From IMG/VR virus record IMGVR_UViG_2518285548_000002, positions 64,001-112,978 of that record: a stretch of 48,978 nt of DNA. One strand, given 5' to 3'. The notes below the pieces were generated by a model. It did no database searches, had not been told where the DNA came from, and saw nothing but the letters and a program-made list of their open reading frames with translations. How positions within the stretch are numbered: position 1 is the stretch's first letter; each line of letters opens with the position of its first letter. Shown piece after piece: positions 1-48,978 of this stretch. Origin of the DNA: a virus (lineage: Duplodnaviria > Heunggongvirae > Uroviricota > Caudoviricetes). Position numbers and translations under genes: made by a program.

Positions 1-1
1 A

Positions 2-3000
2 GGTACGCGGATAGATAATGGCGCAAGATTGGAAGTCTTAAAGAAGTTGAGTGTGGCGGCAAGGAAAGATACCTTTGGTGGATCAGCGACAGGGGATGTC
101 GTTCAAGCGTTAAGAGATTTCGAGGAGAAGATGCTCATTTCTGATGGAGAGTTAGCCCGCCGTGTTATCGCCCATGAGCTTACAACCCATCATAATGTCC
201 TAGCAAAGCTGAAGGAAAGGAGATACCCAGCGCTTCTGATTAAAGAAATGCGGGCGGTTCGGGAGAACACCAAAGATCAAATCCATAGGCACAATAAGCT
301 TGTCGGCGGTGTTCGTGTAGAGCACCGTTACGAGTCTATACTCCGTCCCAGTGATATTTTATGGCACCCTATTCATGCCCATAGAATTATTGACAAGAAC
401 CCTACTGTAACAGAGTCGGGAATCATTCTTGCCCACAGAGATATTGATACTCTAGTGCATGTAGAGCGAACATTGCCATGGGCGGTGCGGGACATTACTG
501 AGCAGATGCAACTGATTGATACTCTTACACCTGCACAGCGAATCTTCGTTGAGAGTATGTACGTTGAGCGGGATAGACCAACCGCTCATCGAATAGCGGT
601 GGTACGAGGGGTAGTTGATAGAGAGGAAGCTCAGCAAGCGTACCGAGATAGCACTGAATATGGATTTGTTTTCAGAGACTTGCAGGAGTCCAGAAGGGTC
701 AGTAAGTTTGCGGGATGTGTAAGTCAGGAGAAACCACTGGCTAAGAGAGTGCTTACCGAAGCCATAGACGTACTCAGTAAGTATGCTCTTGGGGAGCGTG
801 TAAGTAAGGTTGAAGCCTATATTGAGGAAGAGTTCTATGAGGGTAGGACAGAGCCTAGGAGTCTGCTTCTGCCTAAGGTAGATAGTGGTGCTGAAAGAAC
901 AAGTGCCTTCGACCTTGAAACAGCAGAGATGCCTTCCGCAGACAGGGAGTTTGAGCATGGCTTGTGGTTACTGGAGGATTACCTTGCTGATAAGGAAACA
1001 GTACGACCTACGATTCTGCATACTACGAACACCTATGATAAGAACCATGTTCAGAAGGACATGCACTTAGCTAATAAGCCTTTAGAGTTTGTCAGGGCAC
1101 CTAAGCGAATGAATTTAGAGACTATCCTTCGATCAATTAGGGAGATCGGAAGACCTACGACAATACGTGACCCTTTACTAGATCAGTTAGAGGGCGGCGG
1201 ATGGCTTGGCAATAAAGAGTACCAAGGATACCTCGATGAGGATATGATCGTGGGTGAACTGCTTCAGGATAACCCTGCTGTTATCATGGAAATGATGATC
1301 GAAGCTGTGCAAAATGCTGGGGCACCTGCATACTTGGATAATGACTTTCTTGGCGGGGTGAAGAAGCGTATTGATGCTCTGATAGATAGTGGTATCCTAA
1401 CAGGCTCTAAGGACAGTACGAAATCAGGTATTATTACGCTGAACTTAGAGGGTGTAAAGGAGTCCTTGAATGGCGACTATGCCGATGACCAACTGCAAGC
1501 TTCTAAGACAACCCTAGACGGTGACATTGACGAGAGTCTTACCGTAGCTGAAAAGGGCGTAAAGGAGTCCTACCTAGTAAACGAATACTTCGAGGGAACT
1601 AAGACAAAAGAGACTTTGCACGGAGAGATTACTGAGGTCATTTACGGTGCAGATTATAGTTCACGACCAGCAATCATTCAGATTGAAGATTATCAAGGAC
1701 ATCTACCCACTGACAGAGGACTTTTCCCTGATGACCCTGAGTATATGGGAAGTAAGGGTGAGCGCGGCGGGATTACATCAGAAGAATACGCTATGGGTAG
1801 TAAGTACGAACGCGGCGGGTACACATCAGATGAGTATGCTATGGGTTCTAATGAAAGTCGTGAAGGGGAACTTCATATTGAGTTTGTAATGGGTAGTATA
1901 CCCCGTGATCGCGATCGCACAGGAATCCTTCATGAGGAGTACAATCTAGGAACACCTAACATGCGCAATATGTATCTGAGCGAAGATTACATCTTAGGTA
2001 AGTCATTATCTCGTCAGATGCACCTTAGTGATAAGTATTCTATAGGTACGGCGAAGAACAGGGAGCTGTACATTAACGAGGATTACTCCATCGGAGCATT
2101 AAAACCACAACAAAGTATTATTGACATCGAGCATCCTCTTGCAATACTTCAACTTAGACAGACGTTTCTTAGGGATGAATATTCTATCGGAACAGCTCGG
2201 GATAGGGTTGGTTCTACGAGTGATGAGTACACTCTTGGATCAGCTAACCTAAGACAATTACACATCAACGATGAGTACACCATAGGTACCAGTAAAGCTC
2301 AGCAATCATTCATTGAAGATAGTATGAATGAAGCAGTCAGGGGAGATCGGCACGGAACCGTAAGTGACGACACCCTATTCGCTGTCCCTGGGCAAAGGCT
2401 GTCATTCCTAGATGCATGCGAAGTGTACGCTGATAAAAGCTCTAAGGACTCTGAAATTCAAATTGAAGTTGTAGCAGATAAATTAGTTCATCCCTCCATC
2501 ATCGTCAAAGAAACAGTAGCCACTAAGTTGTCCAAAGGTGCCCACCTCCATGAGGTAGAAAACAACGAAGGGCTGTTCGGGGTGAAAGGTGCTAAGGATA
2601 CGGTTACCAAGTTGTTATTGGAGGGCATCAAAGGTGAGAAGGTAGCAGAGACCATTTCCGAGTACTTGTTTGGTAATAAGCTTCCAAAAAACTCCTTTAA
2701 CTTCGGAGATAAGACCATCTTCGCGGTAAAAGGGTTGAAAGAATCGGTCACGATTGAGGACACCTTAGTGGGCGATAAGAGAGTTAAAGATTCCTACCTA
2801 TATGAAACCTTGTTTGCTACCAAGAACCCTAAAGACTCATGCCTTCATGAGAGCGAAGAAAGTAGTAAAGAGAAGCAAGGGGAGCTTGAGGAAAACCTTG
2901 TTGCAGATAAACCACAATATGGTTACCTTGACTCTTCGTTGCCACTTGGTGGCACCCCAGTTAAGTACGGAACTATCGAAGAGGAGAATTTATTTGCGTA

Positions 3001-4639
3001 TAAAGGCGTTAGAGATACGTTCCTTCATAATACTCTTGCCGCGTTTAAAGGTGTCAGGGATGCAGAATTACCCTTCTCACTCGTTGTAAGCAAGGAATGC
3101 AGAGAAGCAGACATCCAGGATGAGTTGTTTGCTAGAAAGGATGTTAGGGATTCCCACCTTCATGAAACTATTGATGATGTATTAAAGCTCAGAAATGGTT
3201 CAATTGATGAAGGGATGTTATTTGGTGGCAAAGGTCTTAGGTACTTTCAGTTAATCGAGAACATATGCTCTTATAAAGGTATGAGGGGTGCTTATATCGA
3301 GGGTGATCTTACGGGTGGCACGGAAATTCGAGAAGGTCTTATGCACGAAGGGGAGTCGAATGTAGTTAAGTTAAGGAATGCAAGGCTTGACGAAGACATT
3401 ATATTCGCAAGTAAATCAGATCGAAGTGCTCAACTGCATGAAATTGAAGGTAATGTTGTCAAGGAGAGGTACGGAGATGTAGAGGGGGATTTTTATGGTA
3501 TCTCAATACAACGAATAGGCTACGTGGATGATGAGCTAACATACGGAAGAAAGATTCCTGATAGAGGATTCGTTGTGGGTGACGGAGAGATAATCGGTAA
3601 GAAGTTGACAGATGCAGGGTACACAAGTGATGAATACTCACTTGCTACTCATCTGAGCAGAGTTGGTTACGCTGAGAATGACTACTCGTTGGCTCATAAA
3701 GAGGATAGAGAATCTTACGTTGAAAGATCGCTTCCAGTCGGAACAGCTAATGCTAGGTTGTCAGAGATAGTAGACCCTGAATCCTTGGTAGCATCTTTTG
3801 AGGAGCGTTGTGCTCATGTAATTACGGGGTTTATCTTTGCAGAACGTCCTGAAGCACGGGCTGAGTATCTGGAACAACTCTTTGCTTTCCTGCCCGAGAG
3901 AACAGCGCATCTAATGGAGATCTACCATGAAGCGAAGATGGAGCCGCGAGACAGCTTCTTGCAAACTGATGAGCACTTAGCTTTCCGCGATCAGCCTGCT
4001 GAAGGGTATCTACCTATGATGGATACAATGGGGCAAGGGTTGATCTATGACTACTCCAACGACTTGCTCGATCAAGGAATGAACCCTGAAGACTGGGAGG
4101 GGGGGTTCGGAGTTCCCGAAGACTATGACCCTGATGACCCGTTCAACGTATACTACCCTTACTCTAAGGACATGGATGCGTTGGAACTATCTCAGACTGA
4201 TGACTGGATGGAGTTTGGTAGCGGTTCGTGGGAACGTGATAGATTAATAGGCAAGTTCTATTCTAAGAGTGACACACCTATGGTTAGTGGTTGGTATAGA
4301 AACAACTTCCTATCCGATAAATACAAGTTTTCTATCGACTTCAAGGTAGATACAGAGAATGAAGGGGAGGGTGCGGGAATCATCTTTAAGTACTACGATC
4401 AGAACAACTACTGGATGTTCATGGTACACGGAGGAGACCCCGACAATAGCCTTGGTATGAGAGTTCCTATGCAGTTATACAAGGTGGTCGGTGGCAACCC
4501 TACTCCAATTGGTTCCCCCATGCAACCATTTAAGTGGGAGAAAGACAAGTGGTACAAGCTATCGGTGTCGGTCATGGATGGTAGAATCCAAATCTATACT
4601 GATTCAAAACTTCAATACGATTTGACGGGCACCGATTAA
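2..4639 (+). CDS. Very large repeat-rich putative virion protein (5' partial); C-terminal ConA/LamG-like beta-sandwich
   Basis: The frame is open from base 2 (no stop before the TTG at 29), so the gene probably starts outside the window. It has ~15-16 aa repeats (xxEYxxGx; KGxRDxxL) and an aromatic beta-rich C-terminus (YKFSIDFKV...GAGIIFKYYDQNNYWMF). Confidence 0.75.
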   Translation, partial: GTRIDNGARLEVLKKLSVAARKDTFGGSATGDVVQALRDFEEKMLISDGELARRVIAHELTTHHNVLAKLKERRYPALLIKEMRAVRENTKDQIHRHNKLVGGVRVEHRYESILRPSDILWHPIHAHRIIDKNPTVTESGIILAHRDIDTLVHVERTLPWAVRDITEQMQLIDTLTPAQRIFVESMYVERDRPTAHRIAVVRGVVDREEAQQAYRDSTEYGFVFRDLQESRRVSKFAGCVSQEKPLAKRVLTEAIDVLSKYALGERVSKVEAYIEEEFYEGRTEPRSLLLPKVDSGAERTSAFDLETAEMPSADREFEHGLWLLEDYLADKETVRPTILHTTNTYDKNHVQKDMHLANKPLEFVRAPKRMNLETILRSIREIGRPTTIRDPLLDQLEGGGWLGNKEYQGYLDEDMIVGELLQDNPAVIMEMMIEAVQNAGAPAYLDNDFLGGVKKRIDALIDSGILTGSKDSTKSGIITLNLEGVKESLNGDYADDQLQASKTTLDGDIDESLTVAEKGVKESYLVNEYFEGTKTKETLHGEITEVIYGADYSSRPAIIQIEDYQGHLPTDRGLFPDDPEYMGSKGERGGITSEEYAMGSKYERGGYTSDEYAMGSNESREGELHIEFVMGSIPRDRDRTGILHEEYNLGTPNMRNMYLSEDYILGKSLSRQMHLSDKYSIGTAKNRELYINEDYSIGALKPQQSIIDIEHPLAILQLRQTFLRDEYSIGTARDRVGSTSDEYTLGSANLRQLHINDEYTIGTSKAQQSFIEDSMNEAVRGDRHGTVSDDTLFAVPGQRLSFLDACEVYADKSSKDSEIQIEVVADKLVHPSIIVKETVATKLSKGAHLHEVENNEGLFGVKGAKDTVTKLLLEGIKGEKVAETISEYLFGNKLPKNSFNFGDKTIFAVKGLKESVTIEDTLVGDKRVKDSYLYETLFATKNPKDSCLHESEESSKEKQGELEENLVADKPQYGYLDSSLPLGGTPVKYGTIEEENLFAYKGVRDTFLHNTLAAFKGVRDAELPFSLVVSKECREADIQDELFARKDVRDSHLHETIDDVLKLRNGSIDEGMLFGGKGLRYFQLIENICSYKGMRGAYIEGDLTGGTEIREGLMHEGESNVVKLRNARLDEDIIFASKSDRSAQLHEIEGNVVKERYGDVEGDFYGISIQRIGYVDDELTYGRKIPDRGFVVGDGEIIGKKLTDAGYTSDEYSLATHLSRVGYAENDYSLAHKEDRESYVERSLPVGTANARLSEIVDPESLVASFEERCAHVITGFIFAERPEARAEYLEQLFAFLPERTAHLMEIYHEAKMEPRDSFLQTDEHLAFRDQPAEGYLPMMDTMGQGLIYDYSNDLLDQGMNPEDWEGGFGVPEDYDPDDPFNVYYPYSKDMDALELSQTDDWMEFGSGSWERDRLIGKFYSKSDTPMVSGWYRNNFLSDKYKFSIDFKVDTENEGEGAGIIFKYYDQNNYWMFMVHGGDPDNSLGMRVPMQLYKVVGGNPTPIGSPMQPFKWEKDKWYKLSVSVMDGRIQIYTDSKLQYDLTGTD
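1745..3760 (+). repeat. Degenerate ~45-48 nt (15-16 aa) coding tandem repeats
   Basis: Clear 48-nt pair at 1748-1795 and 1796-1843 (GSKGERGGITSEEYAM / GSKYERGGYTSDEYAM). The period continues as HEEYNLGT, SEDYILGK, SDKYSIGT, NEDYSIGA, RDEYSIGT, SDEYTLGS, NDEYTIGT, then KGxRD-type units. The end coordinate is approximate. Confidence 0.75.
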
Positions 4640-4663
4640 CTCGGTGCTCTGTTTTTCGTATAG
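4629..4663 (+). promoter_or_regulatory. Phage promoter motif copy 1 (TTAA 4636-4639, CGTATAG 4657-4663) embedded in a terminator-like hairpin
   Basis: GCACCGA-ttaac-TCGGTGC stem-loop followed by a T-run; the TTAA overlaps the upstream stop codon; 17 nt between TTAA and CGTATAG. Confidence 0.8.
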
Positions 4664-4683
4664 AGAGGGTGAGGGGTGATTTC

Positions 4684-7600
4684 ATGGGACATACGTTTGG
4701 ATTATTTACTAAGTCTCAAAAAGGTGTATTGTTCGCAAACATGCATGCGAAAGTCGCTGAAGACTACGACACAGGGAATCCTAACCATCCCAAACACCTG
4801 CCACAAAGCCCGAACGCCCCTAGGTCGGAAGTAGATCGTTACGGTGCGGAAAACAATCCGATACTTGGAGATCAAGGGTATGGTCAGATCGGAAGGTGGC
4901 AGACGGTTCAGCTTGATGCGCTAGAGAATACGATTGACCAAATCATTGAGCAGTACCTAAGGGACAAGTCGTGGTATGCCAGTGTAAGGTGCCGTGAAGC
5001 ATTATGGAATATGTACCGCAGGATTGAGTGGTGGGTGCAACAACAAATGCCGCCTGACAAGACACAATATCAGAGGGTGTTGCAAATGATTAGGGATTGT
5101 ATCTACAAGATTCTTGAGAACGCCGAGGAGCCAGGGGGAAGTCATCATGGAATATCCCTACCTACGTGCCCTGCCCCCTACTATCACCACTATAGCGGAA
5201 ACTACTTTAACCATTTCGATGCTAGAATTTACGAGATTCCACTGTTCTTAATGAAGAAGGATGTACCGTTTTCCCACAAGTTTCCTGACTTCTTCCGCTA
5301 TGTGTCTACCACGGAAGACCAGGAGTGGGTAACTGTACACTCTGTAGGGAAGAACGAGCAGTCGGGTGCGGAGATGATTTTGAAGCTCGACCTTGGATTA
5401 CTTGAAATTGGTAACTCCTCCAAGATTACGTTTAACTGGCGTGTGAAGCGTTATGGGCAGGTACGGTTCAAGTACCTTGCAAGTGCTAAACGAGGGAACG
5501 GTTTGCTATTTTACATTAACGGTCAGCAGGTTGGTGGGGAGTGGAGCGAAAGTACAGGGTGGAAAGAAGTGGCGTTTACGCTACAGCCAGGACAGATGTA
5601 CAAGTTCGATTGGCTAATTAGAAAAATGCGACCTGAAGTTTGGCAACACAACGGCATTTATATTAAAGACATCGAGGTTGTAGAGATCGTAGACACAAGT
5701 AAACCACCTGTGCCATTAGACTATGATGTTCATGGTGAAGAAACTTACGCAATAGAACCGTGGGTTGTGTACTCCTCAGAGAGCATTGTTCAGGCGCACT
5801 TCAAAGGCTTTGTTATCAATGACAACATCCGTTCCAAGACGCTGACGATGGAATTAGAAAATAACTGTGATGGTGAAATTTCATTCGCTTACAAAACTGG
5901 TATTGACGACTACCCTGAAGACAATATAGATTACGATATTTTCTTCGATGATCTATTCGTGAGCAAGACACAGACGGGATACGGGGAACACGGGAGTATC
6001 GCTGAATCCCAACACGGGTACCCTTGGTTACTTGACGGTAAGCAATCTGAGACAGTGGAAGATGACGCCCAGATCACCTATGAGATCATTGTGGGTAAGA
6101 ACTGTAAGGTTGATTTGACTGGAACCCTAGAAATGTTGTGTCCACCTAGGGAGATCGACCACTACGAGCCTTACAACTTTGGTATAGGTGTCGGGGAGTA
6201 CAGTTGGTCGATGTCAGGAAACCCAACGTGGGTTAATCATGGTGATTGGCTTAGACTTGATGAACCTGAGGAGGGGCGCAGTGTTGCAAGTACCTCTGTT
6301 AATCTTCCAGATGATGGTTGGTTCATATTTAGTTTTGAGCATGAGTTAAGACCAACGGAAAGATTTGAGGTTAGGGTCAACGGAGACCGTGTGCACTATA
6401 GCAAAGGTGATAGAAGTGGGACTGAAATTGAGATTCCATTGAAGGCGGGCTATAGCACAATCAGCTTCTACATTATTGATTCTCAAACTGAGACTCCATT
6501 CACCTACGACTTTAACAGACCGTTTTACTACGGGAAGGGGTCAGAAGGAAAAACCTATACAGTAGAGTCTCCGATGGGGAGTACAGTGGATATCACCCGA
6601 GATTGGAGTGTAACGGATGGTGGGGCGAAAACCACCAATGATGGGGATGAGATAACCTACGATATTACACTTAACCCTCACTCTAGTGTAACTATCAAGG
6701 AGCACATGAGAATCTTTCCTTCTATGGATGACGGGTACGACCCTATTACGGGAGCAAGCCGTGACATTCTTGAGTTTGAGGAACTTTTTAATGAACCCAA
6801 TAGATATAACCCTGCCCTAAGTTTTGAAGGTAACTGGAAGTGGGTTGACATGGCTGTTGAAGCAGGTCACGCGGGTGGGGATGGTGTTATGTTGGCACAA
6901 GGTCATAATCAGACTCATATAGCTAACTTCTCAGCGAGAATGAGGAACCCAGGATATATAACCTGGCAGTACGGTGGGAAATTTGACCCAGGCGAAGCAC
7001 TTGAGCTTCAGGTAGATGGGGTTACTGTTTGGACAGGGAATGTTAACGGTGGAGCGGTAGGAACAAACTGCATGTACCCACTACCACCTGGACGACATGA
7101 TTTCCGTTGGGTTTACAAAGATGGAACGAAGTTCACCCCAGGTAGTAATGGCGGTTCTGGAAGCGAGAGCGGTGCGGGTAATGGCGGTTCTTCTGGTTCC
7201 TCTGGAAGTGACCTTTGGGGAGAGCGGTGCTATCCAAAGGGGGATGCGACCAGTAAATTGGACTACGGGCAGTCAGATGGTGAAATATATTCTGATAGAA
7301 CCTCTGCTTGGAGATGGGGTAGTGGCGGCAACAAGACTTACTACGATGGAAATGGAGTGGCTGTGGGTCACGGTGTTGAATTTGATGGCGGGGTAATAAC
7401 TCGGGATTTCTACGCCCCTTATTTCGGGGAGATCAACTACCTTGAGAAGCTGAAAGTTTACCCTATCAAATACGCCAAGGTGGATGGTCTTCGTAGTATT
7501 GACACTACAAAGATGATGGCAGATGACGGCGAATATAAAACACCTGTCTACCGTGGGAAATATTACGGTCTCCCTGTTACTGACTTATCTCCGCTAAATA

Positions 7601-9375
7601 ACAAAAAACCAAACGATGAAACTGTGGCACCAAAAGAATTGGATTCTAAATATACACGGAAGATATTCGACAAGTTCTATACCACAGGGAAGTTCAAACT
7701 AGACTTCGATTTCTATAGCTACTTGAAGAATAGTGAATATCAGGGTGCTCGGTTGCGTGTATGGTTAGTCAAGGATTCTGATTGGAGTAACCCTATAATT
7801 CTCGACAATATACGCCATAACTATGGGGGTAACTATAAGAAGGATTATCGTTATCTCGGTGATACTGATTGGACTACTGCCAAGCACTTCTCAGTCACCA
7901 AGAACCTGTCTCCTGGGTGGTACTGGATTTGCATTGGTGTCACGGATACCAAACCTGATAGAGACCAAGACCCTCATACAAAACTTAATTGGTATACCGC
8001 TATAAAGAATTTAACTCTCAAGGTAAGTGACCCAAATAGCGTCAACGGGGGGCAACTTGTAGATCGACCTCTTGTTGACTACGAAACATATGTATGGGTT
8101 CGCCTTACAGACCTCACCACAGGTATGGTGGTTTATTCTGATAAGTACTACGGAAATGCGGGCGAGGTCGCGGAGTACATGATAGACCTAAATGGATATG
8201 TGGAACCAGGTCATGCGTACAGTGTTTCGTACACCTTGAGTAAAGGAACTGGCGTTGCTGAGGGAACCTCAGGACTTGACGCGGGAGCATTTACACTAAG
8301 TAAGGGTGGCTTCCAAGAATACTGGGATGCTTACTGCTCCGATGCAAATGGCAACGTGTACCGTGTAGGAGATTCTCCGCACCCTGACACGGGGTGGTGG
8401 AAAGACCCGTTTCCTGACACTGATCTTGATGACGGAGGTAGCTACGCGTGGCTTGATGTAATCAGACTCTACGAAAACCGCTTAGACCCTTGTAGGAATA
8501 CTAGAATTGCTATTGAGGTCTACGAGGAAGGAGATCGAATTGATAGATGGTATGTTACCAGTTTTGATGATGAGCTTGTAGAGATACCCATTAAAAACGA
8601 TTCTGACCAAAAGAGAGACTACAAAGTTGTTGTTAGATTAGATCAAGGATGCCCAGGTGACGGAGCTATGATATGGGGCGGCGAGATGGATATGCACGAT
8701 GAGGAGCCTGTTCCCCCTTCATGGGCTGAGGTAACCCACTTCGAGGTGTGGGATAACAAGCCTATTTGGATGGGCGGGTGTGACGGAAGCAGTATGAGGG
8801 TTCAAGTCCTCAGGGAAGACGGACAATCCGTGTATGACCAGACTTACTACGGAGATGGGTATAGCTCCTTTGGCGTTAGCCAATTGCTCCCTACGCCCTA
8901 TACTAAGTACAAGGTAATCATCACAACAGACCAAAAGGGAACTATCAGCACTTGGACAGGAAAAGAGTACTTCACGACCTTCCGATTGCATGAATTCAAG
9001 GCTTACGAATGGTTTAGGTTTATACCAAAACCGTACAACTCGAAACTTGAGTTTTTCATAGATGGTGACTTGATTCAGACATTTACGACAGAGGGAGGGT
9101 ATTACACCTTCAAATATCCTGTTATGAAAGGTAAACATGTATTCCAGTGGAAGTTCACTACCCACATTGAGACTGGTGAGCGAAGTTGGGAGTTTGCTCA
9201 ACTAGACTGGGTGGAATTGACTAACTGGATATGTGAAGACGTGCATGTTACCCCGTACTGTGAAGGTGGCGGGGGCGACAAGTGCATAGAAGCCCTGATT
9301 AAGTGCTTACTTGAAATATGGAAGAATCGTCCAAAGATGTGCGTGATAGGTAAGCGCATATGGTTATTCACGTAA
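4684..9375 (+). CDS. Large multi-domain putative tail/baseplate protein with several jelly-roll/carbohydrate-binding-like modules
   Basis: RBS GAGGGGTGA before the ATG at 4684. Repeated F.Y/F.V.G...W...F.W modules and a Gly/Ser linker (GSNGGSGSESGAGNGGSSGSSGS). Lies in the tail-like cluster; function is inferred. Confidence 0.6.
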   Translation: MGHTFGLFTKSQKGVLFANMHAKVAEDYDTGNPNHPKHLPQSPNAPRSEVDRYGAENNPILGDQGYGQIGRWQTVQLDALENTIDQIIEQYLRDKSWYASVRCREALWNMYRRIEWWVQQQMPPDKTQYQRVLQMIRDCIYKILENAEEPGGSHHGISLPTCPAPYYHHYSGNYFNHFDARIYEIPLFLMKKDVPFSHKFPDFFRYVSTTEDQEWVTVHSVGKNEQSGAEMILKLDLGLLEIGNSSKITFNWRVKRYGQVRFKYLASAKRGNGLLFYINGQQVGGEWSESTGWKEVAFTLQPGQMYKFDWLIRKMRPEVWQHNGIYIKDIEVVEIVDTSKPPVPLDYDVHGEETYAIEPWVVYSSESIVQAHFKGFVINDNIRSKTLTMELENNCDGEISFAYKTGIDDYPEDNIDYDIFFDDLFVSKTQTGYGEHGSIAESQHGYPWLLDGKQSETVEDDAQITYEIIVGKNCKVDLTGTLEMLCPPREIDHYEPYNFGIGVGEYSWSMSGNPTWVNHGDWLRLDEPEEGRSVASTSVNLPDDGWFIFSFEHELRPTERFEVRVNGDRVHYSKGDRSGTEIEIPLKAGYSTISFYIIDSQTETPFTYDFNRPFYYGKGSEGKTYTVESPMGSTVDITRDWSVTDGGAKTTNDGDEITYDITLNPHSSVTIKEHMRIFPSMDDGYDPITGASRDILEFEELFNEPNRYNPALSFEGNWKWVDMAVEAGHAGGDGVMLAQGHNQTHIANFSARMRNPGYITWQYGGKFDPGEALELQVDGVTVWTGNVNGGAVGTNCMYPLPPGRHDFRWVYKDGTKFTPGSNGGSGSESGAGNGGSSGSSGSDLWGERCYPKGDATSKLDYGQSDGEIYSDRTSAWRWGSGGNKTYYDGNGVAVGHGVEFDGGVITRDFYAPYFGEINYLEKLKVYPIKYAKVDGLRSIDTTKMMADDGEYKTPVYRGKYYGLPVTDLSPLNNKKPNDETVAPKELDSKYTRKIFDKFYTTGKFKLDFDFYSYLKNSEYQGARLRVWLVKDSDWSNPIILDNIRHNYGGNYKKDYRYLGDTDWTTAKHFSVTKNLSPGWYWICIGVTDTKPDRDQDPHTKLNWYTAIKNLTLKVSDPNSVNGGQLVDRPLVDYETYVWVRLTDLTTGMVVYSDKYYGNAGEVAEYMIDLNGYVEPGHAYSVSYTLSKGTGVAEGTSGLDAGAFTLSKGGFQEYWDAYCSDANGNVYRVGDSPHPDTGWWKDPFPDTDLDDGGSYAWLDVIRLYENRLDPCRNTRIAIEVYEEGDRIDRWYVTSFDDELVEIPIKNDSDQKRDYKVVVRLDQGCPGDGAMIWGGEMDMHDEEPVPPSWAEVTHFEVWDNKPIWMGGCDGSSMRVQVLREDGQSVYDQTYYGDGYSSFGVSQLLPTPYTKYKVIITTDQKGTISTWTGKEYFTTFRLHEFKAYEWFRFIPKPYNSKLEFFIDGDLIQTFTTEGGYYTFKYPVMKGKHVFQWKFTTHIETGERSWEFAQLDWVELTNWICEDVHVTPYCEGGGGDKCIEALIKCLLEIWKNRPKMCVIGKRIWLFT

Positions 9376-9391
9376 AGAAAGGGGTGTCCGT

Positions 9392-10525
9392 ATGGGAGTT
9401 GCTAGGTTAGTAGAGTCAGGAAGGATTTACGAAGATAACTTCACTAACTCTACCCTTGACCCCAAGTGGGAAGTGCTTCTCAACGACCCTACCCGATATG
9501 AAGTAAGTGGGGGCAACCTTGTTCTCAAACATGGTGCCTCTACACTATATATGTTCCTCAAGCCGTTGACGGATGAAAAGCAGTTCGTTATGGATGTGAA
9601 GAACAGCTACAACCCTGATACGGGAGGTTGCTATGGAGGGATTGTCGTTTTCATTGACGAGCACAACTACATGGAGATCGAGGAGTTCTTAGATGCATCA
9701 TTACCTGAACCTTTACTGAAGACGTACCCGTGGATTCGTCTTGTGAGGGATTATAACTACTATACTGCTTACTGGTCGGAAGACGGGTTCACATGGAATA
9801 TCATTGGTTTGGTGGAACTGGGTGGGGCACCAAAGATCGGTTTGTATCTTAGGGGTGATGGAGATCATCCAATGACTGTTGAGTACATCAGAGTCAACAA
9901 AGGAACGAGCGTGACCGTTGATAACCTTACCAAAGGGACTGTAGTTGATTTGATCGACAGCAACGGTGTCGTACTTGAATCAAGGGTTTGTAGGAGCGAG
10001 GAGACATCGGTCTCTTTCGACATGGATAAGTACCCTTACCCATTCCTTGGAAACTTTGGGGTGGGTCTTACTGACGGGAACAGGTACCAAGCAATGGACA
10101 CAGTGAAGCTGTACAAAGGAGACCTCCTCTACTTTGAGGTTACACCTGACCTTTACTACAAGGAGTCTAATCCCGAGACAGACGGTTACTTCGATATTCT
10201 CCTGTACCCGAACACCGACAGGTTCCTGGGTTACCTGACAGCGGGTGGCGCGGCAACACAAGAGGTTCAGATGTTCGCTAAGAATCCCATGATGATGGGC
10301 GACTTCAAGGATGTGACCTTCGCTTTGACCGCGGGAACGAACAAGGTTCAGATCGCTCCTGATGTCGGCGGTGTTCCAGGCTCGTACAGCTACTCGATTA
10401 CAGCGTTCAAGATCGCCCCTGGAGAGTCCTACAAGTTTTGGTTGAGGATGGCGCGGGAGGAGTCACAGGACAGATACACTTCGCAGGTTAAGTTTTCTCT
10501 GAAGATGTACTCGACTTACCTGTGA
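9392..10525 (+). CDS. Putative tail adsorption protein with N-terminal ConA-like (beta-xylosidase C-terminal type) domain
   Basis: FTNSTLDPKWEVL...GGNLVLKH...GGIVVFIDEHNY...WIRLVRDYNYYTAYWSEDG...KIGLYL pattern; tail-module context. Confidence 0.6.
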   Translation: MGVARLVESGRIYEDNFTNSTLDPKWEVLLNDPTRYEVSGGNLVLKHGASTLYMFLKPLTDEKQFVMDVKNSYNPDTGGCYGGIVVFIDEHNYMEIEEFLDASLPEPLLKTYPWIRLVRDYNYYTAYWSEDGFTWNIIGLVELGGAPKIGLYLRGDGDHPMTVEYIRVNKGTSVTVDNLTKGTVVDLIDSNGVVLESRVCRSEETSVSFDMDKYPYPFLGNFGVGLTDGNRYQAMDTVKLYKGDLLYFEVTPDLYYKESNPETDGYFDILLYPNTDRFLGYLTAGGAATQEVQMFAKNPMMMGDFKDVTFALTAGTNKVQIAPDVGGVPGSYSYSITAFKIAPGESYKFWLRMAREESQDRYTSQVKFSLKMYSTYL

Positions 10526-10526
10526 C

Positions 10527-10554
10527 TTAAAATAGTCGAAGTCATGTCGTATAG
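10527..10554 (+). promoter_or_regulatory. Phage promoter motif copy 2
   Basis: TTAA-N17-CGTATAG, intergenic, upstream of RBS GGAGGTGA. Confidence 0.8.
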
Positions 10555-10585
10555 ATAGATTAGGGACAAGATTGGAGGTGATCAA

Positions 10586-12352
10586 ATGTCTGTAAGAATT
10601 AACCAGTCTCATACGGATTTACTCAAGAGCCATAAAGAGCTGACCGACATTGGAACCCGAACACATGAGGAGATCGACTCTGCTCTTGCTGAGTTGGAGG
10701 TTGCCCGAGGGTCTGAGCTAAGCCTTGGTAACCGTATAGATGAGATCGAAACAACAGCGAACGACAACAAGACATCAGTGAACGACCATGAACAGAGGAT
10801 TACTGATCTTGAGACTCAGGTCGCTACCAACACGAACCACATTGAGACAGCGGAGAAGGATATTCTCAACATTGCGGAGGACGTGTCCAATCTTCAGACA
10901 AGCAAAGCCGATCACGAGAAGCGGCTTAGTCTTGCTGAGACTGAAATCAAGGGAGCGCGGGGAGCGAAAGTGTCCATTGCTGACCGATTTGATACCTTAG
11001 AGGATTATATCGAAGAAGTAGCCAAGCAACCGATCACCGACCTCAGTGTTACAAACCCCGTGTATCAGGATGCGACCAACAGTGTTCGAGTTACGATTCA
11101 GGCAGGGCGGGCAAGCATTAACAAGGTCATTGTCGATAAGTTCACTCAGACATTTGATGTCCCGAACATTGCGGCGAATACTTCTTACTACATCTTCCTT
11201 CACGAGAATGGCTCCTATTCATACAGCACAGACAGCCAAGAGCCACAGGATGCCATCATCATCGGCGGGATAGACGTAGGTCTTTCTCCTACTACTTCCC
11301 TGACTCCATTGGACTTCAGGTATTTCCTTACCAAAGGCTCATTGGAGAATGACCTCAGTAATCTTGAGCAGAGAGTGACCGATCTCGAAACGGAGATTGC
11401 AGATCATGCCACTGTGATCAGCGACCACGGAACCGCGATCACAGACCTGGAAACATCTCTGACTGCGGTGGAGACCGAGCTAAAGGACTCACGCGAGGAT
11501 AAGAACGGTGTTGTGTACGATGCGTTGAAGGACAGGCTCGATAACATGCAGAGCCGCCTGGAACTTGCGGAGAGCCGAGGAACGATGGAGCACCAGTCAG
11601 TATTCCATTTCACCTCGCCACCTGATGTAAGGCTGAAGCCACAGAGGGACTTCACCATCCCCAAGTACGTGATCGGCTCCAACTCTGCTGAGGTGTTTTT
11701 GGACGGTATCCGCATGGACGTAGGTGATGACTACATCGAGTATAGCGATACCGTAATCCGCTTTACATTTGATGTTCCGAAGGAAGCACGGGTGACTGTG
11801 ATCGGCAGGGGTTCGATCATCAATACGACCTCCGTCAAGGATTACACTTACTACCCTGACGGTAAGATCAAAACTGAGACAATAGTCGGGGGTATTAACC
11901 GTACTGTGGAGTACTTCTATGACGCTGACGGTAATCTTGAACGTCAGTCGATCTTGGAAAGTAACGGTCAAAGCAAGAGTATCGAGTACCAAAGAGATTC
12001 TGAAGGGAAGACCCTGCGTGAGATCAACAATGGTGCAATGTACTATGTCTTGCAGGGAGGAGCTACCTATGACGACACCGATGTTAAGAGGAGATTAGCG
12101 CTCCTTGAGGGGGCGGGAGTCGAGCTTGATATCATATACAACTACTTTCCTAACGGGGATATTGAGTCAGAGGAAATCTACTCTGTAGATGTTATTCCTC
12201 AGCTCTTAAAGAGAACCTGCTTCACCTACAATACTGATGGTAGTGTTGAAACAGAGACATTGATTTACGATGGTCAAGGAGTTAAGAAAGCCTTCGAGTA
12301 CGATGGCTCGGGGAATATCAAGGGAGTTAAAATTAGAAAGGTCGTGATATAA
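10586..12352 (+). CDS. Putative tail fibre/spike protein: coiled coils plus C-terminal YD-like repeats
   Basis: Heptad coiled-coil segments, AR...SL..R(I/F)D motifs, and repeats such as YTYYPDGKI, YFYDADGNL, YNYFPNGDI, FEYDGSGNI. Strong RBS. Confidence 0.65.
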   Translation: MSVRINQSHTDLLKSHKELTDIGTRTHEEIDSALAELEVARGSELSLGNRIDEIETTANDNKTSVNDHEQRITDLETQVATNTNHIETAEKDILNIAEDVSNLQTSKADHEKRLSLAETEIKGARGAKVSIADRFDTLEDYIEEVAKQPITDLSVTNPVYQDATNSVRVTIQAGRASINKVIVDKFTQTFDVPNIAANTSYYIFLHENGSYSYSTDSQEPQDAIIIGGIDVGLSPTTSLTPLDFRYFLTKGSLENDLSNLEQRVTDLETEIADHATVISDHGTAITDLETSLTAVETELKDSREDKNGVVYDALKDRLDNMQSRLELAESRGTMEHQSVFHFTSPPDVRLKPQRDFTIPKYVIGSNSAEVFLDGIRMDVGDDYIEYSDTVIRFTFDVPKEARVTVIGRGSIINTTSVKDYTYYPDGKIKTETIVGGINRTVEYFYDADGNLERQSILESNGQSKSIEYQRDSEGKTLREINNGAMYYVLQGGATYDDTDVKRRLALLEGAGVELDIIYNYFPNGDIESEEIYSVDVIPQLLKRTCFTYNTDGSVETETLIYDGQGVKKAFEYDGSGNIKGVKIRKVVI

Positions 12353-12703
12353 GTGGCACATACTGTTCAGGACGTGAAATTTGCTCTACATTCGATCATG
12401 GATAAGTTTGTAGGGAATAACCAAGAGCATTATACGAGCGAAGAGATTAGTGTAATAATCTTTGCTTTTGAGAGTAATATACTGTTTGACGGTGTGGCAC
12501 AGAAGTTCCTGCCATCACTTCGGAATCTTCCTAATATTCCTGATGTTGTGTGGGAGGAGAATGATACGGAGGAAGACATCAAGATGAAGACAGACACAAG
12601 GGACGAAAAGATTAAAGAGCGGAGTGACATGTTGAAGGTTATCCTCCTCACAGTTTTTAAGACAAGTATGCTACGTGAGTTGAGTATTAGATTCGGAACC
12701 TAA
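12353..12703 (+). CDS. Hypothetical protein (tail module)
   Basis: 116-aa ORF abutting the upstream stop codon; GTG start. Confidence 0.6.
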   Translation: MAHTVQDVKFALHSIMDKFVGNNQEHYTSEEISVIIFAFESNILFDGVAQKFLPSLRNLPNIPDVVWEENDTEEDIKMKTDTRDEKIKERSDMLKVILLTVFKTSMLRELSIRFGT

Positions 12704-12719
12704 AGGAGGTTGTGTACAT

Positions 12720-13772
12720 ATGGCTGAAAATATTCTTCTAGGTGGCTTGAGGAGGTATGAGTTTTACTCCTACTGTTCCGACTTCCCCCAGGAACTAAAC
12801 AAGGTAGTTAACCAGGACTTGTATGGAGATATTCATTGGAAGTGGACATATATTCCCGATAACCCATACGCAAAACCAAAGGCATCGAACAGTTCACATA
12901 ATAGCTACCCTAATGAAGGAACTATTACAGCGCAGAATGTTAAAGACCCTAGTCTTTTCTTCACCATCTGCTTGAACTACAGTTATTTCTATAGTAACTC
13001 AAAGTATCCAAAAAGGAATTATGTGCTTAGGACTGGTTTTCGTAACAATGGAGCGGATGTAAAACCCGACCTGTTCACGGATGTAGGGGCAATAACAGAA
13101 ATCCCTTTTCACGTTACCACTGAAAGTACGAGTACCAGTGATTATTTATATAATGTCTACTTCAAGTGGTCTCTTCTCATTACCGACAGGTACATCTTTC
13201 TGTACGGGGAGCCACAGACCTACCAAGGGATAGCAATTCCTGTAAGAATATACTTTGGGCGGTTAAAACCATTTGAAGCTGAAGACCCGTTAATAGCGAA
13301 TGACTTCGTAGGAGTATTCTCTCACTACCCTTGTGGTTTAAATGACGCAAATGACGAGCTAAAGTACCGAGCAGGTCGTGGGTATGTACGAAGCTCAAGA
13401 AACGGAACAAAAAACGCACTGTATCACTTCGCTACCAGTTCTCAAGTACCGTCACCAGGGGTGGGCGGTAGATTCTTCATATCGCCTTTCTACGTATGGC
13501 ATGCGACCGAGGGGGTTCGTGGAGAGTTTCAAGGAGTTAGGACAGCAGTGCTGAAGGACGCAAGCAAGTACCCTGATGGCTCCATCTTAGACCTGGGAAC
13601 CGAGCGTTACCATGTGTTCCATGCCTTTAGTGAGTCGAACCCTGACTCCTATGAAGGGTGGTATGCAACAGATGGTAAATACTACAAAGGACAACCCTAC
13701 TTCTTCGACAGCCCGCTCCTTCTTGGAGGAGGTCAGAGGGTTCTATTATTCGAGATCGAACGGGAGGTGTAG
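12720..13772 (+). CDS. Putative virion structural protein, paralogue 1 of 3
   Basis: RBS AAGGAGG. Shares PSPGVG.R...PF.V.H..EGVRGEF and KYPDGSILDLG with the next gene. Confidence 0.65.
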   Translation: MAENILLGGLRRYEFYSYCSDFPQELNKVVNQDLYGDIHWKWTYIPDNPYAKPKASNSSHNSYPNEGTITAQNVKDPSLFFTICLNYSYFYSNSKYPKRNYVLRTGFRNNGADVKPDLFTDVGAITEIPFHVTTESTSTSDYLYNVYFKWSLLITDRYIFLYGEPQTYQGIAIPVRIYFGRLKPFEAEDPLIANDFVGVFSHYPCGLNDANDELKYRAGRGYVRSSRNGTKNALYHFATSSQVPSPGVGGRFFISPFYVWHATEGVRGEFQGVRTAVLKDASKYPDGSILDLGTERYHVFHAFSESNPDSYEGWYATDGKYYKGQPYFFDSPLLLGGGQRVLLFEIEREV

Positions 13773-13776
13773 ACCG

Positions 13777-14727
13777 ATGACTATGATTCGCAGGTACGAG
13801 TTTACTTGTCAATTAAGCGTATTCGCTCAGAATCTTGTGGATGCCCTAAAGGATACTGACCCCTACTGGGGTGCTTTATACTCCACAAACACAGACTATG
13901 CTAATTGGGGTAACGCCGTACTAACCAACAAGAAAGCTCCTAAAATGCGGTTCACAATAAGTATGTATGCTCATAGTTGGGGTGTCAGCATCAGGTGGGG
14001 GATGGTAAACGATGGAGAAATCAACCCGAAGCCAGACCTGTGGGTTAGCCCTCCTAGTGGGGTTGACAAGTTCCAGACGGAGACCCCTCTAATGTGCTAC
14101 AGCAGTCAGTACAATATTAAACACAAATGGACAGTTATTACAAATGAGGGCATCATGTTCCTTCATGGTGAAGTCCAAGACTATCATACCTATGGGTACC
14201 CTGTACGAATTTTTCTTGGTCAGTGTCAGGCTCTTGAGAAGGAAGACCCTGCAATTGCCGATAAATTCTACGGCATATTCCCTCACATGCCTTTTGCGCT
14301 GAATCATGATGATTATGCCGATCAGTATGACACCTCGCGAGGGTTTGTAAGAACGTCCCGAAATGGCACCCCTAACCAAATGTATAACTTTGGAACAGAG
14401 TCACTTCCTTCCCCTGGGGTAGGTAAAAGATATTATGTGACTCCATTCATGGTGTATCACCCTCAAGAAGGGGTACGTGGTGAGTTCAAGGGGATGAGTT
14501 CTATAGTGTTCAAGGATGGTGCTCAGCACCCTGACGGTTCCATATTGGACTTAGGAGTTGACGGTATATACTACGTGTTCCATGTGGTTGATCAAAACTA
14601 CCCTAACCAAGATCAAGGTAGATATTACTACCACTCAGGGGGTAGTAGAATGAGTTCCCGTCCTAAATTCTTTCACGGGGCACAGTTGCTTGGCGGTGGT
14701 CAGAGAGCTTTGCTATTCAAAATCTAG
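13777..14727 (+). CDS. Putative virion structural protein, paralogue 2 of 3
   Basis: True start is probably the ATG at 13777 after GGAGGTG; C-terminal half is collinear with 12720-13772. Confidence 0.65.
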   Translation: MTMIRRYEFTCQLSVFAQNLVDALKDTDPYWGALYSTNTDYANWGNAVLTNKKAPKMRFTISMYAHSWGVSIRWGMVNDGEINPKPDLWVSPPSGVDKFQTETPLMCYSSQYNIKHKWTVITNEGIMFLHGEVQDYHTYGYPVRIFLGQCQALEKEDPAIADKFYGIFPHMPFALNHDDYADQYDTSRGFVRTSRNGTPNQMYNFGTESLPSPGVGKRYYVTPFMVYHPQEGVRGEFKGMSSIVFKDGAQHPDGSILDLGVDGIYYVFHVVDQNYPNQDQGRYYYHSGGSRMSSRPKFFHGAQLLGGGQRALLFKI

Positions 14728-14743
14728 GGGGTGTTCTTGAGAC

Positions 14744-15535
14744 ATGGCAACATTTTCAGGTAAGGTTAAAATGAATGAACTATTCGCAAATATCGTGCAG
14801 GGGTTTAAGACAATAGTTGGCTCCCCTTGGTCTGTTTACTATGAGAACGCAAGCTCTATCGTGTTAAAGTCAGTAGGAACTTCAGGATCGGATAAGTTGT
14901 TCTTCCGACTTGAAGTAGGCAACACCAAAGATTCTACAGGCAATAAATTGGTTGTAGGGATTGCTGAGGATGCTATTTCCTCAGACGGAAGTGTGCCTGT
15001 AGATAAGGTTGAGTTTAAAAAGGACTTCCTATGCCACAGTGATCTTGTCGATACAAACCTTCTGATTGAGTACCAAGTATCGTTACAGGCTAACCGCATT
15101 ATCATCTACCTCCAAGGTGATGTTAACTCAGTTACGGGTATCGCAAATCTAGGTTATTTCGGGATTCTGAACAGATACGCTACTGAGACTGATTCATCAG
15201 CAATGGGTATTGGTCTTAGCTACTACGGTGATAACGGAATTAGGACGCTGAGAGATAAGGATAAACTGACAGTTAATAACATCTACGATGCTTACTCGGC
15301 TATGTTACCTGTTAACCCAGGTTGGGGTTCCTTGTACCACTTAGCCCCGCTGATTATGTGCAACGGGGTTGAGGGTGCGCGAGGAGAGATCATCGACATA
15401 TACGCTGTTCCGTCAGCAGGAGTGTCTTACGGTGATGAGATCAAAGTAGCGGCGAAGACGTACAAGGTTTACTCCTTATCAATTGGTGGTCAGAGCTTTC
15501 TTACGGGCGCTACTGTAGCCGTACTCATGACCTAA
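14744..15535 (+). CDS. Putative virion structural protein, divergent paralogue 3 of 3
   Basis: PVNPGWGSLYHLAPLIMCNGVEGARGEI matches the PSPG...P......EGVRGEF motif of the two upstream genes. Confidence 0.6.
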   Translation: MATFSGKVKMNELFANIVQGFKTIVGSPWSVYYENASSIVLKSVGTSGSDKLFFRLEVGNTKDSTGNKLVVGIAEDAISSDGSVPVDKVEFKKDFLCHSDLVDTNLLIEYQVSLQANRIIIYLQGDVNSVTGIANLGYFGILNRYATETDSSAMGIGLSYYGDNGIRTLRDKDKLTVNNIYDAYSAMLPVNPGWGSLYHLAPLIMCNGVEGARGEIIDIYAVPSAGVSYGDEIKVAAKTYKVYSLSIGGQSFLTGATVAVLMT

Positions 15536-15549
15536 GGCGGTGATCGTCA

Positions 15550-16110
15550 ATGGCTGTGCATAAGGGAAATATTGTGGGAACCGCCGCTAACGGTTCCCTT
15601 TATACTAAAAGTAGGCTTGCCACGTATTTCAGCATTGGCTATAACTTCGATGAACTCCCATCTGTTTACGATGGTAGAGAAATGTCATACAGCGTTGGTG
15701 AGCTAACCTCGATGTCCCATAACGTAGATATATACAGATGGGGAACATGGCGTGAACTGGATACACACGGGGATGACCTAGTGGGGTATATTACGGATAA
15801 GTATCAGTATGGGAAACGTGTTAAGGAAGGGCAGTCTATCTCGCTAAACTTAATGCCCATGGAGCACATATTAAGTAGCGTGAATGGTGTCGGGTTAATA
15901 AGAGAAAGTATCCGAGGGATAAGAGTCAAGGAGAGTTACGCAGGTAATGAATCAGTCATTAAAATCCTTATTCCTAAGCACCAGGATAACCTGATAGGAA
16001 AGACATGGGGGAATTGGACGGATGGTGGTAGTGGTGGTACAGCTATAACACATTTACGTCCTCGTAGGTACCCTGATACACACATCCCGAGAAGGAGGGA
16101 GGACACTTGA
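15550..16110 (+). CDS. Hypothetical protein (tail module)
   Basis: RBS GGCGGTGA; 186-aa ORF, overlap-coupled to the next gene. Confidence 0.6.
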   Translation: MAVHKGNIVGTAANGSLYTKSRLATYFSIGYNFDELPSVYDGREMSYSVGELTSMSHNVDIYRWGTWRELDTHGDDLVGYITDKYQYGKRVKEGQSISLNLMPMEHILSSVNGVGLIRESIRGIRVKESYAGNESVIKILIPKHQDNLIGKTWGNWTDGGSGGTAITHLRPRRYPDTHIPRRREDT

Positions 16111-16502
16111 ACAGAACATGGAAGCTGATTGAGGAGATGAGGAAAGTGTTCTTACCAGTATCGTTTAACTGGGAAGTCAAATATGTCGGTGGTGGGACGA
16201 AGGCGTTGGTCGCAATCCCGATGGAGCATCCGAGGTTTCTCATTAAAACACTGAGGGTAACCCCATCAAGAGAGACCAATGTGGAGCTGAACGTATTAAA
16301 CAGCGCGGGAACTACGCCAGAGATTCTGTACTTCAACAATGCCCAGTACTCCACGGGCAACTTCCTTGAAGGGATTTACGACATGATTGACCTTCCCTAC
16401 GAGGATGCTGATGGGACATCCACTCTTCACCTGTCTATTAAAAATCTGGGAACTGACGTTGCTGACTTCAAGATTGAGGTTACTGGTCTGACTACAAGGT
16501 AG
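16107..16502 (+). CDS. Hypothetical beta-rich protein (tail module)
   Basis: RBS GGGAGG, TTG start with TTGA overlap. Confidence 0.6.
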   Translation: MNRTWKLIEEMRKVFLPVSFNWEVKYVGGGTKALVAIPMEHPRFLIKTLRVTPSRETNVELNVLNSAGTTPEILYFNNAQYSTGNFLEGIYDMIDLPYEDADGTSTLHLSIKNLGTDVADFKIEVTGLTTR

Positions 16503-16513
16503 GAGGTGAAACC

Positions 16514-17428
16514 GTGGATATTGTTTCTTTCAGCAAGGCGGCGAAAGTCGAACGGGAGGTTAAGCAAGCTCGGGACTCCTATGCGTCCCTGGACAGCAGA
16601 TTGGATGCAGTATCTATTGGGAACGTAGTTTCCGTAAAACTGAAGACCGAGCTTCCCTCCAATGGAGAGATAGGAAGGCTTTACCTCGTTCGTCAGGACA
16701 GCGGTAATCAGAACAACCCAACGACCTACACCTACAGCGGTGGAGAGTACGTTAAGGCAAGCGGAGATCGTGTTTCCAATCATGCTGATAATGGAGCCTT
16801 AACGATCAATGGGTCTAAGACCGTGGTTTACACCCATCCTGACACTCACAGTGCCGACATCTTGACGGATGGCAACAGCAAGGTGGCAATGACGGTAGGG
16901 GAGAGGGATAAGCTCAAAGCAATCGAAGATGAAGCCAACAAGTACGTTCACCCTGATAACCACAGTGCCGACATGATTACGGACGGAGTGACCAACGTAA
17001 GCATGACTGTAGATGAACGAGCGAAGCTGAACGTGATCGACCAGTGGGATGCAATCAGCGACTTGGTTGAATACAAGGACGTTGTTACCTACTCCGCTTT
17101 TGATGGCGTGGGGAGGGTAGTGAGGCAGGTGGTCACCGACTACTATGTGGAGCAGAACGTCAAGGAGCCAATGCTTACTATACCTGATAACCCTGACGGA
17201 TTCACTGAGGGAGAATCTTTCCTGGTAACATCCATTGGGGAGATTTACCTCTTTGACGGTACTGACTTCGTGGTGCTCCCGACACTGGTAGACGTGGTTT
17301 ACCAATACGATGCGGCGGGGTTGCTTGAGAACAAGTCAATCTCGACAATGGGTGCCACTCCGACACAGACGCACTACAGGTACATCTACGATTCCAAAGG
17401 CAACCGCATAGCCGTTAAGAAATACTAA
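16514..17428 (+). CDS. Putative tail fibre-associated protein with duplicated HPxxHSAD repeat and C-terminal YD-like repeats
   Basis: RBS AGGAGGTGA; two 38-aa repeats; YQYDAAGLL and YIYDSKGNR motifs. Confidence 0.65.
   Translation: MDIVSFSKAAKVEREVKQARDSYASLDSRLDAVSIGNVVSVKLKTELPSNGEIGRLYLVRQDSGNQNNPTTYTYSGGEYVKASGDRVSNHADNGALTINGSKTVVYTHPDTHSADILTDGNSKVAMTVGERDKLKAIEDEANKYVHPDNHSADMITDGVTNVSMTVDERAKLNVIDQWDAISDLVEYKDVVTYSAFDGVGRVVRQVVTDYYVEQNVKEPMLTIPDNPDGFTEGESFLVTSIGEIYLFDGTDFVVLPTLVDVVYQYDAAGLLENKSISTMGATPTQTHYRYIYDSKGNRIAVKKY
16829..17040 (+). repeat. Two 114-nt-period direct repeats (YTHPDTHSADILTDG... / YVHPDNHSADMITDG...)
   Basis: Visible at both DNA (cacagtgccgacat in both copies) and protein level. 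Confidence 0.8.
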
Positions 17429-17456
17429 AGGACAGCTCAAGGCTGTCCTTATTTTT
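17428..17456. terminator. Intrinsic terminator between convergent genes
   Basis: AAGGACAGC-tcaag-GCTGTCCTT followed by ATTTTT. Confidence 0.8.
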
Positions 17457-18285
17457 GTGCTAATGGATGACGCATGACCGCACTTCGCGCCCGACTCTTA
17501 CTTACCTGGGCATATATCTTAGTGGTCTCAGGACTACTGTGCCCTAAGAGTTCTTGAATGTCGCCAAGATCTGCTCCGTTGTCTAGCAGGTGAGTGGCAA
17601 ATGAATGTCGGAATTTATGTGGGGTTATCCAGTCAAGACCTGCGGCACTTCTCCATTTGTTAACGATCTCGTTGATCTGCCGCTTGCCTAGGTGCCCACC
17701 AGTCTTAATACTAGGGAACAGCCATTCTTTTCCATGCTCTGCCGCTAGTGACTTCATATACCCAAGGGTACGAGGGAAGATAGGGACGATTCGTTCCTTG
17801 TCTCCTTTACCAACAACCCTCAGTTCACCCTTCCTGAAGTTGATCTCATCCACCCTAATGGAGCACAGCTCCTCTCTACGAATACCTGCCCCATACAATA
17901 CCTCGAAAACCGTGCGATCTCTCAAATTATCAATAATATCTAATAGTCTATCTATATCTTCTGCATCTACTGGTTTTGGTAACCTCTTAGGCTTCTTCAT
18001 GCCTTCTATGGATGCCGCAGGGTTGTATTTCATTTTTCCTTTACGCACTAGAAAAGTGTAAAAAGACTTAATTGCTGATAGCTTTCGACTTACGGTAGCA
18101 ACCCCGTCACCTTCAGCGCGACGGTGGGCGAGGAACGATGAAACATCTTCTGAAGTTATCTTCGTAATAGTCTTATCAATAAATGAAGTGAATTGGTTTA
18201 AATCCCTTCCGTAACCATCCACAGTGTTCAGAGCAAGGTTCTTCTCGTTCATCATGTAGTTGTAAAAATCCTCAAGTAATCTCAT
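17449..18285 (-). CDS. XerC/XerD-like tyrosine recombinase
   Basis: N-terminal SAM-like domain (NTVDGYGRDL); LYGAGIRREEL, GKGDKERIVP, HKFRHSFATHLL, LLGHSSPETTKIY give a complete R-K-H-R-H-Y catalytic set. Confidence 0.93.
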   Translation of the reverse strand: MRLLEDFYNYMMNEKNLALNTVDGYGRDLNQFTSFIDKTITKITSEDVSSFLAHRRAEGDGVATVSRKLSAIKSFYTFLVRKGKMKYNPAASIEGMKKPKRLPKPVDAEDIDRLLDIIDNLRDRTVFEVLYGAGIRREELCSIRVDEINFRKGELRVVGKGDKERIVPIFPRTLGYMKSLAAEHGKEWLFPSIKTGGHLGKRQINEIVNKWRSAAGLDWITPHKFRHSFATHLLDNGADLGDIQELLGHSSPETTKIYAQVSKSRARSAVMRHPLAQK

Positions 18286-18328
18286 GAAGGTTCCTCCATA
18301 TCACATAATTTGATCGCTCATAATCTTG

Positions 18329-18358
18329 AGTATAATCCTGATGATTCTTTCCTGTCAA
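18329..18358 (-). promoter_or_regulatory. sigmaA-type promoter for the tyrosine recombinase
   Basis: On the - strand TTGACA-N18-TATACT, upstream of RBS GGAGG; back-to-back with phage promoter copy 3. Confidence 0.7.
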
Positions 18359-18362
18359 CTAT

Positions 18363-18390
18363 TTAACACTCGCCTACCCGAGTCGTATAG
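18363..18390 (+). promoter_or_regulatory. Phage promoter motif copy 3 (replication operon)
   Basis: TTAAC-N16-CGTATAGAG. Confidence 0.8.
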
Positions 18391-18415
18391 AGCAAGTAGG
18401 GGGTGTGTATTTACC

Positions 18416-19456
18416 ATGGAGGAGAGATTCACAACAAGGTTTGCTTCATCCGAGAAAGAGTTTCTTACTCAGTTTGGAGTTAACTTTGGCTTCACCCAAG
18501 TTCACAGCAAGGTAGACAGATGTTATTTTCTTTCGAGTGATGCCAAGGCTCTCTACCACAATCTAAATCAGTATGCGTACAACGGTAGCAAGGAGTGCTT
18601 CCCGAGCCAAGCCCTGCTTAGAGCTGAACTAGGGTGGTCTAAGAACTCGGTTACCAAGTATGTCAAAGAACTTAGAGAGAAGGGGTTAATCAGTACTATC
18701 CGCAATACAGGGAGACCTTTGATGTACCTTATTGAAGAGCTTCATAAGGTTCCTGTAATCGCACACTCGGAGATAGTACACGAGGTTCGTAAAGAGTTGT
18801 TTGGTGCGGACGAGCGTGAGGTATTCACCAATGCCTTGGAAGTTTACAAGGTGTCTGGTGAGTTCGGGATCATCAGTAATGCTGATAACCCCTTGGATTA
18901 TCGAGAGATAGTTTTTCAATGGTTTGTACGGTTCAAGGGGGAGCCTAAATCGCAAGAGACTGTCGAGGTAATTGAAGAAGCTCCGAAGCCTTTAGCGCCT
19001 AGAAGTCGTCAAGTGACGATTGTTAATACAGAGGGCGTGGAGAAGGTTGGAGACCCTACAAAGCCTGAGAAAGGCAAGAAGAAGGGAGTCAGCAAGAACC
19101 CTGATGAAGCTCCAGTAGAGGACTGGAATACCAACCATTTCCGCACTTACTTCATGCGGCAGTATCAGAACAAGTACCATAATACCTACTCTTGGACAGA
19201 GGAAGACCAAAAGACGATGGGTAGGGTAGTAGGTTCCAAAGAGGATAACAACACTCTAAAGGAATCCATCGACAGATTTTTCAGCATTGACCAGTTCTCT
19301 CCTAAGACTGTTAGGTTGTTCGGTTCCACCAACACCCAGGCTGTTCTGGATGAGTTCTTTCGGACGGGTAAGCTCCCATGGTATATGACCAAGGATGAAG
19401 AGAAACCACGGCTAGAGGAGGACTCAAGCGGTGAGCAGTACGACTTATTTAGTTAG
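18416..19456 (+). CDS. Phage replication initiator-like protein with N-terminal winged HTH
   Basis: CFPSQALLRAELGWSKNSVTKYVKELREKGLI is a typical phage Rep HTH; it precedes the loader and helicase. Start placed at ATG 18416 after AGGGGG and downstream of the promoter motif. Confidence 0.8.
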   Translation: MEERFTTRFASSEKEFLTQFGVNFGFTQVHSKVDRCYFLSSDAKALYHNLNQYAYNGSKECFPSQALLRAELGWSKNSVTKYVKELREKGLISTIRNTGRPLMYLIEELHKVPVIAHSEIVHEVRKELFGADEREVFTNALEVYKVSGEFGIISNADNPLDYREIVFQWFVRFKGEPKSQETVEVIEEAPKPLAPRSRQVTIVNTEGVEKVGDPTKPEKGKKKGVSKNPDEAPVEDWNTNHFRTYFMRQYQNKYHNTYSWTEEDQKTMGRVVGSKEDNNTLKESIDRFFSIDQFSPKTVRLFGSTNTQAVLDEFFRTGKLPWYMTKDEEKPRLEEDSSGEQYDLFS

Positions 19457-19461
19457 GGGGA

Positions 19462-20211
19462 ATGAACGTGAAAGCGCCATATGAAGATTGTACAAAATGC
19501 TTGGCAACACCTTTCTGTAAACGGTATTCGGGAGAAGTGGTAACTCCTTCTTTCCCTGAGTGGTGTAACCCGAAGTTCCGATTGGACAAGGCACTAAAGC
19601 TATCTGAAATCCCTAAGAAGTTTCTGAAGGCTAACATCTACAACTATACCGTTGATGACGACAACAGGTACGTCTACGAAGGTCTCAGCGAATACATCCA
19701 TAACATCGTGGAGGAGGTTGAAGAAAACGGAACCAACTTCTTCTTCTGGAATACAGGTGCAGGAACAGGAAAGACATACAACGCTACAGTACTTCTGAGC
19801 CAGTACATCTACAAGACGTGCATGACAGGAAAATTCGACTTTGAGAATCCCCTCGGGCTGTTCGTTAGCTACACCGATCTGATGGACGATTTACGTTATC
19901 GCAGAGATGACGAAAGTGTTCAGCGGCGGGTTGCGTTAATCAAAAAAGTTCCGTTCCTTCTATTAGATGATGTTGGCGCGGGTACAACATCGAAGTTCAC
20001 GGCAGAGCAAACTTACCTCATTGTCAACGAACGTTTCAATGAAGGGCTTGCTACGATTTGTACGTCAAACTTCAATTCTATAGCACTTCAACATGTGGAA
20101 GTATTAGGCAAGCGAACAGTATCTCGACTGATGTCGGACTGTGTGGGCATCCAGATTGAAGGAAGGGATAGACGAGTAGGTTCAGCTAAGGGGGTCATCA
20201 AACGTGCTTGA
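19462..20211 (+). CDS. DnaC/IstB-like AAA+ helicase loader
   Basis: Walker A GAGTGKT, Walker B LLLDDVG, IVNERFNEGLATICTSN; N-terminal Cys cluster. Confidence 0.88.
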   Translation: MNVKAPYEDCTKCLATPFCKRYSGEVVTPSFPEWCNPKFRLDKALKLSEIPKKFLKANIYNYTVDDDNRYVYEGLSEYIHNIVEEVEENGTNFFFWNTGAGTGKTYNATVLLSQYIYKTCMTGKFDFENPLGLFVSYTDLMDDLRYRRDDESVQRRVALIKKVPFLLLDDVGAGTTSKFTAEQTYLIVNERFNEGLATICTSNFNSIALQHVEVLGKRTVSRLMSDCVGIQIEGRDRRVGSAKGVIKRA

Positions 20212-21460
20212 GGAACTTTCATATCTTAATCATTGGCTAATCAGCAAAGACCCTTACCTCATGCGGAAGCATGGGATAGATAGCACCTACTTTATTGCCC
20301 TTCAGGATGTCGTCCAGTGGGTTGAGAACTTCCGTAACGACATGAACGGGCATATGCCAACCATTGAAACAGTGGCAGTAGAGTTTGAGGATTTCAGGGT
20401 TCTGAAAGAACTTGACCCAATAGAGTACTGCGTGAATGTCTTGCGAGAACAGCGGGCGTATATGGACTACCGTCCAGTTCTTGTAGAGAATGCTAACCTG
20501 ACGAACGAGGGCAAGACTCTCGAAGCTATGTGGAAGATGCGTAACGATCTTGATGTAATGCTCAAGAAGTTTACAGGAAACATAGGGCAGTACGAATGGA
20601 CGAAACACGCTGAAGATCGCTACAACAAGTACATGGAGAAGCACGGTCAGACAGGTCTGTCAGGAATAACCACAGGCATTAAAGGATTAGATGATCTTAC
20701 GGGCGGGTGGAAGATGGATGACTTGGTTCTTCTAGCAGGTCGGACGAACGAGGGTAAATCATGGGTGGGCGAGTTCTTTGCTTACGTGGCATGGCTGTCC
20801 TTTGTTAAAGCGAACATTAATGACCCTATCATCTACCTAAGTACAGAGATGCCTGAGCTTGAAGTTGCTTATCGGATGGATACCTTTAGGGCGCACTTCA
20901 GTAACCGCGCATTGAATGAGGGGCGACTAATGGATGCTGAGCTGTACCGTGAGTACACCCAGGAGCTTATGAAGAAAGACCAACGCATGGTCATCCTCTC
21001 ACAAGACTCTAACCGCGGTAAGCCTTTTACTCCAATGGACATACGAGCGATTATCGAATCCGAGCGACCAGGGCTGATCGTGCTTGACCAGTTGTATGAC
21101 CTTTCGGACGGGACGGGGGAGAGAGATATTCGCCGTCGCATTATCAACGTGACCAACGGCATCCGTGAAGTGAACCTCAGTACGAAGACACCTACAATCA
21201 TGTTGGCGCAAGCAGGTCGTGATTCAGCGAAAGATCAGAAGAAAAACCCGAATGCCGCGCCCGAGCTTCACCAAATTCAGGAGTCGGACAATCCTGCACA
21301 GAAAGCTACGAAGGTTGTCACCCTTCGTAAGATTGACGATATCTTCAAGCTCTCGTTAAAGAAAAACCGTGGTGGTAAAAAGGATGAGGATGTCTTCATG
21401 CGTACCGACCTTGACACTGGTATATGGGAAGAAACTACAAAAGAAGAAATGGTGTTTTAG
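20204..21460 (+). CDS. dnaB: Replicative DNA helicase (DnaB family)
   Basis: TTGIKGLDDLTGG, Walker A AGRTNEGKS, YLSTEM, LIVLDQL, MLAQAGR, KKNRGG. Confidence 0.92.
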   Translation: MLEELSYLNHWLISKDPYLMRKHGIDSTYFIALQDVVQWVENFRNDMNGHMPTIETVAVEFEDFRVLKELDPIEYCVNVLREQRAYMDYRPVLVENANLTNEGKTLEAMWKMRNDLDVMLKKFTGNIGQYEWTKHAEDRYNKYMEKHGQTGLSGITTGIKGLDDLTGGWKMDDLVLLAGRTNEGKSWVGEFFAYVAWLSFVKANINDPIIYLSTEMPELEVAYRMDTFRAHFSNRALNEGRLMDAELYREYTQELMKKDQRMVILSQDSNRGKPFTPMDIRAIIESERPGLIVLDQLYDLSDGTGERDIRRRIINVTNGIREVNLSTKTPTIMLAQAGRDSAKDQKKNPNAAPELHQIQESDNPAQKATKVVTLRKIDDIFKLSLKKNRGGKKDEDVFMRTDLDTGIWEETTKEEMVF

Positions 21461-21463
21461 CTC

Positions 21464-21507
21464 TTAACTCTTGGCTCCCCTCCTCGTATAGAGGAATTAG
21501 GGAGCCA
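21464..21507 (+). promoter_or_regulatory. Phage promoter motif copy 4 (TTAA 21464, CGTATAG 21485-21491); the -10 lies in a terminator-like hairpin
   Basis: TTAAC-N16-CGTATAGAG, within TGGCTCCC...TCCTC-gtata-GAGGA...GGGAGCCA plus a T-run. Confidence 0.8.
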
Positions 21508-21532
21508 TTTTATTTTAAGGAGGTACTACCTG

Positions 21533-21856
21533 ATGAATGTACAACTCACGGCTCATTTCTACTTTAAGGGGAATGGCAAGAAGAAGACCGTCACCTGGGT
21601 TGAGAGCAATCCAATAATTCAGCAAAAGGAAAAAGAAACTGGAAAGGTCATCCGTGAAATCCCTCTAAATGCTGATGAAGTTAAGCAAGAGTACCGAAGG
21701 CTTTTCACTAAACACAAGAACGAGGGTAAGGCGATTACGTTGGAAGATACAGACGATGTAGCCCATATTATTGATCTCACAGAAGTTCGAGACATCGAGC
21801 TTACTGCACAAGAGGAGGATGAAGATGCTGTACAGACTGACATTCGCCCTGAGTAG
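21533..21856 (+). CDS. Hypothetical protein
   Basis: RBS AAGGAGGT; 107 aa. Confidence 0.75.
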   Translation: MNVQLTAHFYFKGNGKKKTVTWVESNPIIQQKEKETGKVIREIPLNADEVKQEYRRLFTKHKNEGKAITLEDTDDVAHIIDLTEVRDIELTAQEEDEDAVQTDIRPE

Positions 21857-22022
21857 GGACGAGATTATTACCACTGAGTTCCGAAGCTTTGCATCTGACA
21901 TTGTAGGAGCTACTGAAGAAGCGTTTTCCTTCATTGAAGAAAACCATGGCGCAATCACAACAGTTAGTCTCGTAGCCTTCAGTTTGCTCAAGATCGAGGA
22001 ATCCGATGGAAAACAAAATTAA
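21825..22022 (+). CDS. Hypothetical protein
   Basis: RBS GAGGAGG 6 nt before the ATG at 21825; 65 aa. Confidence 0.6.
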   Translation: MLYRLTFALSRDEIITTEFRSFASDIVGATEEAFSFIEENHGAITTVSLVAFSLLKIEESDGKQN

Positions 22023-22263
22023 CGTAGCCTGTAACGGTTGCGATTACTTCAATAATTGCCGCAAGGCACTGGTGATCGGTGGGGATAAAATCCCTGCCAA
22101 ACACCAAGATCGAGTGCCTATGAGATGCCAGAACGTGGTTCAGCAAATCTGCCGCGATTGCAAATGGTACCTCGAAAACAAGTGCGCATCGTGGTTTGAG
22201 CTGAACGGCAAGAAATCCCGTCATCTACTTAAAGTATGCCCGAAGAAAGTAACCAAACTCTAG
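22006..22263 (+). CDS. Cys-rich hypothetical protein (possible metal-binding)
   Basis: CNGCDYFNNC, C...CRDCKWYLENKC, C. Confidence 0.65.
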   Translation: MENKINVACNGCDYFNNCRKALVIGGDKIPAKHQDRVPMRCQNVVQQICRDCKWYLENKCASWFELNGKKSRHLLKVCPKKVTKL

Positions 22264-22275
22264 GAGGTAATTTTA

Positions 22276-23364
22276 ATGCGTGATTATCCATTGGACAAGC
22301 ATGTACTGCCTATGGGAGGTACTTCTGTAAAGGATGGTTCAAAACTTGAAGCCTTCCTCAGTGACCTTAACTACATTGCTGAGGAGAAATGGGACGGTTC
22401 TCGTTATCTCTCAATCTTCGGCAGATTCTTCTCACGCCGTATCAGTGATGTTGACGGTATCCCTGTCGAGAAGACTGATCGGATTCCACACCTAGCCGAA
22501 CACCTTTCAATCTTCCCTGGAATCATTCTTGATGGAGAACTGTACATTCCAGGCAAAACATCAAATGAGGTTACTTCAATACTTGGGGCAAAGGCAGATA
22601 AGGCTATCGAGCGTCAGGAAGAACAAGGAAATCTTCTGTACATGGTCTACGACATCCTGATGCTTGAAGGTGAATGGTTGATCGACAAGCCATGGCACGA
22701 ACGCCGAGCTGTTCTTGAGCGAGTATTCCCAATGGTAGCTAACGATTACATGAAGCTCTCGCAGTATGTTCGTACTGACAAGAAAGAGTTCCTTGAGAGT
22801 ATCTTGGCTCGTGGCGGCGAGGGCGTGATGCTGAAGAATGTGAATGGCAAGTACGTTCCAGGCAAGAAACCTGCGAAGAACTGGATAAAGGTTAAGACAG
22901 AGATTGATGATGATGTGGTCATCATAGGCTTCAAGGATGCAGTCCGAGAGTATACAGGCAAAGAAATCGAAACATGGTCTTACTGGCTTAACCCAAGCGG
23001 CGAGAAAGAGCTTGTTCTTAATACCTATGAGGTACTGGACGTTAAACTGTTGGAGGACGGTGAACAGGTGTACATGCCTATTGAGGGATGGGTTCCTGTT
23101 ACCAAGTTCTTCTTCAATGACTGGGTTGGGGCGGTGAAGTTCGGGAAGTTCGGGAAGTTCAATGAGCACGGGAATCTGATTGAGTTAGGCGAGTGCTCTG
23201 GCATTACAGAGGAGCTTCGTAAGGACATGTCAGAAAATCCTGACAAATATATCGGAGAAGTTATGGAGATCAAAGCCATGCAGAAGACAAAGGATGGATT
23301 TTACCGTCACCCACAGTTCTCACGTATGCGTGACGACAAGAACGCATCGGAGTGTGTTCTATGA
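22276..23364 (+). CDS. ATP-dependent DNA ligase
   Basis: EEKWDGSR (KxDG), ILDGEL, VYDIL, EGVMLK, YVPGKK...WIKVK, and a C-terminal OB fold ending RHPQFSRMRDDK. Confidence 0.93.
   Translation: MRDYPLDKHVLPMGGTSVKDGSKLEAFLSDLNYIAEEKWDGSRYLSIFGRFFSRRISDVDGIPVEKTDRIPHLAEHLSIFPGIILDGELYIPGKTSNEVTSILGAKADKAIERQEEQGNLLYMVYDILMLEGEWLIDKPWHERRAVLERVFPMVANDYMKLSQYVRTDKKEFLESILARGGEGVMLKNVNGKYVPGKKPAKNWIKVKTEIDDDVVIIGFKDAVREYTGKEIETWSYWLNPSGEKELVLNTYEVLDVKLLEDGEQVYMPIEGWVPVTKFFFNDWVGAVKFGKFGKFNEHGNLIELGECSGITEELRKDMSENPDKYIGEVMEIKAMQKTKDGFYRHPQFSRMRDDKNASECVL
23136..23160 (+). repeat. In-frame 9-nt tandem repeat (GAAGTTCGG x2.8; KFGKFGKF)
   Basis: Read directly from the sequence. Confidence 0.85.
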
Positions 23365-23540
23365 ATTGCCCAAGATGTGAGCATGAACTGATTTGGGGTG
23401 GCGACTTCTCTTTTGAAGACTACGGGAGGGAAGGGGATGGAATTGTCTCTAACCTCTCTTGCCCTTGTGGTGTGTACGTTGAGGTTTCTATTCCAAATGA
23501 ACGAGAGGATGAAGAAAATGCAAACAGTAATCTACGGTAA
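23361..23540 (+). CDS. Small zinc-ribbon-like protein
   Basis: MNCPRC...LSCPCG; ATGA overlap with the ligase stop. Confidence 0.7.
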   Translation: MNCPRCEHELIWGGDFSFEDYGREGDGIVSNLSCPCGVYVEVSIPNEREDEENANSNLR

Positions 23541-24720
23541 TCATGATGAGAAAACAATTGGACAGTTCAACACTTGTTTGAGTACAGGTAATGTGGTCGG
23601 CGGTGTTCTATGTGCAGACGGTCACTTCGGATATAGCCAACCAGTCGGCGGTGTGATCGTGTATGACGGTCAAATCTCTCCTTCAGGAGTTGGGTACGAT
23701 ATTGGTTGCGGCAATAAGGCAGTACGCACGAACCTTCAAATCGAGGACGTTCAGGACAAGCTACCTTCCATCATGGACGAGGTTGCTCGTAGAATATCCT
23801 TCGGTGTCGGTCGGACTAATAGTGAGCGTGTCGATCATGAGCTGTTTGATGATGCTGACTGGGCTGTGTTCGCTGAACTGGGTGTTCTTGAGAAGATGAA
23901 GTCTTTAGCCCAGAACCAACTGGGAACGGTAGGCTCTGGAAATCACTTCGTAGACATCTTCGTTGAACCTGCCACAGGAGCTATCTGGATTGCGAACCAC
24001 TTTGGTAGCCGTGGGTTTGGTCACAAGACAGCTAGTGGGTTCCTGAACATTGGCGCGGGGCGTGAGTTCTTAGGTAAGACTCCTGGGGAAAAAATGGAAC
24101 AACCACCAACACTATTTGACCTTGATACTGAGATCGGGGATATGTACTACCGTGCAATGAAGTTGGCAGGTCGGTACGCTTATGCAGGTCGTGACTATGT
24201 GATTGACCAAGTGCTCTCCATCCTGGGAGCCAAAGCAACTTTCTCAGTGCATAATCACCATAACTATGCTTGGAAGGAAAACCACTTCGGTAAGGATGTG
24301 ATCGTGGTTCGTAAAGGAGCAACACCTTTGGCTCCTGGTCAAACAGGCTTCATTGGTGGCTCAATGGGTGACATCTCTGTGATCGTCCAAGGGCGTAACA
24401 CCGAGGAAAGCGAGAACGCATTCTACAGCACTGTCCATGGTGCGGGTCGCGTAATGAGTCGTACACAAGCGGCAGGGAAAATGAACTACCACACTAGGAC
24501 TCGTTCGGGTGGTGCAATCTCTCAGGAGATGATGGGTGACGCTATCAAGAAGTACGGCGTTGAGTTGCGTGGGGCGGGAACCGATGAAAGTCCGTTCGTG
24601 TACCGCAAGCTCCAAGAAGTACTGGACGCTCACGTGGGAACACTTGACATCCTGAATGTGCTCAGACCTATCGGCGTGTGCATGGCGGGAGCTAACGAGT
24701 TCGACCCTTACAAAGACTAG
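23518..24720 (+). CDS. rtcB: RtcB family RNA 2',3'-cyclic phosphate/5'-OH ligase
   Basis: ADGHFG, GYDIGCG, GTVGSGNHF, HFGSRG, HNHHN, RKGAT, GGSMG, HGAGR, DESPFVYR motifs all present. Start at ATG 23518 by RBS spacing. Confidence 0.93.
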   Translation: MQTVIYGNHDEKTIGQFNTCLSTGNVVGGVLCADGHFGYSQPVGGVIVYDGQISPSGVGYDIGCGNKAVRTNLQIEDVQDKLPSIMDEVARRISFGVGRTNSERVDHELFDDADWAVFAELGVLEKMKSLAQNQLGTVGSGNHFVDIFVEPATGAIWIANHFGSRGFGHKTASGFLNIGAGREFLGKTPGEKMEQPPTLFDLDTEIGDMYYRAMKLAGRYAYAGRDYVIDQVLSILGAKATFSVHNHHNYAWKENHFGKDVIVVRKGATPLAPGQTGFIGGSMGDISVIVQGRNTEESENAFYSTVHGAGRVMSRTQAAGKMNYHTRTRSGGAISQEMMGDAIKKYGVELRGAGTDESPFVYRKLQEVLDAHVGTLDILNVLRPIGVCMAGANEFDPYKD

Positions 24721-24734
24721 GGAGGAAGACATCA

Positions 24735-25613
24735 ATGGCAGTAAGGCTTGAATATAACGGGAAGAAGTATAAGAACGTGATCGAATTAACTCGTGAAATC
24801 CCACTAATGACTTCGGTCATGGTGGGGTGGTATGACGGGGCAGAAGTGCTCGTAGCAAACGCGGGGGCACTGTGTTACGACACGGTACAGGTAGCGCACG
24901 ATGATGAGACCTTGATACCTAATAAGATTGGACAGAGGATTTCATTACACTGCCGAGATAGTCACCACAACACAGTGATTGAGCATGGCTCGGCTACATT
25001 CGTGAAGAAGGTTCCAATCTTCGTTGCACGGCAGGACTTGAGGGCACGACTCGCATCATTCGATGAGCGTTCCCTGCGATACTGTCGGGCGGCAGACGGT
25101 GGATTGACCTACTATGTACCCAACTATCTGGAAATGTCCTATATATCAAGGGTAATGGATAAAGACCCTGAACGGGCGGGGTTCTTACTCGGTATGCGTC
25201 AAGAGTGGATTGACGATCACGAACGGGCAATATATCGGTACTCGAAGTATACTGACGAGGAGCTGAACGACTTTTGGGATAGCCTTGACCTAAACCCTGA
25301 GCGTATTCGTGAGACCATGAGAGCGCGGCTCCCTGTGGGAATTAATACTGTGTATATGGACACCCGAAACCTGTGGTCGTGGATTCACCACGCAGAGAAG
25401 CGGTTGTGCTTGAGGGCACAGGATGAGATTCGGCGCATCCGAAGACAGGAGACCCACCAACTGAAGAAAGTTTTCCCTACGATCTTTGGTGATGTGAATA
25501 TGCCTTGTTACATGGCGAGTGGTTGCCCTGAAAAAAAGAAATGCGGGTTGATTGAGTTAGATGAGAGTGGGAAGTGGGCATTACCATTCTACAAAAAGAG
25601 TATAAGCACTTAG
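24735..25613 (+). CDS. thyX: Flavin-dependent thymidylate synthase (ThyX/Thy1 family), variant signature
   Basis: HNTVIEH, VARQDLRARLASFDERSLRY (RHR read as RAR), ARLPVG, RAQDEIR, and a C-terminal Cys cluster. Confidence 0.85.
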   Translation: MAVRLEYNGKKYKNVIELTREIPLMTSVMVGWYDGAEVLVANAGALCYDTVQVAHDDETLIPNKIGQRISLHCRDSHHNTVIEHGSATFVKKVPIFVARQDLRARLASFDERSLRYCRAADGGLTYYVPNYLEMSYISRVMDKDPERAGFLLGMRQEWIDDHERAIYRYSKYTDEELNDFWDSLDLNPERIRETMRARLPVGINTVYMDTRNLWSWIHHAEKRLCLRAQDEIRRIRRQETHQLKKVFPTIFGDVNMPCYMASGCPEKKKCGLIELDESGKWALPFYKKSIST

Positions 25614-25616
25614 GAT

Positions 25617-25650
25617 ATATGTCCCGAGATACATCTTGGGGCATATCTTT
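25617..25650 (+). terminator. Long hairpin after thyX, probable terminator
   Basis: ATATGTCCCGAGAT/ATCTTGGGGCATAT stem with G.U pairs; weak U-tract. Confidence 0.55.
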
Positions 25651-25759
25651 ATACCTAATGAATGGTTGGCTGTTAATGAGAGCTTTTGTTGCTTGTCTAG
25701 CTGTACCAGTTTTAGTTAATATAAATAGACATAGTTGGGTAGACGGGAGTGAAGATGTA

Positions 25760-26152
25760 ATTGATAGCAGGGACTTCGAGAGAACACTCGCTAAAATAGC
25801 ATCAAGACTGAGAAAAGAATTTATCGAGAGGGGTCCAATTGAAACAAGGGTTGCAGTAATGGGTGAATTAATCATCATTAAATACACTGCTAAACATACA
25901 TACCCTGAGTCGTTTATGCTTAAACACATGCAGACGCACCCTAGTCAGGCTTATAACGATTACAAGATAAAACTGGGAGACGCAATGAAGGAGGAATTTA
26001 ACCCTGTTTTTGCTTTTATGCACCTTGGATTACAGATTAGAGAGATTAAGATTGTATATTTTAGTCCTGATTTCTCGGAACAGGTTACTGTAATGAAGAT
26101 GAATATGGATGTAGAAGTGCTACTAAAGAACGAAGAAATTCGTTTATCGTAA
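25760..26152 (+). CDS. DUF2294/MpsC-like protein (start uncertain, possibly ATT)
   Basis: LAKIASRLRKEFIERGPIETRVAVMGELIII...PESFM resembles the DUF2294 R-K...G-(K/R)-G-P pattern. The only good RBS (GGGAGTGA, 25745) points to the in-frame ATT at 25760. Confidence 0.6.
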   Translation: MDSRDFERTLAKIASRLRKEFIERGPIETRVAVMGELIIIKYTAKHTYPESFMLKHMQTHPSQAYNDYKIKLGDAMKEEFNPVFAFMHLGLQIREIKIVYFSPDFSEQVTVMKMNMDVEVLLKNEEIRLS

Positions 26153-26205
26153 GTCGGGTATTACTGGTTAATTCAGCAGGTAGGTACTATTGAACTATTT
26201 TTGTG

Positions 26206-26235
26206 TTGACTCATTACATACCTTTCCCTTATAAT
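26206..26235 (+). promoter_or_regulatory. sigmaA-type promoter
   Basis: TTGACT-N18-TATAAT. Confidence 0.75.
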
Positions 26236-26241
26236 TCTACC

Positions 26242-26403
26242 TGTGGCGATCAGATAGACACTACACCTTGATGAAGCCTTTGGTAATCCTTTATACATAA
26301 AGACCATATTTCGGTAATTGGGAAGAAGACAAGTCAGACCAAGACCGACACATTCCACCTTCCTAGGTAAAACCTAGGGATGTGTTCTGTGTTGGTCTTT
26401 TTT
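26242..26403 (+). ncRNA. Putative ~160-nt small RNA
   Basis: Bounded by a near-consensus sigmaA promoter and a long 3' hairpin with a U-run; no RBS-led ORF inside. Confidence 0.5.
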
Positions 26404-26477
26404 GTATGTTTCTTGTTGCCTTAGTTAAAGTGTTATACCCACATTATTTGATTGAATCAGAAAATAAAAATCTCCCC

Positions 26478-26505
26478 TTAACAATTCTTAACTCGCTTCG
26501 TATAG
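26478..26505 (+). promoter_or_regulatory. Phage promoter motif copy 5 (primase-sigma operon)
   Basis: TTAAC-N16-CGTATAGAG. Confidence 0.8.
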
Positions 26506-26570
26506 AGCAAGTGTAAGGAAGTTTTAACATTTGGCATCGAAATAAATTTTGTGAGGTGGTAAAATATTAC

Positions 26571-26600
26571 TTGCGAACATTAGTTCTCATTTGATATTCT
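26571..26600 (+). promoter_or_regulatory. sigmaA-type promoter overlapped by a LexA/DinR (SOS) box-like site
   Basis: TTGCGA-N18-TATTCT with extended -10 TG; CGAAC-ATTA-GTTC at 26574-26586 matches the Firmicute GAAC-N4-GTTC core. Confidence 0.55.
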
Positions 26601-26691
26601 TGTAAAGTGGAGATTTGTCTTGAAAAATACTCTAAATAAATGCTCTTGCATTTTAGTAACGTTTAACTTTTAATTGTGAGGAGGGCGAATC

Positions 26692-27798
26692 ATGGAAAAC
26701 TCTCTACTGTCCTCTTATCAGCTAGAGATTGAAGAAGTCCTTGATGATCTTAGAGGTTACTGGATTGAGAGAAATATCTCTCGATACAACGTAACAGCTT
26801 TCTCTAAGGTCATAAATAAAGGAGCGAACATTATGTTTTGCTGTCCCTCGCATGACGAGAACAATCCATCATGCGGAATTGAGAGTACTTACCCTTATAG
26901 ATGGAACTGCTTTGGATGTGGGGCAGGTGGAAGTCTTGCAGAACTAGTCAAGATGGCAGTAGGTTTTCCTAACGAACTACTCGGGATGCAGTTTATTATA
27001 AAGAACTACCTCGTGGTTAGCTCAAATGAGCGCAACCCTATTGATATGGAGAGCATACTCGATGGCGGCACCAAGAAAGACAGAACGCGCTCTTTACCTG
27101 AAGAAGAAGTACTTCGCTTTACAAAAAAAAGGCATTCATACATTTATGGTCGTGGTTTCTCGGAGCACACAATCAGCAAGTATGAAGTGGGCTACGATGA
27201 AGAAACCAAGGCTATCACAATCCCAGTGAGGACAAGTAAGGGGTTAGTAAGATTCATCAAGAAGCGTTTTGTTTCACGAAAAGGGTTCCTAAATGAAAAA
27301 GGTATAGATAAGAAGGATATTATTTACGGTCTATACTATATCTTGCAAGCACCTAACCCTATTACTGAAATTTACTTGAATGAGTCTGAAACCGACACTA
27401 TGGCTTGCTACGAAGGACGTTTACCTGCTGGTGCTATTCTCGGACGGGTACTGTTTGTAGATCAAATTAGGGAACTGATGCGGGCGGGGATAAAGACAGT
27501 CAACTTATTCTTCGATAACGATAAAGCGGGAGTCGAGTGTACGATCAAGGCTTACGAGCTGATCTCAAAGCACTCCGCTATTAGGGTGAATGTTGTACTG
27601 TACCCTAACCGCCAATACGGAATTACTGACATCGAGGAGCAGAAGTATAAGGACTCAAACGATCTACTGAAAAGTAACATGCTAGGTACCATTAAGGTAA
27701 TTCCTTACCTCCAATATGAGTCACTGGTAAGAGAAGCAAGGTTCCTAGACATCGAAGAAATCAAAACATCGACTAAAACTAACATTGGGGGAAAATAA
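26692..27798 (+). CDS. dnaG: DNA primase (CHC2 zinc finger plus TOPRIM)
   Basis: CPSHDENNPS...WNCFGCG; ESETD; FFDNDKAG; KDSND. Confidence 0.9.
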   Translation: MENSLLSSYQLEIEEVLDDLRGYWIERNISRYNVTAFSKVINKGANIMFCCPSHDENNPSCGIESTYPYRWNCFGCGAGGSLAELVKMAVGFPNELLGMQFIIKNYLVVSSNERNPIDMESILDGGTKKDRTRSLPEEEVLRFTKKRHSYIYGRGFSEHTISKYEVGYDEETKAITIPVRTSKGLVRFIKKRFVSRKGFLNEKGIDKKDIIYGLYYILQAPNPITEIYLNESETDTMACYEGRLPAGAILGRVLFVDQIRELMRAGIKTVNLFFDNDKAGVECTIKAYELISKHSAIRVNVVLYPNRQYGITDIEEQKYKDSNDLLKSNMLGTIKVIPYLQYESLVREARFLDIEEIKTSTKTNIGGK

Positions 27799-27799
27799 A

Positions 27800-28360
27800 A
27801 TGTCAACTACTACTTTAGGTTTCGATGAACTGTTTGCTATTGGTGATATGGATGCTTTCTTGAGTAAGGCTCAAGACAAGTGCCGCAAAAAACTAAGAGG
27901 TAAGACGTTCGCGGGCATGGAGAAGAATGACGTAACCCAGGAAGTTATGATTAAATTGTACAAGTCCCTTGACAAGTATGATGCCGATAAAGCAAAGATG
28001 TCTACCTTCGTTGACCACTTGATCAACAACAAGATTAAGGACATGTATCGTAAGTGTATGTCTGAGAAAAACTTGAGTGTGGTAAACGCTGTTCAAATTT
28101 TATCTACTGACCTCGATACGGATGATGAAAATGTTAACGGTGCAAGCTTTGTCCTAGGTCACGAAGGGTACGGTTTCGAGAACTTCGAGTTTGTGACTGA
28201 TATTATGGATAATATGAAGCTGAACGACCGTGAAAAGGAAATCTTCAAATTACGTTCTTCGGGATACGAGTTTGTAGAAATTGCTGAAATTCTTGGAGTC
28301 TCAAAACCTCGTGTATCTCAACTATGGAAAGGGATTCGTGAGAAGTACGAAGCACTCTAA
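27800..28360 (+). CDS. Phage RNA polymerase sigma factor, ECF-like (regions 2 and 4 only)
   Basis: 186 aa; NDVTQEVMIKLY...KMSTFVDHLINNKIKDMYR (region 2) and LNDREKEIFKLRSSGYEFVEIAEILGVSKPRVSQL (region 4 HTH); no room for region 3. Confidence 0.82.
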   Translation: MSTTTLGFDELFAIGDMDAFLSKAQDKCRKKLRGKTFAGMEKNDVTQEVMIKLYKSLDKYDADKAKMSTFVDHLINNKIKDMYRKCMSEKNLSVVNAVQILSTDLDTDDENVNGASFVLGHEGYGFENFEFVTDIMDNMKLNDREKEIFKLRSSGYEFVEIAEILGVSKPRVSQLWKGIREKYEAL

Positions 28361-28382
28361 ACAAAGTTATACATACCCCAAA

Positions 28383-28417
28383 AGCCCTGAGAGATCATAC
28401 TCTCAGGGCTATTTTTA
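28383..28417 (+). terminator. Intrinsic terminator after the sigma gene
   Basis: AGCCCTGAGAG-atcata-CTCTCAGGGCT plus ATTTTT. Confidence 0.85.
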
Positions 28418-28461
28418 TGTCTTCAGGTATCTCCTTGTTTGAAAATTATTAGCTCTTGCAC

Positions 28462-28489
28462 TTAATTATCTCCTGAACACCTCGTATAG
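28462..28489 (+). promoter_or_regulatory. Phage promoter motif copy 6
   Basis: TTAA-N17-CGTATAGAG. Confidence 0.8.
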
Positions 28490-28547
28490 AGAAAGTGAGG
28501 GGCAAGAAGCCCACCACTAAAAAACGAAAAGGTTAAGGTGAACAAAC

Positions 28548-29150
28548 ATGGCAATGCAAAAAGGTCTTGGTGCAATTCGTGACGCGGCAAACAACTCCAC
28601 ATCTATGCTGAAAATTATGCCTAATGAGTCGGCTGTAGTTCGTATCCTGACTCCTGCTGAGGAGATTATCTCTATCTGGGAGTACACGTTAGAAATCAAC
28701 GGTCAATGGAAAACAATTACGGCACTACCACGCAACGAAGACCCGTTGCAAGGTAGCGGTAATAAACCTGGATTCAAGTCCTACTTGGAAGTGTACGACT
28801 ACACTGATAAGAGGGTTAAAATCCTCAAGGCATCCCAGACTATGGGTACCCAGTTGCTTGGTCTAATTGAGGAATACGGTGATCTAACGAAACGTGACTT
28901 CAAGATCGCTCGTCAAGGTGAGAAGCTGAAAACGAAATACCAGTTCTTCGCTCGTGACCTTGAGCCATTTACTGAGAAGGTTGAACGCTTGAACATCGAA
29001 GCTTTGATTGAAGATCAAACGCTGACCCGTGATGCAATACTGGCATTGATGAACACTATTGGTAATGTTACTGATGCTCCGAGTGGTGATGTAAGTAATA
29101 GCGGAAACCAAGGTGGCGGCTCCAAGAATAACGATGACTTTCCTTTCTAA
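28548..29150 (+). CDS. Putative single-stranded DNA-binding protein (phage gp32-like)
   Basis: Position next to primase and PolA; DLTKRDFKIARQGEKLKTKYQF; Gly-rich linker and an acidic aromatic tail NDDFPF typical of SSBs. Confidence 0.7.
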   Translation: MAMQKGLGAIRDAANNSTSMLKIMPNESAVVRILTPAEEIISIWEYTLEINGQWKTITALPRNEDPLQGSGNKPGFKSYLEVYDYTDKRVKILKASQTMGTQLLGLIEEYGDLTKRDFKIARQGEKLKTKYQFFARDLEPFTEKVERLNIEALIEDQTLTRDAILALMNTIGNVTDAPSGDVSNSGNQGGGSKNNDDFPF

Positions 29151-29304
29151 GAAGAGGGTCATCTATAAAGACCTAACCGCTGATATTATCATTACGGAAT
29201 ACCTGATGGAGCAGGAATTTATGAAACTGTTTGAATTAGGTGAAATGTATGATGTAGCTCAGTGGATAGAACTCCCCGAATGGAATGAAAAGATCGCGAA
29301 GTGA
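29134..29304 (+). CDS. Possible small hypothetical protein
   Basis: 56-aa ORF overlapping the SSB end and finishing at a terminator; weak RBS. Confidence 0.4.
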   Translation: MTFLSKKRVIYKDLTADIIITEYLMEQEFMKLFELGEMYDVAQWIELPEWNEKIAK

Positions 29305-29320
29305 TTCGCGGTCTTTTTAT
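29290..29320 (+). terminator. Intrinsic terminator
   Basis: AAGATCGCGAA-gtga-TTCGCGGTCTT plus a T-run. Confidence 0.8.
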
Positions 29321-29321
29321 T

Positions 29322-29349
29322 TTAACTGTGGTCAGATCATGTCGTATAG
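29322..29349 (+). promoter_or_regulatory. Phage promoter motif copy 7
   Basis: TTAAC-N16-CGTATAGAG. Confidence 0.8.
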
Positions 29350-29368
29350 AGAACTTGAGGGAGGGGTT

Positions 29369-29428
29369 ATGTTGACCAATGAGGAGTTAGCCGCTAAAGA
29401 GGTTGACGTATACCGCGTACTAAACTAA
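29369..29428 (+). CDS. 19-aa micro-ORF MLTNEELAAKEVDVYRVLN
   Basis: Has its own promoter motif, RBS GGAGGGG and downstream terminator; below the ORF-track cutoff. Confidence 0.5.
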   Translation: MLTNEELAAKEVDVYRVLN

Positions 29429-29442
29429 ATAAGAGACTCCTC

Positions 29443-29479
29443 AAAGCACCCTTAACTGGGTGCTTTTCTTTTCGTATAG
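29443..29479 (+). promoter_or_regulatory. Terminator hairpin fused with phage promoter motif copy 8 (polA operon)
   Basis: AAAGCACCC-ttaact-GGGTGCTTT plus a T-run; TTAA 29452, CGTATAG 29473-29479. Confidence 0.82.
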
Positions 29480-29501
29480 AGAAAGTAGGAGGTGGTTGTG
29501 A

Positions 29502-31742
29502 GTGAATCTCGAAGTGGTGGAATTACCTAAGCGTAAGAGAGCATCACGCAAGAAAAATGCTATCGAGGAGACAAGTGCCCTAGAACTTACAGAACTCCTT
29601 GAGAGCCGTGAAGCCAAGACTGAGAAAAAGAAGTCTCGTGCTAAGGTGGGCGTAACGGAGAAGTCAGCCGCTAAGAAGGTCACTAAGAAAGAACAGCAGA
29701 TTACAGAGATGGCAAACAACACAGTCTTGCCTGACTATTACCACATGGTTTGGACTATGGAGGAACTGGACGATATGTGCAGTTGGCTACGTACCCAAAG
29801 TGTTGTGGCGGTGGATACGGAGACAATGGGTGTCAATCCGTTTGCTGACGAGATTGTGGGTATCAGCGTGTATGCACCTCACAGAGGATATTACATTCCA
29901 TTGAAACACGTTGAGGAGATTTGCTTACCACGAGAACTTGTAGCTGACATGCTACGCCCAATATTTGAAGACAGAAGCACAAAGTTCCTTCTGCACAACG
30001 CTAAGTTTGATATGCACATTTTATGGAACTGGATGCGGATTCGTCTAGTCCCTTGGCTCGATACTATGATCGGTCAGGCTGTGCTCGATGAGAACCAGTC
30101 GAAGGCACTCAAAGATATGGCACCGTTTTACTTGAAAGTAGAAGCAGATAAGTTCTCCACACTGTTCGGTAAGGTCACGTTCGATAAAATCCCGATCAAG
30201 CTTGACCCTAACACTCGGACTGGGTGCTTAGCGGGTTACTACGCCATTAAGGATACCGAGCTTACTTATCGTATGGCTGAGTTCCAGGGGCGGGCGTTGA
30301 ATCGTGGGAACCTCAAGAAATTATACGATCTGTTCTTCGATATAGAGATGCCATTTCTCGACATCGTATGGAAGGCAGAGCAAGCAGGGGTTCTTCTTGA
30401 TCGTGAGTACCTAGTAGAGAAAGTTGCAAAGGACTTACACAACGAACTTGAGCTTCTTAGACAGAAGATTTGGTCTTATACGGGAGAGATCAACCTTAAC
30501 TCCCCTGTACAGCTATCTGAAGCCCTCTATGTAAAGCTAGGGCTTCCTAAGGTCAATAAGGACAAGCCAACAAGCACCGACAAGAAAACTCTCAAAAAGC
30601 TGAAGAAGGCACATGAGGTGGTAGGGTTCCTCTTAGAGTTTCGTGAGAAGGTTAAGTTGACTACTGCCTTTGCTGACAAGCTACCTAAGAGCCTTGTTAA
30701 CGGTCGAGTACATACGTCATTCAACCCTGTTGGAACCAAGACGGGGCGAATGAGTTGTAATACCCCGAATCTTCAGCAAATACCCGCTAAGGTTGGTGGA
30801 CTCATCCGTAACGCCTTTATTGCTGATGACGGACGACTCCTAGCTTCTATCGACTTCTCGCAACAAGAACTCCGAGTACTTGCACATGTGTCGCAAGACG
30901 AGACCTTGTTGAAGATTTACCGAGATTGCTTGGATGTTCACAGCATGACCGCTGTAGGGATGTGGAATCGAAACAATGACAGTGTTACTTACGATGACTT
31001 CGAGTATCGCCGTGGTATGAAGGAGCTGTTCCTTGACCCTGACGGAAATCTCGTAGAGGTCAAGCTTATGGATGCTGAGTATGTTCGTAAGCTATTCAAC
31101 GAAGAGAAGATCAGAACCAAAGACCCTGAGACTATTCGAATGGATGTCGAACTGGGTATTAAGTACGAGAAATTCCGTAAGGATGCGAAGGTAGTTAACT
31201 TCGGTATTATCTACGGAATGTCTGAAAAGGGGTTAGCAGAGACCTTAGAGATCACCGAGGAGGAAGCAATCGAATACATCAAGGGTTACTTCGATGCCTA
31301 CCCAGGAGTTCTAAAATGGATGGCAGAACAACGCAAACTGATGAATGAGCTTCAGTATACGGAGACAATGTTAGGTCGCAAGCGCAGAGTCTACGAGGAG
31401 ATGCAGTCAGGCAAGAAGTGGCTCATCGGTCGTGGACATCGAATGGGAATTAACGCAGTAATTCAAGGTTCTTCTGCTGACATGGTTAAGCTTGCTTCGA
31501 TTAAGCTCCAACCTCTGCTAGAGGAACTGGACGCGAAAATCGTGATGTGGGTGCATGACGAGATCATCTTCGATGTACCCGAAGACATTGGTATGGACAA
31601 TCTTCGCAGAATTGCTGACATCATGTGTAACGCGCTTCCACTCGATTGCGGATTAAAGTCTGACATCGAGGTAGGTAAGAAGTGGGGTCAAAAAATGTCT
31701 GAGGATGATCTTTCTATGTTCTTGGAGGAGGATGCGGCATGA
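29502..31742 (+). CDS. polA: DNA polymerase, family A, with 3'-5' exonuclease domain
   Basis: VAVDTET, HNAKFD, YAIKD (exonuclease); GTKTGRMSCNTPNLQQIP, IDFSQQELR, RKDAKVVNFGIIYG, AVIQGSSAD, VHDEI. Confidence 0.95.
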   Translation: MNLEVVELPKRKRASRKKNAIEETSALELTELLESREAKTEKKKSRAKVGVTEKSAAKKVTKKEQQITEMANNTVLPDYYHMVWTMEELDDMCSWLRTQSVVAVDTETMGVNPFADEIVGISVYAPHRGYYIPLKHVEEICLPRELVADMLRPIFEDRSTKFLLHNAKFDMHILWNWMRIRLVPWLDTMIGQAVLDENQSKALKDMAPFYLKVEADKFSTLFGKVTFDKIPIKLDPNTRTGCLAGYYAIKDTELTYRMAEFQGRALNRGNLKKLYDLFFDIEMPFLDIVWKAEQAGVLLDREYLVEKVAKDLHNELELLRQKIWSYTGEINLNSPVQLSEALYVKLGLPKVNKDKPTSTDKKTLKKLKKAHEVVGFLLEFREKVKLTTAFADKLPKSLVNGRVHTSFNPVGTKTGRMSCNTPNLQQIPAKVGGLIRNAFIADDGRLLASIDFSQQELRVLAHVSQDETLLKIYRDCLDVHSMTAVGMWNRNNDSVTYDDFEYRRGMKELFLDPDGNLVEVKLMDAEYVRKLFNEEKIRTKDPETIRMDVELGIKYEKFRKDAKVVNFGIIYGMSEKGLAETLEITEEEAIEYIKGYFDAYPGVLKWMAEQRKLMNELQYTETMLGRKRRVYEEMQSGKKWLIGRGHRMGINAVIQGSSADMVKLASIKLQPLLEELDAKIVMWVHDEIIFDVPEDIGMDNLRRIADIMCNALPLDCGLKSDIEVGKKWGQKMSEDDLSMFLEEDAA

Positions 31743-31933
31743 TGCAAGTCAAAAGCGGCGTGTGGGTCAGGAACTCTGACCCTGAAGTTCGCATTTTAAT
31801 AGAGCGGGTCTACAAATCCAAGGACTATGTGGACTACTTTTACTTCATGTGTAAGTACACGGGCGGCGGCAGAATCACAAAAGCCGAACTGCTTGATCAA
31901 TATACCCGAGAGAAGAGAAATGAGGAAATTTGA
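31739..31933 (+). CDS. Hypothetical protein
   Basis: 64 aa, ATGA overlap, RBS GGAGGAGG. Confidence 0.6.
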   Translation: MMQVKSGVWVRNSDPEVRILIERVYKSKDYVDYFYFMCKYTGGGRITKAELLDQYTREKRNEEI

Positions 31934-32453
31934 AATGGTAATGCCTAAAGAAATCGAGCGTAAGTTCTTAGTACTAAACCCTGAGGAAGTCTTGGCTCAA
32001 GACTATCGAATTGTCACTAATACAATGACATATCAATCATACCTTGCGACAGGGAATTCTGAAGTTCGTGTTCGTCATACCGAGATGCAGGACGATAATA
32101 ACCAAACCATTGACCACCACTACTTCTTGACTATTAAGCATGGTCTTGGACTGGTGAGAGATGAGTTGGAGAACCGCATTTCACAGAACACATACTATCA
32201 AATTAGTGACTTGATTCCTGAGAAGCACATCTCAAAACGCCGCAAGGAACTTTCTATCGAGATTGACGGGGTAGAGCGCTTAGTTGAGTTCGATCACTAC
32301 GAGGACATCAACACCTTCATTATTGAGATCGAGTTCCCGTCTGAAGAAGAAGCAGAAAAGTTTATCCCTCCTTCTTGGTTCGGTAAAGAGGTAACTGAAG
32401 ACAAGAGCTACAAGGCTCAGAACATTTGGAAAGCTCTAAACAATAAAAAATAA
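31920..32453 (+). CDS. CYTH (triphosphate tunnel metalloenzyme) domain protein
   Basis: EIERKFLV, YL...EVRVR, LTIK, KRR, EFDHY, EIEF, PPSWFGKEVTEDKSYK. Confidence 0.88.
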   Translation: MRKFEMVMPKEIERKFLVLNPEEVLAQDYRIVTNTMTYQSYLATGNSEVRVRHTEMQDDNNQTIDHHYFLTIKHGLGLVRDELENRISQNTYYQISDLIPEKHISKRRKELSIEIDGVERLVEFDHYEDINTFIIEIEFPSEEEAEKFIPPSWFGKEVTEDKSYKAQNIWKALNNKK

Positions 32454-32472
32454 ACTGGGGGAAAATGTAGTC

Positions 32473-32892
32473 ATGACACCTATTCTTGAGATTAATAAAG
32501 GGTTCTCAATAAGTGATGCCCGTAATCTACCTGAAGGTAACTGGTTCAAAGAGAAGGGTTACTTCATGCAAGGCAAACCCAAATCATACACTCCTATCCA
32601 TGTGTACCTAAAAGAGCAAGACCTCCGTTTGTATTTCTGGTTTGACCATGACTTCTCTGAATGGTTCCGAAAGTACCTGACTCTTACAGGCGACTACGAG
32701 GGTAATGCTCTCGAAATCTATGGGATGTACTCAGAGCAGAGGGTCAAGGAGCTAAATAAACACGAAGCTAACCTTGGTGACAAAGCTATCGAAAAGAGCT
32801 ATAGCTATACTCTTGGTGGACGTAAGTTCTACTTCGTTGAACGCTTCGTAAACGTGAAGGTCGAAGTCTTGTGGCGTAAGGGTGGTTACTAA
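32473..32892 (+). CDS. Hypothetical protein
   Basis: 139 aa with RBS GGGGG. Confidence 0.7.
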   Translation: MTPILEINKGFSISDARNLPEGNWFKEKGYFMQGKPKSYTPIHVYLKEQDLRLYFWFDHDFSEWFRKYLTLTGDYEGNALEIYGMYSEQRVKELNKHEANLGDKAIEKSYSYTLGGRKFYFVERFVNVKVEVLWRKGGY

Positions 32893-33353
32893 TGCAAATA
32901 GCCATCTTCACTGATGGCTCGACATCTGCTAACGGTAAGCCAAACTGTGTTGGAGGGTGGGGAGCTGTGCTCCTCGTCCTTGACAATAACAGGCAAGTGC
33001 TTCACTACAAGGAGCTGTCGGGCGGTAAGAAAGGGACGACCATCGGAGAGATGGAACTGATGGCGGCATATGAAGCCATCAGAAGTCTGGACTTCGACAA
33101 AGCAAAGCATTGGAACATCCACATCGTATCCGACAGCCAGTATGTAGTGAACGCCTTCAAGGAGCGTTGCTACAAGTGGAAGATGGAGGGATGGGTTGAC
33201 CGACCAAACCTTAACCTTATCAAGTCAATATACCGCATGTCCGAATACCTCAATGTCAAGTGGCACTGGGTTAAGGGGCATGACGGAAATAAATACAACG
33301 AACGAGCTGATGAGCTTGCAAAAGAAGCCAAGGAAAGGATGAAGGAATTGTGA
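32892..33353 (+). CDS. rnhA: Ribonuclease HI
   Basis: FTDGS, GGWG, GEMELMA, IVSDSQYV, WVKGHDGNKYNERADELA. Confidence 0.93.
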   Translation: MQIAIFTDGSTSANGKPNCVGGWGAVLLVLDNNRQVLHYKELSGGKKGTTIGEMELMAAYEAIRSLDFDKAKHWNIHIVSDSQYVVNAFKERCYKWKMEGWVDRPNLNLIKSIYRMSEYLNVKWHWVKGHDGNKYNERADELAKEAKERMKEL

Positions 33354-33520
33354 CGGTAGTAGCTTGGATTTTCCTAACTGTATTCGGGCTTATTGGTTTC
33401 TTATTCCTTCGCAAGTTGATGTTGGAGAAGGTGAACAAGCACGAGCTGTACTTGATGCTGTTCTCTATCATTGTTACCGCATTATCTGCGGGTGTTATAT
33501 GGGGAGGGTTGTTCCGATGA
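33350..33520 (+). CDS. 56-aa two-TM membrane protein
   Basis: MTVVAWIFLTVFGLIGFLFLRKLMLEKVNKHELYLMLFSIIVTALSAGVIWGGLFR; GTGA and ATGA overlaps with both neighbours; not in the ORF track. Confidence 0.7.
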   Translation: MTVVAWIFLTVFGLIGFLFLRKLMLEKVNKHELYLMLFSIIVTALSAGVIWGGLFR

Positions 33521-34332
33521 GTCTAAAGAAACTTGCGAACATGGTAAAGAAGGAACAGAAGGCAAATAACAAGACCCCTGAGGAACTGTTTGTAGCTGTG
33601 CTCGACAAATTCCTCACTGGTCGTGACAATAAACGGTCAGGTAGATTGGCGTTTAACCCATCGAGCTACTACAAATGCGGGCGTATGCAGTTCTACAAGC
33701 TGACGGAACAGCCCGCCAAGAAGAAGCGTTATCCTCGCTCCGAGCGCATCCTTGACGTTGGTACTCAGCTTCACGAATGGGTTCAGACCCAGGTACTTAT
33801 GAAGATGGATGGAGACGACAATTCCACGATCAAGCTGATTCCTCTTGAGGAACTTCCTACCTACGGAGCTGAAGGCATTGAGTGGATTAAAGAGCATAAC
33901 GCCCCACCAATGGAGGTTAAATTCGTGGATAACCGATGGACGAAGAAGTTCCCGATCTCCGCAATGGTGGATGGGGCGTTGACATTCATGAACAAGGACA
34001 TTCTGTTTGAGTTCAAGACCATTAACCCAACGGACTATGAAAAGATTATTGAACCGCTAAAAGACCACCTGAAGCAGGGTGCTATCTACTGTTTAGGAAC
34101 AGGAACGAAGTACGTGATGTTCCTTTACCTTAACAAAGGTAACCAGGAGTGGAAGGCTTACATGGTTGAGTACCGTCAGGAGCAATTGGACTGGGTGGTA
34201 GCCCGCATCACTACTATTGAGGACTACGTTATTCGTGGGGAATTACCTCCTAAGGAGGAAAGTGCTAATTGCAAGTACTGCGAGTTCAAGTACCTATGTG
34301 ACGCAGACATAAAGGAGCCGAAGAAGAAATGA
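33517..34332 (+). CDS. Cas4-like PD-(D/E)XK exonuclease with 4-Cys cluster
   Basis: PSSYYKCGR, GTQLHEWVQ, MVDG, FEFKT, QGAIY, CKYCEFKYLC. Start moved to ATG 33517 (RBS GGGGAGG). Confidence 0.85.
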   Translation: MSLKKLANMVKKEQKANNKTPEELFVAVLDKFLTGRDNKRSGRLAFNPSSYYKCGRMQFYKLTEQPAKKKRYPRSERILDVGTQLHEWVQTQVLMKMDGDDNSTIKLIPLEELPTYGAEGIEWIKEHNAPPMEVKFVDNRWTKKFPISAMVDGALTFMNKDILFEFKTINPTDYEKIIEPLKDHLKQGAIYCLGTGTKYVMFLYLNKGNQEWKAYMVEYRQEQLDWVVARITTIEDYVIRGELPPKEESANCKYCEFKYLCDADIKEPKKK

Positions 34333-34688
34333 CCGTGATGAAGTGGGAACAGGAGCGTCGAGAGTGGGTCAAGTCGTTGAAAGAAGGCGACAAGGTTGCT
34401 TATTACAACACTATACAACATGGGTCTGAGAGACGATACAAGATTCTGACCGTCAAGAAGATTACTTCAAAAGGAAAGATTAGACTCTCTGACGACACTC
34501 TATTTGATGAGAAGGGAGACTATCGTTCTGGTACGGGATGGTACAGAAACTTCTACCGTCTTGAGCCAGTTACTAAAGAAATTATCGACCACATACGTAG
34601 GACTAAAATTCTTTACGATCTCAACAACACCAAGTTCGATAGCCTGACGTTGGACAAACTTGAAGAAATCATAAAGATCATCTCTTAA
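34329..34688 (+). CDS. Hypothetical protein (SH3/KOW-like beta barrel pattern)
   Basis: LKEGDKVAYY...ILTVKKITSKGKIRL. Confidence 0.65.
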   Translation: MTVMKWEQERREWVKSLKEGDKVAYYNTIQHGSERRYKILTVKKITSKGKIRLSDDTLFDEKGDYRSGTGWYRNFYRLEPVTKEIIDHIRRTKILYDLNNTKFDSLTLDKLEEIIKIIS

Positions 34689-34712
34689 CAATCACCACCT
34701 CGGTTCGTATAG
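34685..34712 (+). promoter_or_regulatory. Phage promoter motif copy 9
   Basis: TTAAC (overlapping the stop codon)-N16-CGTATAGAG. Confidence 0.8.
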
Positions 34713-34754
34713 AGAAAGTGTAAGGCGATTTAAGAACATCGAGGAGGAATTAGG

Positions 34755-35054
34755 ATGAAAGAGCAACCAAAAGTTAGCCAGTTCTTCAATATCCGTAAGA
34801 ACATCATAGAGATGGTTAAAGCCTTCCCTGAAGTTAAGGAGAATTACAACGAGCTTATATCTACCTACTGGGTACTATACGATAACCTGAAGGATATATC
34901 GGAGATTTGCAAGTCTACACCTGCTGAGACGATTACTCGCCAGTTCCGCAAATTGGTCGAGCTTGGAGAGGTTACACCACCTGTAAGGGTTCTTGAAGCT
35001 CGACAGGAGAAAGCTCGTGAGTTCCGAACAGAGTTCACAGCATTAGGGGGATGA
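34755..35054 (+). CDS. Hypothetical protein
   Basis: RBS GAGGAGG; 99 aa. Confidence 0.7.
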   Translation: MKEQPKVSQFFNIRKNIIEMVKAFPEVKENYNELISTYWVLYDNLKDISEICKSTPAETITRQFRKLVELGEVTPPVRVLEARQEKAREFRTEFTALGG

Positions 35055-35055
35055 G

Positions 35056-35160
35056 ATGATGTTTAATAAGCAGGTTGATCCACAAGTTCTCACTGTAATA
35101 ATACTTCTTTTCTTCTATGCTCTCGGCGTACTTAGCGGATTTTTGTACTACGGGGGTTAA
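35056..35160 (+). CDS. 34-aa single-TM peptide
   Basis: MMFNKQVDPQVLTVIILLFFYALGVLSGFLYYGG; RBS AGGGGG; fills the gap exactly. Confidence 0.55.
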   Translation: MMFNKQVDPQVLTVIILLFFYALGVLSGFLYYGG

Positions 35161-35165
35161 GAGAT

Positions 35166-35510
35166 ATGGGAGATAAGTTATGGAAAGCATTCGAACGATG
35201 GGTAGGTAAAAACATATTTGACGGGGCTAAGCGGAACATGGGGTCGGGGGCAATCAACAAAACCGACCAAGGTGAAGATCGTACTGGTGATGTCATTCAC
35301 CCTACCTACGAGATTGAGTGTAAATGTTATCAGAAGATTGCGGTATTTCGTTGGTGGGACAAGCTGAAGTTGGAAGCCAAAAAATCAGGTAAAACTCCTA
35401 TATTAGTCATGAAAGAAAAGGGAGATAACCAGGATGTACTAGTGACTATTCACTATACCCACTTTAATGAACTGAAAGAAACAAAGAAAAAATTGGAGGA
35501 ATTGACATGA
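35166..35510 (+). CDS. Holliday junction resolvase-like PD-(D/E)XK nuclease
   Basis: KAFER, GSGA, GDVIHPTYEIECK, WWDKLKLEA...KTPILV. Confidence 0.8.
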   Translation: MGDKLWKAFERWVGKNIFDGAKRNMGSGAINKTDQGEDRTGDVIHPTYEIECKCYQKIAVFRWWDKLKLEAKKSGKTPILVMKEKGDNQDVLVTIHYTHFNELKETKKKLEELT

Positions 35511-35617
35511 ACAAAAAATCAAAAGTATGGCTTGTCGTTGGTATTTGGGTGAACCTTTGGAATATTGGACTGAATTGTTACGTCCTTTGGCTAATAGCAA
35601 AGAAATTTGGTCTGTAA
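35507..35617 (+). CDS. 36-aa hydrophobic peptide
   Basis: MNKKSKVWLVVGIWVNLWNIGLNCYVLWLIAKKFGL; RBS GGAGG, ATGA overlap. Confidence 0.55.
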   Translation: MNKKSKVWLVVGIWVNLWNIGLNCYVLWLIAKKFGL

Positions 35618-35755
35618 TTGCCTAAGAAAAAATTGGGGGATTTATAGCAAATTTAATTCTCCTCGTTTTGGATTTGATTACATTACCTACTATGGTCGCT
35701 AATGTATATGTTTGAGGAAATATATCCAACAAAACTGAAAGGTGCGAAGTAATTA

Positions 35756-36307
35756 ATGCCCACTATTACTCGACAGCATATCGAGCAAGGCATCGAAAAC
35801 TTCACGTCAAGAGAATCTACCAAGTCTAAAATAGCTAAGGCGGGTCTACCAGTCCCGCCGAAGCCTGAGGACGCTGTGAATGGGGTTGACCTTTTCACGG
35901 AGTGGGAACAGATGAAACGAAGGTACGGTGGGGTGGCTAACGTGCCATTCTCCGAGCTAGGTGACTTCCTTGACAGGTGGACAACGATGATCTCCTATGC
36001 GAGATACTGTGAAGCCTTAGCTGACATCGACCAAGCTACTGCTCGGGAGATCAGGGACACAATCAAGAAACAATTGTACACGATACAGGAAGGTAGCCGC
36101 GAATTACGGGATGCCTCAGTTCATACGGAGCCTGTTTATATCGAATGGGAACAGACGTATACACAGAACCTCGCAACATTTATCACATTCCGCGCTCTAC
36201 GCGAAGGATACGAGCACCGCGCAAATGCGATCTCTCGGGAGATAACCCGTAGGGGTAACGATAATCTGGATACGAGAAGACAATTGAACAGGGGGAATCT
36301 GGCATGA
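35756..36307 (+). CDS. Hypothetical protein (helical)
   Basis: 183 aa, RBS AAAGGTG. Confidence 0.75.
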   Translation: MPTITRQHIEQGIENFTSRESTKSKIAKAGLPVPPKPEDAVNGVDLFTEWEQMKRRYGGVANVPFSELGDFLDRWTTMISYARYCEALADIDQATAREIRDTIKKQLYTIQEGSRELRDASVHTEPVYIEWEQTYTQNLATFITFRALREGYEHRANAISREITRRGNDNLDTRRQLNRGNLA

Positions 36308-36690
36308 GTAAGGATTTTCGATTGGTTGAGTTGGGTCACGAGCTTTTGGGGTTGCGTCTGAAGAAGTCTGAGATTGAGATTGCTGAAACCCGAATCAAGG
36401 ACGTTATCGCGGATATCCTTCGGGAGGAAGGCGTTGCAGAGAAAGTGGTTCCAGTGGATGAGCTTCATTGCCTTGCGTTCAAAAACAACTACCGTTACAC
36501 GAAGTCCTTCGACAAGGATGGTCTCGCATCTAAGACTGGTCGTGAGCGTGATGAACTGGACTACCAAGGGGTGTCTGCTCTCGTTGAGAAGCAAGTCGTC
36601 ACTTCCCATGTAGTTGGTCAGTTCCTCAGCGAGAATAAGTCTGAGTTTGTAACAGTTCGCAGACGCAAGCTTGAAAAGAAAAAGAAGTAA
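36304..36690 (+). CDS. Hypothetical protein
   Basis: 128 aa, ATGA overlap. Confidence 0.7.
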   Translation: MSKDFRLVELGHELLGLRLKKSEIEIAETRIKDVIADILREEGVAEKVVPVDELHCLAFKNNYRYTKSFDKDGLASKTGRERDELDYQGVSALVEKQVVTSHVVGQFLSENKSEFVTVRRRKLEKKKK

Positions 36691-36702
36691 GGAGGTAGCG
36701 GC

Positions 36703-36885
36703 ATGGAGATGAGCTTCCACAACTTAGTTCACGAGAAGATTATCCCGTTCATGCAGGGGAATAATCTCACGGATGGTACATTTAAGACCTCCGTGGGAGA
36801 CTCCGCTGTAATCAAACGGGATAAGCACGGCTTCTACAGCGTGAAGATTACCACAAGGGAGGATGTACGACTTGGTAAGGTTTGA
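36703..36885 (+). CDS. Hypothetical protein
   Basis: 60 aa, RBS AAGGAGGT. Confidence 0.7.
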   Translation: MEMSFHNLVHEKIIPFMQGNNLTDGTFKTSVGDSAVIKRDKHGFYSVKITTREDVRLGKV

Positions 36886-37183
36886 TGTTGTGGTCAGGGA
36901 TGGTAGTAGTTACGTAACGATATCACAGGGTTTCGAGCGAACTGTAATGGCTACAGGCATAGCCCTCGCTGACTTCAAGAAGTACCCGAAGATTAACAAT
37001 GAGTACTCATACAGTGAGTATGTGTATAAAGTCCTTGGCGGGTTCACAGACTTGCTTCGCGCTTTGAATGAGGTTGATAAGTTTGATGAACGGTCGCTCA
37101 ACAATGCTGTCGGTGCATTCGCTCCCTTCGTAACCATGAAGAAGGGTTGGGCAGAGATAGAAAAATTCGCAGAGGGGGAGTAA
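36863..37183 (+). CDS. Hypothetical protein
   Basis: 106 aa in a coupled run of genes. Confidence 0.65.
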   Translation: MYDLVRFDVVVRDGSSYVTISQGFERTVMATGIALADFKKYPKINNEYSYSEYVYKVLGGFTDLLRALNEVDKFDERSLNNAVGAFAPFVTMKKGWAEIEKFAEGE

Positions 37184-37186
37184 TCA

Positions 37187-38275
37187 ATGTCTGAAATCAC
37201 CATTGACGAACGTGACGGTGAGAGAGTAAAGCTCCTCAATCAATTCCGAAAGGAGTTCGGGGAACAGTCGATGTTTCTCCTCGGTAAGTCCGAGAAATTG
37301 TTCGACATCAATGTTCGCTCCTCAGGTTCCTTGATGCTCGACCTTGCACTTGGCGGCGGGTACGCCCAGGGTCGAATGGTGTTCCTGCGCGGCGGTGAAG
37401 CGGCAGGTAAGACAACCTTGGCACTTATGGCTATCGCTGAAGCACAGCAAGTAGAGCCTGAACGCGACAATGCAATCATTGACTTGGAAAATGCCTTGAA
37501 CCTTGAATGGGCTAAGACGTTAGGTGTTGACACTGACAAGCTGTTCATCTCTCAGCCAGATACATATGCTGAGAAAATCTACGGAATGATTCTGTCGATG
37601 CTTCGTAGTAAACGGTTTGCTTATATCGTACTGGACTCTACTGATGGTCTGATGTTGAAAAGCGAGATGGAGAATGATGACTTTGAGAAGGAGAATCGGG
37701 TGGGTGGTACGTCCAAGTTGAACTCCTCTGCAATGCGTAAGCTTGTCAATTCAGGTGAGTTGAAGAATTCTGGAACCACGTTGATATTCATTCAGCAGTT
37801 AAGAGACAAGATCGGAGCCTTCTCAATGTATGGTACACCTACAGATTCCTCAGGCGGACGAGCTTTCAAGCATAACTCCACCCAAACACTAGACGTTAGT
37901 AAGGGTGAGTTCTTTGCTAAGGGGTCAGGGGCGTCCAAAGTAATCCTTGGTCAGCAATCCAAACTCAAGGTATCCAAGAACAAAATCGCTCCGCCTTTTA
38001 AGACAGCTACCATTGATCTGTATTATGCACACGGCATGGACAGAATTATGGAGCTTGTGTCGGTAGCAAAGGAAGTCAGTGTACTAAGCGGTACATCCTG
38101 GCTTAAACTTGTTGACCCTACCACGGGAGAGATTGTACCTGATGCGGAGGGCAAGGAGCAGAAATGGAACGGTATCGCCAAGGCGAAGGAAGCAATAGAA
38201 CAGGATGTTCAAGAAAACGGCGGTCAGCTTTACAACCTGATCTACGATCTTGTGCAAAAAACAATCAGGGGGTAA
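37187..38275 (+). CDS. recA: RecA-like recombinase
   Basis: SSGSLMLDLALGGG, Walker A GGEAAGKTT, IDLENAL, LFISQPD, VLDS, FIQQLR, GGRAFK, KNKIAPPFK. Confidence 0.95.
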   Translation: MSEITIDERDGERVKLLNQFRKEFGEQSMFLLGKSEKLFDINVRSSGSLMLDLALGGGYAQGRMVFLRGGEAAGKTTLALMAIAEAQQVEPERDNAIIDLENALNLEWAKTLGVDTDKLFISQPDTYAEKIYGMILSMLRSKRFAYIVLDSTDGLMLKSEMENDDFEKENRVGGTSKLNSSAMRKLVNSGELKNSGTTLIFIQQLRDKIGAFSMYGTPTDSSGGRAFKHNSTQTLDVSKGEFFAKGSGASKVILGQQSKLKVSKNKIAPPFKTATIDLYYAHGMDRIMELVSVAKEVSVLSGTSWLKLVDPTTGEIVPDAEGKEQKWNGIAKAKEAIEQDVQENGGQLYNLIYDLVQKTIRG

Positions 38276-38281
38276 AAACGT

Positions 38282-38533
38282 ATGGAAGCCATTGCTTGGG
38301 GTATTGGGGTTGCGGGGGTAGCTTATGCTACCTCCTTATCTTTAGGCTACTTACTCAATTATTTACTAGAGAAGAAAGCTCAGAAATTGTATGAGGAAGC
38401 TATTAAAGACTTAGTAGAAGAAAACAAAGAACAAATTATTGAGAACGTAGAGGGTGCGTTCACAACTAAGATTGCTCACTTCATGGAACAGGAGCGTTTA
38501 GCAAGAAAGCGAGAGGAGATCCTTCATGTCTAA
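38282..38533 (+). CDS. Hypothetical protein with N-terminal TM helix
   Basis: AIAWGIGVAGVAYATSLSLGYLLNYLL. Confidence 0.7.
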   Translation: MEAIAWGIGVAGVAYATSLSLGYLLNYLLEKKAQKLYEEAIKDLVEENKEQIIENVEGAFTTKIAHFMEQERLARKREEILHV

Positions 38534-38906
38534 GAGCCAAGGTCAGATCGCATCTAAACGTCAGGAGATGCGTATTACGCGCAGTTTACAGATGATCAAA
38601 CAGGAAGCAAAGCGTGTTATGGCTTCAGGGGCGTTGTGGTTTGCAAAGAGTGATGTGGTAACACCGCTCTTTCAAATTGAAGCCAAAACTAAGGCAAGAA
38701 ATTCTAAGTCTATAACCTTGAAAAAGGAGTGGATGGAGAAGATCGAGCAGGAAGCGTTCGATAACAGGAAAATTCCTGCTTTGGTATTCTCTTTTGGTGA
38801 CAGCACTGACTACTTCGTATTACGAGACAAGGACTTCTACGCGATGGTTGAGGAGCTTTCTGAGTTGAGGGGGAAGGTGTATGGCGAGCAGTCAGATAAC
38901 AGTTAA
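38526..38906 (+). CDS. Second Holliday junction resolvase-like nuclease
   Basis: KRQE, ASGALW..KSDV...FQIEAKTK, SITLKKEW..KI..EA....IPAL. Confidence 0.8.
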   Translation: MSKSQGQIASKRQEMRITRSLQMIKQEAKRVMASGALWFAKSDVVTPLFQIEAKTKARNSKSITLKKEWMEKIEQEAFDNRKIPALVFSFGDSTDYFVLRDKDFYAMVEELSELRGKVYGEQSDNS

Positions 38907-39228
38907 AGTCTGCGAGTTCTGCGGCAAGGAGTACAAGGATGATGATCGTTACGGTTATTGCCTTAACCACGAGTACCCTGTACGTCCGAAGCTGAAGCAG
39001 ATTACTCGTGACAAGCAACGGGTCGGCGGGACGTTCAAGATTGTGGATTGGTTCTCAACCCGTGCAAGTGCAGGGTTAACTATAGAGCATGGGGAGACTG
39101 GTGAACAGTTCAACGTTTATATGTCTGATCTGTTCAAATATCTCGATGGTAAGGAGCTTGGTACTCTGACTCTTGAAGAAATCAAGAAAGGTCAAGCCTA
39201 TGGATGGATGGTGTTAGATAATGCTTAG
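38881..39228 (+). CDS. Hypothetical protein with N-terminal Cys motif
   Basis: CEFCGK...C..H; 115 aa. Confidence 0.7.
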   Translation: MASSQITVKVCEFCGKEYKDDDRYGYCLNHEYPVRPKLKQITRDKQRVGGTFKIVDWFSTRASAGLTIEHGETGEQFNVYMSDLFKYLDGKELGTLTLEEIKKGQAYGWMVLDNA

Positions 39229-39574
39229 TGCTACAGCAGTTGGTTTCACAGTAGATGAGGTTACCCAGTTTTCCCACATAGCCTGGGCACTTCATGACCC
39301 TAGATCAGCCGCCGACCTGACGGAGAGAGAGTACATGCTTATGGCTAAGCAAATGGTATATCAATCAGATGTACTTGTATGCAATCTTAATCGTGAAGGA
39401 CTTACTCCTGATGAGGTCGTCTTAATCCATTCTGCCTATACTAACTCTACACCTATTCTAGCAGTAGGATACAAGATTCTAACACCTCTCCTGAAAGAGA
39501 TGGTGTCTCATCGTTTTGCTGATCTTGAGCATCTTGTTGACCATCTAATGGCTAACTACAAAATATCGAAATAA
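39221..39574 (+). CDS. Hypothetical protein, weakly nucleoside 2-deoxyribosyltransferase-like
   Basis: SDVLVCNL...AYTNSTPILAVG resembles the NDT pattern ADvvvA.l...ayalgKPv; adjacent to the RNR. Confidence 0.5.
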   Translation: MLSATAVGFTVDEVTQFSHIAWALHDPRSAADLTEREYMLMAKQMVYQSDVLVCNLNREGLTPDEVVLIHSAYTNSTPILAVGYKILTPLLKEMVSHRFADLEHLVDHLMANYKISK

Positions 39575-39594
39575 CGGGGAGGAGAAGCAAAAAG

Positions 39595-41892
39595 ATGGCG
39601 TTACTTGTAACTACACGACCTGCGGAAACAAAAATCATTAATGGCAAATGGGTTCTCGGTGAGGACTTTCTAAGCAAGTATCGCGGAAAACAACCTAGAT
39701 GGGGCTTTGACGGTCTCGGTTGGGTAGTATATGTACGTACTTATGCACGGACAAAAGAGGATGGAACCCTTGAATCCATGCATGAAACGGCTGAACGTGT
39801 TACCTTGGGTAACTTCAACCTGATCATGACTGAAGGTAACTTCGTTGGACAAATAGACCCTACGGTAACGAAGGAGGAAGTAGAACGCTTCTATCACCTG
39901 TTCTTCAACCTTGCTCTCACACCGCCTGGACGAGGTTGGTGGATGAGTGGTACCGCATATGCCCTTACTTGCGGGGATGCCTTGAACAATTGTTGGTATA
40001 CCGATGTGGTGCCCCAGGCTCGTCACATCGGCGGCAAAGTGCTTCACTCCACCCCGTTCGTGTTCACTTTCGATCAGGCTATGAAAGGCGGCGGTGTGGG
40101 CGCGGGCATCTACAAGGAGAACATCGACCAATTCGCTGTTACTTCCAACGAGGTTAAGCTCACGTTTGTAGTGAACAAGGGCAACGCAGTCATTCCTGAG
40201 CTAAAGCAGGTCGGAGTCAAGTTCATAACGAAAGAACAGTACACTTCCCGAATGAAGAAGAAAGGCAAGAACCACAAAAAGAACATCCGTTACTTCACTG
40301 TGCCTGATAGCCGAGAGGGTTGGGATGAAAGCTTAGCTAAGACCATCGACCTTCACTTCGAGAATCCTTCTAAGTATGCTTCCAAGCCAATTCGTCTATA
40401 CGTAGACCTGTCTCTCATCCGTCCTCGTGGAGCGAAGATCGCTCGTTTCGGCGGCACAGCTAGTGGCTCAATGCCTTTAGCTAAGGGTCTCACGCAGATC
40501 AACAGCATCTTCAATCGTTCTGCTCAGGAGAATCGCCGCATTACTACCGTAGAAGCAGGTGACTGTATCCAAATCATCGGTACCGTGGTTGTAGCGGGCA
40601 ATGTCAGACGAACGGCATTAATCCTTATTGGTGACGAGGACGATGTAGCGTTCATTGAGTCCAAGGATTACTCTAAGATGGGTCTTGAGCCTTCGCAGTG
40701 GAGATGGGCTTCCAACAATTCCATCATTATCACTTGTTCGACTCCTCGTGAACGTTTGAAGGATGCCGCAGGTTCGATCTACTTCAATGGTGAACCAGGA
40801 ATTGTAAACATCGAACTTAGCCGTAATTATGGTCGCATCATTGACGGATTACAGGCACTTATTGATGGTCGTGCCCGTGGGACTAACCCTTGCGGTGAGG
40901 TTACGTTGGAGGACAAGGAGCCGTGTAATCTATTCGAGATCAATCTCGTGCGTTGCCGTGAGCTTGGGGTATCGTGGGAAGAAGCGGCATATCTAGCAAC
41001 TCGTTACGCATATCGTGTGACCTTCATGCCTTATGAGTGGGACAGGTCGCGTGAAGTAGTGTATGAGAACCGCCGCACGGGGGTGGCAGTGACAGGGGTC
41101 TCTGACTATGAACTCTTGTACTGTGATGGAGACTATGACCTTCTTGCGAAAGATTTAGAGGAGCTATATGGTCATGTAGTGATGACTAACAAATACCACG
41201 CTAAGGCTCTAGGAACAAAGGAATCCATAAAGAAAACGACTGTTAAGCCTTCAGGTTCACAGTCCAAAGTAATGGGTGTGTCAGCGGGACAACACGATCA
41301 CTGGGGTGAGTACTTCATCCAACGTATGCGTATCGCGGCAGATGCCCCTATTATGGACTTGATCTTCCAGTCGGGCTACCCTGTTGAATATGCTATCAAC
41401 GGTCGTCATAACGATGGTACGCCAGTATATGATATGAACACTTGCGTGGTCGAGTTTCCTGTTAAGGCACCAACAGCAGGTCACCCTAAATTCCGTTCCT
41501 CCGCAGAAGTTCCTTTAATGGAGCAAGCTGAACGTCAGGCACTTCTACAAACGTACTGGGCTGACAATGCAGTATCGGCAACCCTAACGTTCAAGAAGGC
41601 TGAGAAACTTCCAAATGGTACTTGGAAGAACGGAATTCGTGATGAGGATGTAGTGGACGAGATTACTGAGGTGCTGACTAAGTACCAAAACGTGTTTAAA
41701 TCCACTTCACTACTGCCACACCAAATTGGAACCTACGATCAAATGCCTTGGGAAACAATTGACAAGGTAGAGTATGATCGCCGTGTAGCTGAGTTGAAGG
41801 GGCGTCCTTGGGATTTTATGCAAGGCGGCTTGAGAGCTGTAGAAGATGAGCTTGAGCAAGATTGCGTAGGCGGGGCTTGCCCGATTCGTTAA
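39595..41892 (+). CDS. nrdJ: Class II (adenosylcobalamin-dependent) ribonucleoside-triphosphate reductase, monomeric type
   Basis: PPGRGWW, LNNCW, MKGGGVG, VVAGNVRRTA, GTNPCGEVTL, TTVKPSG, and a C-terminal CVGGACPIR redox pair. Confidence 0.92.
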   Translation: MALLVTTRPAETKIINGKWVLGEDFLSKYRGKQPRWGFDGLGWVVYVRTYARTKEDGTLESMHETAERVTLGNFNLIMTEGNFVGQIDPTVTKEEVERFYHLFFNLALTPPGRGWWMSGTAYALTCGDALNNCWYTDVVPQARHIGGKVLHSTPFVFTFDQAMKGGGVGAGIYKENIDQFAVTSNEVKLTFVVNKGNAVIPELKQVGVKFITKEQYTSRMKKKGKNHKKNIRYFTVPDSREGWDESLAKTIDLHFENPSKYASKPIRLYVDLSLIRPRGAKIARFGGTASGSMPLAKGLTQINSIFNRSAQENRRITTVEAGDCIQIIGTVVVAGNVRRTALILIGDEDDVAFIESKDYSKMGLEPSQWRWASNNSIIITCSTPRERLKDAAGSIYFNGEPGIVNIELSRNYGRIIDGLQALIDGRARGTNPCGEVTLEDKEPCNLFEINLVRCRELGVSWEEAAYLATRYAYRVTFMPYEWDRSREVVYENRRTGVAVTGVSDYELLYCDGDYDLLAKDLEELYGHVVMTNKYHAKALGTKESIKKTTVKPSGSQSKVMGVSAGQHDHWGEYFIQRMRIAADAPIMDLIFQSGYPVEYAINGRHNDGTPVYDMNTCVVEFPVKAPTAGHPKFRSSAEVPLMEQAERQALLQTYWADNAVSATLTFKKAEKLPNGTWKNGIRDEDVVDEITEVLTKYQNVFKSTSLLPHQIGTYDQMPWETIDKVEYDRRVAELKGRPWDFMQGGLRAVEDELEQDCVGGACPIR

Positions 41893-41898
41893 ATAAAT

Positions 41899-41931
41899 AA
41901 GGCGTGATTCCTTCGGGAGTCACGCCTTTTT
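41899..41931. terminator. Strong, probably bidirectional intrinsic terminator
   Basis: AAGGCGTGATTCC-ttcg-GGAGTCACGCCTT with A-run before and T-run after. Confidence 0.9.
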
Positions 41932-41944
41932 AAATTTGGAATCA

Positions 41945-42041
41945 ACACGAATAGACCGATCCGCGTCCAGATCAGCCTAAGGTCTTGAATTTCCCAGGTA
42001 TGTAAACGACAAAACCTCTGCGACTAGCCACAGATTCGTGT
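41945..42041 (-). ncRNA. Putative structured RNA (multi-helix junction with possible kissing loops)
   Basis: 8-bp closing stem enclosing three hairpins; G.U pairs form on the - strand but become A.C mismatches on +; family not recognised. Confidence 0.55.
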
Positions 42042-42075
42042 AAAGCAGTGGTACCACATTAGCTTTATACCCAAT

Positions 42076-42103
42076 TTAACTTCTTATTATTCATGTCGTA
42101 TAG
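42076..42103 (+). promoter_or_regulatory. Phage promoter motif copy 10
   Basis: TTAAC-N16-CGTATAGAG. Confidence 0.8.
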
Positions 42104-42125
42104 AGAAATTAAGGAGGTGAAATTA

Positions 42126-42488
42126 GTGCGGAAAGAATGCACAAGCATAACCCCGTTAGAAAGAGAAGCTATCATGCGGTTCGTGGATGGTAATTTTACC
42201 TTTACTACTGATTGTCTATCAGGAATGTTAAGCCGAGGTCTAGTGAGAGCTAATGTGATGGAGTCCTTGGCTAATGGTGACATCATAGAGTACATCTTCG
42301 AGGGAAACAAGAGTTGTATCCTTGTGAAGTCTCGGATGAAGTTCTCAAACAAAAACGTCCTAGTAACCTTGCAATTGAAATCACGAGAGATCGTGAGTGT
42401 TGCATGGGAATCCGAGAGGGATACACCTAATCAATCGGAGTATAGCTCTAAGCTTGACATCATAAAAAACTTGAGCAAGCACGCTTAA
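42126..42488 (+). CDS. DUF4258-like (RelE/BrnT-fold) protein, degenerate
   Basis: FTTDCLSGMLSRGLVRANVMESLANGDIIEY...VSVAW resembles F..HA..RM.ER.I......L.NG.IIEY...VT.W. Start is the GTG at 42126 after AAGGAGGTGA. Confidence 0.5.
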   Translation: MRKECTSITPLEREAIMRFVDGNFTFTTDCLSGMLSRGLVRANVMESLANGDIIEYIFEGNKSCILVKSRMKFSNKNVLVTLQLKSREIVSVAWESERDTPNQSEYSSKLDIIKNLSKHA

Positions 42489-42512
42489 CTTAGGTTAAAC
42501 CGTGTCGTATAG
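42485..42512 (+). promoter_or_regulatory. Phage promoter motif copy 11
   Basis: TTAAC (overlapping the stop codon)-N16-CGTATAGAG. Confidence 0.8.
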
Positions 42513-42562
42513 AGAAAGTGAGAAAGCGAAACGCTCTAAAACAAATTTGGAGGAATGACAAG

Positions 42563-42973
42563 ATGCCACAAGTTATCAAAGCAAAAGACCAAGCGATCAC
42601 TGAGGAGATCGTAAAACGCCTAATCGGTAAGTTCGTTCACGTCCCTACTAACTTCCATGATGTTGCTACACCTACTGGCGCGACTACCAAGGTCAACGTT
42701 TGGTTCGCAGGTGTTGTGGCAGGGTACGAGAAGGCTGTCATCGGATTCGACTATGAGACAGGTGAGTTCAATGAGAAACCAAAGACCTTCTTCAACGTTC
42801 ACCTGACTGATGGTATGGGCTATGTTCTGACCAATGACTACGACCTTGAGATCAACGAACTTACTGAAGAGGAGTTCACTCAACTGGTTGAAGAACACAA
42901 GGAAGCCCAGAATACCCCTGAGATCATCCTCCCTGAAACACCGAAACTACAACTTCTTGACGGTGACAAGTAA
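42563..42973 (+). CDS. Hypothetical protein
   Basis: RBS GGAGG before the ATG at 42563; 136 aa. Confidence 0.75.
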   Translation: MPQVIKAKDQAITEEIVKRLIGKFVHVPTNFHDVATPTGATTKVNVWFAGVVAGYEKAVIGFDYETGEFNEKPKTFFNVHLTDGMGYVLTNDYDLEINELTEEEFTQLVEEHKEAQNTPEIILPETPKLQLLDGDK

Positions 42974-43188
42974 TGCGCGTAACTAAACATGCTCCAGAGT
43001 TTGCTACTAAGACTTTTGCCGCCACCTCTGCGGGTGAGGTGGACGCGAAGATTGATGAGTGGCAGGACTCCAATCCAAATGCTCTTGTTCTAGGTATGGA
43101 GTTGTCGAGCCACTGGAACGAACTTAATCAACAAGTTGAGTACGTTGTACTAATGACATATCAGGTAGGTGAAAAAGATGGGGTGTGA
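42973..43188 (+). CDS. Small hypothetical protein, loosely Cse60/DUF2758-like
   Basis: KTF......VDAKIDEW......VLGM.......YVVLMTYQ pattern; weak resemblance only. Confidence 0.5.
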   Translation: MRVTKHAPEFATKTFAATSAGEVDAKIDEWQDSNPNALVLGMELSSHWNELNQQVEYVVLMTYQVGEKDGV

Positions 43189-43684
43189 AAATTGTGGTAA
43201 GAAAGGCAAGGTGCAAGAGGTTCATGGGTTCATTCCTTACAAACGTATGGATACTAGCCGCCCAGGTTTCAACAAAGAGAATCCACGCAATGCAGGGTAC
43301 GACATGTTTGCGAGACTTGATAAACCTGTAAGTCTCGAACCTGGGGATGTGGCAGTTATTCCATTGAACGTAGCTACTGAGATTCCTGCGGAAGCGGTGG
43401 GGTTGTTGTTCCAACGTTCCTCTACGTACCGCAAATGGGAAGTGAAGCTAACCAACGGTGTCGGTGTAATGGACTCCCTGTTCTGCGGGGATGACGATGA
43501 GTGGGCGGCTGAGTTCAAGAACGAAAGCAACACACGTATCATCATTTATGACGGAGATAAGGTCTGCCAAGCCGTGTTTCTTCCATTATATATGAAGGAA
43601 CTGTACGAAGTGGCAGGGTTGAGTAACGAAAATCGCGGCGGGTTCGGTACTTCATTCGATAATGCAAAGGAGCTAAGCAGATGA
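43178..43684 (+). CDS. dut: Trimeric dUTPase
   Basis: AGYDM, QRSS, NGVGVMDS.F.G, GDKVCQ, RGGFGTS. Confidence 0.9.
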   Translation: MGCENCGKKGKVQEVHGFIPYKRMDTSRPGFNKENPRNAGYDMFARLDKPVSLEPGDVAVIPLNVATEIPAEAVGLLFQRSSTYRKWEVKLTNGVGVMDSLFCGDDDEWAAEFKNESNTRIIIYDGDKVCQAVFLPLYMKELYEVAGLSNENRGGFGTSFDNAKELSR

Positions 43685-43896
43685 ATCCAGTGATTGAGAA
43701 TAACTTTATGTACCACGCTCCAAATGAGGAGCAACGAAAGGCTTTTGAGGAGTTACGTGAGCAGTACAAGCAGATGGCTTACACCATCGGGCGACTTTGC
43801 CCGAACTCCCGTGAACGCTCCACTGCAATGACCAACTTGGAAACATCCATGTTTTGGGCAAATGCTTCTATTGCCCGCAACGGGGCGGTGAGCTGA
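43681..43896 (+). CDS. Acb2/Tad1 hairpin-domain-like small protein (candidate anti-defence sponge)
   Basis: NNFMYHAP...LCPNSRERSTAMTNLETSMFWANASIAR resembles the SRE...A.T..EEA.MW.N helix of Tad1 and Acb2-like proteins. Confidence 0.65.
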   Translation: MNPVIENNFMYHAPNEEQRKAFEELREQYKQMAYTIGRLCPNSRERSTAMTNLETSMFWANASIARNGAVS

Positions 43897-44138
43897 TGAG
43901 TGTCAGTAAACCTACTTTCTATCCACTGGTGCCGCTCAACAGAAAGGGAACTCAGACGGGGCGATTCGACTCCCGCCGACCAAACGTTTCCCAGTCTCCT
44001 CGCTCAAGCAGTAATGGCTTCGGCAGTTACTACGACTCCCAATCGTCCCCGCCCTACTACGAAGACAACAGCAGTAGTTTCGGAAACGACAACTGCGAAG
44101 GGAACGACTCAGGTTCATCCGATAGCGGCTCTGAGTAA
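43896..44138 (+). CDS. 80-aa protein with a PolA-like TGR...PN motif and Ser/Asp-rich tail
   Basis: TGATG coupling; contains GTQTGRFDSRRPNVSQSP. Confidence 0.55.
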   Translation: MSVSKPTFYPLVPLNRKGTQTGRFDSRRPNVSQSPRSSSNGFGSYYDSQSSPPYYEDNSSSFGNDNCEGNDSGSSDSGSE

Positions 44139-44164
44139 ATTCAACCATTACAGGAGGTAACCAA

Positions 44165-44452
44165 ATGTTCAAAATATTACTAGCATTATTCATGAAAGCA
44201 CCTAAGCACCGCATGGCGCGGGCACAAGGAAAGGTCAACGCTCATCTGAAGACGTTTCAGAAAGCTCGGGACGGTATTGATGTAGCAATTGATGACCTTA
44301 ATGCCGCTAAAGCAGAAGCATTGCGCCGTGAGGAAAAGCTGAAGGACAAGCTTAATGTCCTTAACACTGAGAAGTCGGGCATTGACCGTGAGATTGCACA
44401 GAACTCCAAGCTGATCTCTAAGTTTGATGAGTTCTTGACTAAGGAGGACTAA
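44165..44452 (+). CDS. Coiled-coil hypothetical protein
   Basis: RBS AGGAGGT; heptad pattern. Confidence 0.75.
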   Translation: MFKILLALFMKAPKHRMARAQGKVNAHLKTFQKARDGIDVAIDDLNAAKAEALRREEKLKDKLNVLNTEKSGIDREIAQNSKLISKFDEFLTKED

Positions 44453-44453
44453 C

Positions 44454-45089
44454 ATGAGACTGATTGCGGTTGAGGGGATTGACGCAAGCGGTAAAGAAAC
44501 TCAGGTCAACAAGCTGTACCTTGCCCTGAAAAACAAGGGGTACGATGTGGCAGTCGTGGGATTCCCCCGCTACCACACCCCAATTGGTCAGGTTCTCCTT
44601 GACTACTTCAAGGGAGAAACCTCCCTGACGACTGAAGCGGTTCATATGCTTCTCGAAGCAGACCGCCAGGACTTCATGGAAGACCTCTTGCTACTGGAAG
44701 AAACGGGCTGTGAGTACGTGATACTTGATCGGTTTACCCTGTCTAATCTAGCTTTTGGGGTTGCCCGTGGAGTTGAACTGGACTGGCTTCGCGGTCTCGC
44801 GGAGAAGGTTCGGCAACCCGACATCACGTTCATCTTGGACATCTCGGCAGAGACTTCGTTCAAACGTAAGGTTAATCGAGACATCCTTGAACAGGACGCT
44901 GATTTACAAAACAGGGCGCGGGTCGTGTATCAAACGTTGGCTCGTAGGCTGTCTGAGGAAGAAGATTACCTCGTTCATGTCATTGACGCGAACACGGCAA
45001 CCCCTGATGCACTTCATGAGGTGCTGATGTCCCATATCGAAACGCTGTACCTGGGTGTACAGTACCCCGAGGTGGCGACTGAAGAATAA
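44454..45089 (+). CDS. tmk: Thymidylate kinase
   Basis: IAVEGIDASGKETQ, FPRY, EADR, ILDRF, PDITFILD. Confidence 0.92.
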   Translation: MRLIAVEGIDASGKETQVNKLYLALKNKGYDVAVVGFPRYHTPIGQVLLDYFKGETSLTTEAVHMLLEADRQDFMEDLLLLEETGCEYVILDRFTLSNLAFGVARGVELDWLRGLAEKVRQPDITFILDISAETSFKRKVNRDILEQDADLQNRARVVYQTLARRLSEEEDYLVHVIDANTATPDALHEVLMSHIETLYLGVQYPEVATEE

Positions 45090-45111
45090 CCACAGGAGGT
45101 GAGAACATACC

Positions 45112-45882
45112 TTGGTCGCTCGTAAAAGAATCGCAGTAGTCGCTACGGCGGCAATCGCATCCGTGGTGATGTACGGAGGTCTTACGACCCCTAAGGGAAC
45201 AGAGAATGAGCCTGTGGCAAGTACTACCGTCACTGAATCGGTTCATAAAAGAGAGATTAGTCTCGCGCCTGTTGTTCCTCTGGTACCGCAGGTGGGAGCA
45301 GAGCCTAAGAAAGCTGAGACAGTTGAGATAGCTAAGAAAGTAGAGAAACACGAAGTAAAAGCCGCTGAGGTGGTCAAGAAGGATGTGTCGGATATTGTTC
45401 CCCCGTCACACGAAACTATCGCGGCGGTGCTTGAGAAGTACATCGAGATGCACCATGGGAAGGCAGTCAGTAGGGATAAACTTCTAAAGTATATATCCTG
45501 GGCTGATACCTACACCCAGGATACGGAGATCGACCCTCTATGGATTCTCGCCATGATGTGGCAGGAAAGCAGGTTCCTTGAAAAGAGCAAATCATCCCAT
45601 GGAGCTATTGGACTCCTACAGATTCTCCCTAGCACCGCTAAGTCCTTCGGTGTAAGCCCTAGTGAGCTTAATGACCCCGAGACAAACATTGACACTTCCA
45701 TCAAGTACCTGAGCTATCTGTTAGACAGGTATGATGGTAACCTCCGCACGACTACTATTGCTTACAACCAAGGAGAAGGTAATGTAGCGAGAGGTAAGGC
45801 ACGTTCCTGGTATTACACCAGTGTGAAGAAGCACTACGACAAAATGGCTCGGATGCTTGAGGAAGCAAGACAAGACCGTTAG
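45112..45882 (+). CDS. Secreted or membrane-anchored lytic transglycosylase (SLT domain)
   Basis: N-terminal signal/TM segment; WQESRF (catalytic Glu), GAIGLLQI, DPETNI, AYNQG. Confidence 0.9.
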   Translation: MVARKRIAVVATAAIASVVMYGGLTTPKGTENEPVASTTVTESVHKREISLAPVVPLVPQVGAEPKKAETVEIAKKVEKHEVKAAEVVKKDVSDIVPPSHETIAAVLEKYIEMHHGKAVSRDKLLKYISWADTYTQDTEIDPLWILAMMWQESRFLEKSKSSHGAIGLLQILPSTAKSFGVSPSELNDPETNIDTSIKYLSYLLDRYDGNLRTTTIAYNQGEGNVARGKARSWYYTSVKKHYDKMARMLEEARQDR

Positions 45883-45955
45883 GTTTTCATGAAACTGCCA
45901 TAACCTACGGTAAAGGCTTCATTACAACCAATCATTCCGAGGAGGATTTACCCCA

Positions 45956-46258
45956 ATGGCAAACACAAACGAAGTTGTATACAAGAAAGACCTTGTAGCT
46001 GAACTAGCTGATAAGGAGAAAATTACAAAAGTGGAAGCGGAGCGGCGCATTGACATTGTGCTAGATATGGTGACTGATAAGCTCGAAAATGGCAAAGATG
46101 TCAAACTGGCTAACTTCTTCAACTTCTTCAATCGCAAGCGCAATGCGAAGAATGCGAAGAATCCACAGACAGGTGAAGACATGGTTATCAAGGCTACTAA
46201 GACAGTAGTCGCTAAGATGACAAAGCCACTTAAAGACCGCATCCAAGGCAAGAAGTAG
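45956..46258 (+). CDS. HU/IHF-family DNA-binding protein
   Basis: KKDLVAELA...VKLANFFNF..RKRNAKNAKNPQTGE.M.IKA......K..K.LKD.I. Confidence 0.92.
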   Translation: MANTNEVVYKKDLVAELADKEKITKVEAERRIDIVLDMVTDKLENGKDVKLANFFNFFNRKRNAKNAKNPQTGEDMVIKATKTVVAKMTKPLKDRIQGKK

Positions 46259-46270
46259 ACCTTCAAAGCC

Positions 46271-46315
46271 AATGGCGGGGGTTTGTTGAAATACAACGGA
46301 CTCCCGCCATTTTTA
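46271..46315 (+). terminator. Intrinsic terminator
   Basis: AATGGCGGG...CCCGCCATT with inner TTGTTG/CAACG pairing and a T-run. Confidence 0.75.
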
Positions 46316-46343
46316 TACCCAAAAGACAACGAGGAGGGCACAT

Positions 46344-47156
46344 ATGGAGAACTACCCTGACCACATTACTGATAATTTAGCCGTTTCTAACAATTACTAT
46401 TCGATGGATTTGACAGGTAATATCCACAGGTGCAAGGTGGACGAGAGTTTCCTCGGAGACTGTATGTTGGTAAACGAGAACCTAATATGGCACTCGGTTC
46501 ATAAATACATCGGCAAGCCTGAAGCGATTGTCAGAAATCACTGTGTAGAGAAGGATGACATTCTTCAATTAGGTAGAATGGGGTTCATCAAAGCTGTTAA
46601 GGCTTTTGACACGGAGCGGGGCGTGAAATTCAGCTCATTTGCTGTAACAGCCATTGTAAGGGAGATCAGATGCTTCCTCCGAGACAGTGCCAGTATTATC
46701 CGCCCAACCCGCACGGCAAATGAGCTAATTAACCGAATCAATAGGGTAGAGTACGAAATGGGTTACCTTCCTAGCATCTCCGATATTGCTATGATGCTAG
46801 ATGAGGATGAAGAGAAGATCACTAAAGCCCTTCGGGTAGGAAAAGGTGTAAAGTACCTTGATGAGCCTGTAGGGTCGGATATTCAACAATCTCAAGTGGT
46901 GACCCTTCTTGACATAATCGACAGCGGCGAGGGTATCGAGGATGGTGTAGTAGATAGAGTATATGTGGACGCTGTAATAGAGTCTGTGAAACGAAAGCTC
47001 AATGAGAAAGAACTTAGTGTTCTGAAACGAAGACTAGAAGGATTTAATCAGACTCAGACCGCTGACATTGAAGACATTAGCCAAATGAGAGTATCGAGAA
47101 TTATGAGAAAGGTAGCTCGGATGCTTGATAGCCATGAATATGATGTCGGGGTATAA
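46344..47156 (+). CDS. Sporulation-type (SigF/SigG/SigB family) sigma factor
   Basis: NENLIWHSVHKY, DDILQLGRMGFIKAVKAFDTERGVKFSSFAVTAIVREIRCFLRD, a region 3 (PSISDIAMML), TQTADIEDISQMRVSRI. Confidence 0.88.
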   Translation: MENYPDHITDNLAVSNNYYSMDLTGNIHRCKVDESFLGDCMLVNENLIWHSVHKYIGKPEAIVRNHCVEKDDILQLGRMGFIKAVKAFDTERGVKFSSFAVTAIVREIRCFLRDSASIIRPTRTANELINRINRVEYEMGYLPSISDIAMMLDEDEEKITKALRVGKGVKYLDEPVGSDIQQSQVVTLLDIIDSGEGIEDGVVDRVYVDAVIESVKRKLNEKELSVLKRRLEGFNQTQTADIEDISQMRVSRIMRKVARMLDSHEYDVGV

Positions 47157-47192
47157 GCAGACTAGAACAAGGAAAATATTAGGGGGAAGGGA

Positions 47193-47372
47193 TTGATACT
47201 GATGAGCGAGGACAGTCAGCAAGAGGGGCTAATGGTGGAGGATATTGTGGTTGATATGGGTCACAGTACGTTAATCGTAAGTGGGTCTCCTTCCCCTGAA
47301 GCCTGTGAGCGGTTCATTAAGATACTGTCGGAGATGAAAGCCGAACAGCGTTCTAATCGCATCAAAGCCTGA
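47193..47372 (+). CDS. 59-aa protein, candidate recombination directionality factor
   Basis: RBS GGGGGAAGG and TTG start; ...TLIVSGSPSPEACERFIKILSEM...; directly upstream of the serine recombinase. Function inferred from size and position only. Confidence 0.5.
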   Translation: MILMSEDSQQEGLMVEDIVVDMGHSTLIVSGSPSPEACERFIKILSEMKAEQRSNRIKA

Positions 47373-47373
47373 T

Positions 47374-47411
47374 AAAACGCCCAATCTGATAGTTGTCAGA
47401 TGGGCGTTTTT
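47374..47411. terminator. Intrinsic terminator
   Basis: AAAACGCCC(A)ATCTGA / TCAGATGGGCGTTTT. Confidence 0.85.
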
Positions 47412-47466
47412 GTATTAAACTGAGGAAAGAATATACATGAGGAGTTAGTAAAAGAGCCAAGGAAGG

Positions 47467-48978
47467 GTGGTAGGGAGAACCTTGAGTAAGTATGAAAAAC
47501 ACGACATAAGGCACGTAGCCATCTACCTCCGTAAATCTAGGGGAGATGAAGATAAAGACCTAGATAAACACAGGGATGAATTGGTAGAACTGTGTTTACG
47601 GAATGATTGGCAGTATATCGAATACGCGGAGATCGGGACAGGGGATTCCATCCTCGCTCGTCCCAAAATGCAACAGCTTTTAGTGGACGTAGAAGCACAA
47701 TCATTTGATGCTGTAGTGGTAATTCACTATGACCGACTCGGGCGGGGTGACAAGGTTGACCAATCCCGAATAGAGAAGACATTCGCTATGTCGGACACTC
47801 TTATCATCACCCCTCAGAAGGTATTTAACCTGAATGACGAGTCCGATATGATGCTCGCAGACTTCCAAGGGATGATCGCCCGCCAGGAGTACAAGGCAAC
47901 GTCAAGACGTATGCGTGGTGGTAAGCGGCGGGGTGCTCTAGCGGGTAATTGGAGTAATGGAACGCCACCGTTCCCTTACATATATAATCGTTTAACAAAG
48001 AAAGCTGAACCTAGTGAGATCAACCTTCCAGTGTACCGTAACATGATCGAGAGTGTGCTCAACGGGTACACGACTACTGATATTGCCTGGGACTTAAATA
48101 AAAAGGGTATCCCCTCTCCACGCAATCAGCTTTGGACTCCTGAGGTAGTAAGACGCATCGTTTGCGATGAAGTTCACCTCGGGAAAGTCATTGTCGGTAA
48201 AAAGACAAAGCACCCAACGATGGGGACGATTATGCTGAAGCCTAAAGAAGAGTGGGTTGTCGTGAACAACGCTCACAAGGCAGTTAAGACTCAGCGAGAG
48301 CATGACAAGATCATGTTTATCATTAGCCGAGAGCGTGAAACCCCTAACGCAGGGAAAGCGGGAAAACACGCTTTCTCAGGGATAATAAGGTGCGCTATTT
48401 GTGGTAACACATTGGCGATACAGAAACGGTCTAACCGCCCCCATGACTTATTGAAATCTTGTAAACACTATGACCATTGGGGTAACCGATGCATTAATAT
48501 GGGGAGTTCAATGGAGATCATCGAGGAGAACGTCTTACAAGCGATACTGCTTAAAGAGTTAGAGTTAGAGGAAGCCATCAAGAAGGGTGTGACTCTGGAT
48601 GACATCCGCAACCTTCTGGCTATGTCTGAGAAGAAGCTTGAAGAAATCAAGGAGCAAGAGAAGGCGATAGATCGCATCTATAATGCCTACGAGAAAGGTG
48701 TTTACTCAGATGAAGTGTTCGCTGAACGGAAGGATAAGGCTGAAGCTGTTCTGTACAAGCTGACCCAAGAGTATGAGTTCATACAGAAAGAGTCAGATAA
48801 TACACAGAATGCAAGGAACGAGGATATGCTCGTTACCATCAGAGAAGTTAGGGATATAATTACGGAAAGCAAAGACCCTAAAACATGCAATCGTGCTTAC
48901 AAGTCAATCATCCACAGTATCATGTGGTCTAGGGAATCAATTGAATGTAAGCCAACGGTAAAAGTAAATTTTCTGTAG
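47467..48978 (+). CDS. Large serine recombinase (integrase)
   Basis: AIYLRKSR (catalytic Ser), RPKMQQLL, YDRLGRG, recombinase domain (PFPY), zinc ribbon CAICG...C...C, coiled coil. The start could be the TTG at 47482. Confidence 0.94.
   Translation: MVGRTLSKYEKHDIRHVAIYLRKSRGDEDKDLDKHRDELVELCLRNDWQYIEYAEIGTGDSILARPKMQQLLVDVEAQSFDAVVVIHYDRLGRGDKVDQSRIEKTFAMSDTLIITPQKVFNLNDESDMMLADFQGMIARQEYKATSRRMRGGKRRGALAGNWSNGTPPFPYIYNRLTKKAEPSEINLPVYRNMIESVLNGYTTTDIAWDLNKKGIPSPRNQLWTPEVVRRIVCDEVHLGKVIVGKKTKHPTMGTIMLKPKEEWVVVNNAHKAVKTQREHDKIMFIISRERETPNAGKAGKHAFSGIIRCAICGNTLAIQKRSNRPHDLLKSCKHYDHWGNRCINMGSSMEIIEENVLQAILLKELELEEAIKKGVTLDDIRNLLAMSEKKLEEIKEQEKAIDRIYNAYEKGVYSDEVFAERKDKAEAVLYKLTQEYEFIQKESDNTQNARNEDMLVTIREVRDIITESKDPKTCNRAYKSIIHSIMWSRESIECKPTVKVNFL

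Follow-up and report, generated by a model that had tools for sequence, protein, structure and literature searches.

Repeated two-box promoters of a Brevibacillus prophage and a small phage sigma factor as their probable reader

A two-box element that recurs at the gene boundaries of a large temperate Brevibacillus phage raises the question of whether its copies are promoters and, if so, which sigma factor reads them. The window (the whole stretch of 48,978 nucleotides that was analysed) belongs to a prophage of about 113 kb, which runs from about −64 kb to +49 kb in window-relative coordinates. The first-pass annotation had described 11 copies of a bipartite motif, all on the + strand and at gene boundaries, and had attributed them to a sigma factor encoded within the same window. 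For this phage, the motif provides a clean, computable map of transcription units, and the phage group is relevant to honeybee-associated and insecticidal Brevibacillus and Paenibacillus.

The motif in the window and across the genome

An exact pattern search of the window for TTAA-N17-CGTATAGA recovered the same 11 positions, all on the + strand with none on the − strand, whereas shuffled sequence gave a mean of 0.02 and a maximum of 1. The exact 9-mer TCGTATAGA occurs 11 times in the window and solely at these sites, as expected from the claim that T precedes CGTATAGA in every copy, and the base after TTAA is C in nine of 11 copies, the same count as before, with A at 10527 and T at 28462. 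The full consensus is cTTAACt-N14-TCGTATAGAGaaAGT, and conservation extends beyond the limits given earlier, through GAG-aaAGT-g-GG. Both boxes are invariant, and the spacer between them is fixed in length and free in sequence. All 11 sites are intergenic and co-oriented with the next gene at a short distance from its start (Table 1). From the end of the −10 box to a start codon led by a Shine-Dalgarno sequence, the distance is 11–57 nt for nine sites, 185 nt at 26478 and 151 nt at 29322, the latter being in tandem with the copy at 29452. At 4636, 34685 and 42485, the preceding gene ends on the TAA of TTAAC, and several copies have a terminator that immediately precedes or surrounds the −35 box. 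Thus, TTAAC at 4636 sits within the loop of a terminator-like hairpin (stem 4629–4635/4641–4647, followed by a T run), and TTAAC at 29452 within the loop of a terminator hairpin at 29443–29466. The spacer of the 4636 copy is nearly identical in Paenibacillus elements. A weight-matrix scan found no further copies of at least 13 bits inside the window, and the list made by eye is therefore complete for the window.

Table 1. Predicted promoter copies and associated features of the window.
Feature	Position	Strand	Remarks
Promoter copy	4636..4670	+	1568-aa distal tail/fibre-region gene downstream; 40.2 bits
Promoter copy, TTAAA variant	10527..10561	+	Before 588-aa coiled-coil structural gene; 30.5 bits; orthologous copy in L011
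Promoter copy	18363..18397	+	Before HTH_36 replication-organiser gene (start 18416); orthologous copies in L010, L015
Promoter copy	21464..21498	+	Before operon of 107-aa gene ... DNA ligase, RtcB, ThyX; orthologous in L010, L015, L011
Host sigma-A-type promoter P1	26206..26235	+	TTGACT-18-TATAAT, 11/12; conserved in 5 relatives
Conserved structured RNA, ~160 nt	26243..26400	+	Long terminator hairpin at end; between P1 and 26478 copy
Promoter copy	26478..26512	+	Before primase-small sigma operon (self-reinforcing copy); conserved in 5 relatives
Host-type promoter-like element P3	26571..26600	+	TTGCGA-18-TATTCT, TG before −10; read from alignment
DnaG-type primase	26692..27798	+	First gene of operon ending with small sigma
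Small sigma factor, 186 aa	27800..28360	+	Region 2, ~35-residue disordered linker, region 4; proposed motif reader
Intrinsic terminator	28383..28410	+	11-bp stem, T run; closes primase-sigma operon
Promoter copy, TTAAT variant	28462..28496	+	After sigma gene and terminator, before SSB-like 200-aa gene
Promoter copy	29322..29356	+	Upstream half of tandem pair before DNA polymerase A
Promoter copy	29452..29486	+	Immediately before DNA polymerase A; 47.8 bits, best site
Promoter copy	34685..34719	+	Before operon of 99-aa gene ... PDDEXK nuclease ... RecA
Promoter copy	42076..42110	+	Before 120-aa gene (start 42126)
Promoter copy (final)	42485..42519	+	Before + strand run 42563 ... SLT ... SigF/G-type sigma
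SLT gene	45112-45882	+	
Second phage sigma, 270 aa	46344..47156	+	Regions 2, 3, 4; SigB/F/G family; rival reader
Large serine recombinase	47467..48978	+	Prophage right end, likely integrase; no motif copy before gene

The fixed 16/17-nt spacing, the free spacer, the strict co-orientation and the position 11–60 nt before ribosome-binding sites together form a promoter signature, and the 11 repeats are, as judged from sequence, real, phage-specific promoters of the prophage. It is extremely improbable that they are instead operators of a regulator or RNA-level signals for processing or anti-termination. Conservation does run about 10 nt beyond the −10-like box into the would-be transcribed sequence, and several copies do overlap hairpins, but the boxes are non-palindromic, unlike usual operators, and the downstream GAAAGT is eroded in the more distant relatives, which retain both boxes. 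A promoter for a single-subunit (T7-like) RNA polymerase, considered because of TATAGAGA, was put aside, as the free spacer splits the two boxes; no T7-like polymerase gene was found among the genes with a family annotation.

A weight-matrix scan of the 5.4-Mb genome located 18 sites of at least 20 bits in the prophage and three on one small recombinase island 1.5 Mb off. Outside the prophage and the island the best score was 16 bits; no motif copy was found at host genes in the 5.4 Mb, nor within 900 nt upstream of any of the 36 host sigma genes. The strong enrichment in the phage that the first-pass annotation had anticipated was thus obtained, and host genes were without the motif rather than bearing it at equal frequency. 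A start codon with a Shine-Dalgarno sequence follows on the same strand within 400 nt for 17 of the 19 prophage copies, usually 11–60 nt from the −10 box; the two exceptions are an antisense copy at −30584 without an ORF and a copy at −44119 with only a 31-aa ORF 170 nt away. Three RNA-seq runs under the same species label gave no reads on 24500–44499; the strain used for those runs evidently lacks the prophage, so they provide no test of expression. A megablast search of 20 kb against a phage collection returned no match.

This distribution bears on whether a host sigma, such as a SigW-like ECF sigma, could read the sites and allow the phage to exploit the host stress response. The host itself has TGAAAC-N16-CGTATA sites that share the −10 half, one of them about 120 nt before an ECF sigma gene at 2,355,315, and full-consensus copies of the motif occur in genomes without a detectable small-sigma homologue. 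The reading is nevertheless very unlikely: besides the 16-bit ceiling at host genes and the empty upstream regions of host sigma genes, none of the 21 strong sites carries the host-type TGAAAC −35 box, which is replaced by TTAAC, or by TAAAC, TTAAA or TTAAT. In other genomes, motif copies lie on mobile elements only, and motif clusters across 401 genomes track the phage sigma, not host taxonomy.

The small sigma factor, its operon and its relatives

The sigma factor with regions 2 and 4 only that had been proposed at 27800–28360 was recognized by Pfam (PF04542, 37 bits; PF04545, 29.7 bits; both above cut-off) and by TIGR02937 (66.6 bits, cut-off 42.9), in agreement with an AlphaFold model in which a linker whose pLDDT falls below 50 connects helical domains at residues 8–94 and 125–185. 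Region 3 has no Pfam match, and the protein has the two-domain architecture of ECF (group 4) factors. Residues D44, V45, Q47 and E48 of region 2.2 and the region-4 HTH are invariant among 18 small-sigma homologues. The label "ECF-like" fits its domain layout and promoter type but not its nearest cellular relatives, which are SigH-type in both sequence and fold, or its neighborhood, which has no adjacent anti-sigma gene. All top Foldseek matches are sigma factors, the first being B. subtilis SigH; the best solved relative is the SigH factor 3mzy (E = 1e-5), compared with E = 0.04 for solved SigW, and among the host paralogues the closest, at about 225 aa, is SigH-like. PF07638 (Sigma70_ECF) scored 16.8 bits against a cut-off of 21.1, and no specific ECF NCBIfam model was reached. 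A co-transcribed anti-sigma is common for ECF sigmas, though not universal; here, the 5' neighbor is the primase gene, and the terminator, a new promoter copy and the SSB-like gene follow on the 3' side.

The primase-sigma operon is preceded by elements of two promoter types. The structured RNA between P1 and the 26478 copy comprises 39 pairs, 4 of which show compensatory changes; no Rfam family was found in the window at gathering scores, with only chance-level matches in 26100–26750. P3, which is conserved, follows the 26478 copy and precedes the primase gene. The segment 26571–26589 was at first read as a palindromic operator; no second copy exists in the window, and the segment better fits the −35 box and spacer of this conserved promoter-like element. 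The 26478 copy, kept in five relatives and in the G008 element and degenerate in two remnants, gives the operon a putatively autoregulatory layout. A phage-encoded sigma with a host-type promoter before its gene and phage-specific promoters before replication genes corresponds, as far as layout can tell, to a sigma of the SPO1 gp28 type.

Homologues of the small sigma that are 43–83% identical are encoded in the fetched loci L010, L011, L012, L015, L016, L017, L018 and L019 and in the G008 element, and in each of these the corresponding genes are headed by the same two boxes, the spacers having diverged. The position of the 28462 copy, for example, also bears a copy in L010, L012, L015, L017, L018 and L019. 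Among 401 Bacilli genomes, 13 encode the small sigma, with at least one strict motif copy in 12 and at least two in eight of them, compared with at least two copies in three of the 388 genomes without it. Gene and motif hence co-occur both across the genomes and in the fetched loci, which bears out the association first suggested from the window. A tail-only Brevibacillus element (G008), whose sigma is 43% identical, has two copies left, before the sigma operon and in the tail genes. Many Paenibacillus and Brevibacillus species also retain sigma and promoter in tail-only elements that are probably domesticated, and the pair may therefore control tailocin-like particles. In searches for further relatives, a tblastn search of phages with the small sigma yielded a single weak match, and a single-protein search for related loci gave one unrelated match in genome contigs and none in viral contigs.

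On these grounds, the 11 sites form part of a class of at least 18–19 promoters that host core RNA polymerase probably reads when it carries the small sigma. The full extended-consensus copies in genomes without a detected small-sigma homologue count against this reading, as does an alternative parse of the motif as TTAACT-N17-TATAGA, a weak sigma-A layout.

Two phage sigma factors and the order of expression

The second sigma could be the reader of the promoters instead, the small sigma then having another role. All defective elements examined keep the 270-aa protein alongside the small sigma, and it was found in each element of sufficient length (L011, L016, L028, L030 and L031), so that co-occurrence cannot separate the two factors; its gene also lies downstream of motif copies and would be self-reinforcing as well. 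A −10 box that contains CG is also a feature of the sigma-28-type promoters of group-3 sigmas (TAAA-N15-GCCGATAA), which the motif resembles in this respect. However, AAC-N16-CGTA is typical of two-domain sigmas and does not suit the SigF/G/B family. Moreover, 3.9 kb separate the gene from the nearest motif copy upstream of it, and in an unsystematic look no conserved host-type promoter was noted before the gene, which leaves the first expression of the 270-aa sigma unexplained; the small-sigma operon, by contrast, has two conserved host-type promoters. Reading of the motif by the second sigma is thus unlikely, and we infer that the promoters belong to the small sigma.

The 270-aa sigma is more likely a late sigma than the motif reader. 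The first-pass annotation had proposed one sigma for both middle and late genes. The motif does head replication and recombination genes (the HTH_36 gene, for instance, is followed by genes for an IstB-like loader and then the DnaB helicase) and some distal tail genes, in line with part of that proposal, but the head-to-tape-measure block of about 25 kb just upstream of the window contains no motif copy and needs a factor of its own. With a SigB/F/G-type sigma gene downstream of the last copy, a cascade fits better than one sigma. A P. silvae remnant, with the small sigma gene on one side of its motif copies and the SLT-big-sigma genes on the other, has the order expected for such a cascade, which also speaks against the second sigma as the reader.

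A possible mechanism was formulated from the layout of the elements seen in the sequence, from which their activity and the order of events are inferred. The conserved host-type promoters at 26206–26235 and 26571–26600 upstream of the primase-sigma operon would supply the first sigma molecules. The small sigma may then act on the TTAAC-N15-TCGTATAGAG promoters, and the 26478 copy before its own operon would give positive feedback. These promoters would head short, insulated transcription units, many of them beginning right after or inside terminators. The units would span DNA replication, recombination, nucleotide metabolism and several distal tail genes. They would also take in accessory genes on the opposite arm and the run of genes closed by the SigF/G-type sigma. 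Expression of the motif-free head-tail block would then probably fall to this second sigma. Transcription would start within the conserved GAAAGT, about 5–8 nt past TATAGA, which would result in very short leaders running straight into the ribosome-binding site.

Orphan copies and comparison with known systems

On an island of about 4 kb located 1.5 Mb from the prophage, the motif stands directly before a large serine recombinase gene and a DnaD/HTH_36-type replication initiator gene. Extended-consensus copies were likewise found in genomes without a detected small-sigma homologue (G049, G001, G009, G021 and G040-42). In Brevibacillaceae genomes in which no sigma homologue was found, the motif precedes serine recombinase and replication protein genes and also IS110-family transposase genes, and HNH and AbiJ abortive-infection genes lie farther along the same strand as the serine recombinase and replication protein genes. 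Either another factor reads these orphan copies, or they await an incoming phage. A tentative reading, about which doubt outweighs confidence, is that this sigma-specific promoter has been adopted by sigma-less mobile elements, which could be satellites or defence islands under the control of an invading phage's sigma. Such islands would stay silent until the phage sigma appears, whereupon they would excise and replicate, and might kill the cell. If true, this response would be a new infection-sensing route for satellites or defence islands. In P2/P4 satellites, promoters answer the transcription activator of the helper, and the satellite wakes only during helper development; the shared signal here would be a sigma-specific promoter on islands with a serine recombinase and a replication initiator.

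SigW promoters of B. subtilis have the sequence TGAAAC-N16-CGTA, with the AAC-N16-CGTA geometry that is used by two-domain (ECF-type) sigmas. The prophage promoters have this geometry in common with SigW, as had been claimed, and their TTAAC-N16-CGTA layout falls within the AAC/CGT promoter pattern with 16–17 nt between the boxes. In contrast to SigW promoters, their −35 box is TTAAC and never TGAAAC, with an extra invariant T before CGTA and TAGAG after it. The consensus sequences of the sporulation sigmas (E, K, F and G), SigB and SigH fit the motif more poorly than the ECF type does.

Phage-encoded sigma factors are a well-known strategy of phage gene timing, and the present system is this known strategy in a little-studied phage lineage. 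In SPO1, gp28 replaces host sigma-A on core RNA polymerase and activates the middle (replication) genes from promoters with the consensus AGGAGA-N17-TTTNTTT, and further sigma(s) serve the late genes. By function, homology aside, the prophage system resembles that of gp28 in a phage sigma, a phage-specific two-box promoter and later phage sigma(s). It differs in the consensus and in that the replication module of the prophage contains the sigma gene, which a promoter of its own type precedes. The SPO1 sigma cascade is summarised in PMC13401047.

The closest comparison in layout is with Jenst and SecTim467, which are also large Brevibacillus siphophages with a repeated two-box motif. A promoter-like motif in 19–20 copies was described there before replication, nucleotide-metabolism and transcription genes; the host lacks this motif, whose suggested role, put forward without experiment, is to attract a phage sigma (Berg et al. 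2016, PMC4909266). Bacillus phage Basilisk is said to bear the Jenst motif (Berg et al., PMC4909266); with the patterns used, neither TTAAC-N15-TCGTATA nor a Jenst-type pattern was found in Basilisk. Jenst contains no TTAAC-N15-TCGTATAGA and has no matches to TTAA-N17-CGTATA. The repeated motif identified in Jenst is GCAACT-N16-CGACCATAAA, in 12 strict copies, the text of PMC4909266 not spelling its motif out. It is of the AAC...CG type but has GCAACT rather than TTAAC, and it sits at matching places, including directly after gp051. This protein, also encoded just after the primase, is 22% identical to the small sigma, and was for that reason missed by tblastn; the order of primase, small sigma, motif copy, next gene and DNA polymerase is common to both phages. 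Core proteins are about 33% identical, a distance at which all Jenst sigmas have diverged alongside the motif, which limits what this comparison says about the sigma assignment. Unlike Jenst in this comparison, the prophage is an integrated element with a large serine recombinase. On comparison of the boxes, the prophage motif is a sister specificity to that of Jenst and not the published motif, and the precedent is corrected in that the motif found in Jenst differs in sequence from that of the prophage. The phage group would therefore have at least two sigma/promoter pairs of the same layout, and if each sigma reads only its own promoter, these pairs could become genetic tools for Firmicutes.

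The repeated motif as a promoter family

Judged from the sequence, the repeats in the window are a real, complete and phage-specific family of putative promoters. An exact pattern search of the 48,978-base window with TTAA-N17-CGTATAGA gave exactly 11 matches, all on the + strand and identical to the sites claimed in the first-pass annotation, whereas 0.02 matches on average are expected by chance in dinucleotide-preserving shuffles. The 9-mer TCGTATAGA likewise occurs exactly 11 times in the window and is confined to these sites. Alignment of the sites bore out the claim that C follows TTAA in 9 of the 11 copies and yielded the extended consensus cTTAACt-N14-TCGTATAGAG-aaAGT-g-GG, a longer conserved stretch than the earlier reader saw. 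That reader had allowed that the by-eye list might be incomplete; a weight matrix derived from these 11 copies detected no other site of at least 13 bits there, which makes the list complete within the window, and further copies lie outside it.

In a weight-matrix scan of the 5.4-Mb genome, 21 sites reached at least 20 bits, namely the 11 in the window, one on the window's strand 4.6 kb before it, six on the opposite strand 30-59 kb before it, and three within 2.4 kb at genome position ~2.678 Mb. All remaining sites score about 16 bits at most; a 16.3-bit site in the same orientation ~1 kb ahead of the window start, 66 nt upstream of a 1864-aa tail gene, is probably a genuine weaker copy. An equal motif frequency in the host chromosome, which the first-pass annotation had named as evidence against its reading, was not found: strong sites are limited to the prophage and the 2.678-Mb cluster, and the 900 nt upstream of each of 36 host sigma genes hold no site above 9 bits by weight matrix.

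AAC-N16-CGTA is the promoter geometry of ECF sigma factors such as SigW. An unlikely alternative is that a host sigma reads the copies as part of a SigW-like regulon. The host does possess TGAAAC-N16-CGTATA at genome position 2,355,193 and about ten further sites, one of these sequences lying ~120 nt upstream of the ECF sigma gene at 2,355,315, so the -10 half is common to the phage motif and a SigW-like regulon; however, TGAAAC is present in none of the phage copies, and the phage form of the motif precedes no host gene. The motif may also be spelled TTAACT-N17-TATAGA, which is a sigma-A layout whose -10 box is missing its crucial last T.

In the copies, both short boxes are invariant and the distance between them is fixed, with the spacer sequence free. 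Among the 19 copies in the prophage, 17 are followed on the same strand by a Shine-Dalgarno-led start codon, in most cases 11-60 nt from the -10 box; the exceptions are an antisense copy at -30584 (negative coordinates precede the window start) and the copy at -44119, which lies 170 nt from a mere 31-aa ORF. Many copies have an intrinsic terminator immediately upstream. At 4636 and 29452, TTAAC forms the terminator hairpin loop and the T run falls inside the spacer, and at 4636, 34685 and 42485 the stop codon of the upstream gene is the TAA of TTAAC, so the transcription units appear to be packed and mutually insulated. The copy at -30584 (L002:10585-10613, opposite strand) faces backward just upstream of a 567-aa gene that opens the packaging and structural block, and its predicted transcript would run ~60 nt into a hairpin, overlapping the end of the gene before it in antisense.

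Prophage layout and the two phage sigma factors

The window corresponds to the minus strand of positions 1,083,341-1,132,318 in a single-contig genome of 5.40 Mb, with a G+C content of 45.7% versus 40.7% for the genome. Gene orientation and G+C delimit a foreign block of ~113 kb that begins ~64 kb ahead of the window and ends within the last kilobases of it. The left arm of the prophage consists mostly of opposite-strand genes and is followed by a structural module of 49 kb, oriented like the window and spanning ~-31.8 kb to +17.4 kb, which includes giant distal tail genes and a 2737-aa gene that, from its size and position, is probably the tape measure. The remainder of the window is a replication and recombination module (Table). 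The prophage carries two recombinases, a XerD-like tyrosine type in mid-element with its own near-consensus sigma-A promoter (18358-18329) and a large serine type at the right end, the latter being the likely integrase. At ~L002:8790-8860 (window-relative ~-28850 to -28790), three tandem 18-19-nt units of the AAATCCTGTTTTTTGGGA type directly precede a small gene in the first part of the structural module and could be a packaging or terminase-binding site.

Table. Features of the window and of related loci (L-numbers, fetched loci; G-numbers, comparison genomes)
Feature	Position	Strand	Basis or remark
XerD-like recombinase	17449-18285	-	family search
HTH_36 replication organiser, IstB-like loader, DnaB	18416-21460		family search
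DNA ligase, RtcB, ThyX	22276-25613		family search
Near-consensus sigma-A promoter	26206-26235		conserved in five relatives
Structured RNA, ~160 nt, long terminator at end	26243-26400		conserved in five relatives
Motif copy	26478		ahead of primase-sigma operon
Second host-type promoter-like element, TG before -10 box	26571-26600		conserved in five relatives
Primase	26692-27798		family search
Small sigma	27800-28360		family search
SSB-like protein	28548-29150		family search
DNA polymerase A	29502-31742		family search
RNase H	32892-33353		family search
RecA	37187-38275		family search
SLT transglycosylase	45112-45882		family search
Sigma with regions 2, 3 and 4, SigB/F/G family	46344-47156		family search
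Large serine recombinase, right end	47467-48978	+	family search
IS110-family transposases (DEDD_Tnp_IS110 + Transposase_20)	L022:5530-7017, L022:16895-18305, L024:2553-4068, L025:3674-4268		full upstream copy
Tail-only or cut-down relatives	L027-L029 (G008:650001-710000); L011; G174, G186, G283, G324, G332, G364, G372

The likeliest reader of the repeats is the small sigma that the phage itself encodes. As the first-pass annotation had claimed, this protein contains regions 2 and 4 and nothing else, and at 66.6 bits it clears the cut-off of TIGR02937, the general model for two-domain sigmas. Its AlphaFold model (18 homologues; mean pLDDT 71) comprises two helical domains joined by a ~35-residue disordered linker, and Foldseek matched it exclusively to sigma factors, with the B. 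subtilis SigH model ranked first and ECF sigmas (Mtb SigH, E. coli sigma-E, SigW, CnrH) then intermixed with larger sigmas. The closest solved relative by sequence is a SigH factor (E = 1e-5; SigW, E = 0.04). Among host genes, the closest paralogue of the small sigma is SigH-like and encodes ~225 aa. The earlier label "ECF-like" thus holds only for architecture and promoter type. No anti-sigma gene adjoins the small sigma gene, and a terminator lies directly 3' of it.

The second, big sigma of 270 aa, the SigB/F/G-family protein encoded at 46344-47156, accompanies the small sigma in every defective element, so co-occurrence cannot choose between them. Four considerations favour the small one, namely the promoter type, the gene order, the control region of its operon and the motif-free structural block. 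This promoter type suits a two-domain sigma. A distance of 3.9 kb separates the last motif copy from the big sigma gene downstream, and in a P. silvae remnant the motif copies are situated between the small and big sigma genes, an arrangement that on its gene order would be the one expected for a cascade.

The 550 nt upstream of the primase-sigma operon are kept in five relatives, and window positions 26150-26690 form a conserved control hub. The structured RNA within it matched no Rfam family and could be an sRNA or an attenuator. With host-type promoters and a motif copy upstream, the unmodified host enzyme could make the first small sigma, which would then reinforce its own operon through the copy at 26478.

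The weight-matrix scan found no motif copy in a block of ~25 kb that starts with the packaging genes and reaches the tape-measure gene, so another factor would be needed there. In this block (L001/L002), TATYCTAA occurs between a terminator hairpin immediately upstream and a ribosome-binding site downstream at -24183, -23121 and -9578, with 5 of 12 matches intergenic, and the Brevibacillus phage Jenst has CTTATAATG at like positions (L032:13950-13990, 28390-28430 and 33640-33678). These elements hint faintly at a separate, -10-only class of late promoters.

Relatives and orphan copies

The small sigma has 18 homologues (51-100% identity), mostly in Paenibacillus, and every fetched contig with a homologue contains TTAAC-N15-TCGTATA with diverged spacers. 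The copies occupy matching places, after the sigma gene and ahead of the genes for the SSB-like protein, DNA polymerase and replication organiser; the most distant contigs retain both boxes with a degenerate GAAAGT tail. Among 401 evenly sampled Bacilli genomes, of which related ones are not independent, the small sigma was found in 13 (6 Brevibacillaceae, 7 Paenibacillus), of which 12 have at least one strict copy and 8 at least two, located within tens of kilobases of the sigma gene; at least two copies occur in 3 of the 388 sigma-free genomes.

Tail-only or cut-down relatives are fixed at one chromosomal place in many Brevibacillus and Paenibacillus species, which in Paenibacillus is flanked by ytfJ-like and dacB-spmAB genes. 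A tail-only element with a 43%-identical sigma is present in eight Brevibacillus species among 61 genomes of the order; that of G008 has only two copies, one upstream of the sigma operon and one within the tail genes. The fetched elements (G008, L011, L016) retain both sigma genes, the SLT gene and two or three motif copies, and the small sigma with 2-3 strict copies was seen in the other Paenibacillus genomes. These look like domesticated, sigma-controlled elements of the tailocin type.

Full-strength copies also stand apart from any such sigma. On an island 1.5 Mb from the prophage (L006:8965-13002, genome ~2,675,960-2,680,000), with no sigma gene nearby, three copies precede a 508-aa large serine recombinase, a 39-aa ORF and a DnaD/HTH_36-type replication initiator, which a split small serine recombinase adjoins. 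Full-consensus copies are likewise present in G049, G001, G009, G021 and G040-42, where the small sigma was not found by protein or profile (best hit 46 bits, to a host SigH-like gene) in a search that covered all but 8,000 bases in G001 and G040. In G049 and G021 (L021:291-5615, L023:2427-6866), a divergent pair of copies lies at a serine-recombinase island, facing a 512-aa serine recombinase in one direction and, in the other, a 69-aa gene and a 316-aa replication protein; further along the replication-protein strand in G049, past a 154-nt gap, are HNH endonuclease and AbiJ abortive-infection genes. This island adjoins a tRNA/rRNA uracil methyltransferase gene. In G049, G001 and G009, a same-spacer copy is located ~250 nt upstream of an IS110-family transposase, and its spacer and leader are identical across the three species, suggesting that the promoter is part of the mobile unit. 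In G040-42, a copy adjoins a Hin-type invertase. The orphan copies may be remnants; that their islands are satellites or defence islands responding to the phage's sigma seems rather unlikely.

Comparison with Jenst and other phage systems

A promoter-like motif was reported in the Brevibacillus phages Jenst (19 copies) and SecTim467 (20 copies), preceding replication and nucleotide-metabolism genes and absent from the host, and was suggested, without experiment and without the motif being spelled out in the text, to recruit phage sigmas (Berg et al. 2016, PMC4909266). A pattern search found no TTAAC-N15-TCGTATAGA in the Jenst genome, the repeated two-box motif of which is GCAACT-N16-CGACCATAAA followed by AGTG (12 strict copies). 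Copies lie directly 3' of the sigma gene gp051, upstream of a gene run including helicase, primase and gp051, and upstream of genes leading to the SLT gene and the sigma gp117. The two phages thus have a common system architecture with motif copies at matching places, whereas the motif is AAC-N17-CGAC (SigX/SigM type) in Jenst and AAC-N16-CGTA (SigW type) here; gp051 is 22% identical to the small sigma, and the core replication proteins ~33%. Common architecture with different specificity would fit the small primase-adjacent sigma as the motif reader but is no proof of it, because every Jenst sigma has diverged. The Jenst motif was stated to occur in Bacillus phage Basilisk too (Berg et al. 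2016, PMC4909266); with the patterns used, no repeats of either the Jenst-type or the TTAAC-type motif were found in Basilisk (KC595511, L007 and L008).

The switching of gene timing by phage sigma factors is the SPO1 paradigm, and the mechanism proposed here is of that well-known kind. For phages of the Jenst cluster such a mechanism, based on another motif, has been proposed before, and the sole aspect that could be new is the presence of orphan copies on small islands.
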